A stretch of 64,000 bases of DNA from a virus (taxonomy: Duplodnaviria; Heunggongvirae; Uroviricota; Caudoviricetes), in the IMG/VR virus record IMGVR_UViG_3300035212_002004, positions 104,100 through 168,099 of that record, one strand, 5' to 3'. Positions within the stretch are counted from its first letter, which is position 1; the number at the start of each line of letters is the position of its first letter. The position numbers and the translations under genes are program-made. The notes beneath the pieces are model-generated. The model made no database searches. It worked only from the letters and a program-made list of their open reading frames with translations, and was not told where the DNA came from. Below, in pieces: positions 1-64,000 of this stretch.

Positions 1-1346
1 TGTTTCCAAACAAAAGTTCTTAATTCATCTAATAACCTTTTAGATTGTATTGTAACTGATTTTTCTTGTATATATGAAACTAATTTTGAAATACATAGTG
101 GGCGTGTTTTTTGAGAAGTTGTAAAACCCGGTATCATACCTTGCCCATTTTCCATTCTAGCTAATTGATTTTCATTAGCACCCATTGTTGTATCAGCTTT
201 AGAAGAGTAGTATAAATTTCTATATCCTCTTTCTATTAAATGTTCTAGAACACTCCATCCTATATTAGCATTTTCTACTACTAATAAAGCATCATTATAC
301 TCTGTTGCTATAGCAAATAAAATATTAGCGTAATCTTTTGTTTGAACTTGTGCTTTATATTCGGCTACTTGTTTAGCGGCTTCAATATCAAATATATGAA
401 AAGCTGAATAATCACTTCCATCACCTCTAGCGACGTCAGCTACAACCATATAAGTTTTTGTATAATCAGGTATTTCCCATATCCATAAAGCCCCTTCTAT
501 TCCTCTTCTTTCTATGGGATCAGATGTGAAAGCAGATTCTAAGAAATTAAGCATATCAGGCTCAATTACAGTGTCTCCAGATGTACTAAAATCACAATCA
601 CACTCTTGTGCGGCGTGACGTAATCCTAAAATTTCATTTTGGTCATCTCTCCATTGTTGATTTCGTTCAGGATGAACAGTCCAAGGTAAAGATAAAGGAA
701 CAAATTTATTTTCTTTATTTTGTGCTTTAGTAAAGGATTTATGAAACCAATTACCTGTACCATAAGGTGTAGATAAAGCAAGACATTGTCCTCCAGTAGC
801 TAAAGTTTGTTGTGCAGAAGCAAAAATTTCATCAATACCTTCAATAAAAGCTGCCTCATCAATAATAAGAAAAGAAACGGCTTCTGATCTACCCGCATCC
901 GCTGTTGCGCCTACTGCTTTAATCTGTGAACCGTTATTTAACTTTAATGAAAGTTTATTATTCTCTGATGGTTTATCTCCAGATTTTAACCATTTAGGTA
1001 AACTATCATAAGCAAAACGTACTTTAGTAACCATATTCTTAGCAGTTTCCTGCTTAGTAGCTATACATAAAATATTTTTGTCTTTATTAAATAACATTAA
1101 CCATAAAGCATAAGCTGATGCTAATGTTGATATACCTAATTGGCGGGATTTATTTATAATTGTATACTCATTCTTTTGTATTTGATATAGTACTTTTTCT
1201 TGGAATGGATATAAATTAAATTGGATTCTACCTCTTTGTGGATGCTGAATCCAATAATATTTCTTCATGAAGTACACCGGATCTTGAGCACATCTTACCC
1301 ATTCTTGTTTTATAATCTCTTTTAAAGGGAGTTGTTGTTCACTCAT
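1..1346 (-). CDS. terminase large subunit (T4 gp17-like), N-terminal ~448 codons; 3' end lies beyond window start
   Basis: Minus-strand ATG at 1346..1344 (MSEQQLPLKEIIKQEW...). Open frame runs to position 1. Translation contains YPFQ...KSRQLGIST Walker-A-like terminase ATPase motifs and DCDF...VIEPD nuclease-domain start. Confidence 0.8.
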   Translation of the reverse strand, partial: MSEQQLPLKEIIKQEWVRCAQDPVYFMKKYYWIQHPQRGRIQFNLYPFQEKVLYQIQKNEYTIINKSRQLGISTLASAYALWLMLFNKDKNILCIATKQETAKNMVTKVRFAYDSLPKWLKSGDKPSENNKLSLKLNNGSQIKAVGATADAGRSEAVSFLIIDEAAFIEGIDEIFASAQQTLATGGQCLALSTPYGTGNWFHKSFTKAQNKENKFVPLSLPWTVHPERNQQWRDDQNEILGLRHAAQECDCDFSTSGDTVIEPDMLNFLESAFTSDPIERRGIEGALWIWEIPDYTKTYMVVADVARGDGSDYSAFHIFDIEAAKQVAEYKAQVQTKDYANILFAIATEYNDALLVVENANIGWSVLEHLIERGYRNLYYSSKADTTMGANENQLARMENGQGMIPGFTTSQKTRPLCISKLVSYIQEKSVTIQSKRLLDELRTFVWK

Positions 1347-1977
1347 TTATTATATATTTGAATATGTAACCATGTTTTGTTTTTTTATAGTTTCCCTTTA
1401 AAACTTGACTAATAGTACTTTTATTTATATCCATTTCTTTAGAACATTCTGTTATACTATTAAAAATTTTTCCTGTATTAATACAAATTATAGGTTTAAA
1501 ATTGTTTATTATAGATTTGCCTTTCTTTAATTGAGAAATTACATTTCCAAATCCTTCAGGTTTAGGTTTACCTTGATTAGCTAAACGTTTTTTTTGTTTT
1601 GTTTCTTCACTTTGTGATTGTCCTTTAGGCCAACCATTTTTACCCATTCTACCTTGAGAAATATTTTGTTTAGTTTGTTCAGATCTAGGCCCTACTCCCT
1701 TATCAAATAAATCACTAAATAAGGCTTTACTCCATCCATACTTATTAACAAATTGTGTTTTATAAAAATTCTCTCTCTCATTAAGCAATTCTAAAGAACA
1801 TTCTTCTAATATTTCAATTATATGGTTGTTAAATCCATGTTTATTTAATGAGTTAAAAATTTGCGGTTGCTGTTTACATTCTAATCTTTTATAAGATTGA
1901 AATCTATTATTTAAATTAATAGATTGCCCTATATAAACTTTATTTGTTGGTGATGTTATTTTATATATTCCTATCAT
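1339..1977 (-). CDS. GIY-YIG homing endonuclease (free-standing; NUMOD-like repeats in C-terminal half)
   Basis: MIGIYKITSPTNKVYIGQS = GIY-(x10)-YIG motif. Basic repeat-rich C-terminus. Stop TGA overlaps terminase ATG (ATGAGTGA). Confidence 0.85.
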   Translation of the reverse strand: MIGIYKITSPTNKVYIGQSINLNNRFQSYKRLECKQQPQIFNSLNKHGFNNHIIEILEECSLELLNERENFYKTQFVNKYGWSKALFSDLFDKGVGPRSEQTKQNISQGRMGKNGWPKGQSQSEETKQKKRLANQGKPKPEGFGNVISQLKKGKSIINNFKPIICINTGKIFNSITECSKEMDINKSTISQVLKGNYKKTKHGYIFKYIINE

Positions 1978-2023
1978 TAGCCGCCCCTGTCTATTTTATA
2001 ATAAATATATAAAGGAGATAAAA

Positions 2024-2042
2024 GCCTAACGAAAGGTTAGGC
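2024..2042 (-). terminator. stem-loop (GCCTAAC-gaaag-GTTAGGC) between duplicated terminase 5' fragment and HEG
   Basis: Perfect 7-bp inverted repeat followed on minus strand by a T-rich run. Confidence 0.5.
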
Positions 2043-2050
2043 ATTTTAAA

Positions 2051-2104
2051 CTATTCTTGTTTTATGATTTCCTTTAAGGGAAGTTGTTGTTGTATTTCAG
2101 ACAT
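2051..2104 (-). pseudogene. 17-codon ORF (MSEIQQQLPLKEIIKQE*) duplicating the N-terminus of the terminase large subunit
   Basis: Near-identical at nucleotide and protein level to terminase start at 1346. It flanks the inserted GIY-YIG gene. Confidence 0.6.
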
Positions 2105-2122
2105 AACTAATTTAGAAGTTTT

Positions 2123-2812
2123 TTATACTCCTAATCTTTTATTTAATTTATTAATTTGAGCAGTTAAGTCTTTTAGTTGAGGTAAAACTGAAGTATCTCC
2201 ACCTTTATAAACTTTAGCTATTTCCATTCTTTTAGCTTCAAGATCTTTTTTAGCATTAATCATTTCATCTTTACTTCTTGAATCTTTTTCAACTCCTTTA
2301 TCAATTGAAGTGTCATCAGTTGATGGTTCAGATTTAGCTGGTGTGATTTTAATTTTTTGTTCTCCTGGAGTTTTAGCAGCTTTAGGTGCTTTTGGTTCAG
2401 CAGCTGGTTTATTAGGATCTACTGGACGTCCTGTTCTTTGAGCTAATGGAGAAGATGAAGCTGCAATATATTGAGCTAAATCTTTTTCTAATACTTCTCT
2501 TGATTTTGGGTTATTCCAGGTAGCAATATCTTTGCCAGTTTCTTTAGCTAAAGCTTTATAATCAACTTCACCTGTTTTTTCTAAAGCATCTAATGTATTA
2601 TAGATAGCTGATCCTGGTCTGAATTTTTCTTTTTTAGCTGCAATTGCTGCTTTAGCTTCTGGGGAATCATCTGTTACTTTATAGAATGAAGCCATTTCAT
2701 CTAATACTTCGTTTTCTTCTAAATCATCTTCTTGTAAGTAAGAAGCGTCAAAATTTTCAGTTAAAAGAAAATTCTTTGCTTTCTTTAAATCAAAATCATT
2801 ATTAATGTTCAT
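2123..2812 (-). CDS. hypothetical Lys/Ala/Pro-rich protein; possible terminase small subunit by position only
   Basis: 229-aa ORF immediately upstream (in transcription order) of the terminase large subunit. Low-complexity KAPKAAK region. No recognisable motif. Confidence 0.4.
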   Translation of the reverse strand: MNINNDFDLKKAKNFLLTENFDASYLQEDDLEENEVLDEMASFYKVTDDSPEAKAAIAAKKEKFRPGSAIYNTLDALEKTGEVDYKALAKETGKDIATWNNPKSREVLEKDLAQYIAASSSPLAQRTGRPVDPNKPAAEPKAPKAAKTPGEQKIKITPAKSEPSTDDTSIDKGVEKDSRSKDEMINAKKDLEAKRMEIAKVYKGGDTSVLPQLKDLTAQINKLNKRLGV

Positions 2813-2850
2813 TTTTTTTTATTTTTTAAGTTATGGTTTTGATATAAATA

Positions 2851-3381
2851 TTATAAGGAAATGACTTCTAGTATTTGTTTGATTCGTTCATCTGTTGTAC
2901 CAGAAATTTGTTTATAATTTTTAATTTTACCCCCATAAATATGAATAAAACGTTTAATAGTAGAATCTATTAAGTCTCTATATTTAGCATCAATAGTACG
3001 AACACCATTATCTTCAATTTCTACTCCTTCAGGAGATATATAAAAAATATAATCATATTCTTCAATAAAATCAGCAGTATAATTTCTAAATTTATTTTTA
3101 TCTACATAATCAATAGACTCAGCATTTTGAGTAAAAGCCATTACATCAATGACTGTTCTATCTGTAATTAAATTATCATTCATTAATTCTGATAGCCTTT
3201 CAGATAAAAATACTGTTTGACCTTTCATTGTAGAATCAGTATTTAAAGGAATACCTAAATCTCTTAAATACTTACTACGTTCAGTAGCAAAAGTATAATC
3301 TTTAAATTGTGGTAATTCTTTTAAAGCATTAACTAATGTTGTTTTACCACATGACATGGTTCCTGTGAATCCTATTTTCAT
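2851..3381 (-). CDS. P-loop NTPase/kinase, AAA_28-like (NadR-type ribosylnicotinamide kinase-like)
   Basis: N-terminal Walker A IGFTGTMSCGKTTL at residues 3-16. Size and motif placement typical of the NadR RNK domain. Confidence 0.45.
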   Translation of the reverse strand: MKIGFTGTMSCGKTTLVNALKELPQFKDYTFATERSKYLRDLGIPLNTDSTMKGQTVFLSERLSELMNDNLITDRTVIDVMAFTQNAESIDYVDKNKFRNYTADFIEEYDYIFYISPEGVEIEDNGVRTIDAKYRDLIDSTIKRFIHIYGGKIKNYKQISGTTDERIKQILEVISL

Positions 3382-3382
3382 A

Positions 3383-3634
3383 TTAAAATCTTGATGTTAC
3401 TTGTGGATTTTTTTCTGGTGGTACTCCATGACGATCTCTTCTTGCTTCTAACCATTCGTCTTTAGTATATTGGAAACCATATAAGTAGTATTCATCTTTT
3501 TTCTTTAATTCTTTAGCATATCTAAGAGCAGGCTCATCCCATGAATGCAATTTTCCATCAAAGTATATAATGGTTCTACCGTCAGTTGAGGTAAGGGTTC
3601 TTGATTTATAATCAATATTCGTAACGTCTTCCAT
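3383..3634 (-). CDS. hypothetical protein
   Basis: 83-aa ORF, tight spacing in operon. Confidence 0.5.
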   Translation of the reverse strand: MEDVTNIDYKSRTLTSTDGRTIIYFDGKLHSWDEPALRYAKELKKKDEYYLYGFQYTKDEWLEARRDRHGVPPEKNPQVTSRF

Positions 3635-3642
3635 TGGAAATT

Positions 3643-3888
3643 TTATTTTGTTTGTTCTATAAAAGATATAAAATCTTTAATAATTTCTTGTTTAACCGGT
3701 GTTGCTTTCTTATAAGCTTCGCTTAATATAATATTGATATTTGTGGTATCCAAAGACTCTATAAGAAGTTGTTTAAGAGGAGTTAAAGCACTTTCAGCTA
3801 AAATATACTCTGTATCTTCTCCATAATCCTCAATATCATTTAGATACAACTCTATATACTCTTGTAATTTATTTTGAGAAGTATTCAT
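3643..3888 (-). CDS. hypothetical acidic protein
   Basis: 81-aa ORF. Confidence 0.5.
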   Translation of the reverse strand: MNTSQNKLQEYIELYLNDIEDYGEDTEYILAESALTPLKQLLIESLDTTNINIILSEAYKKATPVKQEIIKDFISFIEQTK

Positions 3889-4351
3889 ATATTATCTTTT
3901 TAACATGTTTAACAATTTCTTTAATATTTTTAATTTGGGAATTTAACCATTGCATACGTTCACCCATACGTTTTCCTGCCATAGGAGTTTCAATATTATT
4001 TTCTGGGATGTATTTAAGTAAAGGTTTCATATATTCCGCTCCTGTCAAGCATATAAAATGGTCTTTTTCAGGATTAATACCGTAGGATTTCATTTGTTTT
4101 GCTACTTCAGCACCCCAAGTTTCTTTTTCATCTTTAGGCATCTCTTTAAGAGTTTTATCATAAGGTTCTAAAACCTTAGTTAAAGGTACTAGATAATGCT
4201 TAGCAGATAAAATAAACATTTTATCAGGTTTAAGCGACTTACCGTACTCTAAAGTTTTTTTGAATGTAGGCGACGCAGAATATAAGTCTTGTGCTTGAGA
4301 CGGCTTATCTAATTTAGATTTGGTGCAACTTAATAGTACTATAGTAGACAT
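3869..4351 (-). CDS. hypothetical protein
   Basis: 160-aa ORF. Confidence 0.5.
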   Translation of the reverse strand: MSTIVLLSCTKSKLDKPSQAQDLYSASPTFKKTLEYGKSLKPDKMFILSAKHYLVPLTKVLEPYDKTLKEMPKDEKETWGAEVAKQMKSYGINPEKDHFICLTGAEYMKPLLKYIPENNIETPMAGKRMGERMQWLNSQIKNIKEIVKHVKKIIYEYFSK

Positions 4352-4383
4352 TTATAATGATTTTAATATAAATATGTAAAATA

Positions 4384-5070
4384 TTAAGAAAATTCATTAT
4401 ACCATGCATCATCAATCCATTGAGATTTAATCTTTTTAACAATAGTAAAATATTTTTTCCAATCTATAGCACCAATATCTTGAAAATGTTTGTACTGTTT
4501 ACCTACTCTATTATCATAAGCATATCTTGATTTATGACTTAAGGTAATTGATGGATGATTTACTTTAAGTTTTACTCCATTATAATCAACATGAACTATA
4601 TCTCTAGATTTGACATATTGACTATTAAAAAAATCTATTGTATATTCTATATGACCATTATCACCTGATGGTGTAACCCATTCTGTAGTATGTTTATACA
4701 ATTGAATTAATTCTTTTTGGGTAAAATGTTTATCGGTTTTATTTTCACCTTTCATTTTACCTCCACCTGGCATTTCTGTAGTCTCATAATCACCTCTACC
4801 TATTACATAATTTAAATTAAAGAAATCTTTAAAAACTAGTAATTCATCTTCAGTTAATGGTTCAGTTAGACTAAAATCTATATCAGGTTTACGATTTTTA
4901 AAATCATACTCTACAATACCCATTACATATAGACCTAAACTGCCACCTAAAATTAATTTATCACTTAAATTAGTTAATGGAAGAATAATATCATCATATT
5001 TTTGAGGTAAAATATTAACAGTGTTTGGTTTATAACCGTTATGTATTCTACTTAATAGATCTTTAAACAT
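4384..5070 (-). CDS. hypothetical protein; possible minimal nucleotidyltransferase fold (GS...DxD)
   Basis: ILGGSLGLYVMGIVEYDFKNRKPDIDF resembles the hG[GS]...DhD Pol-beta NTase signature. Weak. Confidence 0.3.
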   Translation of the reverse strand: MFKDLLSRIHNGYKPNTVNILPQKYDDIILPLTNLSDKLILGGSLGLYVMGIVEYDFKNRKPDIDFSLTEPLTEDELLVFKDFFNLNYVIGRGDYETTEMPGGGKMKGENKTDKHFTQKELIQLYKHTTEWVTPSGDNGHIEYTIDFFNSQYVKSRDIVHVDYNGVKLKVNHPSITLSHKSRYAYDNRVGKQYKHFQDIGAIDWKKYFTIVKKIKSQWIDDAWYNEFS

Positions 5071-5072
5071 AA

Positions 5073-6251
5073 TTAATTGATTTTAATTTTAGTACCAGGT
5101 AATTCGTTGTTTATTTTTGATTTTGAACTATGAACCCATAATATAGGTTTTAAAGGTTTAGTATCAGGTGAAGAACATTCTCCATCTGTTAAATAAATTA
5201 AATTATCAAATTCATTTCTATGTTCAACTAAATACTGCATTACAGGTTCAAAACTAGTACCACCTCTACCTTGAACTGATAAGTCTTCTAAATTACCTTT
5301 ATATTCATAAACTCTTTGAATATCAGCGTCACATTCTACTACTGTTACTTTAGTACCTGTTTTATAAATGTGGTATATTTCATTAAAAAATTCTGCTAAT
5401 TCACTATTAGAAACTGAACCTGAAGTGTCAATTGCAACTAATGTTGATTTTTTAAGTTTAATTTTTAGAGCAGGATTACCATAAAAACGTTTATTAGGTT
5501 TACGTCTTGTTTTCTTAGTAAATATCTTATTTGATGTATTACTAAATCTACGTAAATAAGCTTTCCAATCTAATACAGGTTCTTGTACTTCAAATAAAGA
5601 ACTAATATAATCCTTCATTTCTGATGGTATTAAGCCTCTATCTTTAGCACGTTTTTCTAATTGATTTGCTATTTCTTTTAATTGGTGATCAACTTGTTTA
5701 CCTATTAATTTACGTTCTGCCTCACTCATCCCTTCCATTGCTTCCCACAACTCATGAATATCAATTTCCATACCATTCATGAAATCAGCAAAGTCTCCGT
5801 CCGGATTATTATCTAACTCGTCTTGAAGTTTATCATAATAATATTTAGTACCTTGTTTAGGGAGTAAATTTAAAGGTTTATAAATACCTTCCTCAAATTC
5901 TAATCCATCCCATTTTTCACCTTTATATTCGGCTTGAATATATTGATTAATTTCTAAATCAGCAGCAACATTATATAATTTCTTATTAGGAAATCTATCA
6001 AAATGTTGTAAATGAAAAAATGCAATATGAAGTAATTCATGTTTTAGGACACCTAATTTAGTGTTCTCATCTAATGAACTCCAAAAATCAGGATTGATAC
6101 AAAGTTTAATGTTTATGTTATCTGGTGTAACACAAGCAGTAGGAATAGATGTAGTTAATTCCTTGTTGAGTGAAATTAAAAATAAACCATAAAATGGTTC
6201 TTTTAACATTAAACTTTTAGAAAATTTAGTAACTTCGTGATAGATAGACAT
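5073..6251 (-). CDS. putative metallopeptidase domain + von Willebrand A (VWA) domain protein (DUF2201-like)
   Basis: HELLH (HExxH) in N-terminal half. C-terminal VAIDTSGSVS MIDAS-type DxSGS motif. Confidence 0.65.
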   Translation of the reverse strand: MSIYHEVTKFSKSLMLKEPFYGLFLISLNKELTTSIPTACVTPDNINIKLCINPDFWSSLDENTKLGVLKHELLHIAFFHLQHFDRFPNKKLYNVAADLEINQYIQAEYKGEKWDGLEFEEGIYKPLNLLPKQGTKYYYDKLQDELDNNPDGDFADFMNGMEIDIHELWEAMEGMSEAERKLIGKQVDHQLKEIANQLEKRAKDRGLIPSEMKDYISSLFEVQEPVLDWKAYLRRFSNTSNKIFTKKTRRKPNKRFYGNPALKIKLKKSTLVAIDTSGSVSNSELAEFFNEIYHIYKTGTKVTVVECDADIQRVYEYKGNLEDLSVQGRGGTSFEPVMQYLVEHRNEFDNLIYLTDGECSSPDTKPLKPILWVHSSKSKINNELPGTKIKIN

Positions 6252-6290
6252 AACCTTTTTTTTTAATTAATAATATTTAAATATAAGTTT

Positions 6291-7394
6291 TTAAGATTTA
6301 AGAGCCAAACTAATTTCTGATAATATTAATGAATTAGGATCTATAGATAACATTATGTTGATTTTATCTTTAACATAATCCGTAATAATTTCTTTAGATT
6401 CTTCATTATTTTGATGAACTTTGTATAAACTTAAACTAAATTTTACCCAGTCTTCTTTAAAATTAATATTTTTAGTATTATAATATTTTATGATACTTTT
6501 AAAACTTCTATGGTTATTTATACTTTTACCACTACCCCAATTAAATTTATCTACATGTTTATTTAAAAGAAGTGCAATTTTAAGTGAATCTTTTTCAATG
6601 TTAACATTACTTAACATTTCTAATGCCATATTGATATTATCCTGATCTAAACTGTTAAACATGCTGTCTAATGTCTTTAGATAATCTTTATCTAATTCAA
6701 TTCCATCACTATTAAGTGTTTCTAGAATATCATCATCAAATGCTATTTTAACATTAGGATTTTTAAAAACATATTCTAATAAACTATAGGTATCAATTAA
6801 ACTTCCTCCCCAAGTTTCTTTACATTTGTAAAATTCTAATGAAGTTTGTTTAGATATAAATTCTTTAAGAGTAAAAGATATAGGATTATTTAAATAAAAA
6901 TCATTATGTATAAAAAGATGATCTTCATTTGTGAATTTCATACGATCTTTAGGGAGAAGACTATCCTTACGATTATTATAACCAGTTTTATCACTATCCG
7001 GAGTTATCTCTTTTAATAATTGATAATTTTCAGTAGTTTGATCAATTTTAAAATAACTTTCTAACGATAATTTTTTAATTTGTTTATATAATTCAGTTAT
7101 ATAACTTTTATTAACAATTATATTATCACATTGTTCAACTCTTGATGTTTTTTTACCATTAGTTGTTTCAAAATATTCTTTTAACTTATGTCTAGGGACA
7201 TTAGATAATTTTCCTGTATAAGTTTTTCCAGGTAAATTAACATTTTTAGGCTGATTAATTATATTGTCTAAGAAAGTTAAATAATTAGTTCTTTCTTGTT
7301 CTGTAAACATAATAATATCAGATGCCCCGTCCCAATAAGTGTAATGCAATTTATTATTTTGAGTTGTTAAAATAATAGAATTTGGATATAACAT
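6291..7394 (-). CDS. hypothetical Asn/Lys-rich protein embedded in MoxR/VWA module
   Basis: 367-aa ORF between VWA protein and AAA ATPase. Confidence 0.5.
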   Translation of the reverse strand: MLYPNSIILTTQNNKLHYTYWDGASDIIMFTEQERTNYLTFLDNIINQPKNVNLPGKTYTGKLSNVPRHKLKEYFETTNGKKTSRVEQCDNIIVNKSYITELYKQIKKLSLESYFKIDQTTENYQLLKEITPDSDKTGYNNRKDSLLPKDRMKFTNEDHLFIHNDFYLNNPISFTLKEFISKQTSLEFYKCKETWGGSLIDTYSLLEYVFKNPNVKIAFDDDILETLNSDGIELDKDYLKTLDSMFNSLDQDNINMALEMLSNVNIEKDSLKIALLLNKHVDKFNWGSGKSINNHRSFKSIIKYYNTKNINFKEDWVKFSLSLYKVHQNNEESKEIITDYVKDKINIMLSIDPNSLILSEISLALKS

Positions 7395-7465
7395 AACCTT
7401 TGTTTTTAATTAATAATACTTAAATATAAGAATAATAAAAGGGGAGGCCAAGCCTCCCCATATTT

Positions 7466-8641
7466 CTATTTCATTATAAACTCAACTAACGATTTGTCCA
7501 TCATCATAACTTTAAATTTAGATGGATTATTATTATAAACTGACTTTACCATGTTGTAACAAATGTCAGTTGTAAATACTTTTTCATTAACAATTTTAGA
7601 TAACCTTTCAGTTACTGTTTTTTCTATTGGATTTTCTTTAGAAAATAAATCTAAGAAATTGATTATTCTAGTTGATAAAGTTGATGCAATATCTGCTCTA
7701 TATTTATCTTCTTTACCTGTTAATGATTTTAAAGTATTTAATACATACTGTTCATCCTGACTCATTATATTTTCAGGCGAAATCATTTTATCTAATTTAT
7801 TATTAATAAACATAGTAAATAAACTACTAAATTCTGGTCCTACTGAACCTTCACCTACCATTTGTATAAGTGGTAATGAATCATTAAAATTAGAAATAGA
7901 AGATATTGAGTTAAAAAACATAGATATACTTCTACTGTTTATATCTTGTGTAACTAATTCTGGGTGCATTAATAAGAAGTTAATACATCTACCATCAATT
8001 TTATTTTCTTCAGCCCATTTAGCCCAACAATCAATATCAAATTTTAATTGTACTGAAATAAAACGTGTTTTTTGTGCGTTATCTATACTATTAACTAAAT
8101 AATCTCCGTTATCCGGGTTAGCAGTTAATATAATATGCCAATCTTTTGGTAAAGACCAACTAATATATTGTTGTCTATCAATAAGTTCCATCACGGCTTG
8201 TATAAACCTAATATCAGCTCTATTCCAGTCATCTAATAATAGAATCCCACCATTTGTTTTGTTAGCTATCCATTCAGGTGGACAATAACTCATTCTATTT
8301 TGACCAGTCGAACTATAACCTAGTTTAAGATACTCATCAAATGCATGTTCATCTACCCAAACTGTTTCTTTATCATCTTTTACTTCAAACTGACGAATTG
8401 GAAAACCTACTAAATCACCAATTTCTTCAATTTGAGCTAAATTTAACTTAACAAAATTTAAGTTTTGTTCTTTAGCTAATTGAATAATAGCAGATGTTTT
8501 ACCAATACCTGATTCACCTATTACTTCAGTTGATACAGGTGTTTTACCTTGACTTTGTAAAAATCGATTGTTCTCAATAATGTGAGATAAGAAAGTTTTT
8601 AATTCGGTTACATTAACCGATACTAGATTTTGTTTTGACAT
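7466..8641 (-). CDS. MoxR-like AAA+ ATPase (AAA_5)
   Basis: Walker A GESGIGKTS. Walker B LLLDDWNRAD. Size and arrangement typical of MoxR partners of VWA proteins. Confidence 0.75.
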   Translation of the reverse strand: MSKQNLVSVNVTELKTFLSHIIENNRFLQSQGKTPVSTEVIGESGIGKTSAIIQLAKEQNLNFVKLNLAQIEEIGDLVGFPIRQFEVKDDKETVWVDEHAFDEYLKLGYSSTGQNRMSYCPPEWIANKTNGGILLLDDWNRADIRFIQAVMELIDRQQYISWSLPKDWHIILTANPDNGDYLVNSIDNAQKTRFISVQLKFDIDCWAKWAEENKIDGRCINFLLMHPELVTQDINSRSISMFFNSISSISNFNDSLPLIQMVGEGSVGPEFSSLFTMFINNKLDKMISPENIMSQDEQYVLNTLKSLTGKEDKYRADIASTLSTRIINFLDLFSKENPIEKTVTERLSKIVNEKVFTTDICYNMVKSVYNNNPSKFKVMMMDKSLVEFIMK

Positions 8642-8676
8642 AACTTTTATTTATAAATTAATAATACTTAAATATA

Positions 8677-8988
8677 CTAAGGATAAGAGAAGAGGCCAAA
8701 CAAATCGTCTTGAAAGGCTAAATAAGCTTCTTGAACTTTTTTCCAAGCAGGCTGTTGTTTTAAATTAATATAAAAACTGCTTATATCTTTATGACTTTGA
8801 GTTGCTTTATTATTTATTATTAAAGTTAAAGACAATTCTTCTATATAATGACAAGTATATAAATCATCAGTATCTGAGTTTAATATAATTTCACAAGCTA
8901 AGCCTATATCATTTCCTTCTGTTGAATGTACCATATCAAGTAATTGTTGATACATTTCTTCATCTATTTTGTGAATTTTAGAATACAT
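8677..8988 (-). CDS. hypothetical protein
   Basis: 103-aa ORF. GGGAGGCcaaGCCTCCC hairpin downstream of previous gene. Confidence 0.5.
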   Translation of the reverse strand: MYSKIHKIDEEMYQQLLDMVHSTEGNDIGLACEIILNSDTDDLYTCHYIEELSLTLIINNKATQSHKDISSFYINLKQQPAWKKVQEAYLAFQDDLFGLFSYP

Positions 8989-9044
8989 AACCTTTTTGTT
9001 TAAAAATATAAAATAAAAAATGGGAGGCCAAGCCTCCCTTTTAT

Positions 9045-10364
9045 TTAATTAAATTTTAATATGTCCTCTGCGACATAAATTCCTTGTGCACCACTTACTG
9101 TTATACCTCTAGCGGAAAGTGCATCACCAACGAAATGTACGTTTGGATACTTGGTCAGGGCTAGGTTGGTATAATCAACAAGTGGCTCAGGAGATAGATA
9201 TTTTACTTCAGGTATGTACATACCCCAATCGTCTTTTAATGTAGGGAATATTTTTTTCATTCCATCAATGAAATCATCAATGTATCCAAAATACCCTTCA
9301 AATACTTCTCTTACTTCATCCATTCCTAATCTATCTATTTGATAGGCTTCTACAAAATCACCTTCTGAAGTGTATGAAGGTACTCTAGATGGTGAGTAAT
9401 ATAATCCTTTATTATCAACTTGTAATATTTTAACTAAATTTCTGCTCCAAGTAAATGGATCTTCGATTCCGTTTACTTCCATTATGATACCGAAATTAGT
9501 CATATCGTTTCTATACTTTTCATCTTTCTTAGCATGACCATTGTATGAGTAGTTTCCGTATGTTTCTTCTACCGCAACATAAGCAGCATTGTTATTAGTG
9601 CAGAATGAACGTAATGATACTCCTTTATCATCGAATTTTCTATATAACTTAAAGTCATATGATACATCAATTAGTTTTTGGAAATGTTTTTGTGGTGCTT
9701 CAAAACGAACACCAATTTGTACTGATTTAGGTTCAGTTGGTAAGTCGTATTGTTCGGCTAAAGATTTACCAAAGTCAATACCTGATTTTCCAACACCAAA
9801 TATGAGTTCATCATAGGACAATCTTACTTCTTGTTGATATTTATCTTTAGCTCTAATAAACTTAGTATCAAAATCAATAGAATATACTTTAGTTTCCCAT
9901 TCAAAATGAACTCCATTATCAACTAAATATTGATACCAGTTTTTATTAATTTTATGCAAGTAATCAGTTCCTATATGATAAACACCAAATAAACGTAAAC
10001 CAAAGTAGGGTTTAATAAAGTCAGGTTCTTCTGTAGGATTTGAATACATTATTTTAGAAGGATCAGGGTGAAATCTTCTCCACATATCGATAGATTGATC
10101 CATTAATTCATATGCTTTATCTTTACCACAATATTTTGAAAGCTGACCACCAATCATATGATGGTATGTAAGTTTCCCATCTGAAAATCCTCCAGCTCCT
10201 GCGAACCCTTCCATAACTTCATTAGGCTTTCTATTATAAGGGTCTTTACCCATATCAATAATAGTAATCAAATTGCCAGGATATCCATTGTCAATTAGTT
10301 TAGTAGCAGCACTAATTCCTGATACTCCACTACCTACAATAACAATTTTTTTAGTTTGTTTCAT
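9045..10364 (-). CDS. FAD-dependent oxidoreductase (COG2509-like FAD-dependent dehydrogenase)
   Basis: N-terminal Rossmann GxGxxG (IVIVGSGVSGISAA). GFAGAGGFSDGKL motif. C-terminal GDA..RG typical of FAD enzymes. Confidence 0.7.
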   Translation of the reverse strand: MKQTKKIVIVGSGVSGISAATKLIDNGYPGNLITIIDMGKDPYNRKPNEVMEGFAGAGGFSDGKLTYHHMIGGQLSKYCGKDKAYELMDQSIDMWRRFHPDPSKIMYSNPTEEPDFIKPYFGLRLFGVYHIGTDYLHKINKNWYQYLVDNGVHFEWETKVYSIDFDTKFIRAKDKYQQEVRLSYDELIFGVGKSGIDFGKSLAEQYDLPTEPKSVQIGVRFEAPQKHFQKLIDVSYDFKLYRKFDDKGVSLRSFCTNNNAAYVAVEETYGNYSYNGHAKKDEKYRNDMTNFGIIMEVNGIEDPFTWSRNLVKILQVDNKGLYYSPSRVPSYTSEGDFVEAYQIDRLGMDEVREVFEGYFGYIDDFIDGMKKIFPTLKDDWGMYIPEVKYLSPEPLVDYTNLALTKYPNVHFVGDALSARGITVSGAQGIYVAEDILKFN

Positions 10365-10399
10365 TTTTATATTCCCATTTAAATTTATATTTTAAATAT

Positions 10400-10425
10400 A
10401 AGAAGGCTCCTTTACGGAGCCAAAC
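10400..10425 (-). terminator. GGCTCC-tttac-GGAGCC stem-loop (member of recurring intergenic hairpin family)
   Basis: Same GGCTCC/GGAGCC stem recurs near 11955, 21262, 55707 and 61975. Confidence 0.5.
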
Positions 10426-10444
10426 TTATTAATTAGTTTATTTT

Positions 10445-10888
10445 TTATATAACATTATATTCTACTCCTCCTGTTTTTAAATTAACAATACCCGGAATAT
10501 TAATCATTTTGTAATCTTTTGCTTGAATATCATAGACAGGTATTAGTCCCTTAGTATTAGGATCATATGGTAATACTCCTCCTCTTAGATAAGCTTTAAC
10601 ACCTAAACGAGCATTCATTACTCTTTTCTCACCATTAGATTTTTTAATAAAAGTAACAGTAAAAATTTGCCCTTTAGTATCTCTTATCTTTTGGGCAGCT
10701 TCTAATTTAGAAATATTTTGAAGTGGTTGTTCTTCAGGAATTTCAGATTCAGGTGTTTCTGGTTCAGGTGCTAGTTCAGCTTCTGGTTCAGGTTCTACTC
10801 TATCCCCAATATTAAGTTCAGGTTCCTGTTCTTTAAAGATTTGTTTTAATTCCTCTCTAATAATCTCTTTTAATTCTGATTTTTTCAT
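10445..10888 (-). CDS. hypothetical protein (acidic PE-repeat N-terminus, beta-rich C-terminus)
   Basis: 147-aa ORF. Confidence 0.5.
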   Translation of the reverse strand: MKKSELKEIIREELKQIFKEQEPELNIGDRVEPEPEAELAPEPETPESEIPEEQPLQNISKLEAAQKIRDTKGQIFTVTFIKKSNGEKRVMNARLGVKAYLRGGVLPYDPNTKGLIPVYDIQAKDYKMINIPGIVNLKTGGVEYNVI

Positions 10889-11112
10889 TAGCCTAGTTCT
10901 TCAAAGTCATCGTTTTTATCTAAATAGAATTTGTCTTCTTTACCTTTACCATTTGATAATGTTAACTCAATATCACTACCATAAGGTTTTTTATCGATAA
11001 CTGTGACCATTTCTCCCTTTTTAAATATACCAATGTCTCCTCTTAAGGCCAAATCATCTCCAATTTTGATTTGAACTTCTTTTATTTCCTTTAAATATTC
11101 GTTTAATTTCAT
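10888..11112 (-). CDS. hypothetical protein
   Basis: 74-aa ORF, ATGA overlap with downstream gene. Confidence 0.45.
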   Translation of the reverse strand: MKLNEYLKEIKEVQIKIGDDLALRGDIGIFKKGEMVTVIDKKPYGSDIELTLSNGKGKEDKFYLDKNDDFEELG

Positions 11113-11133
11113 GGTAGTATTTACGAATAAATA

Positions 11134-11919
11134 TTATTTTTTAATTTCTCTTTCTAATTGTTTAGTAACTATACCTTCATAAGTTCTATTAGCAACAGTA
11201 TGATACTTATGGCAATCATTACATTGTACTTGAATACGTGGTGTTCCAGCAGCAGAATAACGAGTTTTAGAATATCTTAGATCTTCTGAACCGCATTCAG
11301 GGCAAGATGATTTTTCTCCTGTTGATAATACACCAAAGTGAGATTTATGAGGAACATAATTTTTAAGATGATGAAATACCTTTTCTAATATAATAACATC
11401 ATTTTTACAGTATTCAACCATGGTTTTCATAGCAGTTTGACTGTTATTTAGTACTATATCTTTCCATAAATCAAATCCTCCAGTTTCAGATTTTTCACCT
11501 ACACCTAAATATTGGGAAATGTAATTTAAAGTATTACTATTAAATCTAAATTTAGAACGTGATTGTTTTAAAGTATCAAGTGTAGTATAATTAGGAAAAC
11601 ATGGGATTCTATGGAATAAACAACGTGTTCTAATCCAAGGTAAATCAAATCTATCCCCATTATGACCTACTAATTCATTAGCTTCATTAGCCACAGTGAT
11701 AAATTTTTCTAACATAGATTTATCATCTTGGTCTTTATCCCAATTTAAAGAGTATACTTTATCTTCATCCTCCCATTTGTAACAAATACAAATAATAGCT
11801 CTTTCTTTAATAATATTGCTGTATGGTACATTTAATTTATACCCAGACTGCCAGAAAAATCCGATATTGGGACTAGTTTCGATGTCAAAAAATAATCTTT
11901 TTTTATTTAATTTGTTCAT
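11134..11919 (-). CDS. DnaQ/DEDD-family 3'-5' exonuclease (T4 DexA-like) with C-terminal zinc ribbon
   Basis: Exo I FDIETS. Exo II GHNGDRFDLP. Exo III YCKNDV. CPECG...CNDCH C4 ribbon. Confidence 0.7.
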   Translation of the reverse strand: MNKLNKKRLFFDIETSPNIGFFWQSGYKLNVPYSNIIKERAIICICYKWEDEDKVYSLNWDKDQDDKSMLEKFITVANEANELVGHNGDRFDLPWIRTRCLFHRIPCFPNYTTLDTLKQSRSKFRFNSNTLNYISQYLGVGEKSETGGFDLWKDIVLNNSQTAMKTMVEYCKNDVIILEKVFHHLKNYVPHKSHFGVLSTGEKSSCPECGSEDLRYSKTRYSAAGTPRIQVQCNDCHKYHTVANRTYEGIVTKQLEREIKK

Positions 11920-11976
11920 AACATGTTCGTTAAATTAGTGAAATATAATAAGGCTCCTTTAGGGAGCCAAATTTAT

Positions 11977-12708
11977 TTACATTTTTATTCTAAATTTTTT
12001 AAATGATTCTTTTAATGTTGGAGGTGTTTCCTCTTCAGGTGGCGTTTCTACTGGTGCTTCTTCTTGAGTATTATTTTGTAAATCAGCTTGATTATTAACT
12101 TCTTCAGTTGGGCCTTCACTTCCTGGAGGCATACCTAATTCTAATAGTTGGGCTATTGAAGTAATGGCAAATTCCTCTTCTGATAAATTCATTAGATTAT
12201 ATTTTTTGCCTGCTATTTTAGCTACATAAGCTTGAGGACTGTATATTAAATGAAATTCTTGGTTATTGTGAAGTAATATTCTGAATGTAGTTGGTTTAGG
12301 TGCTATAATGAATATTCCTGTTACATAATCTCTAAAAGAAGGAGTTAATAAATCTATCATAGTAGTATCTAATGATGGATATTTTTGTAATATAAATTCT
12401 AATGGATTACCTTCAAATGTAAGAGGTTCAGAAGATTTAAAATCTTCAATTTCCTCTTTAATAATTCTTTTAACCAATTCTAGTTTTTCACTAATTATTT
12501 GAATATCATCATTACCAATTTTAACTATATCTCTAATAGGAAAAGTTTTAGTTTCACCTGTTTTTTCATTTTTTACTCTAATAGACTTATTACTAGAAGT
12601 TACAAATATGCTAGAATAAACTTTCACATCTCCTTTAAATTTAACACTAGTATGAGGGTTTCTTACTTTATCAGGTAAATCTTTTAATTTATATTGTTTG
12701 GTTTTCAT
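11977..12708 (-). CDS. hypothetical protein with acidic C-terminal tail
   Basis: 243-aa ORF. Confidence 0.5.
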   Translation of the reverse strand: MKTKQYKLKDLPDKVRNPHTSVKFKGDVKVYSSIFVTSSNKSIRVKNEKTGETKTFPIRDIVKIGNDDIQIISEKLELVKRIIKEEIEDFKSSEPLTFEGNPLEFILQKYPSLDTTMIDLLTPSFRDYVTGIFIIAPKPTTFRILLHNNQEFHLIYSPQAYVAKIAGKKYNLMNLSEEEFAITSIAQLLELGMPPGSEGPTEEVNNQADLQNNTQEEAPVETPPEEETPPTLKESFKKFRIKM

Positions 12709-12975
12709 TTAATTTTCTATTATGCTAATTAGTAAGTTAGAAGAACCCTTTATTATTCTATGATAGGTTTCTTTAGGTATAAATATTATATCTCCTATTT
12801 GAAGAGTTAAAGGTAATTCATTATCTTTTTGGAATTGCCATCCTTCACCTTCTAATATAGTAACATAACGATCTTTTTCATCTTTATGCCAGACTAATTC
12901 ATGGTTGTCTATATCAATTTTAAATTCACGTAAACGTGAATTAGGGGTATTTATAACTTCTTGATAAGGCTTCAT
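12709..12975 (-). CDS. hypothetical small beta-rich protein (possibly cupin-like)
   Basis: 88-aa ORF. Confidence 0.4.
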   Translation of the reverse strand: MKPYQEVINTPNSRLREFKIDIDNHELVWHKDEKDRYVTILEGEGWQFQKDNELPLTLQIGDIIFIPKETYHRIIKGSSNLLISIIEN

Positions 12976-13320
12976 TTATACTTCAGAAGTATAAGTAGTA
13001 CCCTCTTGTTTAAATCCTATTACACCCGGTACTTTTTTAATATTACCTGCTATAATTTGAATTGTTTCTTCTCCGTTAAATTTATTTTGTTTAACATATG
13101 GGTAAGGGTCTATTTTCATTTCTAGTCTACTTCTAAAATATCTTGAAGTAGCATCTTGTTCCATTTCTATATTTCGTACTACTGTAATACCAGGTAAAGC
13201 ACGAATATCAGATAACATATCTTTTTGATTTCTAGTAGTATCATCTACAATAAGGGTTCCATTAAGATGGAATATTTTATCAAGTGCTGCTTCGTTAAGT
13301 AAATTATTTAATTTTATCAT
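12976..13320 (-). CDS. hypothetical protein
   Basis: 114-aa ORF. Confidence 0.5.
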   Translation of the reverse strand: MIKLNNLLNEAALDKIFHLNGTLIVDDTTRNQKDMLSDIRALPGITVVRNIEMEQDATSRYFRSRLEMKIDPYPYVKQNKFNGEETIQIIAGNIKKVPGVIGFKQEGTTYTSEV

Positions 13321-13322
13321 AA

Positions 13323-13658
13323 TTATTTTGTTTTATCTACCCACCAAATACAAACATATTCTGTTGGTTCAGTAGGAATTTTACCATTACCATTCCAATC
13401 AATATAATATTGACCTTCACATAACTGTTTTTCTTTATCCCATTTAGCACAGTTAGCACACATTGCACCTCCTTGAGGAACAGATTTTGCTGGTTGGAAT
13501 TCTTTAGGGAAATTAAGTTGAGAGGTTTCTTCTTCTTTAATAGGTACACAATTATTTACTCGTTTACCTGTTTTATCAGATATTTTAGTTTTAGGATTAC
13601 CTTTTTTATATCCATCCCAACATTCGTTTTCTTGTAATATATCTTTTAATTTTATCAT
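13323..13658 (-). CDS. Cys-rich small protein (CANCAKW...C...C), start reassigned to ATG 13658
   Basis: ATG at 13658 sits 1 nt after the TAA of the upstream gene (TAAGATGA). The ORF-track start 13691 would overlap by 32 nt. Confidence 0.45.
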   Translation of the reverse strand: MIKLKDILQENECWDGYKKGNPKTKISDKTGKRVNNCVPIKEEETSQLNFPKEFQPAKSVPQGGAMCANCAKWDKEKQLCEGQYYIDWNGNGKIPTEPTEYVCIWWVDKTK

Positions 13659-13659
13659 C

Positions 13660-14892
13660 TTACCAATATCCGCTAAAATTTGATCCCCCACCTAATGATT
13701 TCCAATACTTTCCAATATTACAAGACCAATATCCAGGAGTTGTTCTATCTTTTTTTCTATCACAATTTTGACGTGCAGCAAAAGCTCTTCTAGCTTTAGG
13801 ATCTCTAATTTTAACTGCTAAGTTTTGACCACCACCAGCTGCTCCAAATTGTACTTTTTTTACTTTATCTCCATCTTTAACATAAACAAAGAATTTTTTA
13901 GAACCACCACGTTTTGGTTTCCCAAGAGATACTTCTTTACCTTGATATTCAGCTTCATTTAAAGAGGGATTTAAAGCTTTTAATACATCTTTATATAATC
14001 TTTCATTTTCAGAAGCCCAGTTAGGAAATACTTCTTTATACTTTTCATAAAAAGCTTTAAATTTTTGAAGTTTAATAGGATCTAAATTAGTTTCATCTTG
14101 ATATTTTAAAATTTCATTTTGATCTATTGCAAATTCTATTTTTTTCTTGTTAGAATTAGCTAATTTATTAAAAATATTTTTATATATAGGTTCATTACTC
14201 ATCATAGAACCTGCGAATTTAATATAATCTACAAGACCCATTCTTTCCTTTCTTAAATCCTTCATCATAACCTCATGCTCTTCTTTATTTAAAGCATTGG
14301 TATCAGGTGAAAAAGAATGAGGAATGTAATTATATAAAGTAAAACCATGATATTCAGCTTCATCTAACGATTTACCCGCAATACTTTCATAGTTCGCCAT
14401 AGTCAATGTATCACCAGAGGTACTTAAAGCAAGCGCTTTTTCTGTTACATCATGTAAATCCATATCAGTTTTAGCATCTTCTCTAGCATATTCTAACATA
14501 CGGATAAATAAGGGAACATCCATAGTGATTTTATCAGTTGGATTAGTACCCTCTTCAACCATTGGTACATCTAAAGCCACAAATTGACCTTCAAATAGAC
14601 CATAATTTCCAATATCTGTATTCTCAATTAACCATCTATCCTCAGGATTTAAGTATAATTTTTCTTCATTATAAAGTTTTCTTACTTCTTTAAATAAAGA
14701 TAATTGAGCTTCAGTACCATATCTAAAAGCATTCTCATGTAATGGGATTTCTTTATCTAAATGGTATTGAAGATTTTTAGAGACTTTATCTTCGGTTAAT
14801 AAAATATTCTCTTGAAGAGATGATACATTACTTTCTTGAAAGATATGTTCTATAGTTTCTCTAATTATATTTCTTAAATCTGATTTATCCAT
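13660..14892 (-). CDS. hypothetical protein with basic Gly-rich C-terminus
   Basis: 410-aa ORF. Confidence 0.55.
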   Translation of the reverse strand: MDKSDLRNIIRETIEHIFQESNVSSLQENILLTEDKVSKNLQYHLDKEIPLHENAFRYGTEAQLSLFKEVRKLYNEEKLYLNPEDRWLIENTDIGNYGLFEGQFVALDVPMVEEGTNPTDKITMDVPLFIRMLEYAREDAKTDMDLHDVTEKALALSTSGDTLTMANYESIAGKSLDEAEYHGFTLYNYIPHSFSPDTNALNKEEHEVMMKDLRKERMGLVDYIKFAGSMMSNEPIYKNIFNKLANSNKKKIEFAIDQNEILKYQDETNLDPIKLQKFKAFYEKYKEVFPNWASENERLYKDVLKALNPSLNEAEYQGKEVSLGKPKRGGSKKFFVYVKDGDKVKKVQFGAAGGGQNLAVKIRDPKARRAFAARQNCDRKKDRTTPGYWSCNIGKYWKSLGGGSNFSGYW

Positions 14893-14893
14893 T

Positions 14894-15001
14894 TTATTTA
14901 TATTTGGCTAAGATTTGTTCGTTTTTCTTGATAACGTTTTGTCTTTTAACTTGGTTACCATGGTTAGGTTTTTGTTTACCTGGTTTTCTTGATTTAGACA
15001 T
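14894..15001 (-). CDS. possible 35-aa highly basic peptide (MSKSRKPGKQKPNHGNQVKRQNVIKKNEQILAKYK)
   Basis: Fills the gap exactly between two genes. Below ORF-track length cut-off. No independent support. Confidence 0.3.
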   Translation of the reverse strand: MSKSRKPGKQKPNHGNQVKRQNVIKKNEQILAKYK

Positions 15002-15006
15002 GTTTG

Positions 15007-16515
15007 TTAATTAAACATATTCATAAAATTCTTAGCAGCTTGTTCAGATTTGAATCCTTTCTTAGTAAGATTTTCTCTTTTTTTAGTATCATGGTTAATT
15101 GCAGAATACTTTAAAGTCCAAGTGCCATCTTTTTCTTGAGAAACACCTTCTTCTTTAGTATCTTCTTGAGATTCTCTGCTTTTAACTTCTTCTAAATTAT
15201 CAGCATATTTATTTAATTTGTCTTTAGCATAATCAGCTGCTTGACCTAATTTTCCTTTTACTTTATCTTTTAAAGCCATATAAACAGCTTTTAAAGCTTG
15301 ATCTTGTTCAATATCATCTTCTTTATCTAAAGCAGCTTGGAAAGCATCTAGAATATCATCCATTGAAGTTTCTCCTTCACCTTCTTTTAAATGTTTAGTA
15401 GCAATTGCAAAAGCCTCTCCTTTATCCATTTTAGGATTTTTCTTTTTAATAACTTCTGCTTCTTTATTTCTTTTTTTAAGTTGAGCAGGAGTTAATTTTT
15501 TTTCTAAAAGAACTTCCTTAATCATAGAAGTTAATTGGGATTTTAATTGGTCTTTCATTGTATTTTTATTTTCGTAGAGGTTGTTGTATTTTTCTTGAAA
15601 TTTAATTGAAGCGTTAATTAAAGCTTTTTTATCAGATGTTGATATATCACTTACTGTGACTTTACCGTTTTCAACTTTAGTTTTAAATTTAAATTCATCT
15701 GGTATTAATTTTCTGAATTTAGCTGCTAGTTTTTCATCAGGTTCACCTTCATCATCTATAAATGTTTTAACAAAATTTATTTGATCAGGTCTATCAGGTG
15801 AAGTAACACTAGTTGCTTTTTCTTTAGGTTGTTCTGTTGATTCTTGTTCAGAAAAAACATATTCAAGTCCTGCATTATCCATTATAAGTTTTAATACTTT
15901 TTTAAGATAATCTTTGGATTTGAATGGATTCCAATTTTGAGGAAATGTTAATTCATCTTCATCAGCAGTATAATGAATACCTTTAGACATCACACCACTG
16001 TATTTTTTAAGATTTTCAGGTGTTTTAGTTAAAAAGAAATTAGCACCATACTTACCGTAAAAATTCATAGGCAATTTATCTCCAGGAAGTGATACTAAAA
16101 AATCAATAAAGTCGCCTTTATTTTCTTCAGACCAAGTTTGGAATTGAGGTTGTAGTTGAGTTTCAACTGAAGTGAAATCTTGCGATGCTCTAGATTTAAT
16201 ATCTAATACTTTGGCACGTTTTTCAGCTTCTGAAAATTTATTCCAAGTTTCTTTGGCTATTCTACCTTTAGTGGCTGGAGTGTTAGGCCCGAATACTTTT
16301 TCAATAGTTTTAGGATCTCTTAAATTTTGAGCATACACTCCATAATTTTTAACATTAGATAAGGCTGCGATAGCCTTATTAACATCTTCAGGGATCAATA
16401 CTACATCATACTCAGCGTATTTTTTAGTTTGATCATCTTCACCATCTTCAAGTTCCTCTTTAATAAAGGTATAAAGATGTTTAGATAAGATTTCAGTATA
16501 TTTACTATTCGTCAT
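15007..16515 (-). CDS. hypothetical charged protein (Lys/Glu-rich, coiled-coil-like C-terminus)
   Basis: 502-aa ORF. Confidence 0.55.
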   Translation of the reverse strand: MTNSKYTEILSKHLYTFIKEELEDGEDDQTKKYAEYDVVLIPEDVNKAIAALSNVKNYGVYAQNLRDPKTIEKVFGPNTPATKGRIAKETWNKFSEAEKRAKVLDIKSRASQDFTSVETQLQPQFQTWSEENKGDFIDFLVSLPGDKLPMNFYGKYGANFFLTKTPENLKKYSGVMSKGIHYTADEDELTFPQNWNPFKSKDYLKKVLKLIMDNAGLEYVFSEQESTEQPKEKATSVTSPDRPDQINFVKTFIDDEGEPDEKLAAKFRKLIPDEFKFKTKVENGKVTVSDISTSDKKALINASIKFQEKYNNLYENKNTMKDQLKSQLTSMIKEVLLEKKLTPAQLKKRNKEAEVIKKKNPKMDKGEAFAIATKHLKEGEGETSMDDILDAFQAALDKEDDIEQDQALKAVYMALKDKVKGKLGQAADYAKDKLNKYADNLEEVKSRESQEDTKEEGVSQEKDGTWTLKYSAINHDTKKRENLTKKGFKSEQAAKNFMNMFN

Positions 16516-17074
16516 CTTTAGTTTCTTTCTTTTCTTTTTTAGGAGAATTAGATTCTAATGCTGTTTTTAATTTATCTAATAAAGCTTCAAATTTTTCTAA
16601 TCTAGCGGTATAAGAACTTAATTCACTTCTTGTATCAGGATTATCAATTAGTTTTTGCATATCAGTTTTTAAAGTAGCAATTTGAGTTTCTAAATCACTT
16701 ACTTTAGTTTGACCTTTTTTAACATTTTCTTTTAAATCAGCATCTCTTTGTTTAAGAGCTTTTTTACCAGCAGCTAAAGCTTGATTAGAATTTAAATAAG
16801 CACCTGTATATTCAGTACCACCAATCATATTGCCCCCTAAAAGTTCTTCTAGAGTTACTGTTTCAACAATGCCTCCTTCACTCATATCTTTAGTAGCTTT
16901 TTTAACTAAATAAATGTTGCCATCTTTAGTTACTTTATCTTCAAATGGAATTTTTTCTTCAGTAATTGGAGTCTCATCAATTAATTCTTCTTCTAAATAA
17001 TCAGTTGTATTTAATTCTGATAAATAATCAGTTATGCTTTCTTTAATTATATTCTTTAAGAATGATTTTTTCAT
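16505..17074 (-). CDS. hypothetical coiled-coil protein
   Basis: 189-aa ORF. Confidence 0.5.
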   Translation of the reverse strand: MKKSFLKNIIKESITDYLSELNTTDYLEEELIDETPITEEKIPFEDKVTKDGNIYLVKKATKDMSEGGIVETVTLEELLGGNMIGGTEYTGAYLNSNQALAAGKKALKQRDADLKENVKKGQTKVSDLETQIATLKTDMQKLIDNPDTRSELSSYTARLEKFEALLDKLKTALESNSPKKEKKETKDDE

Positions 17075-17097
17075 GGGTTAGGTTTTGGTATAAATAT

Positions 17098-17670
17098 TTA
17101 TATCTCTGTTTCTCTTAGTCGTTTTATATTTGCTTTAACTGTTTTTATATATTCAGGATCAATGCTACCACCATCCCATTTTTCTATGTCACCCGCCTCA
17201 GTAACATATGTTTCTTTTTTACTATTGAAATATTCATTAAATATCTGTTCAGTATCATCTAAAGAAGTGTTTTTATTACTATTTAACATTTCTTTAACAT
17301 AGGCGTCATATTTACCCTCTATTCTAAGTTTTGTTTCCATTTCAATAACACAATCAAAACATTTAGAATGTATAGAATACATTTTTCTATTTAATGGTTG
17401 GTCTTTCATTGGTTTAGAACAACATGGGCAAGTAAGTGGAAATTCAACCATTGCCTTTAGGGCATCATGTTTGGTGACAGTTTGTTTGATATTATTGTAA
17501 ATAGTCCAAGTTTTACCGTTTTCTTCCCATATATCACCTTCAATATGAGTAATTTGATTTTTACTATAGCCTGCTTGAATTCTTGTTCCTTCACCAGTTT
17601 TTTTACTAATGATATTACGCATACGTTGTATGTCACGCTCTGAGAATTCTTTATTTAATTGTGTTGACAT
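17098..17670 (-). CDS. hypothetical zinc-ribbon protein (CPCC...CFDC)
   Basis: 190-aa ORF with two Cys pairs. Confidence 0.5.
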   Translation of the reverse strand: MSTQLNKEFSERDIQRMRNIISKKTGEGTRIQAGYSKNQITHIEGDIWEENGKTWTIYNNIKQTVTKHDALKAMVEFPLTCPCCSKPMKDQPLNRKMYSIHSKCFDCVIEMETKLRIEGKYDAYVKEMLNSNKNTSLDDTEQIFNEYFNSKKETYVTEAGDIEKWDGGSIDPEYIKTVKANIKRLRETEI

Positions 17671-17673
17671 AAC

Positions 17674-18210
17674 TTATAATCCTAGTTGTTTTAATTCGTT
17701 TATTGCTTGTTCTGTATTTTTGTATAGGATTCCTATACCATTTTTGGCTTTCCAACTCATAATAGTATCTTCTCGATCATCTATAAGAATCTCATTCGGG
17801 CCAGCTAAATCAGCTTTCTGTTTGGCTTGTTTAAAAATAATTGGAGTTCCTGGTATATGATCTTCAACCCAAGCTGTTTTACCTTCAGTGCTTGAATTAT
17901 GATATGAAGGTGCTGTAAGTAGAGTAGGTTTATATTGTTTTATATAATCCCATAAGACCCTACCTTCAGGCATCCAAGACATCCCTCTCCAAAATCTCAT
18001 TCCTACTTGATGGTCAATTACATCCCAAAACATATTAAGTGATTTTTTTTCACCATACTTTTTAGTCATTTCTACTCTATATTGATCTGGGGATAGACCA
18101 GTGAAATGTTCAAATCGAGATTCAAAATCACAAAGTACACCATCCATATCACAATAGATAGTGTAAGTTTTAGATAATTCTTCTTTAAATAACTCTTTCA
18201 TTGATATCAT
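17674..18210 (-). CDS. HAD-superfamily 5'(3')-deoxyribonucleotidase-like (NT5C family)
   Basis: Motif I IYCDMDGVLCDF (DxDGxL) at N-terminus. Size ~180 aa. Confidence 0.6.
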   Translation of the reverse strand: MISMKELFKEELSKTYTIYCDMDGVLCDFESRFEHFTGLSPDQYRVEMTKKYGEKKSLNMFWDVIDHQVGMRFWRGMSWMPEGRVLWDYIKQYKPTLLTAPSYHNSSTEGKTAWVEDHIPGTPIIFKQAKQKADLAGPNEILIDDREDTIMSWKAKNGIGILYKNTEQAINELKQLGL

Positions 18211-18348
18211 TTTCCTTCTCTTGTATTAATTTTATTAAATCTTCAAAAGTATTTATAAATTCTACTTCAGTATCTTTAATTTCTATATTAAATTCTTTTT
18301 CTACTGCTATTAATATTCTTAAAAAATAAACTGCGTCTATATGCATCG

Positions 18349-19344
18349 TTATTCAAATATTTCAGGATTTTCTCTCCCAAATTCTCTCATTATTACTCCT
18401 GCCATCGCATTAGCTTCATTTTCAATATTTGAACCGTCTTCCCCATTTAATTCTTTTCCATTTAGATTTTGCATATGATGTACTAATTCATGAGCTAATG
18501 TTCTTAAAATATCAGCCATATTTCTATTATGTACTACTACTTTTATTGATTGTTCTGAAGGGATGTAACCTCCAAAACTATGGTATTCTTGTGAGTATGA
18601 AGGTGAATTTATAATAGAAATTTTAGGTTTATTTATATTTAATCTATCACAGGTGTAATTAACAAATTTACCCATTAATGGAGCTTTTTGAGGAGTAAAT
18701 CCTTCATGCAGTATTGGTCCACCTCTATATTCAAATGAACCCTCTTCATCCATTTCTTCTCTATAAGGTTCTATAGTAGGTAATATATTAGTTTTGTAAT
18801 CTTCTAAAGTAGTTTCTTTTTCTTTATAATAAAACTTAATTAATGAAGGATTATAATTAGATAACTTTTCAGCTTCTTTTAAATATTCTTCATTATCCTC
18901 TATCATATCTAATATTATATGAATTTCCTTAATATAATTTTTAGCATTAGGAATTTCTTTTTTAAGGCCTAATATAATTCTTTCTTCAGATTCATCTGAA
19001 CCTTGATCTTTAGGCTCATCTTCATAATATTTAAAGGGAACAAATCTATATTTATCAGATAATTTATCACCATCTAAAACAATACGAGCTGTCATTCCTC
19101 CTATACCAAAAGAAGGTTGTTTATAGAGAAATTTATTACGAGTAGTAGAAAGAAAGTATAAATGTGTTATACCTTTTTCTTTAAAGAATTTTTCATCTTT
19201 TTTAAAAAATTGAAAATCTCTTTCATAATTCCATGTTCCTATCTCTGAACCTTTAAAAGCGTTCTCTCCAAGTATAGATTTTATAGAAGTTATTTTAGTA
19301 AAATGGTATATTACACCTAATTGTTTTCTTTCAGAAATAAACAT
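18349..19344 (-). CDS. putative Zn-metallopeptidase (HExxH near C-terminus)
   Basis: LAHELVHHMQ followed by downstream Glu. No other recognisable domain. Confidence 0.4.
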   Translation of the reverse strand: MFISERKQLGVIYHFTKITSIKSILGENAFKGSEIGTWNYERDFQFFKKDEKFFKEKGITHLYFLSTTRNKFLYKQPSFGIGGMTARIVLDGDKLSDKYRFVPFKYYEDEPKDQGSDESEERIILGLKKEIPNAKNYIKEIHIILDMIEDNEEYLKEAEKLSNYNPSLIKFYYKEKETTLEDYKTNILPTIEPYREEMDEEGSFEYRGGPILHEGFTPQKAPLMGKFVNYTCDRLNINKPKISIINSPSYSQEYHSFGGYIPSEQSIKVVVHNRNMADILRTLAHELVHHMQNLNGKELNGEDGSNIENEANAMAGVIMREFGRENPEIFE

Positions 19345-19374
19345 ATTATATAGTTATATGATTAATATAAATAT

Positions 19375-20133
19375 TTACACTTCTCTTTTAATTACAGTTT
19401 TTAACTCTTCAATACTAGGTTTAGGATTAGGATTTTCTAAATCAAATAATTTTTTAACACATCTAAAGATTTCTAAATCTTCATCTTGTGTTCTATCAGA
19501 TTCAACTATTTCCCAACCTTTACCCTGCATCTTTTTACCTGATTTATCTATACCACGTTTAGATGATTTTAACCATAATACTCCTCTTCTATTTACTTTT
19601 TTCTCAAAACATTCTTCATAACATTTACTATAAATAGCAGTTTGTAAGTCATAAGTAGTTTGTAAATGATTTGATGTTTTTAAATCTATAACCCATAATT
19701 TATCTTCTATTTCAACTATTAAATCACAAGTTCCAGCTACTCTAAGTTCATCTGAAAATAAATGTACTTCAGTTTCAATTAATTTAGGTTTATAGGTTTC
19801 CCAAAATTCAACAAATTTAGTAAACATTTTCCATACTTCAGGTATATATTTGGGTCTGTTATATTGATCTAAAAAAGTACATTCTTTACCATTTAAATAA
19901 TCTTCACATAATTGGTGAGTTTGAGTACCTTCTTCAGCTGCCTTTTTAACAATATATTCTGATGAGTATCCTACCTTTTTTAACCAGTCTTCAAAATGTT
20001 TACCCTTTGGATATGAGGATAAAACATGTGTAATTGAAGGGTAGTACTCACCATTTCTTTGATAAAATCTAGAATCTGGTAAAGTAATTTGTTGGTGGTC
20101 ATCTGATATTTTTAATATTCTTTCGTAACTCAT
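19375..20133 (-). CDS. PD-(D/E)xK family nuclease (RecB/Cas4/YqaJ-like exonuclease)
   Basis: GTCDLIVEIEDKLWVIDLKTS carries the D...E.K arrangement. Length ~250 aa. Confidence 0.55.
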   Translation of the reverse strand: MSYERILKISDDHQQITLPDSRFYQRNGEYYPSITHVLSSYPKGKHFEDWLKKVGYSSEYIVKKAAEEGTQTHQLCEDYLNGKECTFLDQYNRPKYIPEVWKMFTKFVEFWETYKPKLIETEVHLFSDELRVAGTCDLIVEIEDKLWVIDLKTSNHLQTTYDLQTAIYSKCYEECFEKKVNRRGVLWLKSSKRGIDKSGKKMQGKGWEIVESDRTQDEDLEIFRCVKKLFDLENPNPKPSIEELKTVIKREV

Positions 20134-20136
20134 AGT

Positions 20137-21069
20137 TTAAATAGATAATTTAAGTGAAAATAAATCAGAGAAAGTAAATTCTTGTGATTGCTGTATTAGA
20201 TGAGTAAAATGTTCAAAACCCATATCACTTGGATCTTTACTATCTAATTTAATTACATGTAATGTTTTTCCTGATTGGAGAATATCTCCGGCAATTTTAA
20301 GTGTGCTTTTTAAAGCATCACTATCTAAGGCTAAATAAATATTTTTAATATCATTATTTAATAACCTTTTTGTTAATTTTTTAGATAAAGTTTTCCCATA
20401 TAAAGGAATAGCATTACGTTTAATAGCTATAGCATCAAACGCCCCTTCACATAGAATCACAGGCAAATTCCAATTAATAAGATTTTCAAACCCAATTATG
20501 TTATTTTTATCAGCTGATGGAGCATCATATTTTTTAAATGGGTCCTCTTCAAATGAACGTGCTATAAAATAATCTAATTTATTTTCTGAATTATAGTTAG
20601 GGATGATTATTTTATTTGAGTATGGGCCATATTCACAATATCCTATTTGATATTTTAATATATCTATTGATTTTATATTACGTTTTTTAAGATAAGCTAT
20701 AGCTTGCCTTGCTGTTAAATTAGATTTAGATATATTATATAGGGGTAAGTATTCCTTAGGCAGCTCAATATTATTGTTAAGCTCAATTCTATCTGTTTTA
20801 TAGGTTGTACCTAATATAGAGTTTAATTCAGTATATCTACTTCCTTCTACTTTTAGACCTTTAAATAAAGTTGAGATTGTTTTCCCTTTAGCATCACAAG
20901 CCCAACAATGCCAAGGATTTTCATTCTTAGTTGTTGGAACCAAATTAATTTCTAATTTTGGTTTTCTGTGTTTACAAAATGGACAGTGGAAAGCATAGTT
21001 ACCTCTTGAGGTTACATTACCTTTCCCTATTACTGATTGTAATAGACCTAATAATATTCCGTTTACCAT
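20137..21069 (-). CDS. DNA primase, DnaG-type (Zn ribbon + TOPRIM; T4 gp61/T7 gp4 primase-like)
   Basis: CPFCKH...HCWACDAKG zinc finger. TOPRIM ILCEGAFDAIA and LALDSD motifs. Confidence 0.75.
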   Translation of the reverse strand: MVNGILLGLLQSVIGKGNVTSRGNYAFHCPFCKHRKPKLEINLVPTTKNENPWHCWACDAKGKTISTLFKGLKVEGSRYTELNSILGTTYKTDRIELNNNIELPKEYLPLYNISKSNLTARQAIAYLKKRNIKSIDILKYQIGYCEYGPYSNKIIIPNYNSENKLDYFIARSFEEDPFKKYDAPSADKNNIIGFENLINWNLPVILCEGAFDAIAIKRNAIPLYGKTLSKKLTKRLLNNDIKNIYLALDSDALKSTLKIAGDILQSGKTLHVIKLDSKDPSDMGFEHFTHLIQQSQEFTFSDLFSLKLSI

Positions 21070-21084
21070 AACCTTTGTGTTGTT

Positions 21085-21237
21085 TTATACTTCTCTTACG
21101 TCAAATATAGGTTCGAATTTTTCTAAAATCAAACGTTTTTGTTGGGAGAAAAACAATTTTGCTTCCTCTAGGGATCTAAACCTCATTTGGTTGATAGGCT
21201 CAGTAGAGTTTTTGTGATATAGACCGTATAATTTCAT
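21085..21237 (-). CDS. possible 50-aa ORF (start moved to internal ATG)
   Basis: The 85-aa ORF-track version would run through the GGCTCCctacaGGAGCC terminator hairpin (21262-21278) and overlap the upstream gene by 59 nt. Confidence 0.3.
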   Translation of the reverse strand: MKLYGLYHKNSTEPINQMRFRSLEEAKLFFSQQKRLILEKFEPIFDVREV

Positions 21238-21283
21238 ATGTTTTTGGTTTAATGTAATGAGGCTCCCTACAGGAGCCAAATAT

Positions 21284-21721
21284 TTATGTAAAGTCTTTTT
21301 TAAAGAAACGTCCAGAGATATTATCATTAAAGTAGGTATCACCTTTTTCTAGTACTTCATTAATATAAAGGTATTTGTCTTCATAATAAGTTAGTAGTTT
21401 TTTTGAAGGTACAAACATAAGAATTTCTCTTGTAAATTCATCTTGTTTACCTTCTTTTAACATTTGTTTAATTGTTGGATTTGACCCGTAATAGGTTTTC
21501 CAATCAGATTCTTTAGTAACTGTTTTTTTCTTAGAAGCTCTTTTATCAGTAATTAAAGCTAGTTCTTTTTTACCTAAAGCTTTCTTTTGAACAGATATTA
21601 ACTGCTTTTTACCTAAGTATTTTCTACCTGTTGGAAGATGTGTTACTTCATAGATAAAGCCAAACGTAGGGTTTGGCATATCTGTTAACTCTTTCATTTC
21701 TTCATTTTTATATAACCACAT
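21284..21721 (-). CDS. GIY-YIG domain protein (putative homing endonuclease-like, short form)
   Basis: FGFIYEVTHLPTGRKYLGKK matches the GIY-x10-YIG spacing. No extended DNA-binding domain. Confidence 0.5.
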   Translation of the reverse strand: MWLYKNEEMKELTDMPNPTFGFIYEVTHLPTGRKYLGKKQLISVQKKALGKKELALITDKRASKKKTVTKESDWKTYYGSNPTIKQMLKEGKQDEFTREILMFVPSKKLLTYYEDKYLYINEVLEKGDTYFNDNISGRFFKKDFT

Positions 21722-21732
21722 ATTTTTTTATT

Positions 21733-22038
21733 TTATAAATCGTATTTTACTACAAAAGTAGTATCTGTTACTGAGGATAAGGGGACGGGTTGTGCTAATT
21801 TGGCTACGGCTAATAATTCACTATTATTATTATAAAGCCCTATTGTTGTTACATATGGAGCAAAATTTGAAGATGTAGCAAATGGCCTTAATGAACCTGA
21901 ATTATCAGTTGTCAATGTAGGGTTATGAGAAAGATTAAATTCATTCTCATTTATTTTGCAACGTATTTCGTTTTCATAAATGATATGTTCATTTTTGAAT
22001 CCTAAAACTGCATTTATGTCTTGTGTTATAGTACTCAT
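21733..22038 (-). CDS. small virion-associated protein sharing a C-terminal domain with 26003..27040
   Basis: YVTTIGLYNNNSELLAVAKLAQP vs YVTTVGLYNDNNELLGVAKLSKP. Confidence 0.5.
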   Translation of the reverse strand: MSTITQDINAVLGFKNEHIIYENEIRCKINENEFNLSHNPTLTTDNSGSLRPFATSSNFAPYVTTIGLYNNNSELLAVAKLAQPVPLSSVTDTTFVVKYDL

Positions 22039-22988
22039 AATTGATTATTTCCTCCAGCTGCACATTTATATAAAATTACGTTTCCATCAGGTTCTAATTG
22101 ACCTTCTAATATGTTTAGAAAAGTTATAGTTATAGTTACACAGTTAGAAGCAGCATTTATAGGAGGGTTAGCGGTAATATCTATTTGTAATATTATTTCA
22201 CCTGATGAAGGAATTATTAATTCCCCAGATTTAGGTATAGTAAAAGATAAATATATATATTCTTCTGGTTTGGAAAGGTCTACCATAGATATAGTTCCCC
22301 CATGTGTTCCATTATCTAAATTGGAGGTTGAATAAGTTATTTTGGTTCCAGGTGCTCCTTTTATAGTATAAACTCTCCATCCTTCCTCTAATTCTGGAGG
22401 AGAAAGGCTATCTAAAGTCATAGTTGTTGGTATTGGTGCAGGTGCATCGCATATAGGTGGAGAAATTACATTACTATAAGATGAGGTAGCACCATTGCTA
22501 CAATAATTACGTGCTCTAAAATATAAAGTTGTATAAGCTGTAGGTAAATATAGTAAATCACTTACATCAATAGGTAATAATGAAGGAGATGAATTATTAT
22601 ATATTACTGAACTAGTATTTGAGGTAAAAGTGTTAGAAGTACTATATTCCATAACAGTATAATTAGCTGTTGAAGAACCTGAATTATATAATATCCTATA
22701 TTGGTAATCGTAAGGATCACATATTAGGGTAAAAGCATCAGTTAAAGTAGGAGGAGTACATCCATTAGGGGGACAAGCAACTAAATCTTGGTAATGTCTT
22801 TGAAATATTGTAGTACAAGGAGATAAAATATCTACTGAACCTGATATAAAATTTTGATTGAAATTTATAGAAGGTCCAAAAGCTATTCCTCCACTTATAT
22901 AACTAGAAGATACTACTGAGCCTAAAAAGGGCCCTGAGGTGAATACTTGTTGTATTCCTGAACTTGTTATGAATCCTGTATTAGCCAT
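22035..22988 (-). CDS. tail fibre / receptor-binding-like protein (Ser/Thr/Asn/Gly-rich)
   Basis: 317-aa low-complexity ORF adjacent to the 702-aa fibre-like protein. ATGA overlap. Confidence 0.5.
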   Translation of the reverse strand: MANTGFITSSGIQQVFTSGPFLGSVVSSSYISGGIAFGPSINFNQNFISGSVDILSPCTTIFQRHYQDLVACPPNGCTPPTLTDAFTLICDPYDYQYRILYNSGSSTANYTVMEYSTSNTFTSNTSSVIYNNSSPSLLPIDVSDLLYLPTAYTTLYFRARNYCSNGATSSYSNVISPPICDAPAPIPTTMTLDSLSPPELEEGWRVYTIKGAPGTKITYSTSNLDNGTHGGTISMVDLSKPEEYIYLSFTIPKSGELIIPSSGEIILQIDITANPPINAASNCVTITITFLNILEGQLEPDGNVILYKCAAGGNNQL

Positions 22989-22991
22989 AAA

Positions 22992-25100
22992 TTAAATTGG
23001 TTCTTGTTCACATTGTGAACCACTGTAAATATAAGTTCTACTATAAATATCAATACTTTGAGAAGGAGAAGTACAAGAACCACTATCAATTATAAATAAT
23101 GAGTATGAACCTGAATTTAATCCATCTAAAGTTACAGTTGTTGTATCAGATGAGTATACAGCTAATGTATTTAAATTTCTAGCAAAATAAGTATAAGGTG
23201 GAAGTCCTCCTGCAGCATTAAGTATTACAGCATTAGAACAAGAATTTATGTAAGAAGCTGTTGATGTAAATGTTATTTGTGTTGGACTTGTTAAAGTAAT
23301 AACATTTGAGTAAGATTGACATTCATATGGGTCAATATTTACTAAACTTAAATTATAACTACCTGTATGTAAATTAGAGGCAGTAATAGTATTATTTGTA
23401 AATGAACTTAATGGAACATTAGAATAAATAGCACTTGATGTTGGGTCTAATAAAGTAACATATAAATTATCTACCACATTTGTAAAGGTTACAGATATAG
23501 TTCCATTTGAACCTCCATAACAACCTATATTGGATTGTACCACACTTGCAGTTAATTGAGTATATGGAGTTAAAATAACAGTTGAACTTGTAATACAATT
23601 ATTAATATCTCTTACTAAGATGTTATATGAACCTGTACCTAAAGATGTATAAGTATTTGGAATGCTATTCCATCCAGTATTATTAATATTTACTGATGTT
23701 CCTGTTTGGTTGGATGGTGCTTCTATTATTATTATACCATCAGTACTAGTAGTAGAACATGGGTTTTTCCCAATAGTAGTAGTATAAGTTACAGGAGGAG
23801 AAAAAGATGAGAATGATTGAGTTACAACATTTCCTAGATAATCTTTAACATATATAATATTATTACTAGATGGTAATACACTACCACTAATTGTTACATT
23901 AAATAAGCTATTTGAACCTGTATAACTAACCCCATTATCTAAAGAGTAACTATAGTAAGGTACTCCATAATTAATAGAAAAAGTCACAGGTAAATTAGAA
24001 GTAGTTCCCCCACAGTTTGAAGAACTTATAATATTAGTAATTTGTAAGGGTTCAGAAGTAATTGTTAAATTAATTGAACTAGTATTACTAATCAAACCAG
24101 ATGAATTAGAAATTGTATATCCTATTTTATATGTTCCTGGTATTACACTAGATTGATTTGGGGTTATATTTATAAATCCATTATTATAGGTAAAATCCGG
24201 AAAAGAGTACCCTGATGTAGAGGATGAATTAAAAGTATTAAAAACTATATTTCCACAATCCGCATAATCATTAGCTATAATATCAAATGTTTGGGGTGTA
24301 TCTAAATTAAAATATGAAAAATAATCATTAGTAGTTGTTGGAGGTGCACCAAAAACACATAAATACTTCCCATTAGTTATTACTATTAATCCATGTGAAT
24401 AAAATACATTTCCTACATACTCTAATTGGGGAGGATTAGAATTTATTAATTCTAAATAAGCATCAGGGTTATAAATAGTTGAACTATATATTACATAATT
24501 TGCTTCAGTTTGATAATTATATAAATTACCTTCACCATCATCTCTTAGATAATATCCTGAGCCTGAAATATGAACAGTGTTTGGGGTTAAACCTGATCCC
24601 ATTATTTTTCTATCAACAGATATTACTGCAATTTTTCCTATTTTACTAGGATCAAAGGTAGTTTCATCATATAAACTTGAAGATACATCATATAATACTT
24701 CATCATAGGCTGAGAAATTATTGGGATTTGAAATACTACCTGTAATTGTAGATAAATTTCTAAATGTTGATATTCCAGAGCCTGAAGCTAGTGTAGATTG
24801 TTCGTAGTTAAAATATGAAGATGAATTAAAAAATTTACCTGTAAGCGAACCAGAGGTATAATTTTCATAATATAAATGCTTAATGGATTCAAAGATTAAC
24901 CTTCTTGATTCTTGATTAGATGTTTTTATATCATTTATAGGATCATAAAGAGAGGTTCTATTTACAGGTATATTTTCACCTATAAAGATATTTATACCAT
25001 TTTGAGATAATGTAGCATTGGTAACCTCCCATGGCTTATTAGCAATATAGGAGGTTAATGTTATATCATTTGAATTTAATGTTTTGTATGAAAAACTCAT
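22992..25100 (-). CDS. tail fibre-like protein (Ser/Thr/Asn-rich, 702 aa)
   Basis: Compositional bias typical of phage fibres. Sits in the structural cluster. Confidence 0.55.
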   Translation of the reverse strand: MSFSYKTLNSNDITLTSYIANKPWEVTNATLSQNGINIFIGENIPVNRTSLYDPINDIKTSNQESRRLIFESIKHLYYENYTSGSLTGKFFNSSSYFNYEQSTLASGSGISTFRNLSTITGSISNPNNFSAYDEVLYDVSSSLYDETTFDPSKIGKIAVISVDRKIMGSGLTPNTVHISGSGYYLRDDGEGNLYNYQTEANYVIYSSTIYNPDAYLELINSNPPQLEYVGNVFYSHGLIVITNGKYLCVFGAPPTTTNDYFSYFNLDTPQTFDIIANDYADCGNIVFNTFNSSSTSGYSFPDFTYNNGFINITPNQSSVIPGTYKIGYTISNSSGLISNTSSINLTITSEPLQITNIISSSNCGGTTSNLPVTFSINYGVPYYSYSLDNGVSYTGSNSLFNVTISGSVLPSSNNIIYVKDYLGNVVTQSFSSFSPPVTYTTTIGKNPCSTTSTDGIIIIEAPSNQTGTSVNINNTGWNSIPNTYTSLGTGSYNILVRDINNCITSSTVILTPYTQLTASVVQSNIGCYGGSNGTISVTFTNVVDNLYVTLLDPTSSAIYSNVPLSSFTNNTITASNLHTGSYNLSLVNIDPYECQSYSNVITLTSPTQITFTSTASYINSCSNAVILNAAGGLPPYTYFARNLNTLAVYSSDTTTVTLDGLNSGSYSLFIIDSGSCTSPSQSIDIYSRTYIYSGSQCEQEPI

Positions 25101-25951
25101 ATTATAGTTCTCAATTTATCAATGATTACCATTGGATTTTCTTTAATATCTTTTTCCCAAAATCTTAATAGAGTAAACCCTTTATCTTGAGCTAATTGAC
25201 CCTTATAAATATCATTAATTTTAGTTTCTTCTACTAATTTGAAGTGATTTTTAGTACCAGGATTACCATGCCAATAATCACCATCAATTTCTAATAATAT
25301 AGGTTTATGTTTTATTTTAAAATCATAAGATTTACAATTACCCTTATCATCTTTTAAATAAAATTGAAAAGTAAAATCAATATTATTTTCTACTAAGGTA
25401 TTCCAAACTAATTGTTCTAAATTATTTATCTTTTTATGTTTTAAAATTTTTTGAATAGTTTTAATACTATGAGGATGAGATTCAGTCCATGGTCTATTAC
25501 CTTCAGAATAAAATTTTAAAAATCTTTTACTAACTACTTCTTTTTGATGTAAACTTTGTTTTTTACCTAACATAGGTTGTTTTCCTTTATTTCTACTAAC
25601 CCCTTTAGAACTAATACTTATTTTATTTCCTGTCTCTTTAGAGATTATTTTACCTAAATGAGATTGACTTATCTTTTTAATATGCTCTTTAGTCATAAAA
25701 CCTTCAGGTTTTTTAACTCCCTTAAGTCCATGTTCTAATTGCTTTCTACATTCTTTAGAACAAGTTTTATATTTATAAACTATTTTTTCTTTACAATATT
25801 CACAAGGTTTATGTAAAGGTAAAGTATTCCAATATAATTTTAAATAATCTTCTAATAGGATATCTTTGTGGTTAGAAGAAATATGTCTTTTGATTCTACC
25901 AAAAGACATTTCTTGTTTACATATTTGACATATTACATTTTCTATATTCAT
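25097..25951 (-). CDS. homing endonuclease-like protein: N-terminal Zn finger, NUMOD3 repeats, C-terminal Vsr/DUF559-like PD-(D/E)xK domain
   Basis: CQICK...H and CEYCK...CSKEC. TKEHIKKISQSHLGK and ETGNKISISSKG NUMOD3-like. EIDGDYWHG...LLRFWE Vsr-like motif. Inserted between fibre genes with ATGA overlap. Confidence 0.65.
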   Translation of the reverse strand: MNIENVICQICKQEMSFGRIKRHISSNHKDILLEDYLKLYWNTLPLHKPCEYCKEKIVYKYKTCSKECRKQLEHGLKGVKKPEGFMTKEHIKKISQSHLGKIISKETGNKISISSKGVSRNKGKQPMLGKKQSLHQKEVVSKRFLKFYSEGNRPWTESHPHSIKTIQKILKHKKINNLEQLVWNTLVENNIDFTFQFYLKDDKGNCKSYDFKIKHKPILLEIDGDYWHGNPGTKNHFKLVEETKINDIYKGQLAQDKGFTLLRFWEKDIKENPMVIIDKLRTII

Positions 25952-26002
25952 AGTTTAATTTTACTAAGTATTCGTTAATAAATATTAAACTAGAGAAGAA
26001 AA

Positions 26003-27040
26003 TCAAAAATCGAGCTTAACCCTTATCAAGGCTTCTTTAGTAAAATCCTTTACTAGAGGTTTTGATAATTTAGCTACACCTAATAATTCATTATTATCGT
26101 TATATAAACCAACGGTTGTAACATATGTTTGGGGATTATTAATTAATGATGGGTAATAAAACTCTCCACTACCACTTATCATAGAAGGATTTGTAGTATA
26201 ATTAAAATCACTATTTTTAATTCTTACAAAGATATAATCAGATGTTATTGTTTCTTCACTATTTAATGAGAAATTTTTACCTCTATTAATAGCATTAAAT
26301 AAAGCATTATTAGTATCATATAAAGCATTATTGTTATTAGAAGTAAATGGGGCTAAATTAATTCCTCCTAAACTAGCAGATAAACTTAAGGCCTTAGAGT
26401 TTAGGATTATTAAACCTACATCAGGTAAAAATTTACCATATGAACCTGATACTGTATATCCCGCAGCACTACTACTTACAGGAATAGATGTGGTAGCTGA
26501 ACCGTTTGAACCACTTACTATATCAAATACTCTACCAGCATCACAATAGGTTAATGTAGTTGTATTAACACTATTATCAGTTAATTGAATTTTACCTTCT
26601 ACTGAACCTGATAAAGTTAAATTAAATGTTCCTGGGAATAGTTTTTCTTTATAATTAGCTCTATTAATATTAATTACATAAAAATCAGGAGCATTAGTAT
26701 TACCTGTACCAAAACTGATATTAGTATTTTCGTCCCCATTAATCAAGGTTCTAAATTGACCATAAGTAATTCTTGTAGGAGATAAACCAGGTACTAAAGC
26801 ATTTATAGGAGCAGAACCTGAACCATATAATTGACCATAAGATATAGAAAATTGAGGAAGGGCTGAAGCATTAATTAATGGAGATTCACTATATACTGGT
26901 AAATAAGCATTATTAGTAATATCAGATGGGGTTTTTTGAAAAAATGAAGATAGTGAGGTGTAATTATTACTCCATAAAGTTGAAGTAATAGAATCAGAAC
27001 TCACTACAAAATCTTCAGCATTTAATGTTATAAAGCTCAT
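26003..27040 (-). CDS. structural (fibre/baseplate-associated) protein with shared C-terminal module
   Basis: Ser/Thr/Asn-rich. C-terminal domain paralogous to 21733..22038. Confidence 0.5.
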   Translation of the reverse strand: MSFITLNAEDFVVSSDSITSTLWSNNYTSLSSFFQKTPSDITNNAYLPVYSESPLINASALPQFSISYGQLYGSGSAPINALVPGLSPTRITYGQFRTLINGDENTNISFGTGNTNAPDFYVININRANYKEKLFPGTFNLTLSGSVEGKIQLTDNSVNTTTLTYCDAGRVFDIVSGSNGSATTSIPVSSSAAGYTVSGSYGKFLPDVGLIILNSKALSLSASLGGINLAPFTSNNNNALYDTNNALFNAINRGKNFSLNSEETITSDYIFVRIKNSDFNYTTNPSMISGSGEFYYPSLINNPQTYVTTVGLYNDNNELLGVAKLSKPLVKDFTKEALIRVKLDF

Positions 27041-27052
27041 ATTATGTTTTTA

Positions 27053-27712
27053 TTAGCTAGTTACTTTTGTTATTGTTACTGGAATTGTTATTCTAGCTCC
27101 TGAATCTCTACCTGTAATAGTTAAAATAGTAGATAAAGAATTTCTAGTTCCAAATAAAGTATTAACAGTTGTAGCTGTTAAGTTTATTGTTGTTCCAACT
27201 ACAGTTTTAGAAACATTAGTTCCAATTGTAGTAGATGAATTTAAAGCTTGAGCTTCTGTTGTATTAACACCCACAGCATTAAAAGTAGATAAAACTCTAG
27301 AATCACCAATAGTAGCTGTATATCCTGAAGATTCGAATGCTGTTGATGCTCCTAGATAATTTAGGGTTTGAGGAGTAATAGCGAGTGAAGCTCCTTGACG
27401 TAAGGTAATTTGAGTATAACCAACATCCAACACAGGTAATTTAGCAGTACCTCTTGGTAAAGTTAAAAGTTTATACTTCATTATTTGAGTTTCATCAGGA
27501 AATGCCTCTAATATAGGCATAGCTTCAATGGCTTCACCATAATAAGCTGACCCAGATGGGTGGTAAGGGTTATATAAAGTATAATCAATCTCATCATCAG
27601 ACAATGAAAATTGAGTAATACGGAATGAACCGTCATTTTTTGCTAACAATTCTCTTCCTTTTTTAGTAAGAATTGCGTCTACTGTAACTGAAGTGTTATT
27701 TAAATAGCCCAT
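27053..27712 (-). CDS. structural protein (Thr/Ser/Asn-rich)
   Basis: 219-aa ORF preceded by ACATAATATG start context shared with 27040. Confidence 0.5.
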   Translation of the reverse strand: MGYLNNTSVTVDAILTKKGRELLAKNDGSFRITQFSLSDDEIDYTLYNPYHPSGSAYYGEAIEAMPILEAFPDETQIMKYKLLTLPRGTAKLPVLDVGYTQITLRQGASLAITPQTLNYLGASTAFESSGYTATIGDSRVLSTFNAVGVNTTEAQALNSSTTIGTNVSKTVVGTTINLTATTVNTLFGTRNSLSTILTITGRDSGARITIPVTITKVTS

Positions 27713-27760
27713 ATTATGTTTTGTGATTACTAGTTATAAATATGTATGTTTTTTATTTTT

Positions 27761-30700
27761 TTAAATTAAATTTTGAGATTTTAAATTTTTAATTATATTA
27801 CCTGCTTCGTCTTTTAAAGTTTTAGATATATCTTCTGTAAACAATATTCCGGCTGATGTTTGACCTTCTCTTTTATTTGCTATTATAACAACATTAGTTT
27901 CATCTGGTATTTTAGATAATATGATAAAATTCATAATATGAGCATTTGATCCTGAAGTGTTGCATGCTTGGTTAGGGATACTACCATCAATGCTAGATTT
28001 ATCTTCAAGTACTTCAAATACTAATCTATTTTCATATGAACCCGTTCCATTAGATCCGGAACCTATAATTTGACCTTGTGGAGGAATGATATTAATAATT
28101 TCTCTCTCAAAAGTAGTGGAAAATGGAAATTTTAAACTATCATGATTATAAAATCTAATTAAATCTCCTTTTTTGGGATTAAAATATTCTGTTATTGGTT
28201 GATAACCTTCAGCTACAATCGAAGAAGTAAGTACTTGTATTAAATTATTTCCATAATAATTCCCCCCAGGAACATAATGATCAAAATATAATTTTGATAA
28301 ATTGTAAGAAGCAGTCATTAATGTGGATACACTACCACTTTCAACTTTATTCCCTCTTTCAAAATACCAGTTAAGGTTAGTTCCTGAACCTGAATTATAT
28401 CCATTATCAGATGAACCTGTAAGATATATTAAAGCTGGTGCTTGGTTATTATAATAAGGATTACCAATAGTAAGTGGGTCTATTTCATAAATTGGGGTGG
28501 TTGTAAGTTGAATTTGTGGACTACTTGGAGTTTTATTAAAATTAAAAATAGTTTTTAAATTACCTACAATATTATCTAAGGTTTTTAATTGAACAGGAGT
28601 AACTTGACCTTGTGACCCTGGTTCTAATACTATTAACCCTTCAAATGGGTAAATAGCTTCTATTGTTAATCCATTTACTTCTAATATAGGGTAAGTACCA
28701 GAACCTGTATCAAAAGAAACTAAATTACCTGATGATTGGAATGAGTTTTGGATGTAGGTAGGAGAAAATGAAGCCGTAGTATTATTTACAACATATCTAA
28801 CATAATCTATTCCATTATAGGGTGAATAAGCATTTGGTACATTTTGTATAGTTTCATTTCCTACTAATGTAGAAGTAAGTTCATATGGGTATCTATTGTA
28901 AAAATACCCTGTAGTTCCTATGGGTGATTTAGCTTTTTTAATATTATCCCATGCTATAGGTTGAGGTTGAAAATCTCTAGTATCAGTAACTCCAAATGGT
29001 ATATTTTGACTTCCAAGTAAAGTATTAGTATTAGTATAAAAATTAACAATAAGATTTGTTGGAGGAGAAATTTTTACAGTTACTGTTATACTTCCTGTTA
29101 CTCTTTGAGTTATTTTCCCGGTATAAGGTGTATTTCTGGTTACAGGAAATGTAATTCCTGAGTCTAAGTTAATTTGAATATAATCGTTAAGTGTATTTAT
29201 ACTAGTATTAAACCCTATAGTGTTAGTTAAAGTTGGTGAGCCTAATATTATACCACCAGATATTGGTAAATTTACCATACTTCCAGTATTAGGGTTTGGA
29301 ATAGAAATATCATCAGTATAAAGAAAATCTATTGTTTTATGACCAGAGGTATTAGTTGAAAAATTCTGTAGTATAGGTTCATATCTAAATCCCCCAGCAT
29401 AAATTGGTTTTAACCCATTTAATGCTTTTTGTTTTGATGGTTGGTTAATATTTTCTAAAGCTATATTGGCATTAGTTCTATTAAATATATCTTGAACATC
29501 AAATAAATTTTTATTAGCTTCTGTTAACTCAATTACATTAGAGGCACTATTTATTAAGTATTTTATATTAATATTACTTCTTCCATTTAATGTTAAGGAT
29601 TGTGAAGTTATCTCATTAAAATAAGCAAATTGGACGGGATTAATGTTTATAACAGGATCCTTACCATAGGATTTATCTCCTACAGTGTAAGTATTATAAG
29701 CAGCTCCTGTTAATTTACTACCATTATATCTTGGAGTTATATGTCTTGCTAAGGTATAATTACTATCTTGAACTGTAGCATTTAAAAAAGGATAATTTGA
29801 ACTACTTAAATTAGAAAATAAACTTGCAGTTAAAAAATTAAAATTAACTGGGGTTATAGGGTTATAGGCATAATCTATATCTATATGTTTAGGTGAAGTT
29901 CTTGCTAAATATACATTATTTAATGTTGGGTTTAAAGGTAATCTAGAAAAGTTTTTATTTATACCTTGCGAACCAGAAACCAACATATGATTTAATTCAT
30001 ATACAATATTTTCAGTTGTTGGAGTATAAGCTGTTATTATAGTTCCACCTAATTCTCCAGTAATTAATTCTCTTCTATCAGTATTTAATTTTGATATGCT
30101 TCCAGAAATGTATTGTGTAGTTGTTGTATTATCAGTATTAATATCCAGGTTTAAACCGTTAGAACCAGATATAAAAGCAGTATCAATAGACCCACTATAA
30201 TTTACAAAAGTTAATGTTGGTTCGTGGCGAGGTATTTTGTTTCTCTCCAACATATGAGATTTGATAACTAAACCAGTAGAAAGATTTGCTTTGGCAGGTA
30301 CAAAATCTTTAATCATTTTGAATAATGAGTTATCAAAATAAGATAAAAGTTTTATAATATCAAATATATTTTGTGAGTCAGAATACTTTTTAAAGTAAAA
30401 ATTTCTTAAATCATCTAAAGCCGGATATGAACTTGAAGTTACTAATCTTGGATCACCAATATAGTCATCAATATTAAATGTTCCTAATTGTGCAATTATA
30501 TCTTCATTAATTGAATCTTGAGGAGATATTGCTACTTCAACTATATTTAAGTCTGGTGTATAAGGAAATATTTCTGGTTTTTGTATTGAAATATAAGGTG
30601 TTAATACATCTCCAGGAACTAGATTTGGGGTTGCAATTCTTACTTTTTCATCTATTTCTGTGATAGTACCTATATTAGGAGTATTAACTAAAAAGGTTTC

Positions 30701-33373
30701 ATTATTAGTTTCATATGATGATGAAAGATAATTATTTAAAACTGCTTGGGATGAAGTTATAGAAGCACTTGTAAATGAAGAAGTATATGAAGGATGAACT
30801 GATGATAATGAAGAAGTTTTAGTATTATCTAATTCAGAACCCAAAGGTAATCTGAATATTAGATTATTATAAGAACTTGTTACTCCATTATAAACAATAG
30901 ATTGTGGATTTAAAATATGATCTTTAAAATCAACTGTTGGAATAGATCCTATCCAATATCTAAATTCTTGTATAGAACCTGAAAATGGATAATTAGTTGT
31001 TCCTCCTAAATAAAAAGTATTAAGAGAATTAAATACAGCATTACTTGATGTTAAGGTTCCAGTTATAAAAAGTGAACTAGAAGTTAAATATTGAATGCCA
31101 TTTGAGTCTTTATTCCCAACAGTTATAGTATAATATTGGTTTTGGGTTAAATCTGGGGTTACTAATGAATTTAAGGTACTTAATAAACTTGCAGTAGATT
31201 CAAAAGTTCCACCATCTGCTATTACTCGTGCTTGAAAATCGCTAATAAGTTGATTTATACTAGAAGAAGGAAATAAACTTAAACTACTTGATTGTTTAGT
31301 AATATTTAAATTCCACCAATCCTTATTATAGAAAGGTAAAGTAATTTGAGAAGAAGTTATAAAATTAGTTCCACTTCCTGATACTTTAAAGAATAAAGAA
31401 GCATATGAACTAGTACTTGGAGTTATACCTACACTTAATCTGTTATCTTGGGATTGTAAAAGAGATTGAGTTAATGAAGATGTATTATCAAATTTAAATC
31501 TAAATTCAAAAGTATCAGGATAAACATCGTCAAAACCTGTATCTAAATATTGTTTATAAGATGGTTGAAATGGTATAGCTAAACTAGCAGTATTATTTAG
31601 ATTTAAACTATAATTAAACTTTTCATTAAATTGTTCAATTATATCTTGATCTTTTTTATTACCACCATATTCTTTTACTTTTAAAATAGTTTCAGGAATA
31701 CCAAAACAGTTTATTAAAGCACGTAGACCTCTTCTTGTACCTTTAGTTTTAAGTAAATAAGGTAAGTTGTGGTAAATTCTTTTATAAGTTTCTTTTACTA
31801 TATCATTACTTGGTATAGTATATTGAGAAGCTGTTACATAATTATTAATTACATAAGAACCTGTTGAAGGTAAAGTTGAATTATCTGAGTTTATTCCTAA
31901 TAGGGAAAGATATAAGTCATCTTGATTTCTTGAATTAGTATAGAGCTTCATACCAAAATTTCTTAAGGTATCAGCTACTAAATCTTTTGAAATACCATGA
32001 TCAATACGGTTATCAGCTACTTGTAAATCTGTGATATCTTTAGTATAAGTCCAAATATAATCATAATGTTGACCAAGCATAGCAATAAATAATTCTAAAT
32101 TAGAATTTTGCGTGTCTTCTTTAATATATTCAGGTAAATTATTCCAAATATAATCTCTATTATCATTATCATAATTAAATGCATTAGATGATTGAGTAGT
32201 GAACCAATTTAAAGATGTAGATGAAGTTACATTATAATTAATGTAGGGTTTAGTAGTATTAGATTTAGGCCAACAATTAGAACCAGATTCATAATATAAA
32301 AAATATTCATACCCATCAAATTTTTGTATAAGATTATCTACTTGAGATTGTAAATTAAATATGCTAGATGTAATAAAATTAGTATTAACTGATGAAGTTA
32401 AATTATTAATATTATTAATATCAGTTTGTAAATTTTGTATTTGGGTTAATTTATATTTAAAATTTTCTAATCTTTCATTTGCAGAAGAGAAATGAACAAA
32501 ATTAGTAAAATCATTATAATCAACAGTTATTTCAATACTTTTTTCTTCTAACCAAGATTGTAATTGTTGATATGAAGAAGAAATATCTGAACTTAATAAA
32601 TTAGATAAATTTAAGTAAGGTGTTGTTAAGTTAGTTTTTTCTAATAATCCAATATTAATATTTGGTCCTCTTAATTGAGTACTATCTGCTATTTCTTCTG
32701 CTATAAATTCAGTATTTACTTGAAAAGAAAAAGATTCAGAGATACTTTCTACTATCCAAAAGGTGTCTTTTAGTTTAAAATTAGAAGGTAGGGGTTCATA
32801 TAATTTAATATATAAACTAGGTAGTGAAGTATTAATATTATCTAAAGCAACATTAACACCTATATAAGTTTTATTATCCCCAAAATTTAAAACAAAATCA
32901 GAATAAAAAGCTCTTGAATTTCTTTCAGCTATAAAATTTAAATATGATTGACCTAAATCAGTATATGACGTATTATTAGTAGATATTTTTATTTCAGTAC
33001 GATCTGAAGATATATCTGTGATGTAAAATTGGTTAGCTAATGAACTTGAAAATAACTCTCTATAAAAATTATAATTTATATCATATTGACCTTGGTTTAA
33101 ACCAAATGATTCTAAATCAGATTTAGGATCTAATTCGATTTGATTATATAAAGAACTATCTTGATATGTTTGCCTTGTAGTGTAATTTCTAAAATCATAA
33201 ACAGAATCTATTATATCCCCATTAGGTGATATAACATGTACTTCTACTTTATCTTGAGGTAAACCAAATTCTTTACTTATATTTAATGAATTTAATAAAG
33301 ATTCATCTTTAATAGTATAGTCTTGATTTATAAATTGAGTTGAGTCAATATTTGATATGTTGGTAATTTCCAT
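27761..33373 (-). CDS. giant 1870-aa virion protein (tail fibre / distal baseplate component)
   Basis: Uninterrupted 5.6-kb ORF in the baseplate/fibre cluster. Asn/Ser/Thr-rich. Confidence 0.6.
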   Translation of the reverse strand: MEITNISNIDSTQFINQDYTIKDESLLNSLNISKEFGLPQDKVEVHVISPNGDIIDSVYDFRNYTTRQTYQDSSLYNQIELDPKSDLESFGLNQGQYDINYNFYRELFSSSLANQFYITDISSDRTEIKISTNNTSYTDLGQSYLNFIAERNSRAFYSDFVLNFGDNKTYIGVNVALDNINTSLPSLYIKLYEPLPSNFKLKDTFWIVESISESFSFQVNTEFIAEEIADSTQLRGPNINIGLLEKTNLTTPYLNLSNLLSSDISSSYQQLQSWLEEKSIEITVDYNDFTNFVHFSSANERLENFKYKLTQIQNLQTDINNINNLTSSVNTNFITSSIFNLQSQVDNLIQKFDGYEYFLYYESGSNCWPKSNTTKPYINYNVTSSTSLNWFTTQSSNAFNYDNDNRDYIWNNLPEYIKEDTQNSNLELFIAMLGQHYDYIWTYTKDITDLQVADNRIDHGISKDLVADTLRNFGMKLYTNSRNQDDLYLSLLGINSDNSTLPSTGSYVINNYVTASQYTIPSNDIVKETYKRIYHNLPYLLKTKGTRRGLRALINCFGIPETILKVKEYGGNKKDQDIIEQFNEKFNYSLNLNNTASLAIPFQPSYKQYLDTGFDDVYPDTFEFRFKFDNTSSLTQSLLQSQDNRLSVGITPSTSSYASLFFKVSGSGTNFITSSQITLPFYNKDWWNLNITKQSSSLSLFPSSSINQLISDFQARVIADGGTFESTASLLSTLNSLVTPDLTQNQYYTITVGNKDSNGIQYLTSSSLFITGTLTSSNAVFNSLNTFYLGGTTNYPFSGSIQEFRYWIGSIPTVDFKDHILNPQSIVYNGVTSSYNNLIFRLPLGSELDNTKTSSLSSVHPSYTSSFTSASITSSQAVLNNYLSSSYETNNETFLVNTPNIGTITEIDEKVRIATPNLVPGDVLTPYISIQKPEIFPYTPDLNIVEVAISPQDSINEDIIAQLGTFNIDDYIGDPRLVTSSSYPALDDLRNFYFKKYSDSQNIFDIIKLLSYFDNSLFKMIKDFVPAKANLSTGLVIKSHMLERNKIPRHEPTLTFVNYSGSIDTAFISGSNGLNLDINTDNTTTTQYISGSISKLNTDRRELITGELGGTIITAYTPTTENIVYELNHMLVSGSQGINKNFSRLPLNPTLNNVYLARTSPKHIDIDYAYNPITPVNFNFLTASLFSNLSSSNYPFLNATVQDSNYTLARHITPRYNGSKLTGAAYNTYTVGDKSYGKDPVININPVQFAYFNEITSQSLTLNGRSNINIKYLINSASNVIELTEANKNLFDVQDIFNRTNANIALENINQPSKQKALNGLKPIYAGGFRYEPILQNFSTNTSGHKTIDFLYTDDISIPNPNTGSMVNLPISGGIILGSPTLTNTIGFNTSINTLNDYIQINLDSGITFPVTRNTPYTGKITQRVTGSITVTVKISPPTNLIVNFYTNTNTLLGSQNIPFGVTDTRDFQPQPIAWDNIKKAKSPIGTTGYFYNRYPYELTSTLVGNETIQNVPNAYSPYNGIDYVRYVVNNTTASFSPTYIQNSFQSSGNLVSFDTGSGTYPILEVNGLTIEAIYPFEGLIVLEPGSQGQVTPVQLKTLDNIVGNLKTIFNFNKTPSSPQIQLTTTPIYEIDPLTIGNPYYNNQAPALIYLTGSSDNGYNSGSGTNLNWYFERGNKVESGSVSTLMTASYNLSKLYFDHYVPGGNYYGNNLIQVLTSSIVAEGYQPITEYFNPKKGDLIRFYNHDSLKFPFSTTFEREIINIIPPQGQIIGSGSNGTGSYENRLVFEVLEDKSSIDGSIPNQACNTSGSNAHIMNFIILSKIPDETNVVIIANKREGQTSAGILFTEDISKTLKDEAGNIIKNLKSQNLI

Positions 33374-33714
33374 TATTTGGATACTGTTAATTCATCTATA
33401 GTTTGTTGTTGGGTCAAATTTTCAAGTCGTAATTGATTTATTTCATCTAATAAAGCATCTATTTCTCCTGAATTTTGGTTAACTCCAACATATTCTGTAC
33501 TTCGTTTTATTAATTCTAAATGTGAATGAAAATTTCCTTCTATAGGTATATCATAAAATAAATCATTATATCCTTGAAAAAATTGATCTATAGTCATAAG
33601 GGATGAAGTAACTTCAGTTTGGGTTTTTAATAATTGAGTAAACTCAGTATTAATTACATTAGGGTATGTAATTTTACCATAAACTGTTTTATTTAATTGA
33701 ATTGTTTCTGCCAT
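33373..33714 (-). CDS. hypothetical protein (possible fibre assembly/chaperone by position)
   Basis: 113-aa ORF, start/stop overlaps with both neighbours. Confidence 0.45.
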   Translation of the reverse strand: MAETIQLNKTVYGKITYPNVINTEFTQLLKTQTEVTSSLMTIDQFFQGYNDLFYDIPIEGNFHSHLELIKRSTEYVGVNQNSGEIDALLDEINQLRLENLTQQQTIDELTVSK

Positions 33715-34745
33715 TATCTAACTATTTTAAAATAATTTGATTTATCATCTATGATTATTATTTCACCATTTGGTAATATAGTTTTGTATAGAATTTGATA
33801 GTATCTTTCAGGTTCTAAACCATTCATATAAATTTTAAAATAATTACTAATATTATCACAACTTATTTTTGTATATATAGTATCAAAATCTACTACTATT
33901 TCTTCTGTTTTAACATCTTTTAATGCCCAATATGAAGATGAAGGTAAAGCTTTTACATTTAAATATACAGAAGAGGTAGTGAATTGCCTAGCAGGGAATC
34001 TATCTCTTACTTTTATTCTAAAATTATAAGTTGTATTTTCTTCAAACTCAGATTTGTTATTAGAAATCACAGGGGTAAAATCAGATGTTGTTATTTGAGT
34101 TAATGAAGATGAATATATACTATCATCCCATTTAAATTCTAGTTGGGGAGGGTATATAGTATGAGTGTCCATTGAGAAAAATGAAGTTATTAATGGAGTA
34201 GTACTATTCTCTATACTAGAAGAAAGTTTTAATAAAATACCATAATTAGGAATTGAACTTGAATACCATAAATTAGTAATAGAAGTTAAATTCATATTAA
34301 TATCTTTATTATCAGTATAAATAAATGATTGAGAAGTAAATGAACTTGAAGTAAATGAACTACCAGAGGAAGCCCAATTTATACTACCATTACTAATCCA
34401 TGTACAACCATCAGTTGTTATAGGAGTATCAGCAGATTTACCTAATCCCATATCCCAACTTTGAGAAATAGGATAACCTAAAATACTATAATCTATAGGT
34501 AAAGTAGCATTAGCTAAAAATAATTTAAGATAAGAGGTAAAATTACTCCCACTTATTTTATTATTAATTACATCAATTATTTGAGAAGTAGGAAATTGTA
34601 TTAAAGTTCTTGTTATATCAGGATTTAAAGAAGTAACTTCAATTTTATTTGAAATTTCTAAAATTTCATCTCTACCGAAGTTTTGAGTACTACGATATGA
34701 AGAAATAAAAGTATCTTTTTCAGGAAATATTTTATAAACAGCCAT
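33714..34745 (-). CDS. baseplate-associated protein (gpI/gp7-like position)
   Basis: 343-aa ORF directly after the Baseplate-J-like gene. Confidence 0.4.
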   Translation of the reverse strand: MAVYKIFPEKDTFISSYRSTQNFGRDEILEISNKIEVTSLNPDITRTLIQFPTSQIIDVINNKISGSNFTSYLKLFLANATLPIDYSILGYPISQSWDMGLGKSADTPITTDGCTWISNGSINWASSGSSFTSSSFTSQSFIYTDNKDINMNLTSITNLWYSSSIPNYGILLKLSSSIENSTTPLITSFFSMDTHTIYPPQLEFKWDDSIYSSSLTQITTSDFTPVISNNKSEFEENTTYNFRIKVRDRFPARQFTTSSVYLNVKALPSSSYWALKDVKTEEIVVDFDTIYTKISCDNISNYFKIYMNGLEPERYYQILYKTILPNGEIIIIDDKSNYFKIVR

Positions 34746-34786
34746 AAATTTAATATATAATATAAATATACATTAAAAATATTTTT

Positions 34787-36664
34787 TTATAAAGTAACTA
34801 CTCTACCTTGAAGGTCAGATGTAAGGTTTTTAACTTCAAAAATACTTGGATCTAAAGAAGGATAAATAATATTATTAATAGTTGCCCCTTTAATATCATA
34901 AGAAAATTGTGAATACCCAGAAGTTGTTCCAGCCTTATTAATTATATTTACTTTTTGTACTGTTTGTACTCCTTCTACTTGATCCAGGGTACTATAAATA
35001 TCTGATAATATGATAGGTTGGTTAATTTGCCATTTATCTATATTAAAATATGATTGTAAGGTTGTTAAACAATTATTTAAAACTAATTTATTATTATAAT
35101 TAGGTCTAACAATTATATCAAAATCTACTCCTATATTAATAATAAAAGCGTCTTTTATATTAACTCCATCAGTTAACATTCTATACTCAGAAAGAAAGGT
35201 TTTTAAATTTTGTTTTAAAGCGGGGTTAGATACAGTTAGATTATTATTTACATTTCTAGATAGTATATAAAGTGAAATAGCATTAGGATTTTGAGTAGCT
35301 AATAAATCTGTTGAATAATTAACACTTATACCCATATCTTGAGTTACATAAGCTTTAGAAATTAAACCAAATTTAGAAGGTAATGATAAAGTTCTAATTA
35401 CATAATCATCAGGAGTTACTGTTCTTAATTGAGTAGGATACATTGCTAATGAGTTTTGTCTTATCTCTTCATTAGTATCTCCATCTCCTCCTCCTACAGC
35501 TGCTTCATCATTATTGAAAGCAAGAGAATTAAGTACAGTTGTCTGCATAGTGGGATTTAAACCACTACCAGCAAAAGTATTAGTTCCTCCAATACGGTTG
35601 GTTAAAGTATTTGAAGGAATATTTGAAGTAGCTCCTCCTCCTTTTAAATAAGTCACTGTTAAAGTAGTATTTGAAGGGGCTAAACCATAAGTTTGAGTAT
35701 ATAAAAAGTTTGAAGGGTCCCAAGCAGTGGTCATTTTATCCACTCCATAAGGTAAACCTAAACCTATATTATCAGGGTTAGGGACTATTTCTTCATCTGC
35801 TCCTGATGAAATACCAGACCCAAATTGTAATTCTAATGAGTTATTAGATTTAAAACGAGAAATAAATCTTCTAGGTACTTTTTTTAATTTAAGTAAATAT
35901 GGGGTGGTATCACTATATTGAGCTAAAGTTTGATTATTAGAAGCAATGTTAGCAATAGGTTCAAAAATAGTATCTTGAGCTAAGTAAGGAACTTCATGCC
36001 ATTTATTATTATCACTATCAACTACATTAATTATATCTATTATATTATTATCAGTAAGAGTTACAGTAGGAAAACGTTCAGGATTATTAAATGTAAATGT
36101 TGTTGTAGTAAGAGTTCCAGCTGTAGCTTTCACTGTTTTTTGTAATAAATAAAATAAAGGAATACCAGTATTAGAATCATAATTAAGAACAGAAATATCT
36201 ATAGGAGATGAACCTGAATTAGAAAAATCTATTTTTTCATTAATATAAAAAGAAGTATTATTAATAGAGGATTGAAGTTGAGTTCCTTCTTCTAAAATTA
36301 AAGCATACCCAAAATCAGGTATATATTCATTATTTACTATAGTAGCAGGTACAGCTTGATATACATTTACATTAACAGAAGAGGCACTTGTAACTTTAGG
36401 ACGATACCCAAAATTGTAAGCTATAGCTAATAAATTTTTTCTTTGTTTAGCAAATTGTAAAAAGTTTTCTTGAATTTGATTATCAATATAAAATGATAAA
36501 ACATCTCCTACATAAGAAGCCATTTCTATAAGCATCATACCAGGTGAGGCATCTGTAAAATCATTATAAGTATTAGGATAATAAATTTTAGCAAAGTTAA
36601 CTAACTGAGCTTTTAAACTATCAAAATCTCGATTTAAATATTGTACTGTCTTTGTATTAGCCAT
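34787..36664 (-). CDS. baseplate wedge protein, Baseplate_J/gp6-like
   Basis: 625-aa ORF overlapping the gp25-like gene by 8 nt (conserved gp25-gp6 gene pair). Size is appropriate. Confidence 0.5.
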   Translation of the reverse strand: MANTKTVQYLNRDFDSLKAQLVNFAKIYYPNTYNDFTDASPGMMLIEMASYVGDVLSFYIDNQIQENFLQFAKQRKNLLAIAYNFGYRPKVTSASSVNVNVYQAVPATIVNNEYIPDFGYALILEEGTQLQSSINNTSFYINEKIDFSNSGSSPIDISVLNYDSNTGIPLFYLLQKTVKATAGTLTTTTFTFNNPERFPTVTLTDNNIIDIINVVDSDNNKWHEVPYLAQDTIFEPIANIASNNQTLAQYSDTTPYLLKLKKVPRRFISRFKSNNSLELQFGSGISSGADEEIVPNPDNIGLGLPYGVDKMTTAWDPSNFLYTQTYGLAPSNTTLTVTYLKGGGATSNIPSNTLTNRIGGTNTFAGSGLNPTMQTTVLNSLAFNNDEAAVGGGDGDTNEEIRQNSLAMYPTQLRTVTPDDYVIRTLSLPSKFGLISKAYVTQDMGISVNYSTDLLATQNPNAISLYILSRNVNNNLTVSNPALKQNLKTFLSEYRMLTDGVNIKDAFIINIGVDFDIIVRPNYNNKLVLNNCLTTLQSYFNIDKWQINQPIILSDIYSTLDQVEGVQTVQKVNIINKAGTTSGYSQFSYDIKGATINNIIYPSLDPSIFEVKNLTSDLQGRVVTL

Positions 36665-37070
36665 TATTGAAATTTATTAAAATTTCGTCTTGTATGTTAG
36701 TATTGTTTATAGAATAACTAAAATAAACTTGAATTAAATTTTGATCAGGCGACGTTTTAACTGATAAATTATTTATATTTATTTGAGGAAAATAATCATT
36801 TATCCCAAATTTTATTATATCTTCTATATTTTGGATTGTACCTTGAGTAATTTGTTCAAATATTTGTTCTCTAATACCTGAACCAAATAGAGGATTCATT
36901 ATTCTTTCTTTTCTACCTGTAAGAAAGAAATTAAATATGTTGGATTTTATAGCATCTTTTGTTGTATAAGTAATATTTAACCCAGTTGGGCCATTAAATG
37001 GTAATTGAATTCCTACTCCTTTACTAGGAGATAAATCTAAAGGATTAATATTTACTATATTATAAGCCAT
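36657..37070 (-). CDS. baseplate wedge protein gp25-like (GPW/gp25 lysozyme-like family)
   Basis: 137-aa ORF with IMNPLFGSGIREQIFE motif characteristic of gp25/GPW proteins. Confidence 0.6.
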   Translation of the reverse strand: MAYNIVNINPLDLSPSKGVGIQLPFNGPTGLNITYTTKDAIKSNIFNFFLTGRKERIMNPLFGSGIREQIFEQITQGTIQNIEDIIKFGINDYFPQININNLSVKTSPDQNLIQVYFSYSINNTNIQDEILINFNNG

Positions 37071-37555
37071 TATAAACTACCTTTTTCTTTTAAAGCTCCC
37101 ATAAATTTTGAAAAATCAGGTACAACATCAATTCGTACATCATTTATATCACGTATTGGCCCTTGCGATTTAATCATTTCATCTACAGATGATACTACAG
37201 GAGTATTTGAACCACCCATCATGCCAGGCATTCCACCAGCCCAACTTACAGCATCCGAAGCATTATATCCATCTCCATTTAAAGATCTCCATTCTCCTGC
37301 TTGAGCAGTTTCATTTAAAATATCTAAAAGGGGATTTCCTGTTGAAGGTAAAGGTTTTGATGCTTGATATTGTTGTTTAGCAATTATTTCTGAAAATCTT
37401 GGTTTTAGTTGAGATTTGGTTTCAACGTAAGGTTGAGTTGAGAGTTTAGGAGTACTAGCAGATTTAACTGCTTCAAGTAGAACTTCTCTCATTTCTTCTT
37501 GAATAGCTTTTTTTACTTCTTCTCTAATTACTTTTCTAAAAGCGTCTAAATTCAT
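37070..37555 (-). CDS. hypothetical baseplate-cluster protein
   Basis: 161-aa ORF. Confidence 0.45.
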   Translation of the reverse strand: MNLDAFRKVIREEVKKAIQEEMREVLLEAVKSASTPKLSTQPYVETKSQLKPRFSEIIAKQQYQASKPLPSTGNPLLDILNETAQAGEWRSLNGDGYNASDAVSWAGGMPGMMGGSNTPVVSSVDEMIKSQGPIRDINDVRIDVVPDFSKFMGALKEKGSL

Positions 37556-37585
37556 GTTTATAAATATTTAATATTAAAACTTATT

Positions 37586-39034
37586 TTAATCAGGTGTTAC
37601 AGTACCTACAAGAGTATTATTAGAATTTAATCCTGATATATTTACTATACTTATTATTTCTTGATCTGTAGGGGAATCATTTCCTGTATCACTAGTACTA
37701 GTTTGATTTTGCTTATCAATATAATATTGTCCTTCTTTTAATAAAATCTGATCGTTAGGAGCGTATGTAGGAGTACCTTCATACTCTATAATTCCTCTTT
37801 GATCTGCTACTACTACTCTTCTTCTTAGTAAAGTAATACCTCCATCTACTACTTCTTCTTTTAAAATATCAATAGTATAACCATTATATAAAGAAGGTAA
37901 GGTAGTATTACCTTTTGCTGTAGGGAATAATTCATCTAAAATAATTAAATTATTATTTAAAGAGTCAATACTACTTTGTATAGTATTTAAAAGAACAATA
38001 TCATCACTAGTATATTGACAAGCACGAAGATTTTTATATAAAATATTAAGGCCTGTTAATAATCTTAATATTTCTTTTCTTATTCTTTTTATATTTAATA
38101 GGATAGTACCACTTAAAAATTTAGTTACTTGACCTATTATTTTTTCTAAATCATTAATAATTTGATTACTTTTAGAAATTCTATCAGATTGAGTATTCAT
38201 TGCCCCTATAGGTATAGATATAACAGGAGATGGGCCCCCTATAGCAGTAGGAGTAGGATTAAATTTTAATATTTTAATTACAAATTTATAAACTTTAATT
38301 AATATATTAATAACTCTTAAAATAGTATTAATAAGTTTAACTGTGGCTTGTATTTGAACTATTGCTTTATCTATAGCTTTAACTTGATTAACTAAAAAAC
38401 TAACACTCTCTCTAAATCGTTCAGGTTTAATTATACCTGCTAATTTTTTATTAATTTCAGCTTCTTGCCCTCCTAAAGCTAAAGTAGCTATATTAATTGG
38501 AGATAAAAATGGAGTTAATTTTCTAGCAAAAGATTTTAAAATAGAAATTTTATTTATAATATCTGTAGTAGGATCTATAGTATCACTAGTTGCAACTAAA
38601 GCTAAATTTATAGATTGAATAGTTTTTGCTAAGCCCTCTCCACCAGGAATAATTGTTATTAAGTCATCTGGAGGGATGATGTCTTCTAATGATAGTCTTA
38701 TTTCTTCAATAGATGCTTGATATGATTGGATTCGAGTTTTATATTGTTCATCTGTTTCATTATCTAATCTTAGAGGATTTAATTTATTTTCTAAACTATT
38801 TACAAAATCTAAAGCATCTTTACCATATTTTAAAAGTTTACCTTCCAAAAATCCTCCAGGAGGTAAAGCTTTAGTTAAAATATATCCTAAAGGGTTACAA
38901 AAATCAATAGAATTAATCTCATTTAAAACAGTATTAATTTTAAATAAAATTTTTATAATTTGTTGTGATACCTTATTAATTCTTTTAGGTGCTACATCAT
39001 TTAATATCCTAGATAATCCTGCTGGTATTGTCAT
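37586..39034 (-). CDS. hypothetical baseplate/tail protein
   Basis: 482-aa ORF in tail module. Confidence 0.45.
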   Translation of the reverse strand: MTIPAGLSRILNDVAPKRINKVSQQIIKILFKINTVLNEINSIDFCNPLGYILTKALPPGGFLEGKLLKYGKDALDFVNSLENKLNPLRLDNETDEQYKTRIQSYQASIEEIRLSLEDIIPPDDLITIIPGGEGLAKTIQSINLALVATSDTIDPTTDIINKISILKSFARKLTPFLSPINIATLALGGQEAEINKKLAGIIKPERFRESVSFLVNQVKAIDKAIVQIQATVKLINTILRVINILIKVYKFVIKILKFNPTPTAIGGPSPVISIPIGAMNTQSDRISKSNQIINDLEKIIGQVTKFLSGTILLNIKRIRKEILRLLTGLNILYKNLRACQYTSDDIVLLNTIQSSIDSLNNNLIILDELFPTAKGNTTLPSLYNGYTIDILKEEVVDGGITLLRRRVVVADQRGIIEYEGTPTYAPNDQILLKEGQYYIDKQNQTSTSDTGNDSPTDQEIISIVNISGLNSNNTLVGTVTPD

Positions 39035-39465
39035 TATATTAAAAAGGTTTTATCAGATTTAATTTTATCCAATATAGTTAATAAAGAGGTAGCATCAAAA
39101 GCTATATTTTCCCCAGGAATTGTTACTGAAGGAATTGGTATTCCATTACTATCAGTAGCATAAGCTAAACCTGCCCCTAAATCTTGTAATGAAGCTAATA
39201 ATTGCTCTAATAAAGATACTAAATCATTTCCTTTTACTGCAGGTTGTAATTTTTGTATATCAGTTTCTAATCCTAAATGAATTAAAGGAGCATTAATTGT
39301 TAAAATATCATCACAATCAAAATTAATTACCCCTGCAGAAGAAAAACCAATAGCTTTTTTAGCAAATAGAAATATAGAATCATCTTTAGAGTTAAGAGTA
39401 ACTCTACCTGAATTAATTATTATATGATCTCCTAAATAAGGGAATTCTGGTTTATATAATGCCAT
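39034..39465 (-). CDS. possible baseplate spike/gpV-like protein
   Basis: 143 aa. GDHIIINSGRVTLNS beta-rich. Confidence 0.35.
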   Translation of the reverse strand: MALYKPEFPYLGDHIIINSGRVTLNSKDDSIFLFAKKAIGFSSAGVINFDCDDILTINAPLIHLGLETDIQKLQPAVKGNDLVSLLEQLLASLQDLGAGLAYATDSNGIPIPSVTIPGENIAFDATSLLTILDKIKSDKTFLI

Positions 39466-40319
39466 TATATTTTAAGGTTATCTGCTTGTTTTGGTGATTG
39501 ATTAAGTGTAGGAAATTTAGGGTCTGGAATTTGAAGTGAACTATTAAAAGCTGATCCTACTGTTACCCCAAATGATTGTAAATTTTTAGAAGCTAATTCT
39601 AGAGGTATATCTTGCCCAGCACATAAATAAATAGATGAACCATCATTATTAGGATCTTCATAAACTGGAACCCATGGATCAGAATTTATATCTATATTAG
39701 ATTGATTATTTCTTATAATAGTAATAGGCATTCCAATATCTCCTTGTGAACTCCAAGGATTATTAGGTTGTTTTTGTTTAGTAGTAGAAGAAAATCTAAT
39801 TGAATTACCCCATCTTCCCTCTAATAATACATCTCCTTCTTCAGGTAATAAACTGCGTATATCTTCTTTTTCAGTAAACGTATGGCCAAAATTTAGTTCA
39901 CCGCCTTTATACGCTGCTATATCAGGAAAAGCGTTATGATGAACACTATTCCAAATACCTACTGTAGTAAGATAATAAAAAGTTTTAGCTTGTGGATCTT
40001 CATTTAACCCATAAGAAGGAGCACTTAATATAAGTACTAATTCATTTAAAACTGGATATTTAGAAATATTATTAAATAAAGGCTTAGCTATTAATTTAGT
40101 AGGTTTACCTGTATCAGGTGTAGTACCTGTAGGAGTAAATTTAATCGAACCTAGTCCAGCCCAACCACCTCCATCTTTAAAAAAATCTTTAGTATTGGTA
40201 TTAGTAGATAATAAAATATCATTAACTCGAGCAAAGAAAAATAAGCTTTGACCCTTATTTCCTTTACCATTAGATATATTAGATATACTCTGTTGTAAAC
40301 TAGGATATAAATTACTCAT
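39465..40319 (-). CDS. possible baseplate hub protein
   Basis: 284-aa ORF. EGDVLLEGRWGNSIRF. Confidence 0.35.
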   Translation of the reverse strand: MSNLYPSLQQSISNISNGKGNKGQSLFFFARVNDILLSTNTNTKDFFKDGGGWAGLGSIKFTPTGTTPDTGKPTKLIAKPLFNNISKYPVLNELVLILSAPSYGLNEDPQAKTFYYLTTVGIWNSVHHNAFPDIAAYKGGELNFGHTFTEKEDIRSLLPEEGDVLLEGRWGNSIRFSSTTKQKQPNNPWSSQGDIGMPITIIRNNQSNIDINSDPWVPVYEDPNNDGSSIYLCAGQDIPLELASKNLQSFGVTVGSAFNSSLQIPDPKFPTLNQSPKQADNLKI

Positions 40320-40677
40320 TCTGTTTCTTTACAGGCAATTCAATTACTTGTTCATTTAATTGTTGTATAGACATAAATAATTGTTCTTTATCCCCATCAG
40401 ATAAAAATCCTTCATCCTCTCCATTTTTAGTATTCATAGATCTTTGAACTATACCTGCCATTTTGATTAATAGATCATCATTTTTAACTGATACGTCTAA
40501 ATAATCTTTAATAAGTGGGACAATAATAACCGCATCACCTGCGGAGGTGATAAACGGTTTTAATTGTTCAATCATTTCTTTTATTTGTTTTTCTTTATTA
40601 GAAGAATTTGTATGTATTTCTTTTAATAAATCGGCAAATGTTTTTTTACCGAATAATGTTATTGAATTAAAATCCAT
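40312..40677 (-). CDS. hypothetical protein
   Basis: 121-aa ORF. Confidence 0.45.
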   Translation of the reverse strand: MDFNSITLFGKKTFADLLKEIHTNSSNKEKQIKEMIEQLKPFITSAGDAVIIVPLIKDYLDVSVKNDDLLIKMAGIVQRSMNTKNGEDEGFLSDGDKEQLFMSIQQLNEQVIELPVKKQNE

Positions 40678-40715
40678 AATGTATTTTATTATAAATATAG
40701 GATTTATAAATCTCT

Positions 40716-41516
40716 TTAATAATTTAGGTTAACATACCCATAATCTAAATATTGTTGTAGCAATCTATAATGAACCTTTTTAAGTGATTTTATTACTTTA
40801 GTAATTTGAGGAGTATCTTGATCAGTTTGTTCTCTAATATAAATGTATATTCCTTTTTTATTAAAAATATCTAAACTTTCTCTATGTCTAAATAATTGAA
40901 TTATAGCATCTGCAGTTTTAGCATCTTCTTGATCAGGAAATATTCTAAATAGGTGTAGATCTACATATGCTATAAATTTATTTAGAAAATAATTTTCACC
41001 CATTAAAACATCATCTACTCCTTTTGAATTATTAACTATATTTAAAACAATAGTTTGATCTTCATCTATAGCTTCTACTTCAGCTTTATTTTTTAATTTT
41101 TCATAATTTTTATTATTATAAAGAATTAAATAACGTTTAGCAATAGTACCAAAATAAGAATAAGCTTTACCTTTTGATTGATTATATAAATGAAGTTTTT
41201 CAAGTAAAAATGAAATTACTTCATGCTGAAGTTCTGCTATTGTTTCTACCTCAGTATAATAGAATTTAAAGGTATGGATTATATTTTCTGTTAATTTAAA
41301 AAAACCATAATCAATACGTTCATTATAAATTCTATTTCTTTTATTAGGGTCAGTTTCAGCTAAATATTCTATAATAGCATCCTCTGTATCTTGAGTAAAA
41401 TATTGTTTTTTCTCTTTAGGTTTTCTCTTTCGAATTGTTCCTTTCTTTGTGAATTGTACCCCAGTTTCTTCTTGAGGTACAATTAATATATTTTTTACTG
41501 ATATTTCTACTTCCAT
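40716..41516 (-). CDS. candidate phage-encoded sigma factor (sigma-70 region 2-like; T4 gp55-like late sigma candidate)
   Basis: LHLYNQSKGKAYSYFGTIAKRYLI aligns with sigma region 2.2-2.3 (KFDP.RG.KFSTYATWWIRQAI). Sits immediately upstream of the structural module. Confidence 0.5.
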   Translation of the reverse strand: MEVEISVKNILIVPQEETGVQFTKKGTIRKRKPKEKKQYFTQDTEDAIIEYLAETDPNKRNRIYNERIDYGFFKLTENIIHTFKFYYTEVETIAELQHEVISFLLEKLHLYNQSKGKAYSYFGTIAKRYLILYNNKNYEKLKNKAEVEAIDEDQTIVLNIVNNSKGVDDVLMGENYFLNKFIAYVDLHLFRIFPDQEDAKTADAIIQLFRHRESLDIFNKKGIYIYIREQTDQDTPQITKVIKSLKKVHYRLLQQYLDYGYVNLNY

Positions 41517-41517
41517 A

Positions 41518-41796
41518 TTATTTTATAAATTTTATATAATCTGAAAGAGCTTCTTGTATTACTTTTAGATTTGTAAAGAAAAAACCTACTTCATCATCTG
41601 ATTGGAATAATTGTTTATTATCTATTTCTTTAATTTTTAATTCAGATTGTTTAACTAAATCATAAAATTCTAAAATATATTTTTCTTGAACTGCAATTTG
41701 AGTTTCAAGTTTTTCTGTTTTTTTAAGCAAATTCCAAATTATATATCCTATAATTCCGAATATAATTACTCCTATATTAATTAAAATTAATGTCAT
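41518..41796 (-). CDS. small membrane protein (N-terminal TM helix)
   Basis: MTLILINIGVIIFGIIGYIIW hydrophobic span. Confidence 0.5.
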   Translation of the reverse strand: MTLILINIGVIIFGIIGYIIWNLLKKTEKLETQIAVQEKYILEFYDLVKQSELKIKEIDNKQLFQSDDEVGFFFTNLKVIQEALSDYIKFIK

Positions 41797-41797
41797 T

Positions 41798-42559
41798 TTA
41801 TATATTATTTAAAAGATTAGCAAAAGGTGCATTAGCATTAGATAAAGTAGGTGCCTTAGTAGCATATTTAATAGGTGCTTTTATTTCTACTTTTTTATCT
41901 TTACCTAATTTAGGTAACCATTCTTTTTCAAACTCAATACGAGACGCCATTAAATCGGCTTGATGTAAGATAAAAGGTAAAGATGTTCTTGGTTTTTGAC
42001 CAGGTGTAAATGACATTAAATATTTTTTATTACCTTCATCATAAATACCATCATGTGTTTGGATTGCAACCATTTCATTAAAAGTATATTTAATACCAAA
42101 ATCTTGAAGTAAAAATAAAGATCTATCTGGGACTGATGCAAATGCTAATTTTTCATTAAACATATAATCTTCTCCTAATTTTTCTTGTCTCCATTTATCA
42201 GTCTGAGGAATATAAGATTCGTTTTGTTCATCTCCTATTTTACCTAAGTCATGATTTAAAGCTGAGAATACTAATTCTTCAACAGTATAAGTAGAGTCAT
42301 CTACTCCCATTTCCTTCCAAACTTCATTTAATTTAAGAGCACTATCTATAACTCTTATAACATGATCAACATATCCACCTGGGAAGGCATTATGGTATTC
42401 TTTCTTATACGAAGCAGGCATCATAATAATACGTTCTTGAAATCTAGAATAAAAATCTTTAAGTTGTGAACGTCTAGGTTCTTCAATATAAGCATCTATT
42501 CTAGACATTAAAACATACCAATTTTGAGATATTTGTTCTGCTGTAAGTTTTAATTCCAT
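41798..42559 (-). CDS. HD-domain phosphohydrolase
   Basis: H...HD...H...D metal-binding pattern (DHVIRV, ALNHDLGK, THDGIY, HQADLM). Confidence 0.7.
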   Translation of the reverse strand: MELKLTAEQISQNWYVLMSRIDAYIEEPRRSQLKDFYSRFQERIIMMPASYKKEYHNAFPGGYVDHVIRVIDSALKLNEVWKEMGVDDSTYTVEELVFSALNHDLGKIGDEQNESYIPQTDKWRQEKLGEDYMFNEKLAFASVPDRSLFLLQDFGIKYTFNEMVAIQTHDGIYDEGNKKYLMSFTPGQKPRTSLPFILHQADLMASRIEFEKEWLPKLGKDKKVEIKAPIKYATKAPTLSNANAPFANLLNNI

Positions 42560-42732
42560 TAATTTTCAGTATTAGTATTAATAAGTGTTTGAATATCAGC
42601 TATTTTTTCTCTCATCCCTTCCATAAATTCTTTAGCTTGATATATATCTTGCATGTTAATTAAATAAGTTAGTTGGTGAAAACTATTATCTAATTGTTCT
42701 AATTTGTCCGAAACTAATTGTTTATATCTCAT
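42559..42732 (-). CDS. small hypothetical protein (57 aa), not in ORF track
   Basis: ATG 42732. Stop TAA overlaps HD-gene ATG (TAATG). Confidence 0.4.
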   Translation of the reverse strand: MRYKQLVSDKLEQLDNSFHQLTYLINMQDIYQAKEFMEGMREKIADIQTLINTNTEN

Positions 42733-42738
42733 TTTATT

Positions 42739-43023
42739 TTATTGATTAAATATTTGTATTAATTCAGTGATTGAATTATATATTTTAATTCTAGGGTTAA
42801 TAGGTAAAGATGTATAAGGTAAAAACATAATAGGTTCAATTTTATTAACTAAAACCATAGGATAAGAAGTACATTTATATACATTTTCTAATTTATCTCC
42901 TAATTCATTATTTTTACTAATATTAATATATTGATATTGAATATTATTTTCATCTAATCCATTCCTTAATGCATTACATTTATCACACGTTTCTAACGCA
43001 TATACCATTATACCATTTCCCAT
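42739..43023 (-). CDS. glutaredoxin-like protein (NrdH/Grx fold, CxxC)
   Basis: VYALETCDKCNAL CxxC motif at N-terminus, 94 aa. Confidence 0.6.
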   Translation of the reverse strand: MGNGIMVYALETCDKCNALRNGLDENNIQYQYINISKNNELGDKLENVYKCTSYPMVLVNKIEPIMFLPYTSLPINPRIKIYNSITELIQIFNQ

Positions 43024-43137
43024 CTTTCTTTATCTCTCATTTTGCATTTTTTGTTCATTTATTTTTCTCTTACTTTTAACATACGATTAGTATCTCTATA
43101 AGCCAAGCTTTTTGTCATAAGCTTTTAAAAATATTCA

Positions 43138-43428
43138 TTATTTTATGAATTCTTCAAAAGGTTGGGTATTAAGTGGGGAATCCTGTAGGTCATATATTTC
43201 ATCGAACCCTACAAGTTGGTAATTAACCTCCAAGATTCTACCCTGAGTCTCAGGAGACATCATATGAATATACTCTCCAAAATCTTCTTGTAACTCATTA
43301 AGTAATTTACTTATTTCATTTTTATCAAAGTCTTCTCCTTTAGAAATAATTTCAACCATCTCTAAAGTTTGATTGATTATAGGTTCTAAATAAGGAATAA
43401 GTTGTTTTTCTAAATTATCTTCTATCAT
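43138..43428 (-). CDS. hypothetical acidic protein
   Basis: 96-aa ORF. Confidence 0.45.
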   Translation of the reverse strand: MIEDNLEKQLIPYLEPIINQTLEMVEIISKGEDFDKNEISKLLNELQEDFGEYIHMMSPETQGRILEVNYQLVGFDEIYDLQDSPLNTQPFEEFIK

Positions 43429-43603
43429 TATGATGTTTAATTATTTCTTTTATAAATTGATAAGAAATTAAAGGCCAAAATATTATAGTTCCTAAAGCAT
43501 CTCTAGCTGTAAATTTTTCTCCTATAGGTGAAAAATACATTAATAAATAAAACCCTAATGAAATAAAATAACCTATAATAAGGTAATTAATAATGTAATC
43601 CAT
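43415..43603 (-). CDS. small membrane protein
   Basis: Two hydrophobic segments in 62 aa. Confidence 0.45.
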   Translation of the reverse strand: MDYIINYLIIGYFISLGFYLLMYFSPIGEKFTARDALGTIIFWPLISYQFIKEIIKHHNDRR

Positions 43604-43609
43604 ATTTTT

Positions 43610-44245
43610 TTAATATTTAATTAATTCTCCATTATAAAAATCTTTACCTATTAATATAAGTACTTCAAGAGCATCTTCTAAACTAATTTCAAAAAATTCC
43701 CTAGAAGAGCCTTGATGACTATTTCTCCTTAAAAATTCCAATTTATTATGTATTAAATTTTCAACTTTATAATCATCAGTAACTGGTAAAGCATATTTTA
43801 AATCCCATTCAGAAACAGTTCCTGCTCCATTTATCTGTTTAACTCTTTTAGAGGGGGTTATAGCTTTACCTATTTTACAATAACCAGGATATGCATCATT
43901 AATTAAAATGTAAACATATTGGCCTCTAGAATGCAACTCATCCAATTGCACCTTACCCGCTACCCCTTTTGCGTACATATATACCCAATTTACTGTAAAA
44001 GGTTCATCTTCTTTTTCAAATTTATATTCAATTCTATAATTAAAATCAATAAAATTAAAAAATTTATTTAAAGATATTTTCCTATATTTAGAAATTAAAT
44101 CTTGCCAATTTTGCCTCCAAAGAGAATATTGGGGTAAATCGTTTAAAGGGGATAAAACACGTCCTGAGTGGTAAATATTAATATCACCGTTATTTTCCAT
44201 TTTTATAGCCTGAATAACTGATAATACATTATCGGGGTATGACAT
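43610..44245 (-). CDS. T5orf172 (GIY-YIG-like) domain protein
   Basis: YVYILINDAYPGYCKIGKAITPSKRVKQ ... EFFEISLEDALEVL matches the T5orf172 signature. Confidence 0.6.
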   Translation of the reverse strand: MSYPDNVLSVIQAIKMENNGDINIYHSGRVLSPLNDLPQYSLWRQNWQDLISKYRKISLNKFFNFIDFNYRIEYKFEKEDEPFTVNWVYMYAKGVAGKVQLDELHSRGQYVYILINDAYPGYCKIGKAITPSKRVKQINGAGTVSEWDLKYALPVTDDYKVENLIHNKLEFLRRNSHQGSSREFFEISLEDALEVLILIGKDFYNGELIKY

Positions 44246-44266
44246 AACTTTTTGGAGTAAAGGGGT

Positions 44267-44497
44267 TTATCTTATTATTATTGCTTTCACTATAGTCTTA
44301 TCTGTGTATGTATGATGTTCACTCACAACCTCATGTGAACCATAATACCATTTATCATTCACTTCTAAGGCTACATCTACAATAGTTGAGAATGATGTTC
44401 CTACATCATCCACTCCTCCTTCATATCCTCTAGTCATTACTAATACTTCTTGATCTTCGATTTGAGATAGTTCCTCAATTAATTGTTTTACTGTCAT
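44267..44497 (-). CDS. hypothetical protein
   Basis: 76-aa ORF. Confidence 0.45.
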   Translation of the reverse strand: MTVKQLIEELSQIEDQEVLVMTRGYEGGVDDVGTSFSTIVDVALEVNDKWYYGSHEVVSEHHTYTDKTIVKAIIIR

Positions 44498-44500
44498 GGT

Positions 44501-44689
44501 TTATTTTATTGCTGTTACAAGTATATGTTTAAATTGTTTCTCATCATCAAAGAGGTATTGTATGAATCGTACTTCATAGTGATTACCTCCTATGGAGATT
44601 AATTCTCCTATCCTGGGTTTTGCTATCTCTGTTTCGAAATCATACTCTGTATGACCTCCTTTCATTAGAACCATTCTAGACTTTATCAT
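44501..44689 (-). CDS. hypothetical protein
   Basis: 62-aa ORF. Confidence 0.4.
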   Translation of the reverse strand: MIKSRMVLMKGGHTEYDFETEIAKPRIGELISIGGNHYEVRFIQYLFDDEKQFKHILVTAIK

Positions 44690-44899
44690 AATTTCTCTAT
44701 TTCTTGTTTAACTTGTTGCCAATAATCAACTGGGTGTATACCAAATGCATTTTTTTCACTTAATAAATGTGTCTTTATTATTTCATCAACTGCTATTAAT
44801 GCACATTATTTGGCCACATAAATATTTATTTTAGTATGTGCACCTGTACTTAACTTAAACTTATCAACTAATTCTACTGCTTTTTCCTTTGGTGTCATA

Positions 44900-45088
44900 C
44901 TATTCATCAATTGTTAAAAAGAATGCAATTATTGCAGACAGTATCACATACATTCTAACTATTGCCCATTGAATGTCTACCTCAAGAATACTCCATGATA
45001 TAAAACATCCTACTAAATACACTACTGCACAAAGTGCTAGAGGCATTAGTATAAACATTCCTAAGTAAATCTGTAAAAACTTTTTCAT
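44900..45088 (-). CDS. small membrane protein
   Basis: 62 aa, two TM-like segments. Confidence 0.45.
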   Translation of the reverse strand: MKKFLQIYLGMFILMPLALCAVVYLVGCFISWSILEVDIQWAIVRMYVILSAIIAFFLTIDE

Positions 45089-45291
45089 AACTTTTTAATT
45101 CTAATTGTGAATACTTTTTCTATCTTTCTCGATCCGGCCTTATCTCTTTTACTTACATATTTCATTAATGACATATGACTATTCTTTTTCTTCAATGTGA
45201 ATGTTTCTGCATCCCAATAATCACTAAAAATAATTATATATCCTATCCAATTGCAAAATTTCCAATAGAATTTACTTATAAATTTTCTCAA
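45085..45291 (-). CDS. hypothetical protein
   Basis: 68-aa ORF, ATGA overlap. Confidence 0.4.
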   Translation of the reverse strand: MRKFISKFYWKFCNWIGYIIIFSDYWDAETFTLKKKNSHMSLMKYVSKRDKAGSRKIEKVFTIRIKKL

Positions 45292-45425
45292 AGCTTTTAA
45301 TTTAAATTTTCAATAGGTAATATACGAAACGTATCTTAGAAAACCAAGCCCTCCGCCACAAGTATATATGTGGGGAGGGCAAAAAATTTTTTAAAATCTC
45401 TTTTTACGAATTTATGAAAAAATAT

Positions 45426-45656
45426 TTAATTCCACTCTTCGAAATCCCTATCTGGTTCATTTTCATACGCACCATCATCTATATCATCAACTATCATATC
45501 AAGTTGAGATTGTGCGTTCTCTAAATGGGAAATAACGTTATCTTCAATTTCCATTATTAAGTCATTATTATCCATGCCCTCTAATAGTGTGGCTAAATCT
45601 TCCATCATTAAAGATAAAGTTTTGCTTGCCATCAATAATACTTTCATCTGTTTCAT
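45426..45656 (-). CDS. hypothetical acidic protein
   Basis: 76-aa ORF. Confidence 0.45.
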   Translation of the reverse strand: MKQMKVLLMASKTLSLMMEDLATLLEGMDNNDLIMEIEDNVISHLENAQSQLDMIVDDIDDGAYENEPDRDFEEWN

Positions 45657-45783
45657 TTTGTTTTATTTTAAGTTTAGTATAAGTATATGTCTAATTGGGA
45701 AACCTGCACTTATTGTTGGTATATTTGTATATATGGGGATTTGGTGTAAAGATCGTTTTCGATCTGTAAGGTGTGGAAATTTT

Positions 45784-45868
45784 GCCATGTTCATACACGT
45801 GCCCGTCACGGACAGCAACGACGCGTGGGCATCCGGTAGTGTATCGGCATCGTTCGGTGCCGCATCGT
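45784..45868. other. GC-rich (~60% GC) structured segment in an AT-rich genome; possible small structured RNA or foreign remnant
   Basis: Palindromes CCGTcACGG and CGGCA-tcgttcgg-TGCCG. Lies in the 5' region of 45426..45656 and lacks the usual promoter box. Confidence 0.3.
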
Positions 45869-45913
45869 GAAGAAGAAAAAGGACAGAGAAAGGAGATCTA
45901 TTTCTAGATCCCC
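45869..45913 (-). terminator. rho-independent terminator (GGaGATCTA-tttc-TAGATCcCC stem + T-tract on minus strand)
   Basis: 9-bp stem with one mismatch. Minus-strand TTTCTCTGTCCTTTTTCTTCTTC follows. Confidence 0.55.
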
Positions 45914-45940
45914 ATACTCAGGTGTGTATATGGTGGGTTT

Positions 45941-46174
45941 TTAATTTAAACCCATACCTTCGTATTGAAGTAATGAATTACACACGTAGCGTTGAATGGC
46001 GTTTATATTAGTGCATTTGTTGACGTTGTTAACAATAACGTTTTTATCTATGCCATTTATACCTTTACTGGTGATAAATTCAACAATAAACGATTTAGCT
46101 TTGTTTACATCACGCATGGTGAATACTTCAACTGCAATTTGTTCAAACACCGATTTAATTTTTAAATTTTTCAT
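45941..46174 (-). CDS. hypothetical protein
   Basis: 77-aa ORF. Confidence 0.45.
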   Translation of the reverse strand: MKNLKIKSVFEQIAVEVFTMRDVNKAKSFIVEFITSKGINGIDKNVIVNNVNKCTNINAIQRYVCNSLLQYEGMGLN

Positions 46175-46230
46175 AACGTTTAATTTTAAAATTCCATTAA
46201 ATATACGAAATTAATTTTAAACCTCCAATA

Positions 46231-46467
46231 CTATATTTGAATGCTTTTTAAGGTATTACTGAGTACGGTATAAGAGGCTCCACGTTTATCTTTAATGGTA
46301 GACTTGGCCTCGCCATATTCCATTAACATACCTATTATGTTTATATTACCCGCTGTTTTAGCCTGATAAATACATCCGATTAATGGTTTAGAAGGGGGAG
46401 CAATATAGTCTTTATACTTCTTATATTCCTTAATATATTTTTTACTGGCTATAGTAGGTAATTTCAA
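46231..46467 (-). CDS. hypothetical protein
   Basis: 78-aa ORF. Confidence 0.45.
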   Translation of the reverse strand: MKLPTIASKKYIKEYKKYKDYIAPPSKPLIGCIYQAKTAGNINIIGMLMEYGEAKSTIKDKRGASYTVLSNTLKSIQI

Positions 46468-46488
46468 TACAATGATTTTATTAATTAG

Positions 46489-46520
46489 GAGGGGAGTTAA
46501 CTCTTAACCCCCCTCACCCA
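46489..46520 (-). terminator. GC-rich stem-loop (GGGGaGTTAA-ctc-TTAACcCCCC)
   Basis: Immediately downstream of 46529..46921 stop. Confidence 0.4.
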
Positions 46521-46528
46521 CTATATTA

Positions 46529-46921
46529 TTACTCTGCTTTCGGTGCGGCTGGTCTACCTCTTTTAAGTGTACCCGCGGCGCGTCTTGCTTCCAATTCCAC
46601 TTTGCGTTTGTATGCGGCGCTTTCAGGATTTGGTTTTCTACCTAATGGCAGTGTACCCATTAGTGATAATCTAATTTGTCTGTTACTATCTTCAACAATT
46701 GGGCGACCACGTCTCAATTCACCTGATGCCCTTCTAGCCTCTAATTCTTGTAGGCGTAACTGACGATTACTTGAAGCATTCACCGGGCGACCTTTTCTAA
46801 CTGTTACACCATGTGTTGCGGCTAGTAGTGATTCCAAATAATCTGTCTTGCATTGGTGGGCTGGTTTCTCAGTTGCTAACCCTAATTCTTTTACTTTTGC
46901 AATAATTTCAATTCTGTTCAT
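46529..46921 (-). CDS. DNA-binding protein: Rho_N/HeH-like N-terminal motif + two AT-hook (R/KGRP) repeats; GC-elevated gene
   Basis: RIEIIAKVKELGL... HeH-like. Internal repeat LQELEARRASGELRRGRPI / KVELEARRAAGTLKRGRPA. Gene GC visibly higher than flanks. Confidence 0.55.
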   Translation of the reverse strand: MNRIEIIAKVKELGLATEKPAHQCKTDYLESLLAATHGVTVRKGRPVNASSNRQLRLQELEARRASGELRRGRPIVEDSNRQIRLSLMGTLPLGRKPNPESAAYKRKVELEARRAAGTLKRGRPAAPKAE

Positions 46922-47199
46922 AACATTTTACTTTTTTAATTAAACTTAATTTTTTAACTTAATAACACTTAAATATACGAAATAATTTTTAATGAGCCAA
47001 GCCGTGTTTAAAAATCGTTTTTAATCATTTCATTTATTTTATGTCTTAACTCCCTTAACATTACACTTGTTAAAGTGGTTCTGTCAAATTGTGCTTCGTG
47101 TAGGTGGTTTATTAATTCCCTTATCACAATAAATTTTTCATTTACTAATTGATTTTCTTTAGCCATTTCTAACTCTGTCATAACATAATATTTTTAAAA

Positions 47200-47415
47200 T
47201 TATACTGAAATATACGAAATTATAATTGGATTGCCAAGCAATGTATATACTTTTTTATTAGTGAAAGGAACGGACTCATGACTGAACAAAAGTGCCCATA
47301 CCTGCCTTGGTAGTTCACCCGACCCATCTAGTGTTTCCACATGCGTCACCCCATTTTTCACCCCCATTACCCCTAATACACCTTCGGAATCCATATTAGA
47401 GGTGGGGATGTACAT
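47200..47415 (-). CDS. hypothetical protein (GC-elevated)
   Basis: 71-aa ORF. Confidence 0.4.
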   Translation of the reverse strand: MYIPTSNMDSEGVLGVMGVKNGVTHVETLDGSGELPRQVWALLFSHESVPFTNKKVYTLLGNPIIISYISV

Positions 47416-47576
47416 TATACAACCTTAGGTAATTTCACCTTATTCACCACTTTATCAATAGCATTTTTGATATCTAATACCTCGTCCACCATCATTTTAG
47501 TAGTGTCATACCCTAGTTTTTGTAACATTTCATCAATAATCATTACTTTATCTATCAACCCTAATTCTGTTTTCAT
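47415..47576 (-). CDS. small hypothetical protein (53 aa), not in ORF track
   Basis: ATG 47576 preceded by promoter box. Stop overlaps next ATG (TAATG). Confidence 0.45.
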   Translation of the reverse strand: MKTELGLIDKVMIIDEMLQKLGYDTTKMMVDEVLDIKNAIDKVVNKVKLPKVV

Positions 47577-47715
47577 AACACATATTATTTAACTTATTAA
47601 TACTTAAATATACGAATTATTATTTTACTCTCCTAACACACTCGTCGGGGAGTTATTTGTGTTTTGTCCCCGACGTCACTTGTGTTATCGCTGATATTAA
47701 TTTTCTTGTTTTGTA

Positions 47716-48015
47716 TTATGCAACTAACACTTTTGGTTCATTGAACCATATTATATCAACACTTCCTTCTCTCCAATTATCACTAATCATTACCCCATCT
47801 AATAGGTTATGTTCTTCATGGTTCATGTTATACCACTTCGAGATATAATTATATTTTTCTCCACATGCAAATCCTATTGGTTCACCCCCACACATACTCC
47901 CTATTCTATAACCCATTTCTCTCAATTGTTTCTCAGCTTCATAATGTGAACTAAATGTACCTTCTACTTTCACATTCACACTTTTAACTACTTCTCTACC
48001 TAAATACTTTTCCAT
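47716..48015 (-). CDS. hypothetical protein
   Basis: 99-aa ORF preceded by promoter box. Confidence 0.5.
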   Translation of the reverse strand: MEKYLGREVVKSVNVKVEGTFSSHYEAEKQLREMGYRIGSMCGGEPIGFACGEKYNYISKWYNMNHEEHNLLDGVMISDNWREGSVDIIWFNEPKVLVA

Positions 48016-48033
48016 AACATAATATTTTTTAAA

Positions 48034-48053
48034 TTTATACTTAAATATACGAA
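48034..48053 (-). promoter_or_regulatory. representative copy of the recurrent promoter-like box (minus strand TTCGTATATTTAAGTATAAA; -10-like TATAAT/TATAAA ~17 nt before ATG)
   Basis: One of ~30 copies between 45.3 and 62 kb, e.g. near 46969, 47603, 48339, 48722, 49057, 49481, 50005, 50183, 50722, 51382, 52195, 52723, 53026, 53703, 53940, 54777, 55505, 56567, 57221, 58565, 58950, 59915, 61418, 61960. Each sits 35-45 nt upstream of a minus-strand ATG. Confidence 0.6.
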
Positions 48054-48158
48054 TTAATTTTTAACAGTCCTAATATTAATCCATCAAAGCTATACAAGCT
48101 CCTAAACCTACTACAATTACTATACCTGCTATAAATCCTATTATCATAATATATGTTT

Positions 48159-48314
48159 TTAAAGTACGTTAAGGAATTTAGATAAAATCACTACCCAAAC
48201 AAAACAAATAATTGCAACTGCATAGGGGCCAAATTCAGTTGATAATCTAAGAGATGTGATTGAATTGATCAACCAGATGAAGAAGAACTTGATGTTTCTT
48301 AATGACTTTTTCAT
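48159..48314 (-). CDS. small membrane protein (51 aa), not in ORF track
   Basis: ATG 48314 preceded by promoter box. Hydrophobic. Confidence 0.4.
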   Translation of the reverse strand: MKKSLRNIKFFFIWLINSITSLRLSTEFGPYAVAIICFVWVVILSKFLNVL

Positions 48315-48482
48315 AACATTTTATTTTTAAATTTATACTTAAATATACGAAATAAATTTAATACATCCTAATACCCTATTTAACTGGATTTAGTAAGGTC
48401 ATACATGAATACAGCCCAAGCAGTTATTATTACTACCTTTAGAATATTAGCCCATTGTTGTTGTGATATCTTTCTCATATTT

Positions 48483-48698
48483 CTATTCTTGTACATCACA
48501 TATACCTTGTGATAGGATATAATCATATAAACAATCCATTTTTCTTTCAAACGATAGATTAATTATATAACTTTGTATTATATGACTTTGTTTCAAGAAC
48601 TCAGTAATAACATTATCATCTAATAGAGACAAGTCAACATGACCATAATTCTCTCTAAAATACATTCTAACATCTTCAACTGTTTGATCTAATTTCAT
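48483..48698 (-). CDS. hypothetical protein
   Basis: 71-aa ORF with promoter box. Confidence 0.5.
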   Translation of the reverse strand: MKLDQTVEDVRMYFRENYGHVDLSLLDDNVITEFLKQSHIIQSYIINLSFERKMDCLYDYILSQGICDVQE

Positions 48699-48770
48699 AA
48701 CACTTTATTTTTTAAAATTATACTTAAATATACGAATAAAAAATTAAGGGGCCTAATACATGGCCCCTTT
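48696..48770 (-). repeat. promoter + stem-loop intergenic cassette, copy A (near-identical to 49029..49102)
   Basis: ~75-nt near-identical repeat including the AAGGGGCC-n8-GGCCCCTT hairpin and promoter box. Confidence 0.7.
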
Positions 48771-48773
48771 AAA

Positions 48774-49031
48774 TTAATCTTCAAATACTATTAAATCTTC
48801 AAATTTGTATTTAACAGTCACTTTCTTGTTCATTACAAATGTGAATCCGGTAAAACCTACTCTACCTATTTTTGATACATTTGCATGATGTCTTGAATAT
48901 ATTACTATGTCATCAATAGACGATCTACTTTCTTTCATGATACATTCATCATATTTAAAAGTTTCAGCTCCTTTATAATCTATTCCTTTCACTTTAAACG
49001 ATACTCCTGATTCAAATTGCTCTTTTGTCAT
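48774..49031 (-). CDS. hypothetical protein
   Basis: 85-aa ORF. Confidence 0.5.
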   Translation of the reverse strand: MTKEQFESGVSFKVKGIDYKGAETFKYDECIMKESRSSIDDIVIYSRHHANVSKIGRVGFTGFTFVMNKKVTVKYKFEDLIVFED

Positions 49032-49102
49032 AACACTTTATTTTTTAAAATTATACTTAAATATACGAATAAAAAATTAAGGGGCCTAATACAAGGCCCC
49101 TT
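49029..49102 (-). repeat. promoter + stem-loop intergenic cassette, copy B
   Basis: Differs from copy A by one loop base. Confidence 0.7.
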
Positions 49103-49108
49103 ATTTAA

Positions 49109-49456
49109 TTACTCATTATCTTCATCTTCCTCTAATGGTTCAAAAGCTTCTGTTAAACTATTCTCAATACAATCTCTAATTACATCAAAATTGATTGGAA
49201 CATCTGTCACTTCAATTCTTTTATCATAATTTAATTCAAACTCAACATCATCAAAACAAATAATATTGTTTCTACACGTTGATTCTTCTTCAATTGCCTC
49301 TACAATACTTTGAGCAATCTCTCTCAATTGAGTGACTGATAATTTAGGCTTCACTTGTTCTTCTTCAATCTTCTCTATAAGATTGACTACTTGTTCTGCT
49401 GAATAGAATCCAGGCATTTGATCTCTTAATAAATCAATCGTTTGCGATTTTGTCAT
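49109..49456 (-). CDS. hypothetical acidic protein
   Basis: 115-aa ORF. Confidence 0.5.
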   Translation of the reverse strand: MTKSQTIDLLRDQMPGFYSAEQVVNLIEKIEEEQVKPKLSVTQLREIAQSIVEAIEEESTCRNNIICFDDVEFELNYDKRIEVTDVPINFDVIRDCIENSLTEAFEPLEEDEDNE

Positions 49457-49522
49457 AACATTTTATTTTTTAAAATTATACTTAAATATACGAATTTTAT
49501 TTTAATAAACCTAATACACTAT

Positions 49523-49819
49523 TTATCTACTTTTTACAGACTCAATTGCTTCATGACCTGAATTAATCATTGCAATTACTCCTCCCCACATATTCTCATC
49601 AGCTTCCCATTCAATATCATGAGGCTTATGTTTCATTCCCCAATTACTTAATGCGAATCCGTTACCACTCATTTTGAAGTCACCTTCTTCATTTTTCTTA
49701 AAAGTAATGTAATGGATATTATCACACATACTCGCTACTGTTTTGAAAATTACTTCTCTTGCACCTTCTTTAATAACTAATTTAGGTGGATTTACTCTTA
49801 ATTCAACATACTTGCTCAT
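49523..49819 (-). CDS. hypothetical protein
   Basis: 98-aa ORF. Confidence 0.5.
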   Translation of the reverse strand: MSKYVELRVNPPKLVIKEGAREVIFKTVASMCDNIHYITFKKNEEGDFKMSGNGFALSNWGMKHKPHDIEWEADENMWGGVIAMINSGHEAIESVKSR

Positions 49820-49840
49820 AACATTTATTTTTTAATAAGC

Positions 49841-49975
49841 TTAATACTGGTAACATTTTAATAATCTTTTCATTACTTGATATTCAGTCATGTTTGGATA
49901 TAATACCCTCCAACTATTTCTTATACGTTGTATATGTACTCTAGTTTCGAAATGTGCTCTTGACTCTACTTTCAT
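49841..49975 (-). CDS. small hypothetical protein (44 aa), not in ORF track
   Basis: ATG 49975 with promoter box upstream. Confidence 0.35.
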   Translation of the reverse strand: MKVESRAHFETRVHIQRIRNSWRVLYPNMTEYQVMKRLLKCYQY

Positions 49976-50033
49976 AATATATTTTTTTAATTACCCTTAA
50001 ATATACGAAATAAAATTTAATAAACCTAATATA

Positions 50034-50153
50034 AATTTAATTTCTCCCCCAACGTTTCATAGAATGTTTAGTTGAAGATGGTTTATGATTACAATGGTTA
50101 GAGGCACAATTAACTAATATTAAACTTACCAAAATTATAATTAATACTTTCAT
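50034..50153 (-). CDS. small secreted/lipoprotein-like peptide (39 aa: MKVLIIILVSLILVNC...), not in ORF track
   Basis: Signal-peptide-like N-terminus ending in Cys. Promoter box upstream. Confidence 0.35.
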
Positions 50154-50289
50154 AATATTTTATTTTTTAAAATTATACTTAAATATACGAATTTTATTTT
50201 AATGAACCTAATCAATGTAAATAGCCCCTTTACGGGGCCATTCACGAGTATAATTAAAAAATATAATTGGTTATGAAACAATTATGTTG

Positions 50290-50478
50290 TTAATACTTGG
50301 CGCAATTCTTTCCATCTGCACTTCTGTATAAGGTGTATACTAACGCCTCTTTTAATTCTGTTACCTTACAATCCTTCATATTCCAGCCTCTTTCCTTAAC
50401 ATCTTTAAATAATGTTTCAGTTGTAGTTCTGATTTGATTGAATTTATCTATGGTTGTATTTATTACTTGTAATGTCAT
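50290..50478 (-). CDS. hypothetical protein
   Basis: 62-aa ORF. Confidence 0.4.
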   Translation of the reverse strand: MTLQVINTTIDKFNQIRTTTETLFKDVKERGWNMKDCKVTELKEALVYTLYRSADGKNCAKY

Positions 50479-50492
50479 AATTATGTTTAGTT

Positions 50493-50696
50493 TTAGTTGA
50501 ATAATTTATTTCCCATCTCCATGAATTTTGTGAATTCCTCTACACCCATCTCTTTAATAAGACTTGTGTTTAATATATGATACTGCTTATTTAATTCATT
50601 TCTCTCTTCTTGAGATTCATATTCCTTATTGTTAATTTTCCAATTAACATCTAATAAATCACTAAATAATTCTCTTGCTTTATCTGTTTTAAACAT
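50493..50696 (-). CDS. hypothetical protein
   Basis: 67-aa ORF with promoter box. Confidence 0.45.
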   Translation of the reverse strand: MFKTDKARELFSDLLDVNWKINNKEYESQEERNELNKQYHILNTSLIKEMGVEEFTKFMEMGNKLFN

Positions 50697-50866
50697 AACA
50701 ATATATTTTAAATTAATAATACTTAAATATACGAATTTTATTTTTATAATCCTAATACTCTATTTAAAAATAAAAATTACCCTTCTGGAGCTTCACCAGC
50801 CTTCTAGTATACTTATACCTCTCAGCTAAGAGTCAGTACGAGCTTTTTACTTTGGATAATTTTTAG

Positions 50867-50925
50867 TGGAGTGAGAGGAATCGAACCTCTTGCCTAAACA
50901 GTCTTGCCGTAATCGAACCACTCCA
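50867..50925 (-). ncRNA. 59-nt tRNA-like element: perfect 7-bp acceptor stem + canonical T-arm (AGAGG-TTCGATT-CCTCT), no recognisable D or anticodon arm
   Basis: Hand-folded. 28 nt between acceptor and T-arm contain a GGCAAGA direct repeat, not an anticodon hairpin. Confidence 0.35.
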
Positions 50926-50971
50926 GGACCTGCAGATCCAAATAATAATGACTACCAAAATTATTATTTTG

Positions 50972-51056
50972 ATGTTGTGACAGGATTCGAACCTGCATCT
51001 TTATGTCGCCCAGTATTTGTACTTACAACTTGCGTCTACCATTCCGCCACACAACA
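50972..51056 (-). tRNA. 85-nt type-II-length tRNA-like gene (acceptor, D-arm GCG-GAATGGTAGA-CGC and T-arm GCAGG-TTCGAAT-CCTGT canonical; anticodon arm not resolved by eye)
   Basis: D-arm resembles bacterial tRNA-Leu/Tyr/Ser class. Variable-arm hairpin CAT-aaag-ATG. Anticodon stem could not be paired. Confidence 0.5.
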
Positions 51057-51097
51057 AACTACATTCTAGGAATGCAAGAGAATATATAACAATTATT

Positions 51098-51358
51098 TTA
51101 AAAACATGATTGTATGATATCATCATGCCAATACCCAATATCATCATTTATAATTTCTAATTGAGCTTCAGTCATTTCCACTCCATCATAATCAGCACTT
51201 TCAATATAAGCGTCACAAAAATCTGGGTAATCATCAAAATCAATTCCACCAAATATTATATTATCAATTAAACTGTAATCCAAATCCAATTCTTCAGATT
51301 CAGGAAAGTTATCAGGATTATTTGAATTGAAATTATTATCATTATAAGTGTCTAACAT
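51098..51358 (-). CDS. hypothetical very acidic protein
   Basis: 86-aa ORF. Confidence 0.5.
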   Translation of the reverse strand: MLDTYNDNNFNSNNPDNFPESEELDLDYSLIDNIIFGGIDFDDYPDFCDAYIESADYDGVEMTEAQLEIINDDIGYWHDDIIQSCF

Positions 51359-51403
51359 AATACTATTTTTAAATTAATAATACTTAAATATACGAAATAA
51401 AAT

Positions 51404-52171
51404 TTAATAATTATAACCTTTTTTAATTTTAGAATAATCTCTTGAATCAAAAAGATTAGTTACATCTTTTATTTTACCATTTGATAATAAATCTATTAAC
51501 TGATACTTGATAAATTCTGCATCTTGGGCTAAACTACATTCAATATAATTTGAAATCCTTCCATCCCATGAATTCTGTATTAGGAACTCATCTGTGAATT
51601 CAAAACTATGTTGACCTGTTTCATTATTATAGGAAGCTGAACTATAGTTTAATTCATCTATTTTAGAAAGTAAGAACATGTAAGACATAAAAGAAGGACT
51701 TCCTATTACGTACCAACTATCTCCATCATTAAATGCTCTATACTGTATTCTTTGGATAGCTCTAAACATCTCACCTATCTCTGTTTTGCAAGGTCCTGAT
51801 TTAGGTATGTTATCTTCTTCAAATTTTTTAGTTAATGCTTTCAATTCATCTGAAACTTTGAACTTAGGTTCATATATATTATGACCACCCCTTAGACCTA
51901 TACTACCTCCTGATAATCTTTTATACTCTCTATGAATATATTCATCCATAGTTAGTGATATATATTCAGAAATATCAACTAAACCTGCTTGCTGTCCATT
52001 CCATTCAATACGTACTCCTGCTCTTTTAGCAATCATTAATTCTAACGAATCCTTACCCTTACCACCCCAGTTACCATCTTGAAAATAGAAATTTTGTAGA
52101 TCTAAATCTTTTAAATCTTGAACAACTCTTAGAGCAAATCTTAGTTTTGTAATATTTGATACTTGTGTCAT
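51404..52171 (-). CDS. hypothetical protein
   Basis: 255-aa ORF with promoter box. Confidence 0.55.
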   Translation of the reverse strand: MTQVSNITKLRFALRVVQDLKDLDLQNFYFQDGNWGGKGKDSLELMIAKRAGVRIEWNGQQAGLVDISEYISLTMDEYIHREYKRLSGGSIGLRGGHNIYEPKFKVSDELKALTKKFEEDNIPKSGPCKTEIGEMFRAIQRIQYRAFNDGDSWYVIGSPSFMSYMFLLSKIDELNYSSASYNNETGQHSFEFTDEFLIQNSWDGRISNYIECSLAQDAEFIKYQLIDLLSNGKIKDVTNLFDSRDYSKIKKGYNY

Positions 52172-52393
52172 AACCTTTATTTTTTAAATTATACTTAAAT
52201 ATACGAATTAAAAATTATAAAGCCAAATTAATATTCATCATCGTAACCTAATTCATAATCGAACTCATCCTCAATTACATCAAAATCTTTAATTAAAGCA
52301 TCTATATCTTCATCTTTAATAATTTTATAAACATCAGGTTCTTGTTCTGTGTCTAATTTGTCCCAAACCGATTTTACTTGTTTAGCCATTGTT

Positions 52394-52603
52394 TTATTTT
52401 TTAAAAATTACTCTTTTTACTCTCATCCCATCCTTATCAACATATAATTGAGGGCATACAACTGCGTTCTCAAATGATTTGTTAATAAATTGTTGTACCA
52501 TCTCAGAATCGTTAGAAGTGAATTCAGCATAGTTTTCCCAAATGACTAATACTCCATTTTGATCTAATGTAAAATCATCACAAATATAAGCTGTAAATAT
52601 CAT
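52394..52603 (-). CDS. hypothetical protein
   Basis: 69-aa ORF. Confidence 0.45.
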   Translation of the reverse strand: MIFTAYICDDFTLDQNGVLVIWENYAEFTSNDSEMVQQFINKSFENAVVCPQLYVDKDGMRVKRVIFKK

Positions 52604-52760
52604 ATCTATTTATTTTTGTTTAAATATTCAATTAATTCTTGTGATAAAACACCTCCAGCATACATTAACCATAATTCTGCTAATCTTTCTTTTGACATAA
52701 CATTTTATTTAAAATTATACTTAAATATACGAAATTAATCTATAAAATCAAATACCTTTA

Positions 52761-53006
52761 TTAGTAATAAAATTGAAAATTATAATTATCTCCTACACTT
52801 CCTAAAGTTACAGTTTCATTTTGCAAATCATCATTCCAAATACAAGTATTATAAATTTTAATAAGAGTTACCTCTGACTCACTTTTATAAGTCACTTCGT
52901 AATTATTCCAACTAATAGTATTAGTAGTTAGTTTTCCTTTAAAACCTGTTTCATTTTCAATTGCTTGATTGAAAAAATTTACAACCTGTTCATCTGATAA
53001 TTTCAT
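52761..53006 (-). CDS. hypothetical protein
   Basis: 81-aa ORF. Confidence 0.45.
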   Translation of the reverse strand: MKLSDEQVVNFFNQAIENETGFKGKLTTNTISWNNYEVTYKSESEVTLIKIYNTCIWNDDLQNETVTLGSVGDNYNFQFYY

Positions 53007-53057
53007 AACATTTTATTTAAAATTACACTTAAATATACGAAATCTTATTTAATAAGC

Positions 53058-53378
53058 CTATTCATTTATTTCTTTTATTATTTGGTCTATATAGGCTTGT
53101 GCTTCTTTATAATCCTGCTGCATTTGTTTTAATACTTTAACAGGTATTTTAGAGGTAGTAAATGGTTTATCTTTCAGGAATGTATCATTTATGCTCCAGT
53201 TTTTATTCTCCTCTAAATAAGTGTGGAGTTCAGTTTGGAATGATATAAAATCCTCTACATACTCCTCTTCACTCAACCTCTCCTTATAAAAAGTTGAGTG
53301 AAAGAATTGTACTAATTCAGCTTTAGATAAGTTTGCTTTTGAGGCAATTAATTTAGCTATCTCTAATTTAGTCAACAT
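53058..53378 (-). CDS. hypothetical protein
   Basis: 106-aa ORF. Confidence 0.5.
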   Translation of the reverse strand: MLTKLEIAKLIASKANLSKAELVQFFHSTFYKERLSEEEYVEDFISFQTELHTYLEENKNWSINDTFLKDKPFTTSKIPVKVLKQMQQDYKEAQAYIDQIIKEINE

Positions 53379-53679
53379 AATTACCTAATTCTCTTAATAC
53401 TTCATATTGAGCATCACTTGAAATACTTCTTGAATTAGACCCAATATGCCATTCAATTGTCTCATCCAAATTTAATTCTCTATATTCCTTCCAATCATAA
53501 ATTGCGAATACGTTACCTTCATCAGTTTCTAAAACCCATTCAAAATTTACTTTATCTTCTCCTGTATTATAACCATAATCAGGTTCACCAAATACATTTG
53601 TTAATTGGTTAACACTTGCTTTAAATGTCACATCTTGGAATGAGGTTCCATTTGTACTTTGATTTGTTTTAGTTGCCAT
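53368..53679 (-). CDS. hypothetical protein
   Basis: 103-aa ORF. Confidence 0.5.
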   Translation of the reverse strand: MATKTNQSTNGTSFQDVTFKASVNQLTNVFGEPDYGYNTGEDKVNFEWVLETDEGNVFAIYDWKEYRELNLDETIEWHIGSNSRSISSDAQYEVLRELGNYVD

Positions 53680-53732
53680 AACCTTTTACTTTTTTAATTA
53701 ATAATACTTAAATATACGAAATTTATTTAATA

Positions 53733-53915
53733 TTACCTAATACTATAATTAAGATATTTCCCATCTTTCCAATTCAAGGTGAGATGTTTCATATTCTCAG
53801 TTATTAGATTAGTTGATTCATCATCTCGATAGATAATAACATCCATCCAATCATCATTAAATTCCTGCTGTGTACTTGCTTCAGCTTGGTCAATAAAATA
53901 AGCTACATTCATCAT
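53733..53915 (-). CDS. hypothetical protein
   Basis: 60-aa ORF. Confidence 0.4.
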   Translation of the reverse strand: MMNVAYFIDQAEASTQQEFNDDWMDVIIYRDDESTNLITENMKHLTLNWKDGKYLNYSIR

Positions 53916-54005
53916 AACATTATATTTTTAATTAATAATACTTAAATATACGAATTATTATTTAATAAACCAAATAAGGGGTCTATTAAATAGACCCCAA
54001 CTTAA

Positions 54006-54752
54006 TTACAATACATTATAATGTTTAACTTGACCAACTAAACTCGCAATACTCACTCTTGTCTCAGTTGTTTTATAACCACTACCTATCTCAATCTCAA
54101 CTGTACATGTTCTACCTTTAACTTCAATTATTCTGATTCGATTTAATTTTGGGCAGTAAGTACGTTTTAATTCTATATGTTGTGGTATGTCAAATACAAC
54201 TCCCTCTTCAGATGATAATTTAATTAATGTTGCTTCTGATTTGAGTGTGCTTATTTTATCATCTAATTCTCTAATACCTTTATTTATTAGATTCATTTGA
54301 TCATAACTTCTTTTAAATTCATCTTTAAAAAGATTTGAAGTGTTATTGGCAGTGTCAACTAAGTCATGTTGACGTTTTAATACAACATCAGCTGCATCAC
54401 CTAATATTTTTAATCTCTTTAATTCCCATTCATCATCCCCTTTTGTTGAAGTTGTATAATAAGATAAATCAACTCCATCATAACGTTGTCCTTCCTCAAA
54501 ATATCTTTCTCTTAAATAAAGAGTAAATAATTCCTTTCTACGATTTAACTCGGAGTGGTCCATTTTAAAATAAATAGATCCTCTTGTTACTTCAATGTAG
54601 ACATCTGGATGGAACCCTTCAAAATAAGGAATTAAAGCATTACTCATTGCTTGTTCCTTTCTTGTGTAGATTTCAGATCTAGCTTCTTCTAACTCATTCT
54701 TTTGAGTTATGAAGATAGCTTTTTGCTCTTCTAATGCTTTAATTACTATCAT
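54006..54752 (-). CDS. hypothetical coiled-coil protein
   Basis: 248-aa ORF. Confidence 0.5.
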   Translation of the reverse strand: MIVIKALEEQKAIFITQKNELEEARSEIYTRKEQAMSNALIPYFEGFHPDVYIEVTRGSIYFKMDHSELNRRKELFTLYLRERYFEEGQRYDGVDLSYYTTSTKGDDEWELKRLKILGDAADVVLKRQHDLVDTANNTSNLFKDEFKRSYDQMNLINKGIRELDDKISTLKSEATLIKLSSEEGVVFDIPQHIELKRTYCPKLNRIRIIEVKGRTCTVEIEIGSGYKTTETRVSIASLVGQVKHYNVL

Positions 54753-54796
54753 AACCTTTATTTTTTAAATTATACTTAAATATACGAATTTAAAAT

Positions 54797-55195
54797 TTAT
54801 AAGCCAAATATGTTATATAACCTTTTAGCACCTGTGAACCCGTATTGACCATTTAATTTTTCGTTTAAGTCAAAATCTAAATAGGTATTCCATCGATCAA
54901 TAGTGTCTTTAGTACATCCCTTTAATGAAGTGGCTACTTGAATTACCTCCTTAGCGATTGCTTTAGGTAATTTATTATTTTCCTTTTCATATTTGGACTC
55001 ATAATTTTTACCTCCACCTTCACTATTACCTGTTCGAGGTTTAGTTTCAATCATCTCATATGACTCAATGTTTGGATTTTTAAGAAATTCCCTTACATTA
55101 TCTATTAAGATTTCATTTTTACCATTTTTGAAACAAACAATTTTATAAATGGTAATATCAGGCCTATCTTTATATTGAACTGCTACTCTACTCAT
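54797..55195 (-). CDS. hypothetical protein
   Basis: 132-aa ORF. Confidence 0.5.
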   Translation of the reverse strand: MSRVAVQYKDRPDITIYKIVCFKNGKNEILIDNVREFLKNPNIESYEMIETKPRTGNSEGGGKNYESKYEKENNKLPKAIAKEVIQVATSLKGCTKDTIDRWNTYLDFDLNEKLNGQYGFTGAKRLYNIFGL

Positions 55196-55213
55196 AACTT
55201 ATTTACTTTTAAA

Positions 55214-55480
55214 TTAACATCCATCACAATTAGAAGCATCATCTCCACATGCCCCACAATAAGTGACCTTACTATCTTCTAATTCTTCTCTTTCTTCAAA
55301 CATATACCTAACCTCATCTATTGGTTGAGACATTACTAATTGTCTTAACATTTGATCATGCATTCCTACCTGTTCAAGTATATATTGCATTGTCTCCCCA
55401 TCTACCCCTATATGAGATAGATCTGAAATTATTCTTTCTACTTTATCTCTTACTCTTAAATCTTGCATTTGTGATGTCAT
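55214..55480 (-). CDS. hypothetical protein with C-terminal Cys cluster (CGACGDDASNCDGC)
   Basis: 88-aa ORF. Confidence 0.45.
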   Translation of the reverse strand: MTSQMQDLRVRDKVERIISDLSHIGVDGETMQYILEQVGMHDQMLRQLVMSQPIDEVRYMFEEREELEDSKVTYCGACGDDASNCDGC

Positions 55481-55744
55481 AACACTTATTATTTAAAATT
55501 ATACTGAAATATACGAAATTTTATTTTACAAGCCTAACAAACTAAATAAGGACCCTTATTAGAGTCCTTTTTATTGTGTTTTTCTTTACGTTCATACTTT
55601 TTCTTATTCTTTTGAACAGTATGTCGTGACGCGGCCCAAATTTCTTGCATTGTGAATTGCACTACTTTCATTTTCATATATTAATTATTTTAACATAAAT
55701 ATACGAAGGCTCCCTATGGGAGCCTAGTACCTTATTAAAACCTA

Positions 55745-56542
55745 TTATGCTGCTATATACTCTTCAGCAATTGCCCATAACTTTTGATTCATATCAACGT
55801 CCTGTGTGAAGTTTTTAACGGCTCTTGACTTTCTTAACTTACCCTTAGCATTTAAGTAACCGAACCCACCACTTGTTAATTTCTCTTGAACTCTATTTAA
55901 TACAACCCAAACTGAATTACCTTCATCAGCTTTTCGTTCTGCTATTAATAGATTCTTAATTTCCTCATCAGGTATTTGTTTTTCCTCCCCGAATCTAGCT
56001 TCAACAGCTTTGAGAGCAAAATCATGTTGTTGTTCAGGTGTCATTTCGACTTGTGAGAATTTGTTAAGATTTGCCACCATTGTTGGCAGTGTGTTCACTA
56101 ACTCGCCAATATAATTGCGTAAATCCTCAAATGAGTAACCCATATGTCTCATTTTAAATCCTCCAAAGTCTTCAGATTTAATAACTAACCCATTTGAACA
56201 TACTAATCTAAATACTCCCATTTCAAACCTAACCGCTGTTGAGCCATCATGTGAGTTGATTAATAATAAACTTGGATACATATCAGCTTTACCTTCCTCA
56301 TTGTTAATTACAATTTCAGGATTAAAAAACTGAATTAAATGTTTTGCAGTTGCAGACGTTTTCTTTCGGGTCTTAACTGTCTTAACATCATATGGTAACC
56401 ATCCTAATGCTTCCATATCATCAACTATAGTGTCAGTTGGGATATGTACATACTTGTTAGTTAAATTCTCACTAACAACGTGATTGAATACTTGAGGTGC
56501 TAACGTGGTTAATTCCTCTCTTGATAACGCTTTTAAACTCAT
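55745..56542 (-). CDS. DUF932-like phage/plasmid-related protein
   Basis: SLLLINSHDGSTAVRFEMGVFRLVCSNG resembles the DUF932 core. 265 aa. Confidence 0.4.
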   Translation of the reverse strand: MSLKALSREELTTLAPQVFNHVVSENLTNKYVHIPTDTIVDDMEALGWLPYDVKTVKTRKKTSATAKHLIQFFNPEIVINNEEGKADMYPSLLLINSHDGSTAVRFEMGVFRLVCSNGLVIKSEDFGGFKMRHMGYSFEDLRNYIGELVNTLPTMVANLNKFSQVEMTPEQQHDFALKAVEARFGEEKQIPDEEIKNLLIAERKADEGNSVWVVLNRVQEKLTSGGFGYLNAKGKLRKSRAVKNFTQDVDMNQKLWAIAEEYIAA

Positions 56543-56916
56543 AACATTTACTTTTTTTAATTAATAATACTTAAATATACGAATTAAAAATTATAAAGCC
56601 TATTTTCTATTAAAAAGTCTTTTAAAGAAACTGGCTTTTGCCTCTACAGATTCTACAGGTGTACTTACTACTGATTCTAGATACTCTGTTGTACACATGT
56701 GTGCGGGTCTAACTGTTTTGATGTTTAATCCCTTTACCTCTTTAATAAGTTGTTGTCTTCTAGTCATAATTATTTTACTCCGTTTTGTTTATAATGATCC
56801 GCTTTGGAAAATTTCGTTGTTGATAATTCTTTCTTAACTTTAGGTTGATTTAAAGTTGGTAACCACTCAATTAATGATTGGTAATTCTTTTTAGCACTGT
56901 TTTTACTCATCTTTAT

Positions 56917-57237
56917 TTATTTATTAATTATATATTCTATTATTTCATAATTTAACCAATTTAAAGGAATCAAAACAGGGCCTTCAGTACAACTATGTGT
57001 TCCATAAAATCCCATAGTCATTGAATCGGGATCTTCATCTAATTGTTTAGTTCGAACAAGGGTTTTTGAGGATTTTCCTATTATTTGCCCTACATAAAAT
57101 TTCCATTCACCCCCAAATTCAATTTTATTTTGTTCAAATAATTTAGTCATCATTTGTACACCCAATTCATTTAATCCTTTATTTACAACCTTTTTCATAA
57201 CATTTTGTTTAAAATAATACTTAAATATACGAATCAT
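56917..57237 (-). CDS. hypothetical protein
   Basis: 106-aa ORF. Confidence 0.5.
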   Translation of the reverse strand: MIRIFKYYFKQNVMKKVVNKGLNELGVQMMTKLFEQNKIEFGGEWKFYVGQIIGKSSKTLVRTKQLDEDPDSMTMGFYGTHSCTEGPVLIPLNWLNYEIIEYIINK

Positions 57238-57240
57238 ATT

Positions 57241-58368
57241 TTACATATCCAAACGATCTATTTGAATGACTTTAGGAAATCGTAATGAACCGTCAGTTGT
57301 TTTCTCAAAATATTTAACAGTTGCTAACTTACCTATTAATTGGTCTTTAATAGCCCATATCTCTTCTAAATACTCCATTGTTCCATTAATAGTTGAGTCA
57401 AATTTAACTCCCTCTAGTGTTTGAAATGACATAGTAGCGGCTTTGTTAGCAAACTTACCTACTCCTTCATTAACTGATAGTATTTTGAACTCATCATCAT
57501 GGAACGTTTTATGTTTTAATAAACCATTGGAACGTTTATTTTCATATAACGAATTTGGGTCTCTTAATATTTGACCTTCAAATCCTTGTCCAATATAATG
57601 ACTTAATTGTTCATCTACATGTTTTGCATCAGGTAATTCATAAGTTGCAATTACTTTATAAATAAATGGATCTAAATTAAATTCTCGTTTTAAATCAAAT
57701 AAATTTTCACATCTCCCTTCATAACCATAATCAACTTCATTAGGATCTAACATATCATACATCCAATATTCAATATATTGAGCAGATAAATCTAAATCAG
57801 CTTGTGTTGGTTTAGTTTTTCTAACACATGAAATAATAGTGTTAAAATCAACGTCCCTATTTGAAGTATACAATTCACCGTCTAATACTAGGTCCGGTTG
57901 AGTATCGAAGATATGCTTTAAATTTTCATACACATGCGGTGCAGATATAATCTCTTTACCATTTCTAGTCCACATCCCATCAGATTTGACTACACATCTA
58001 ATACCATCTAGTTTAGGTTGTGATAGGATTGGAAATTTAACCTTATCTTTACGTTTATCATAATCCTGTGCCAACATTGGTGCAAAAAATACTTTCTTAT
58101 CACAATCATTAATATCCTCCCAATAACCTAAATCTTTACGTTTTTGCCATAAAGCAACCGCTTCTGATGATACTTGCTCTTCAGCTGTAGTAGCATTCTT
58201 TTTACCTATATTTTTAGGTTCACATCTTGTCCAGTCACCTGTAAATTGTTTCATATTAACAAATCCTGTTGTAGTTCTAAAACTGTCACCATCAACTTCA
58301 ATTTGCCATTGATTGATATGTTCTTTACTATTAGAACGTTTATATAATGTTGGGAATAATTTTACCAT
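57241..58368 (-). CDS. ATP-dependent DNA ligase
   Basis: Motif I KLDGIRC (KxDG). Motif III VLDGELY. Motif IV EGQILRD. Motif V LLKHK. 375 aa, T7/T4-type size. Confidence 0.8.
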   Translation of the reverse strand: MVKLFPTLYKRSNSKEHINQWQIEVDGDSFRTTTGFVNMKQFTGDWTRCEPKNIGKKNATTAEEQVSSEAVALWQKRKDLGYWEDINDCDKKVFFAPMLAQDYDKRKDKVKFPILSQPKLDGIRCVVKSDGMWTRNGKEIISAPHVYENLKHIFDTQPDLVLDGELYTSNRDVDFNTIISCVRKTKPTQADLDLSAQYIEYWMYDMLDPNEVDYGYEGRCENLFDLKREFNLDPFIYKVIATYELPDAKHVDEQLSHYIGQGFEGQILRDPNSLYENKRSNGLLKHKTFHDDEFKILSVNEGVGKFANKAATMSFQTLEGVKFDSTINGTMEYLEEIWAIKDQLIGKLATVKYFEKTTDGSLRFPKVIQIDRLDM

Positions 58369-58758
58369 AACCTTTCTTCTATTAATTCGTCTATTTGTTG
58401 TTTACAATCTTCAATACTACTGCCAGTACCTCCGGGTTCATCACAATCATTTGTATTATAAAATACATATTTTACACTTTCAAGGTGTAAATAATTATAA
58501 TCATTTATTAATATATCATAACCTTTATAATTTAACATAATACTATTTTTTAAATTAATAATACTTAAATATACGAATTAAAAATTATAAAACCAAATCA
58601 TTTTCAACTATCTCAAATCTTCTTCCATCTATGTTATTTGTACCATATATGTAAGCCAAGTTATAATCTACAAAACTTTGAATATCATTCTGAAAGATTT
58701 CATAACTATCAAAGTAAAAAGGAATAACGGTGTAAATTTTCATATTATATATTTTAAA

Positions 58759-58941
58759 TTAATCTATATTCATCACCCCTACAATCTCAGTATATTTAGT
58801 ATCCACTAATTCTTTTCTAATTTCCTTAATCTGTTTTATGTTTTCTGCTCCTACCTTTTTAATGGCTGTTTGAACGTTAACATAAAGTGATGGATGAGTT
58901 TTTCCTGTCTTTAACACTACTTGGTAATAATTTCCTATCAT
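58759..58941 (-). CDS. hypothetical protein
   Basis: 60-aa ORF. Confidence 0.4.
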   Translation of the reverse strand: MIGNYYQVVLKTGKTHPSLYVNVQTAIKKVGAENIKQIKEIRKELVDTKYTEIVGVMNID

Positions 58942-59012
58942 ATTTTTCTTTTATACTTAAATATACGAAAAAAGGCTTGAGTTACCAAGCCTTTAATCAA
59001 ATATTTTAATTA

Positions 59013-59870
59013 TTAATTTCTATTTAAAAGTATTCCTGCTGTTGAACCAAATACATTGTGAGATCCATAAGGTGAAACACCTTGCTCAGCCCACTTTCTT
59101 TCAGTTTCGGCTTTATATAATTCAAGTAACTTAGGCTGTGATAAGATTTCTTTTGTCTTAGCATCATACTGTGCGGCTTCATAGTTACCTTTAGCTAATG
59201 CTACTTTCTTCAATGCTGTTTGCTCAGCTTGCTTTGTTTGAGATATAATAGTTGCTGTCTCTTGTAGTACTGCAATCTTTCTTTCTATAGCTGCTTTATA
59301 AGATGCTGGTAATGCCATTTTAAGAATTGCAATATTGTTTAATGTGAATCCTTCCTTCTCTAATGCTACATTTAAGGTCTTAGTTACATTAGCTTCGTAC
59401 ACATTCCTATGCTGTAGTAGACTATCTGATGCAAAACTTACAGCATTATCTAATAACTCTTTTCTAACTATAGTTCTTACTCTTGAATTTATTAAATCTT
59501 CCATATCAACTCTATACTTTATAAATAAATCAGCTGCTCTTGCCCTCTGCAATTGTAAGTTAATGGAAACATCTAATCCAAATGTAGCTCCATCTGCTGA
59601 TGTTACGTCAATATGTTCATCTGTTGGAGAGTCTTCGTTTGAATCTGCTGTCCATACCTTATGTTGAACTGATGTTGGATACATGAATACATCCTGTGTT
59701 GGTGGGAAATAGAAAATAAATCCACTTGCCATTTCAATGTTGGGAACTCCTTTATTGGTTCCAATTTGATCTACTACTAATGCTACTTCTGCTGAGTCGG
59801 CAATTTTACATGACCCTGCTAATCCTAACACTACTAAGATTCCTGCTACTGCTACTAAAATTCTGTTCAT
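59013..59870 (-). CDS. SPFH/band-7 (prohibitin/HflK-C-like) domain lipoprotein
   Basis: Signal peptide with lipobox-like LAGSC. EVALVVDQIGTNKGVPNIEMASGFIFYFP SPFH-like core, followed by Ala/Lys/Glu-rich coiled coil. Confidence 0.55.
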   Translation of the reverse strand: MNRILVAVAGILVVLGLAGSCKIADSAEVALVVDQIGTNKGVPNIEMASGFIFYFPPTQDVFMYPTSVQHKVWTADSNEDSPTDEHIDVTSADGATFGLDVSINLQLQRARAADLFIKYRVDMEDLINSRVRTIVRKELLDNAVSFASDSLLQHRNVYEANVTKTLNVALEKEGFTLNNIAILKMALPASYKAAIERKIAVLQETATIISQTKQAEQTALKKVALAKGNYEAAQYDAKTKEILSQPKLLELYKAETERKWAEQGVSPYGSHNVFGSTAGILLNRN

Positions 59871-59948
59871 AACTACTTTTGTTTAAATTGATTTAATTGT
59901 TTATTTTTATTAATAATACTTAAATATACGAAATTTATTTTGGAAAGC

Positions 59949-60314
59949 CTAATCTAAGCCTAACTTTTTTCTCCTCCAATCAGTCTTTACTCCTGTTGCA
60001 AACATTGCATCAATTCTAGGTTTTGATTTACTCCAGGCCGGAATTGCTCCTACATACTCTATAGTATATGGGAAAACTAATCGAATTATTTGAGGAGACC
60101 TTTCAATACTCTTCTTTACATTTGCTGAGTAGTTAGGATCTATTCTATGGGAGTACTCTGAGTGATATACTGAAAATTGATTTCCTAATTTATCTAAATA
60201 CTCTGCTGTGAGTTGGTCATTTAATATACCATCATTCTCTGATAAAAATATTCTTATTACTATTAAAAATATAAGTAATAATACTGCTAAAATTATTGTT
60301 AAAAATATAATCAT
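59949..60314 (-). CDS. membrane protein (N-terminal TM), possible NfeD-like partner of SPFH protein
   Basis: Strongly hydrophobic first 25 residues. Operonic with the SPFH gene. NfeD assignment is speculative. Confidence 0.4.
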   Translation of the reverse strand: MIIFLTIILAVLLLIFLIVIRIFLSENDGILNDQLTAEYLDKLGNQFSVYHSEYSHRIDPNYSANVKKSIERSPQIIRLVFPYTIEYVGAIPAWSKSKPRIDAMFATGVKTDWRRKKLGLD

Positions 60315-60598
60315 AATTCTTCTTGTTTATCTTGTTTAATTTTTTTCTCTCTGTTCTCTTGAACCAGCTTTGATACATTTTGTGCAAAGTTGTGTGCACA
60401 TAGAAAAATTGTTCCTATTATAAAAATTGTTAGCAATACTCCAGTTGTGAATGAAACACTACTTGGTTGATTCATTAAATGTGTTCCCACATCTATTAAT
60501 TGGAAAGATACAATCCATCCTATAAAATACCCAATTGCCTTTAAAATTGTTCTTGTCTTCATCTTATTTACTATTTGATGTTTTAAATAATATTCCAA
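60311..60598 (-). CDS. small integral membrane protein (two TM segments)
   Basis: 95-aa ORF, ATGA overlap with 59949..60314. Confidence 0.45.
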   Translation of the reverse strand: MEYYLKHQIVNKMKTRTILKAIGYFIGWIVSFQLIDVGTHLMNQPSSVSFTTGVLLTIFIIGTIFLCAHNFAQNVSKLVQENREKKIKQDKQEEL

Positions 60599-60778
60599 AT
60601 AAGAGATTGATTCCTAATGCTTGCCAAAACCCTATTAGGTGTACTCCATCCACGGCTTTAACTAAAGCGTTGTTCCAAAGTAATTATGTTGGTAAAGCTA
60701 ATATAATAGCTCCTACCGTAATTAATACCATTGCTGCTAATACTGCTCCTAATTTTTCCATTTTACTTGTTTTAATTA

Positions 60779-61393
60779 TTAATAAATTGTTCCTGATGAA
60801 TTTATATTTAAACTAATATCACTATCCATTGTATTGGATAATATTTTTCTAACATGCAAATCTGGATTAGTTATAACTGAATTACATCTATCAATTGCTG
60901 ATTGGGCCTTGTCTAATAATTCTTGTTTCATTTTTTGAAAACCTAATTCAAGCAATTCTGGTAACTCCAAAGCACAATCACCCCATCTAGCTATTAAGAA
61001 TCTATTTAGATTCCATGTATAGCCTTTTTCTTTATCTTGTTCTGATTTCCAATTCCAACCTATTAACATAGGATCAGGATCAACATCATTATACCAGATA
61101 TGAAAACCATCAAACATTTTATTGTCCTTAGCGAATTTGTACACTTTAAGTACCTCTAATGGTATAGTTGATTTAACATACTTGTCAGCATCTACTTTCA
61201 TAGGACAAACAGCTTTTAGTTGCTTTTCCATAGCATTGTTTAAACTAATATAAACATTTGGTACATTTTGTTCCTCAACGTTTTGAGTTGTTGCGAACCC
61301 TAATTCAAGTGCTAAGTCATTATACTCAGCTAATTGATCTTCATCTAAAATCAGAGCTTCATTTTCAGGCTCACGATAAATTTTTACTTCCAT
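60779..61393 (-). CDS. hypothetical protein
   Basis: 204-aa ORF with promoter box. Confidence 0.5.
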   Translation of the reverse strand: MEVKIYREPENEALILDEDQLAEYNDLALELGFATTQNVEEQNVPNVYISLNNAMEKQLKAVCPMKVDADKYVKSTIPLEVLKVYKFAKDNKMFDGFHIWYNDVDPDPMLIGWNWKSEQDKEKGYTWNLNRFLIARWGDCALELPELLELGFQKMKQELLDKAQSAIDRCNSVITNPDLHVRKILSNTMDSDISLNINSSGTIY

Positions 61394-61434
61394 AACATTT
61401 ACTATTTTTAATTAATAATACTTAAATATACGAA

Positions 61435-61704
61435 TTAATCTCCAGGTCTCCTAATACTTTTAAAATTAAAACTCGCAATTTTATCTAATTCAACTAATGA
61501 GATATCTGCTTTTTTATTAGTTCCATAATGATAAACATTACCCTCATATAGATCCCCATTTAATCGTCTTTTACCATTAAATGAACGAAACTCACGTGAC
61601 GTTACACGGTACCAATTATTCAAATTAGGCATATAAATTTCCAAATTAGAGGCAGTATTAAAATCATATTTGATTTTCTCGGTATTACCTGTTTTCTCTG
61701 CCAT
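61435..61704 (-). CDS. hypothetical protein
   Basis: 89-aa ORF. Confidence 0.45.
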   Translation of the reverse strand: MAEKTGNTEKIKYDFNTASNLEIYMPNLNNWYRVTSREFRSFNGKRRLNGDLYEGNVYHYGTNKKADISLVELDKIASFNFKSIRRPGD

Positions 61705-62002
61705 TTTTACGTTTTTCGAATGCTAATTCTTCCTTAAGTAACCTAATTTCCTCCAATAATTTAGCTATTACTAAATCCTTTTGCCCTAATAATTTATATA
61801 TCAGTTCCATCTTTATCTTCTATTACTAAATACCTCATTGTTTCAGTTTGTTTTAGAGTACCAATTTTTTCAAGTTCTAATACTTCTCTATGATGGCCAT
61901 TCATCATTAATGCTAAGGTACATTCCATATATATTACTTTCATAACCTTTAATTTTATACTTAAATATACGAAAGGCTCCTTACGGAACCTAACTTATTT
62001 AA

Positions 62003-62254
62003 TTATCCTATAAATGCCCTTAATTGTTCGACACTCATAACTCCAGTTTGTTTTCGAACGGAACCGTTTTCATCTATCACTACTGTGGTTGGAACGTTTC
62101 TAATCCCATGTTCCAATACTCTTGGATCACCTGAATCAACATCTATTGATTGAAAATTAACTCCTCCAATTTCACTTTGCGCTTGAGCGAATTTAGGTGC
62201 ATACACCTTACATGGTTGACACCAGCTTGCAGAATACTTAATTACTGTCTTCAT
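62003..62254 (-). CDS. thioredoxin
   Basis: WCQPCK active-site motif (WCxPC). 83 aa. Confidence 0.75.
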   Translation of the reverse strand: MKTVIKYSASWCQPCKVYAPKFAQAQSEIGGVNFQSIDVDSGDPRVLEHGIRNVPTTVVIDENGSVRKQTGVMSVEQLRAFIG

Positions 62255-62260
62255 ATTTAT

Positions 62261-62827
62261 TTAATTTTTAAATTTCCATTTATAACCGTAAGCGGTTTTT
62301 TGTTCTCCTCGACAACATGCCCCTACTCCATCACTATTAGGTTTATTAAAATAAAGTTGGGCTTGTGTTTGTGACTCCCATTCTTTAATAAAATTACCTT
62401 CTAAATCTAATTGAATTACTCGAATTAAAGTCCAAGTATTTTTTCTTTCTTTAAGATGACCCCGTTTGGCTTTAATTTTAGCTTTATGCTCATCACTAAA
62501 TGGTTTACCCTTATGAGATTTAGATAACCCTTTACTTGATAGAGAGATTTTCTCCCCACGTTCTGGTCCAAAATTACATTTAGTAGAACCACCACCACCA
62601 TCATTCTTATTTACTAAGTTAAATCCCCAGGTTCTGATTTGTGATATCCAATACCTTTCCCAAAATTCCCATTTGGTTGTATCAACTATATCTAATATTT
62701 CTATTTTAGTATTACAACCAAACTTTTTTCTATGTGCTCCTATTCTACCTTTAATTTGAACTGTTTTACCTATATAAAATGGAATGTCATTTCCATTATG
62801 TAAATAATATATTATTGTTTGTTCCAT
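62261..62827 (-). CDS. GIY-YIG homing endonuclease (Seg-like) with NUMOD3 repeats
   Basis: IIYYLHNGNDIPFYIGKT (GIY-x10-YIG). KGKPFSDEHKAKIKAKRG NUMOD3-like. C-terminal AYGYKWKF. Confidence 0.75.
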   Translation of the reverse strand: MEQTIIYYLHNGNDIPFYIGKTVQIKGRIGAHRKKFGCNTKIEILDIVDTTKWEFWERYWISQIRTWGFNLVNKNDGGGGSTKCNFGPERGEKISLSSKGLSKSHKGKPFSDEHKAKIKAKRGHLKERKNTWTLIRVIQLDLEGNFIKEWESQTQAQLYFNKPNSDGVGACCRGEQKTAYGYKWKFKN

Positions 62828-62860
62828 AAATATAAATATACAAGGAACACACCAAGCCCA

Positions 62861-63061
62861 TTAAGGGGTTTCTTTTAATTTGACTACAAATGAGTTAAAC
62901 TCAATTGCAATGAATGTTTTCTCACTTAACGATAAATGGAACACTTTGAACGTGTCGTTCTGCATCATATCTATATATTCCTTTGAAATATTAGTGTCTG
63001 TACCACTTCCATCTCTATTGATTCGGCTTATGAATATTAATTCTTTACCTTTCTTTTCCAT
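62861..63061 (-). CDS. hypothetical protein
   Basis: 66-aa ORF. Confidence 0.4.
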   Translation of the reverse strand: MEKKGKELIFISRINRDGSGTDTNISKEYIDMMQNDTFKVFHLSLSEKTFIAIEFNSFVVKLKETP

Positions 63062-63360
63062 TATTGTTCTTCATTTGATGGAATTTGACCCATTTCTAAA
63101 CCATCGATTTGTTGTTCCTCATATTGAGCCATCGGTACTTCCATTATTTCTTCTTCTATTTCTTCAAATTCATGTTCGGGTAAGGTTTCAACAAACAAAT
63201 ACATCTCGTTGTGTTTTAACACATGATCACATCCTAACCACTCTTTCCATGCCTTCATTTTATCATTGTTAAATACACCTTTTTTATCGTGAAATTGATG
63301 TAATGGCATTACCCTATTAACTAAATATAATAAATCACCATGTTTAAATAGCTGTTTCAT
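63061..63360 (-). CDS. hypothetical acidic protein
   Basis: 99-aa ORF. Confidence 0.45.
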   Translation of the reverse strand: MKQLFKHGDLLYLVNRVMPLHQFHDKKGVFNNDKMKAWKEWLGCDHVLKHNEMYLFVETLPEHEFEEIEEEIMEVPMAQYEEQQIDGLEMGQIPSNEEQ

Positions 63361-63406
63361 AAATTATTGTATATACGGATAGAAGTATGAAGGATAGGGT
63401 GAGAAT

Positions 63407-63613
63407 TTATTCTATTACTTGTAATATTTTAGTGTCTTTAACACTTTTTACTTGAAAGTCTGTTGACATGCCTTCATCTTCAAACATTTTAGTAACTTTT
63501 ACTTCAGCATCTGTAACACTCACTGCGTCTACTAGATACTGTTCTCTCATTTTGGTTTGTTTACCTTTATCGTTCATATCAACGATTTCTACATTTGCTA
63601 AAAAATAACTCAT
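63407..63613 (-). CDS. hypothetical protein
   Basis: 68-aa ORF. Confidence 0.45.
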   Translation of the reverse strand: MSYFLANVEIVDMNDKGKQTKMREQYLVDAVSVTDAEVKVTKMFEDEGMSTDFQVKSVKDTKILQVIE

Positions 63614-63615
63614 TT

Positions 63616-63930
63616 TTATTTGGTTTTAATTGTTTCTAATAATGTATGCACTTTAGTGCACATTTCATAATCCTCTATTATTTCAAAATAAACTAACCCT
63701 AACTGTAATGCTTGTTCCCATTCATTGGGTTGAACAGTTAATATCACTTCATCTAATTCGGGGTCATTTGTTAATTCAATGATAAATAAATCTACTAATG
63801 AAAATGTTTTACTTTTTTTCCATTCTTGATTTAACATTTTATAAGTCTGGATATGGATTATTCCTGGGTTACGCTCTGTGAACCTGATTAAATCATCTAA
63901 ATCTTTTAAGGACATTGTTTTGGCTTTCAT
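63616..63930 (-). CDS. hypothetical protein
   Basis: 104-aa ORF. Alternative start at 63915. Confidence 0.45.
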   Translation of the reverse strand: MKAKTMSLKDLDDLIRFTERNPGIIHIQTYKMLNQEWKKSKTFSLVDLFIIELTNDPELDEVILTVQPNEWEQALQLGLVYFEIIEDYEMCTKVHTLLETIKTK

Positions 63931-64000
63931 TATTTGATTTTAAGGGTTCGTTTTTTTCTTACTTTAGGTCTATCTTCAGGAAAGTTATTATACCATATCT
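63929..64000 (-). CDS. 3' end of a further minus-strand gene (partial; 5' part beyond window end)
   Basis: Open frame on the minus strand ending in TAA that overlaps the ATG at 63930 (TAATG). Confidence 0.3.

Follow-up and report, generated by a model that had tools for sequence, protein, structure and literature searches.

Repeated promoter-like cassettes, probably of Bacteroidota sigma-A type, ahead of small genes in a relative of Flavobacterium phage immuto

The stretch of DNA analysed here (the window, 64 kb) encodes a baseplate protein that is 49% identical to that of Flavobacterium phage immuto, the nearest cultured relative, and judged by its sequence the window belongs to a novel immuto relative with a host clade in the Bacteroidota. 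Between 44.9 and 62 kb it carries 47 minus-strand ORFs with a mean length of 98.9 aa and a median of 76 aa, 35 of which are shorter than 100 aa and 14 shorter than 60 aa, in agreement with the mean below 100 aa given in an earlier note on this DNA. Only three of the 47 contain a Pfam domain. The six small ORFs listed in the note all exist, although two had been placed 3-9 nt off (correctly 50037-50153 and 55534-55677), and those covered by relatives are conserved at the protein level, as exemplified by 55534-55677, which is 98% identical in the close relative L054. The extent of the array and two genes within it are as follows.

45309..61991 (minus), full extent of the array, all in one orientation: some 47 small ORFs plus 26 strict and three degenerate cassettes
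57241..58368 (minus), ATP-dependent DNA ligase gene
50971..51056 (minus), 85-nt tRNA-like gene

A search of the 64-kb window with the 20-mer TTCGTATATTTAAGTATWAT returned 28 matches at three or fewer mismatches, compared with 0.16 expected by chance. All 28 of these strict boxes are on the minus strand, which is the coding strand; 26 lie within 46962-61973 and the other two are at 7413 and 8661. The window contains at least seven further, degenerate copies that retain the TWGG...TATATT half, and the roughly 30 minus-strand copies described earlier are thus borne out. Downstream of every strict box an ORF begins with ATG in an RTTATG context, 8-42 nt beyond the 20-mer (median 18 nt). The statement that each gene stands behind the same box was too broad, since only 26 of the 47 array ORFs have a strict box of their own. 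Box-associated direct repeats, all in one orientation, show exact identity over 17-66 nt, the longest measuring 66, 47 and 42 nt. The boxes inside the array are:

61954..61973 (minus), box, 1 mismatch, abutted by hairpin 61974-61991; precedes 61794-61943 (49 aa)
61415..61434 (minus), box; precedes 60779-61393 (204 aa)
59913..59932 (minus), box; precedes SPFH/Band-7 gene 59013-59870, leader 46 nt
58950..58969 (minus), box; L054 homology restarts exactly at its 3′ end (w58951)
58558..58577 (minus), box; its 58-aa ORF is swapped for an unrelated 46-aa ORF in L054
57214..57233 (minus), box that overlaps the ligase gene at that gene's 3′ end; L054 homology ends exactly at the 3′ end of the box (w57213)
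56564..56583 (minus), box; precedes DUF932 gene 55745-56542; the ORF upstream terminates with the TAG at -19..-17
55688..55707 (minus), degenerate box, TAGG-N15-TTCGTATATTTATGTTAAAA, abuts hairpin 55707-55725; ahead of 47-aa ORF 55534-55677
55498..55517 (minus), box; precedes 55214-55480 (88 aa), an ORF missing from L066
54769..54788 (minus), box; matches two L054 box copies on either side of an extra 379-nt cassette
53935..53954 (minus), box
53701..53720 (minus), box
53022..53041 (minus), box
52714..52733 (minus), box
52188..52207 (minus), box; precedes 51404-52171 (255 aa)
51377..51396 (minus), box; precedes 51098-51358 and would also serve the tRNA-like genes downstream
50716..50735 (minus), box
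50172..50191 (minus), box; precedes 50037-50153 (38 aa)
49990..50009 (minus), box, 2 mismatches; precedes 49841-49975 (44 aa)
49475..49494 (minus), box
49050..49069 (minus), box; 66 nt are repeated exactly in cassette 48736, at a distance of 333 nt, with one 85-aa ORF between
48717..48736 (minus), box; 66-nt repeat partner of box 49069
48332..48351 (minus), box; precedes 48159-48314 (51 aa), whose 47%-identical homologue is in the extra L054 cassette
48034..48053 (minus), box
47597..47616 (minus), box; precedes 47415-47576 (53 aa)
47199..47218 (minus), box
46962..46981 (minus), box; leader 44 nt; precedes AT-hook-repeat ORF 46529-46921
46190..46209 (minus), degenerate box
45309..45328 (minus), degenerate box, 3′ of hairpin 45348-45380

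Boxes outside the array are:

11938..11951 (minus), degenerate box immediately 3′ of hairpin 11952-11968
10387..10404 (minus), degenerate box immediately 3′ of hairpin 10405-10421 (GGCTCC..GGAGCC)
8661..8680 (minus), box; precedes AAA ATPase gene 7466-8641
7413..7432 (minus), box 3′ of hairpin 7441-7459; precedes 6291-7394
6270..6289 (minus), degenerate box, TTTGG and TATATTTA kept, TTCG and AAGTAT lost; precedes HNH endonuclease gene 5073-6251

Hairpins occur upstream of nine of the 28 boxes (32%), against 10% at random positions, and 15 terminator-like sites were observed where 5.4 were expected. The four hairpin families named previously are all present, but at this frequency most boxes do not follow a GC-rich hairpin as had been claimed. 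Individual examples are:

58971..58994 (minus), terminator-like hairpin AAAGGCTTGG..CAAGCCTTT, of a family also found 5′ of the box in many IMG/VR contigs
55548..55569 (minus), hairpin; box 55517 is 30 nt downstream
53978..53998 (minus), hairpin; box 53954 is 23 nt downstream
50221..50241 (minus), hairpin 5′ of box 50191
49078..49103 (minus), terminator-like hairpin, GGGGCC..GGCCCC plus T-run; the -33 TTAGG lies within it
48746..48769 (minus), terminator-like hairpin, GGGGCC..GGCCCC plus T-run
47643..47675 (minus), hairpin with a 15-nt loop, 5′ of box 47616

Promoters of Bacteroidota sigma-A have -33 TTTG and -7 TAnnTTTG elements instead of -35/-10 (PMC7366714, PMC6847099), and in mapped Flavobacterium promoters the TAnnTTTG box occupies -12..-5 (T-12, A-11, T-8, T-7, T-6, G-5). 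When TATATTTA is set at -12..-5 it agrees with TAnnTTTG at seven of eight positions, and the phage TTWG then ends exactly at -33. This upstream element, which the earlier note had overlooked in reporting no -35, is a conserved TTWGG situated 16-20 nt 5′ of the box, outside the search pattern (T-19 in 28/28 copies, G-17 in 26/28, G-16 in 27/28). In the mapped F. psychrophilum holB promoter the spacer is likewise 20 nt long, the TTCn extension also occurs in host promoters such as tRNA-Cys TTTCTTATATTTGCA, and at least one mapped host sigma-A promoter has TATATTTA as its -7 box. The leaders (median length 22 nt) have a purine at -3 in 28/28 copies, A-6 in 23/28, A-12 in 26/28 and A-13 in 24/28, and no Shine-Dalgarno-like 4-mer was present in any of the 28; this composition agrees with translation determinants in Flavobacterium.

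Other observations argue against sigma-A recognition. All window copies and all immuto copies have A at the position of the host G-5, which is described as ‘nearly invariant’ in F. johnsoniae promoters, and the F. psychrophilum TSS table contains 103 instances of TATATTTG versus 22 of TATATTTA. The -33 triplet is TAG instead of TTG in 16 of the 28 copies, and TTCG and AAGTAT are conserved beyond known sigma-A needs. The window shows no enrichment of canonical TAHHTTTG (35 versus about 29). Flavobacterium siphovirus 11b, which is unrelated, has canonical TGTATATTTG with G, so the A variant is a lineage trait rather than a host optimum. The fallback suggestion of a host primary-sigma consensus came closer than the MotA-like reading but is inexact, all copies having A at the G-5 position.

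Of 114 bacterial matches to the exact 17-mer core, about 60% are in Bacteroidota, where 39 of 48 sites are intergenic compared with 16 of 44 elsewhere (p=1.6e-5). In Bacteroidota it sits ahead of ordinary chromosomal genes (SusC-like receptor, T9SS cargo, YkuD, IS transposase), and in six Lacinutrix genomes it precedes a DUF2007 gene. All contigs with multiple boxes are kin to this phage lineage, so a factor shared by these phages may be involved, which counts against recognition by sigma-A alone. The syntenic small-gene region of immuto contains about 28 copies of aGTTGc-N15-TTCnTATATTTAGGTAT, which keep TTG, TTC, TATATTTA and GTAT and vary at positions 4 and 13. Comparison with L054, whose shared ORFs are 63-98% identical at the amino acid level, reveals that about eight of 26 window ORFs are absent or replaced, that several homology breakpoints lie exactly at box ends, among them the 3′ ends at w57213 and w58951, and that L054 has the additional 379-nt cassette between two boxes, both aligning to w54788. 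In the second close relative, L066, one unit has been swapped, and the junctions of this exchange lie in boxes. As read from these alignments, the insertions, replacements and swap represent gene gain, loss and exchange beside boxes, although with boxes at 26 of 47 gene junctions and approximately 12 events, breakpoints at boxes are statistically inseparable from breakpoints at gene boundaries.

The anatomy proposed in the earlier note, a sigma-70-type promoter with a TATAAT -10, no -35 and an activator site TTCGTATA near -28, as in T4 MotA middle promoters, now appears very improbable. In 20 of the 28 copies TATWAT does occupy box positions 15-20, with no conserved -35 hexamer 17 nt upstream, but the hexamer is not conserved as a -10, since 18 of 23 copies in immuto have TATCAA or TATAGA there, and in the sigma-A frame it coincides with the predicted start site. 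Bacteroidota sigma-A does not use -35/-10, a generic sigma-70 scan of the region was unenriched (113 versus 126 expected), a TGCTT-type MotA box is not conserved at the boxes, and the conserved -33 TTWGG would be left unexplained. It is also improbable that the boxes represent chiefly selfish or recombinational elements, in the form of small mobile or gene-converted repeats conserved through recent spread and concerted evolution, although this could be a secondary property of the explanation we favour. The exact identities between some copies, the genome-specific leaders (TTTAAAAAATAAA in the window, CAATAATTAAAACA in immuto) and the rearrangement junctions inside boxes fit such elements; the orientation of all 28 boxes with their genes, the fixed start-codon distance and translation-tuned leader, the half retained in degenerate copies and the absence of terminal inverted repeats and an associated transposase do not. 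Moreover, conservation across diverged lineages coincides exactly with the -33 and -7 positions of sigma-A promoters, while other positions drift.

A possible but rather unlikely alternative is a phage-specific, middle-type or factor-dependent promoter class, sigma-A-like yet deliberately off-consensus with A at -5, or one whose flanks are an operator that shuts off early transcription. Efficient reading would then require help from a phage-supplied protein, which might be an activator, a factor for sigma appropriation, an RNA polymerase modifier injected like T4 Alt, or an AT-rich-DNA binder. Across two diverged genomes all of about 30 plus 28 copies have A-5, where hosts strongly prefer G, phage 11b, of another lineage, has the canonical G, C3, G4, G14, T15 and T17 are invariant outside the known sigma-A consensus, and multi-copy boxes are limited to one related lineage. 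The array-encoded AT-hook-repeat protein is conserved in at least seven box-bearing contigs, and in immuto a box precedes a gene for a DksA-like protein. However, the 150 kb of immuto examined yielded no AT-hook protein of this kind, a domain search of the 108 window ORFs detected no sigma, MotA, AsiA or RNA polymerase domains, and the immuto copies vary at positions 4 and 13. Sigma-A is matched exactly by the -33/-7 geometry, ordinary genes of Bacteroidota chromosomes follow the exact 17-mer, at least one mapped host promoter shares the -7 box, and the small genes have no other visible upstream promoter class to act as true early promoters.

We therefore consider that the array is probably the early-gene region of a novel Flavobacteriia myovirus, immuto-like and distantly T4-like, in which about 30 copies of one composite sigma-A-type cassette also provide recombination homology. 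The cassette comprises a GC-rich stem-loop and T-run predicted to terminate the upstream transcript (about a third of copies), TTWG(G) with G at -33, an AT-rich 20-nt spacer ending in TTCG, TATATTTA as the proposed ‘-7’ element, AGTAT as the predicted transcription start at about box position 17, an A-rich leader of 18-25 nt without a Shine-Dalgarno sequence, and RTTATG. Host RNA polymerase carrying the primary sigma factor of Bacteroidota would initiate at the boxes immediately after infection, giving many short, partly read-through units of one to three small genes; a known Bacteroides phage promoter is strong in uninfected cells. As direct repeats in a single orientation with stretches of exact identity, the copies may also act as portable recombination homology, and genes could be inserted, deleted, replaced or permuted along with their own promoter. 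The hyperplastic region with PeSL-like promoter cassettes, with or without a terminator, proposed in the earlier note is thus supported by the replacements and breakpoints in L054 and the unit swap in L066, while its MotA-like anatomy is not. Given these changes in two close relatives, the array resembles the PeSLs of T4-type phages, for which promoter-borne gene shuffling has been proposed, and is an analogue of them on a different, probably Bacteroidota-type, promoter chassis.

Scanning the window with the 20-mer TTCGTATATTTAAGTATWAT returned 28 matches at no more than 3 mismatches, where 0.16 are expected, and all 28 lie on the minus strand, the strand that bears all of the window's genes. 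The repeat recognised in the earlier note is thus borne out, as a real and strongly non-random feature. Twenty-six of these boxes, named below by their minus-strand 5′ coordinates, fall within 46962-61973 and the remaining two have their lower ends at 7413 and 8661. A position-weight scan combined with direct reading identified degenerate copies at the following sites:

55688-55707, minus strand, degenerate box
46190-46209, minus strand, degenerate box
45309-45328, minus strand, degenerate box
6270-6289, minus strand, degenerate box
10387-10404, minus strand, degenerate box
11938-11951, minus strand, degenerate box

Every strict box is followed after 8-42 nt (median 18) by an ATG-initiated ORF in the context RTTATG. 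A second conserved block, TTWGG, which was not selected for by the search pattern and had been overlooked in the earlier note, is located 16-20 nt 5′ of the box (T in 28/28, G in 26/28 and G in 27/28 sequences of the 28-copy alignment), and the complete element reads TTWGG-N15-TTCG-TATATTTA-AGTATWAT. Its upstream triplet, predicted to form the -33 element, is TTG in 10 of the 28 boxes and TAG in 16; in four cassettes this TAG, at -19 to -17 relative to the box, doubles as the stop codon of the upstream gene. The GC-rich hairpin families listed in the earlier note all exist, but the statement that most boxes are preceded by one proved too broad, since a hairpin (at least 5 bp with at least 3 GC pairs, within 60 nt upstream) accompanies only 9/28 boxes, although this is about three times the background of 10%. 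Most box copies therefore carry no hairpin, and several of the degenerate boxes abut one. Terminator-like sites number 15 in the array region compared with 5.4 expected.

Minus-strand ORFs tile 44.9-62 kb as 47 genes with a mean length of 98.9 aa and a median of 76 aa, 14 of them under 60 aa. Only 26 of the 47 have a box of their own, fewer than the earlier description of each gene standing behind the same box had implied. Pfam domains in the array are limited to DNA ligase, DUF932 and SPFH/Band-7, leaving 44/47 ORFs without a domain, and PHROG matches exist for about seven ORFs, most of them to families without a known function. Where relatives cover the tiny ORFs these are conserved as proteins, with 46-47 aa ORFs at 98-100% identity, which indicates that they are real genes; for 44.7-53 kb there was no close comparator among the loci examined. 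The array region also contains a tRNA-like gene and GC-rich islands in a background of otherwise 28% GC:

50971-51056, minus strand, 85-nt tRNA-like gene (40.4 bits against the Rfam tRNA model; no anticodon assigned by ARAGORN; 30 nt from D-arm to T-arm compared with 17 in the model consensus)
about 50780-50960, repeats of the T-loop-like sequence GGTTCGATTCC downstream of the tRNA-like gene
45700-45940, GC-rich island
47220-47415, GC-rich island

The additional T-loop-like repeats raise the possibility that this gene and the segment downstream of it are degenerate or unusual tRNAs. The tRNA-like gene was the only match in the Rfam scan, in which neither the hairpins nor the GC-rich islands corresponded to a known RNA family. 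The islands contain no convincing ORF, a 71-aa ORF at 47200-47415 having no homologue, and may be non-coding RNAs or remnants.

A different motif, ATATTTAT(A/T) (ATATTTATW), is found 10-30 nt before the start codon in 11/18 box-less genes, upstream of structural and replication genes in window positions 1-44000 and before a GIY-YIG endonuclease gene:

40690-40698, 37559-37567, 34761-34769 and 27735-27743, examples of ATATTTAT(A/T)
19366-19374, 17089-17097, 4367-4375 and 2843-2851, further examples
62831-62839, copy before the GIY-YIG endonuclease gene

Seventeen of its 25 occurrences are on the coding strand, none of these within the small-gene array. The motif may represent a late promoter class; as its total count is at chance level (25 vs 22), we treat it as a side observation only.

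No GenBank phage matched the region in a megablast search, and blastn of one cassette against phages gave no hit either, probably owing to low-complexity masking. The window encodes baseplate wedge and gp6/gp25-like baseplate proteins, DNA ligase, pieces of primase and polymerase-exonuclease and several homing endonucleases. Over its full length, a baseplate protein shares 49% identity with that of Flavobacterium phage vB_FspM_immuto (immuto), a 160-kb phage of Flavobacterium sp. LMO8 with T4-like gp20 and gp23. Immuto, a diverged relative that was reached via protein similarity and not via the motif and so provides an independent test, carries about 28 copies of aGTTGc-N15-TTCnTATATTTAGGTAT-caataattaaaaca...RTTATG, nearly all on the coding strand and concentrated in a syntenic small-gene run between DUF932 and T5orf172. 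Common to the window and immuto are TTG/TWG at -35 to -33, TTC, TATATTTA and GTAT. The baseplate/tail module of the window also includes a 1870-aa ORF (27761-33373, minus strand) with no PHROG match at E≤0.001. Phage Mel-JY01 (PP395634.1), labelled as infecting a cyanobacterium, has a baseplate protein 48.7% identical to that of the window and contains Bacteroidota-type elements, TTG-N16-TTCGTATATTTG and tattagTATATTTGtct just before an ATG (locus positions ~180-216 and 38500-38526), so that its host assignment may deserve a second look; the part examined is a structural module and has no array.

The earlier note had read the AT-rich hexamer of the box as a TATAAT-like -10 and had likened the arrangement to T4 MotA-dependent middle promoters. 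A generic promoter scan in the sigma-70 frame was not enriched in the array region (113 vs 126 expected) and this frame was therefore dropped. TATWAT is not conserved as a -10 element, since the hexamer at the same position in 23 immuto copies is TATCAA (14) or TATAGA (4). With T4 MotA middle promoters and the PmSLs of phage nt-1 the array shares a conserved element upstream of an AT-rich hexamer, and a setting in a T4-like early/middle region. In contrast to these systems, no TGCTT-type sequence is conserved in the position profile of the 28 boxes, the hexamer is not maintained in immuto, the host sigma factor is of a different type, and no MotA, AsiA, sigma or RNAP domain is present among the matches listed for the 108 ORFs of the window, itself part of the genome. 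The absence of a TGCTT box and of these domains leaves the MotA-like reading unsupported.

For the promoters of σABfr, with TTTG at -33 and TAnnTTTG at -7, work by Bayley in 2000 and by Vingadassalom in 2005 is said to be the source. Bacteroidota do not have -35/-10 promoters; their primary sigma factor reads TTTG near -33 and TAnnTTTG near -7 (PMC7366714; PMC6847099), the latter spanning -12 to -5 in mapped Flavobacterium promoters (PMC9723704; PMC6847099). Box positions 5-12, TATATTTA, match TAnnTTTG at 7/8 positions. Placement of TATATTTA at -12 to -5 puts the predicted start near box position 17, within the hexamer formerly taken for the -10, and brings the conserved G of TTWG to exactly -33. 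The box then resembles Bacteroidota sigma-A promoters in having TA..TTT at -12 to -6 and TTWG with its G at -33. The resemblance extends to the spacer, whose 20 nt equal the length in a mapped promoter of F. psychrophilum, that of holB (TTG-N20-TATATTTG), and to the TTCn 5′ extension, which is also present in the host tRNA-Cys (TTTCTTATATTTGCA) and rnr (TTATTCGTAAATTTCA) promoters. The -33 element, at the proper distance (T-19 in 28/28 and G-17 in 26/28 boxes, numbered relative to the box; TTG in all immuto copies), is much more conserved than that of host promoters. The phage box differs from the latter in having TAG for TTG in 16/28 copies, in the extra invariant TTCG and AAGTAT outside the host consensus and, in every copy, in an A at the near-invariant G-5. 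The host sigma-A consensus, which the earlier note had offered as a fallback, gives a better yet inexact fit: the -33 TTWG and the 20-nt spacer agree with it, the -7 element does so at 7/8 positions, and the fixed A at -5 departs from it. The predicted leader, with a median of 22 nt, is close to the typical host 5′UTR of 24 bp (PMC9723704). It has a purine at -3 in 28/28 copies, A-6 in 23/28, A-12 in 26/28 and A-13 in 24/28, bases that are positive translation determinants in F. johnsoniae (PMC6847099), and an SD-like 4-mer in 0/28. In three IMG/VR contigs (L003, L073 and L079) the box is followed by the conserved sequence aagaaagataaatCACCTACTACrTAAC and no start codon, suggesting that the cassette could also drive a non-coding RNA.

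G-5 is nearly invariant in F. johnsoniae promoters (PMC6847099), and its replacement by A extends to every copy in both the window and immuto. In the table of mapped F. psychrophilum promoters TATATTTG occurs 103 times vs 22 for TATATTTA, and most of the latter are not at -7; sigma-A promoters of this sort do occur in the host, THC0290_0071 using TATATTTA as its -7 box, but they are rare. Within the window, canonical TAHHTTTG is unenriched (35 vs ~29), while TATATTTA[AG]GTAT has 23 coding-strand and 0 opposite-strand occurrences vs ~0.1 expected. The sole full canonical host-type promoter of the window, TTG-N20-TATATTTG, is at 21100-21135 on the minus strand, upstream of 20137-21069. The unrelated Flavobacterium siphovirus 11b has canonical TGTATATTTG five times upstream of genes, two of these directly after terminator hairpins. 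Its units share with the array a hairpin and T-run followed by a Flavobacterium -7 element before phage genes, but they have the canonical G at -5, number only about five and are associated with neither the extended 17-mer nor a small-gene array. The examined part of 'Microcystis' phage Mel-JY01 likewise has the canonical G in TTG-N16-TTCGTATATTTG. A search for the multi-copy box in unrelated phage types failed, as all 17 IMG/VR loci with at least two exact 17-mers (17/17) share genes with the immuto-like lineage. Together these observations mark the A-variant, flanked by TTCG and RGTAT, as a lineage trait of the immuto-like phages.

The exact 17-mer was found in 114 bacterial-genome stretches, ~60% of them from Bacteroidota. 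It is intergenic at 39/48 evaluable Bacteroidota sites and elsewhere lies within long ORFs at 28/44 (p=1.6e-5), and it is in promoter position at 18/48 vs 7/44 sites (p=0.03), although some sites, being orthologues or IS copies, do not count as fully independent. Behind it stand ordinary genes of the chromosome, encoding a SusC-like TonB-dependent receptor, a T9SS-sorted protein, an L,D-transpeptidase, a DUF2007 protein kept in six Lacinutrix genomes and an IS transposase. A multi-copy IS with a DDE_Tnp_1_3 transposase carries TTTG-N16-TTCGTATATTTAAGTAT before the transposase gene, in the geometry of the phage cassette, in Epilithonimonas, Chryseobacterium and Flavobacterium genomes (loci L150, L154, L169, L191, L193, L221, L224, L226 and L227), often at contig ends. 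We had considered the multi-copy Epilithonimonas/Chryseobacterium element as an rRNA promoter, but no rRNA lies downstream and the IS with its DDE transposase is found instead. The presence of the exact core before Bacteroidota host genes provides indirect support for initiation by host RNA polymerase alone, and on balance we favour recognition of the box by the host RNAP-sigma-A holoenzyme as the somewhat likelier reading. On this reading the array is best explained as a set of Bacteroidota-type (-33/-7) promoter cassettes for early genes, each with an SD-less leader optimised for translation, and the cassettes would double as recombination modules. A precedent may be P_BfP1E6, a Bacteroides phage promoter that is very strong in uninfected cells according to the account in which it is cited (10.1101/2025.03.18.644028). 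By that description it shares with the proposed reading strong use of a Bacteroidota-phage promoter by host RNAP independently of infection; it comes from another phage and host genus and is not described there as a multi-copy recombinogenic array.

The fixed departure at -5 speaks for a promoter class that requires, or is switched by, a dedicated factor, an alternative that we regard as less likely but as a serious rival. In its specific form, in which G(-5)→A and the invariant TTCG and RGTAT flanks define a lineage-specific class that mimics sigma-A promoters and depends on or is switched by a phage protein, we consider it unlikely. Candidate factors are an AT-hook-repeat protein of the array and a DksA-like protein of immuto:

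46529-46921, minus strand, 130-aa ORF with an N-terminal domain of ~35 aa followed by tandem repeats of ~28 aa, each with an RGRP AT-hook-like core (RKGRP, RRGRP, KRGRP)
56600-56767, minus strand, 55-aa ORF in which this N-terminal domain recurs
60988-61395 of immuto (NC_055915), DksA-like gene annotated 'DnaK suppressor protein', directly behind a box

The AT-hook-repeat protein, a candidate binder of AT-rich DNA, has homologues in at least 7 other box-bearing viral contigs (35-53% identity, 3-5 repeats) and was not found in the 150 kb of immuto examined. DksA-type proteins bind the secondary channel of RNA polymerase, making the immuto protein a possible modulator of host transcription. If this specific form held, it would be the first description of sigma appropriation or promoter reprogramming for the RNA polymerase of Bacteroidota. 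To our knowledge almost nothing is known of phage control of this enzyme, and the departure at one near-invariant base poses a sharp, testable question; unexplained as it is, it is the most interesting loose end of the analysis. Genetic tools for Flavobacteriia are scarce; the 17-mer and its flanking sequence, which combine a putative promoter with the optimised SD-less leader in little space and look strong, could serve as an expression unit in this group, and the motif also provides a cheap host-clade marker for uncultured viral contigs.

Rearrangements were examined against close-relative IMG/VR contigs. In L054, whose shared ORFs are 63-98% identical to those of the window, homology ends exactly at the 3′ end of box 57233 (window position 57213), the ORF behind this box being replaced (93 aa vs an unrelated 73 aa), and restarts exactly at the 3′ end of box 58969 (58951), before which lies a 1.6-kb window-specific block with the SPFH gene and two boxes. 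Replacement also affects the ORF behind box 58577, and another one sets in 4 nt beyond the edge of the box-61973 cassette. In addition, L054 possesses an extra unit of 379 nt; the two boxes on the flanks of this unit both align to the single window box 54788, and the window contains a homologue of its 50-aa ORF, 47% identical, behind a different box (48159-48314). The units [box -> 47-aa ORF] and [box -> DUF932] have changed places in L066, which also lacks an 88-aa ORF, in each case with junctions inside boxes. All cassettes point the same way, as direct repeats, and share 17-66 nt of exact identity at distances of 182-1502 nt. Boxes 49069 and 48736, for example, form a 66-nt exact repeat 333 nt apart that brackets one 85-aa ORF, a potential substrate for the mini-circle excision described between tandem PeSL copies (PMC4122927). 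An 873-nt insertion absent from L054 is not box-linked and is a mobile-endonuclease indel:

62281-63154, insertion containing a GIY-YIG homing endonuclease gene (62261-62827) and a 66-aa ORF

Since boxes occupy 26/47 gene junctions (55%) and the events number about a dozen, adjacency to boxes is statistically inseparable from adjacency to any gene boundary and a breakpoint preference for boxes is not demonstrable. With this caveat, the L054 and L066 rearrangements, as read from the alignments, follow the PeSL pattern.

The promoter-early stem-loops (PeSLs) of T4-type phages (Arbiol et al. 2010, PMC2839356; Comeau et al. 2014, PMC4122927) have a stem-loop that immediately precedes an early promoter of host type, followed by an SD and a start codon, and they cluster in hyperplastic regions, at sites where closely related genomes differ by indels, replacements or displacements (Comeau et al. 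2014, PMC4122927). We found no description of cassettes of this sort in Bacteroidota phages in the literature searched. The array shares with PeSLs a conserved composite cassette in the order [stem-loop], host-type early promoter and translation start, the promoter being host-type by analogy only; clustering in a hyperplastic region rich in small ORFans (26/28 boxes in 46.9-62 kb); same-orientation repeats adjoining insertions, deletions, replacements and displacements between close relatives; and degraded 'half' copies. It differs in its Bacteroidota -33/-7 promoter in place of sigma-70 -35/-10, in the fixed non-consensus base of the -7 element, in the A-rich Kozak-like leader that replaces the SD (absent in 28/28, with the start codon at a fixed distance), in the restriction of the stem-loop to about one third of copies, and in its phage, an immuto-like myovirus of Flavobacteriia very distant from the Tevenvirinae, the group for which PeSLs were defined. 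By strict membership the array is not a PeSL, because its promoter is not sigma-70, it lacks an SD and most copies have no stem-loop. By analogy it is best explained as a new PeSL variant that would work like a PeSL on a different chassis. The idea of portable promoter-terminator cassettes that serve both the expression and the shuffling of accessory genes would thereby be carried over from T4-type phages infecting Proteobacteria to a lineage of Flavobacteriia phages that is widespread in the environment and whose host has a completely different promoter and translation-start grammar, suggesting that the principle is general.

Follow-up and report, generated by a model that had tools for sequence, protein, structure and literature searches.

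The RNA genes described here lie on the minus strand of a 64,000-nucleotide stretch of DNA (hereafter the window) from an uncultivated myovirus, whose genome is probably ~168 kb long and whose nearest cultured relatives infect Flavobacterium and Microcystis. A promoter-like repeat, TTCGTATATTTAAGTATTATTAAT, is present on this strand in 15 copies, compared to a chance expectation of 0, and we infer that it acts as a promoter. Another candidate signal, the leader motif ATAAGTT, was considered as the -7 box of a Bacteroidota promoter and rejected, because in these phages the same motif constitutes the stop-codon/start-codon junction of open reading frames (ORFs).

One copy of the repeat (51373..51396, minus strand, as are all features listed below) heads a short unit, which comprises an 86-aa ORF (51098..51358, taken from the ORF list) and three structured RNA elements, which we call A, B and C. 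Element A (50972..51056), a tRNA-like RNA gene delineated by the Rfam tRNA model, ARAGORN, folding and comparison with its family, is located directly downstream of the ORF in the same unit, and this type of upstream context has been also found in the close relatives L293, L299, L300 and L301. It is followed by an A/T-rich spacer, which folds into a 10-bp hairpin (50940..50969) but is not conserved across the family and varies among relatives, down to 6 nt (L138), then by a 14-nt hairpin H (GGAUC-UGCA-GGUCC, 50926..50939) and by element B (50867..50925), an anticodon-less tRNA-like RNA delineated by covariance models, covariation and its trailer; H is situated 1 nt upstream of B and is a part of the B unit. 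Element C (50774..50862) folds into a 9-bp closing stem (AAAUUAUCC/GGGUAAUUU) around a variable middle and a CUGG-UGAAGCU-CCAG hairpin, and in six relatives (L120, L126, L267, L299, L300 and L301) its ends are likewise conserved and its middle variable. A terminator-like U-run follows at 50760-50773, and the next copy of the promoter-like repeat (50712..50735) marks the end of the unit. Together, A, B and C are an accessory cassette of RNA genes, placed at the 3' end of this repeat-headed unit. Next to it lie small ORFs, homing-endonuclease-like genes and genes for DUF932 and an ATP-dependent DNA ligase. The window contains no normal tRNA genes, in contrast to the large tRNA arrays of the relatives.

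Element A: a tRNA frame around a hypervariable core

The preliminary description of this DNA reported two tRNA-like elements with aberrant cores, and for the larger one, A, its account of the conserved parts was accurate: there is a perfect 7-bp acceptor stem (TGTTGTG/CACAACA) followed by the discriminator T (U73), a Leu-like D-arm (GGCGGAATGGTAGACGC) and a T-arm (GCAGG-TTCGAAT-CCTGT). With the Rfam tRNA model RF00005 A scores 40.4 bits, above the gathering score of 29 (E 4.4e-5 over the 64-kb window), and it retains the GG of the D-loop; an anticodon arm with U33 and a purine at position 37 is, however, missing. The absence of a conventional anticodon stem, already suspected, is borne out: an arm of a 5-bp stem and a 7-nt loop was sought and no placement is possible, and 30 nt stand where the model has a 17-nt anticodon arm. 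In the minimum free energy fold this region forms a 9-bp stem of irregular pairing with a CAAA tetraloop at its tip, and ARAGORN reports A as 'tRNA-???' with a 2-base anticodon. The trailer reads U-C-AAAA, i.e. N73-C-(A/T-rich).

The A family comprises about 20 variants, in which the acceptor (UGUUGUG/CACAACA), U73 and the T-arm are near-invariant and the acceptor and T stems are 98.8% paired; compensatory variants of the acceptor are also found (TGTTATG/CATAACA and TACTGTG/CACAGTA), and U8, A14, G18, G19 and the T-loop are conserved. While the acceptor stem is almost invariant, the core turns over, and the anticodon branch is hypervariable, with loops of 5, 6, 8 or 9 nt, stems capped by GAAA or CAAA, and inserts of 30-45 nt; none of the about 20 variants has a canonical branch with a 7-nt loop, U33 and R37. 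In some of them the D-arm is TGGTGTAATGGTAACAC, common to the tRNA-Gln of Flavobacterium phage immuto. RNAs of this type are mislabelled by tRNA finders as 'tRNA-???', Arg, Ile, Thr or Ser.

Element B and its upstream hairpin

In the window copy of B an acceptor (TGGAGTG/CACTCCA) and a T-arm (AGAGG-TTCGATT-CCTCT) are separated by 28 nt, exactly as first described. Comparison with relatives reveals a more specific architecture, consisting of a 6-bp acceptor (GGAGUG/CACUCC), a stem-less D-loop UGGUUAAAG, a short bulged hairpin, the T-arm and A73. The central element is a 6-bp bulged hairpin next to the T-arm and provides no anticodon loop. The original hand-drawn fold, whose author had doubted it, was thus essentially right, although it missed H, the stem-less D-loop and the short central hairpin. 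Two of its details are peculiar to the window: the 'perfect 7-bp acceptor' is present there, but only 6 pairs (GGAGTG/CACTCC) are conserved in the family, since the seventh (first) T-A pair is found in the window copy only among the aligned sequences, L123 having T-G and most copies an A-A or G-A mismatch; and the GGCAAGA direct repeat, though real in this copy, is not conserved across the family and is incidental.

B is not seen by the standard tools. A search against Rfam (gathering threshold or E<=10) gave no tRNA match but matches to the T-arm only, and ARAGORN did not call it in the standard, low-threshold, mitochondrial or tmRNA modes; of the features of a canonical tRNA it has an acceptor stem, of 6 bp, a 5-bp T stem and the T-loop, whereas the RF00005 threshold is not reached and a D stem and an anticodon loop are absent. 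Folding energies of single sequences are unremarkable (z -0.6 to -1.3) and gave no useful information. Two covariance models were employed: R1, a model of the B family, and R2, made from relatives only, without the clade of the window and without the upstream hairpin. R1 scores the window copy at 85.3 bits, and R2 at 62.1 bits (E 4.4e-14), as the single strong match in the window; by the R2 match B is far beyond chance. R1 gave 0 matches over 81 unrelated low-GC phage loci. A first viral scan, made by a D-arm pattern, proved too generic, and the 119 unrelated tRNA-Leu-type loci it returned were reused as a negative set.

The B family has at least 27 distinct sequences, all from uncultivated phages, and this diversity speaks against recent copies of a single mobile sequence. 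Across the alignment of 24 distinct sequences 96.2% of cells are paired, versus 35-55% with slid partners; 12 of the 22 pairs change on both sides, values that none of 500 shuffles reached, and all four helices covary. As judged by sequence comparison, covariation is strong for the B family and limited for the A family. The changes are unevenly spread, as 5 of the 6 acceptor pairs are invariant or nearly so, versus 4 of the 5 T-stem pairs changing on both sides. A3-U70 is present in all 24 sequences, there are invariant residues in the T-loop and a G in the D-loop, and the discriminator is A73 or G73.

Although H was not a requirement of the search, it preceded each complete true copy of B (one locus starts at the match), with exactly 1 nt between the end of H and the start of B in every copy; the apex CUGCAG is invariant, and the arms covary in five versions. 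Counting paired hairpins in 32 related loci gave 43, of which 32 precede the 5' end (NGGAG) of a B copy; the others include 5 reverse-strand readings of B-preceding hairpins and 1 before a second, diverged B copy. Within these tRNA-rich loci H is specific to B, and the two are kept together across phages whose flanks are unalignable.

Genuine tRNAs of the related phages end in N73-C-(A/T-rich). The base after B (50866) is C, as after these tRNAs, and the trailer is A-C-UAAA in the window and A-C-AAA in most relatives. That the trailers of A and B obey the 'discriminator + C + A/T-rich' rule of genuine phage tRNAs suggests that both may undergo tRNA-like maturation. On the other hand, H abuts the predicted RNase P site, which is unusual for a pre-tRNA and may impede cleavage, and the 5' end assigned to mature B is accordingly a putative one.

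Distribution and modularity of the cassette

Within the collections searched, the A and B families have been found only in viral sequences, and both are absent from Rfam. Among 185,579 bacterial and archaeal species genomes there were 0 matches for B and only chance matches in coding sequence for A, and the acceptor of A with U73 matched no cellular tRNA; neither A nor B is thus a copy of a cellular gene. The contigs with the cassette come from lake and brackish samples. A blastn search with the 3-kb region and two B variants against 50,697 records of cultured phages (INPHARED) returned nothing or matches to the T-arm only, and R1 detected no B in Flavobacterium phage immuto over a length of 100 kb that takes in the tRNA cluster.

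A, B and C assort freely between phages that have 77-96% identity in the adjacent proteins. At the same locus, relatives whose neighbouring proteins share 62-96% identity carry A only, A+C, A+B, A+B+C or nothing; in L299 and L300 C follows A directly, without B, and in L293 the trailer of A has been copied after B. In relatives B lies within arrays of 14-25 normal tRNAs, in genomes that already encode complete or nearly complete tRNA sets (that of L248 covers all 20 amino acids).

Beside the cassette there is no gene for a candidate partner protein. The only recurrent neighbour, an unannotated 248-aa protein, follows B directly in 8 loci, lies at a distance of 0.3-0.7 kb in 3 others and is 3 kb upstream in the window; as its position varies and it is also present in relatives lacking B, which indicates synteny rather than linkage, it was rejected as a conserved partner. 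The neighbouring 255-aa ORF has no relatives in IMG/VR. In one relative a gene matching PF01743 (poly(A) polymerase / CCA-adding nucleotidyltransferase family) is close to a syntenic 245-aa gene. Near the cassette no synthetase or transferase gene was seen, and no integrase is found among its neighbours. The variable parts of A, the spacer, B and C had no antisense targets in the window above shuffled expectation.

Nature and possible function of A and B

A and B are two separate functional RNA genes that belong to two families. In both, the upper half and the elbow of a tRNA are retained, with an acceptor stem, a T-arm whose T-loop is canonical and the D-loop GG, and the anticodon loop is lacking; we are highly confident that they are selected, non-decoding tRNA-like RNAs. 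The aberrant cores noticed at the outset are real; neither ARAGORN nor the Rfam tRNA model called both elements as ordinary tRNAs with normal anticodon arms. Of the explanations offered then, that of tRNA mimics or minihelices gives the structural class correctly, since the nucleotides of the acceptor, T-arm and elbow are present and those of an anticodon loop are not. The suggestion of decayed tRNAs does not agree with the purifying selection evident from the compensatory changes in four helices of B and the almost invariant acceptor of A.

As to their role, the scales are evenly balanced on the reading that we favour, in which A and B are accessory non-decoding tRNA mimics, probably with tRNA-like maturation, that act via the acceptor, T-arm and elbow, be it as decoys or as processing modules. 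They would be transcribed together with the upstream ORF and recognized by host enzymes that read the tRNA shape, i.e. RNase P, RNase Z or exonucleases, and the CCA-adding enzyme. As stable mimics they might then occupy or divert a factor that reads the acceptor stem and elbow rather than the anticodon, be it a host tRNA-directed defence enzyme or an enzyme of tRNA maturation or charging. Such a decoy mechanism we put forward tentatively. Recognition of the acceptor and elbow by a factor would explain why the acceptor sequence is near-invariant while the other helices covary freely, and it would likewise account for the gain and loss of the modules among near-identical phages, a behaviour typical of counter-defence genes. 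The near-invariance of the acceptor could, however, stem in part from recombination between cassettes rather than from recognition, as the trailer of A copied after B in L293 suggests. Among the uses suggested at the outset, which include priming, the titration of anticodon nucleases, the best-known tRNA-directed defence, is unlikely, because a decoy for them would need the anticodon loop of their substrate, which is absent from A and B.

It is also conceivable, if doubtful, that A and B serve as processing or punctuation modules, whose tRNA shape would recruit RNase P and RNase Z to cut the polycistronic transcript, thereby defining the 3' end of the upstream mRNA and releasing neighbouring RNAs (C, or H as a protective 3' end). 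The position of the cassette agrees with this, since it closes a transcription unit, is flanked by an ORF and a terminator-like U-run and has no separate promoter-like repeat, and so do the size of B and its lack of an anticodon loop, shared with mascRNA (PMC8457004). The direct succession of A and C without B in L299 and L300 can be counted in its favour, and so can the constant 1-nt distance from H to B, since H would become a 3'-terminal hairpin upon cleavage by RNase P. RNase P and RNase Z, however, need shape and not sequence, and yet the acceptors of both elements are almost invariant; the conserved D-loop and central hairpin of B are superfluous for a minimal RNase P substrate; and B is kept also in dense tRNA arrays, where processing sites abound. 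Moreover, because A stands between the mRNA and H, the latter could protect only the short spacer, which is not conserved and shrinks to 6 nt.

The mimic reading can be taken further, to a proposal that we consider unlikely: that H+B, and independently A, represent an undescribed class of phage counter-defence RNA, whose invariant acceptor end traps a host immune effector or maturation enzyme acting on the acceptor/CCA end or the elbow of tRNAs. B would then descend from a tRNA-Tyr-like gene of class II, and tRNA-Gln would be the source of some A variants; H would bring the 5' end of B beside its 3' end, as a clamp or as a blocked, ligatable nick, and an arms race would be the reason why A, B and C assort freely in near-identical phages.

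Quite improbable, in our opinion, is the possibility that A and/or B are charged but non-decoding, i.e. that a host or phage aminoacyl-tRNA synthetase blind to the anticodon would aminoacylate them, for use off the ribosome by a tRNA-dependent transferase or for sequestration of the synthetase or EF-Tu. A conserved acceptor sequence with a conserved discriminator (U73 in A, A73 or G73 in B) is a classic signature of synthetase identity, and B resembles a class II tRNA in its acceptor with A73, in its D-loop and in the hairpin placed 1 nt before the T stem; tRNA-Tyr of related phages is the one real-tRNA match that shares its acceptor, and it ranks with other tRNAs at 22-24 bits. The PF01743-matching gene in one relative would also fit. 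However, no synthetase or transferase gene was seen nearby, the lack of G3-U70 rules out alanine by the known rule, bacterial TyrRS uses also the anticodon, and the acceptor of A with U73 has no counterpart among cellular tRNAs in the genome scan.

We consider it highly improbable that A and B decode with unusual anticodon arms, either after removal of short introns or with loops reading 4 or 2 bases for programmed frameshifting. With introns allowed, ARAGORN does describe the window copy of A as tRNA-Ser(ACU) with an 8-nt 'intron' and a loop with U33 and R37, and loops of 8 or 9 nt in several relatives are like those of frameshift suppressors. The same acceptor and U73 would, however, be joined to eight different 'anticodons' across 13 relatives, and for this inconsistency the intron-containing reading of A was rejected; other members of the family have loops of 5 or 6 nt or tetraloop-capped stems that are incapable of decoding, B has no loop able to hold an anticodon, and we know of no splicing system in bacteria for inserts of 2-38 nt at varying positions. 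It is hardly tenable that the elements are decaying tRNA pseudogenes or fragments, left from a lost array or from an attP-type piece of a host tRNA, for although relatives have large tRNA arrays where the window has no normal tRNA, and B does look like a tRNA with parts deleted, this is contradicted by compensatory changes in every helix of B and in the stems of A, by conserved nucleotides of tertiary contacts, by the joint conservation of B and H between unalignable flanks, and by the absence of an identical host tRNA segment from the 185,579 genomes and of an integrase from the vicinity.

The usual accounts of phage tRNA genes, namely adjustment to codon usage and replacement of tRNAs destroyed by nucleases, both need the anticodon. 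Two RNA families that keep all of the tRNA but its decoding part, and that are traded as independent cassettes between close phages, point to a non-translational use of the tRNA shape, either as mimicry of acceptor and elbow or by employing tRNA-processing enzymes as machinery for RNA maturation. The models built here can be used to annotate A and B RNAs in viromes, where tRNA finders miss the latter and mislabel the former.

Comparison with known tRNA-like RNAs

Compared with a canonical tRNA, B is short of one acceptor pair and has neither a D stem nor any part of the anticodon arm. With tRNA-Tyr of phages it shares the acceptor (GGAGTG/CACTCC, A73) and, in one case, the D-loop TGGTTAAAG. 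The armless tRNAs of mitochondria are no closer parallel, as ARAGORN -mt finds no gene in the region and B has no anticodon arm, and neither is a tRNA fragment of the attP type, as no identity to a host tRNA was detected in the 185,579 genomes and there is no integrase among the neighbours.

With tmRNA B shares the combination of an acceptor and a T-arm with a D-loop that has no D stem but keeps the GG, and the presence of a helix in place of the anticodon arm. Some relatives, L248 for example, encode a permuted tmRNA (Rfam RF04321, 73.1 bits). B differs in having A3-U70 instead of G3-U70 and in being complete in itself at 60 nt, with its two end strands paired to one another, and there is no mRNA-like domain or tag frame. 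The tmRNA matches of B in Rfam reach only 11.7-13 bits over the T-arm (thresholds 47-84) and ARAGORN -m reports nothing. We also considered B and C together as a permuted tmRNA and rejected this idea, because the 5' strand of B is itself a perfect partner of its 3' strand, the Rfam match has 13 bits and there is no conserved tag frame; short frames downstream of B are not conserved between relatives.

Mimicry of the tRNA elbow by the T-loop and the D-loop in a non-decoding RNA is a feature common to our elements and YrlA. In YrlA, however, the termini are located at the anticodon side and a loop closes the acceptor-like stem, whereas in A and B the termini pair into the acceptor stem, and neither has an Rfam match to this class. 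No Ro/TROVE domain was detected among the 30 ORFs scanned of roughly 92 in the window; jumbo phages have been noted to encode Ro/TROVE proteins that have tRNA-like partners (PMC7824862).

The 3' ends of MALAT1 and NEAT1 give rise to small tRNA-like RNAs, mascRNA and menRNA, through cleavage by RNase P and RNase Z (PMC8457004). Like mascRNA, B is ~60 nt long, has an acceptor and a T-arm but no functional anticodon loop, and follows a structured element that ends at a predicted RNase P site, and the overall architecture is similar, as far as it can be read from the DNA, with H 1 nt before B and the whole at the end of a transcription unit. On the other hand, mascRNA belongs to eukaryotic nuclei and is preceded by a triple helix, compared to a 5-bp hairpin in our case; in the phage, the mRNA and H are set apart by another tRNA-like RNA, A, and the acceptor sequence is conserved.

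Finally, RNAC and RNAD of phage T4 are small, stable non-tRNA RNAs in the tRNA region of a myovirus, whose function is still unknown (PMC3014915, PMC9697503). The B elements of relatives are also located inside tRNA arrays (14-25 tRNAs), and it is by this location, and not by sequence comparison, that we liken them to the T4 RNAs; the architecture of B, with H, the 6-bp acceptor, stem-less D-loop and bulged hairpin, was derived from covariation within another phage lineage, Immutovirus-like and of low GC content. The A and B families thereby offer an alignable handle on the old question of the purpose of small stable non-tRNA RNAs, such as RNAC and RNAD, in the tRNA clusters of phages.

Genomic setting of the RNA cassette

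The window has a G+C content of 28%, and its long ORFs all lie on the minus strand. Its proteins include an ATP-dependent DNA ligase and a baseplate wedge protein, which shares 49% identity with its counterpart in the 160-kb Flavobacterium phage vB_FspM_immuto, 48.7% with that of Microcystis phage Mel-JY01 and 40.8% with that of an uncultured 484-kb phage. One window protein has an identical copy on a 168-kb contig, and the window is therefore part of an uncultivated myovirus, probably of ~168 kb. Neither ARAGORN nor Rfam found an ordinary tRNA across the whole 64 kb. Homing-endonuclease-like genes at 43610-44245 and 62261-62827 (both on the minus strand) encode a T5orf172/MUG113 domain and a GIY-YIG domain, and in the related phage locus L298 an additional GIY-YIG/NUMOD3 gene is inserted in the same region.

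A 24-nt promoter-like repeat, TTCGTATATTTAAGTATTATTAAT, occurs in 15 copies on the minus strand (chance expectation 0), upstream of many small ORFs (e.g. 50712-50735, 51373-51396, 53697-53720 and 61411-61434), and a similar motif, TATCTTTAGGTAT, is found in relatives; the 24-nt repeat probably serves as promoter for a single temporal class of genes. Two copies bracket a short minus-strand unit that contains an ORF and the RNA cassette. From the repeat at its head (51373-51396), the unit runs through an 86-aa ORF (51098-51358), the tRNA-like element A (50972-51056), an A/T hairpin, the hairpin H (50926-50939), the tRNA-like element B (50867-50925), element C (50774-50862) and a U-run (50760-50773) to the next repeat (50712-50735), which closes it. 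C, directly after B, is a third structured RNA, in which a 9-bp closing stem (AAAUUAUCC/GGGUAAUUU) surrounds a middle that varies and a hairpin, CUGG-UGAAGCU-CCAG, that is conserved; it is also present in L120, L126, L267, L299, L300 and L301, at times immediately 3' of A and without B. The A-B spacer of the window comprises the A/T hairpin only; that of L122 (10790-10850, minus strand), as well as of L123, L124, L126 and L140, holds a conserved three-way-junction-like element (AAGC-AGGG..CCCU-AGGA..UCCU-AGCUU). A 248-aa protein without a Pfam or PHROG match (54006-54752, minus strand) has 223 metagenomic homologues. Eight related loci have its gene starting ~85 nt past B, and in three further ones the distance downstream from the start of B is 0.3-0.7 kb; in the window the gene is 3 kb upstream. 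In one related phage, a relative of L297, the gene immediately upstream of the homologue encodes 262 aa and has a hit to PF01743 (poly(A) polymerase / CCA-adding nucleotidyltransferase family).

Element B

The preliminary description correctly recognized in B an acceptor stem and a T-arm with 28 nt in between; the GGCAAGA direct repeat that it reported there exists, but is an accident of the window variant. B is missed by Rfam and by ARAGORN in the standard, relaxed, mitochondrial and tmRNA modes. Relatives were found by scanning IMG/VR and JGI metagenomes for exact patterns, and were recovered too by a second scan that used only B's own 5' part and did not require the upstream hairpin; such scans favour conserved motifs, which is partly controlled by the hairpin-independent scan and by a leave-out model. 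The family comprises 27 distinct sequences, all on low-GC phage contigs (up to 256 kb). The high-GC matches from the metagenome scan, which were numerous, were chance hits in coding DNA.

The common architecture begins with a hairpin of 5 bp whose C-UGCA-G apex is invariant, then 1 nt and GGAG(U/A/G)G; the 5' acceptor strand is followed by a single-stranded G-UYU-GGUUAAAG stretch and a central hairpin of 3+3 bp (3-4-nt loop, bulged A on the 3' side). A single A separates this hairpin from the T stem, which has 5 bp and a UUCGAAU-type loop; next come C(A/U/C)CUCC and, at the 3' end, A (or G), C and an A-rich sequence. The window copy has the D-loop UUCGAUUAC (consensus UUUGGUUAAAG) and an A-G mismatch at one pair of the central hairpin. 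In the alignment of 24 distinct sequences, standard pairs fill 96.2% of pair cells (vs 35-55% with slid partners) and 12 of the 22 pairs exhibit both-sided changes, values reached by none of 500 shuffles. The arms of H occur as GGAUC/GGUCC, GGAUC/GAUCC, GGGUC/GGCCC, GGCUC/GAGCU and AGAGC/GCUCU, and in 32 related loci the CUGCAG hairpin is essentially restricted to the site before B. The covariance model R1 of the family gives the window copy 85.3 bits and has no matches in 81 unrelated low-GC phage loci. R2, from which the hairpin, the window, L120, L123 and L267 were left out, still has B as its sole strong match in the 64 kb (62.1 bits, E 4.4e-14, E-values of both models being rough).

Element A

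The perfect 7-bp acceptor stem, Leu-like D-arm and canonical T-arm previously ascribed to A are all present, and the observation that no conventional anticodon stem could be paired holds, as a 5-bp/7-nt arm cannot be placed. The Rfam tRNA model gives A 40.4 bits (threshold 29), yet skips 30 nt that replace the 17-nt anticodon arm, i.e. A agrees with a canonical tRNA in score and not in the anticodon arm; ARAGORN reports 'tRNA-???' with a two-base anticodon. In the best fold, the anticodon-arm position is taken by an irregular 9-bp stem capped by a CAAA tetraloop.

The ~20 distinct members of the A family share the acceptor UGUUGUG/CACAACA and discriminator U; the trailer CAAAA and a leader ending in AGUU are found in most, and the T-arm is usually GCAGG-UUCGAAU-CCUGY. 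Their acceptor and T stems are 98.8% paired, with compensatory acceptor variants (UGUUAUG/CAUAACA and UACUGUG/CACAGUA), and U8, A14, G18, G19 and the T-loop are conserved. The D-arm is of three types: Leu-like (as in the window), identical to that of the immuto tRNA-Gln, or generic class I. The anticodon branch differs in nearly every member, with loops of 5, 6, 8 or 9 nt, GAAA-capped 8-bp stems (with compensatory changes among L120, L299 and L295) or 30-45-nt inserts, and for most members ARAGORN makes no call or finds 2- or 4-base anticodons; the few that it names are assigned different amino acids. With introns allowed, it proposes eight different anticodons over 13 members sharing one acceptor stem. 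The branch is thus neither decoding nor a conserved intron. In bacterial and archaeal species genomes, the A 3' end gave five matches only, all chance sites in coding DNA.

Distribution, origin and modularity

The combined pattern of hairpin, B and T-loop has no match in one genome each of 185,579 bacterial/archaeal species. A blastn search of 50,697 cultured-phage records returned T-arm matches only, and in the 100 kb of immuto (of 160 kb) that were covered, tRNA cluster included, R1 detected no B. Judged by sequence, the A and B families are not borrowed from cells.

In several large relatives B lies inside arrays of 14-25 ordinary tRNAs; L248, which carries B, has 24 tRNAs covering all 20 amino acids (array at 1386-11451) and a permuted two-piece tmRNA (2060-2213, minus strand; Rfam RF04321, 73.1 bits; ARAGORN tag ANDNFALAA). 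Real tRNAs of these arrays are followed by the discriminator, C and an A/T-rich sequence, a rule obeyed also by A (U-C-AAAA) and B (A-C-UAAA). The acceptor of B (GGAGUG/CACUCC, A73) matches phage tRNA-Tyr genes, its D-loop UGGUUAAAG matches that of one such gene, and its central hairpin, 1 nt before the T stem, is at the position of a class II variable arm. Among the real tRNAs matched by R2, only tRNA-Tyr shares the acceptor sequence of B, and it ranks with other tRNAs (22-24 bits). In some A variants the D-arm is identical to that of a phage tRNA-Gln, and U1-A72 is another feature shared with tRNA-Gln. Both families were probably derived from real phage tRNAs and later re-purposed.

This phage lineage has other aberrant tRNA-like genes, in which odd cores are combined with good acceptor and T-arms (L131 2146-2237; L256 6050-6134 and 6656-6742; L255 2920-2991; L301 ~7660-7750). 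One, an 86-nt gene annotated as tRNA-Cys in immuto (L286, 20246-20331), belongs to a cultured phage and could be an experimental entry point. An RNA-like stretch of ~150 nt, conserved in two tRNA-rich phages (L255 ~5490-5650, minus strand; L131 ~1680-1815) and matching no Rfam family, terminates in a T-arm (AUGUGG-UUCGAGU-CCACAU) shortly before H and B.

We compared the window with the loci of seven close relatives, in which the neighbouring 248-aa protein is 62-96% identical. The window holds A, B and C; L293 has A and B, L299 and L300 have A and C, L301 has A, a further tRNA-like RNA, B and C, L295 and L298 have A alone, and L297 has nothing. L295 shows a clean absence of the cassette between homologous flanking genes, and the A core, the spacer and the B subtype vary even where the phages compared share 90% identity in the flanking protein. 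A, B and C are therefore accessory modules that are independent of one another and can be exchanged. Past B in L293 (8830-8850) lies CAACATCAAAAAA, a copy of A's 3' end and trailer, suggesting that cassette modules have recombined through their conserved ends.

Possible functions

Comparative sequence analysis establishes A and B as selected, structured, tRNA-shaped RNAs that are unable to decode. Since both retain the stacked acceptor and T-arm, the contacts of the elbow and trailers like those of tRNAs, host enzymes that recognize tRNA shape should act on them: RNase P, RNase Z or exonucleases, and the CCA-adding enzyme would convert them into stable small RNAs. The feature that constrains function most is the acceptor stem, whose sequence is near-invariant in both families, while covariation is free in the T stems and the central hairpin of the same alignments; this points to a partner that reads sequence at the acceptor end, and not merely to a shape-reading nuclease. 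Acceptor conservation combined with cassette-like gain and loss leads us to favour, tentatively, tRNA mimicry, in which the RNAs would act as decoys or competitors, their target being a host factor that works on the acceptor end or elbow (e.g. a defence enzyme directed at tRNAs, a maturation enzyme or a charging enzyme). RNase P cleavage may leave H on the upstream fragment or, alternatively, H may stay on B; if it stacks there on the acceptor stem, its 5' end would be beside the 3' end of the RNA.

A somewhat less probable reading is that A and B are mascRNA-like punctuation for RNase P and RNase Z, which agrees with where H lies and with the cassette being at the end of a transcription unit, but leaves unexplained both the conservation of the acceptor sequence and the separation of the mRNA from H by A. 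It seems unlikely that A and B are charged, non-decoding acceptors, and we consider odd decoders very unlikely. B does not classify as a tmRNA, an armless tRNA, a canonical tRNA or an attP fragment, and pseudogenes or attP fragments are the least credible reading of the two elements.

Comparison with known systems

A and B constitute two families not represented in Rfam 15, of the kind of phage/other tRNA-like non-coding RNAs. Among the closest known systems are RNAC and RNAD, small RNAs of the T4 tRNA region that still have no known function (PMC3014915, PMC9697503), mascRNA at the 3' end of MALAT1 (PMC8457004), the tRNA-like module of bacterial Y RNA (PMC7824862) and the tRNA-like domain of tmRNA.
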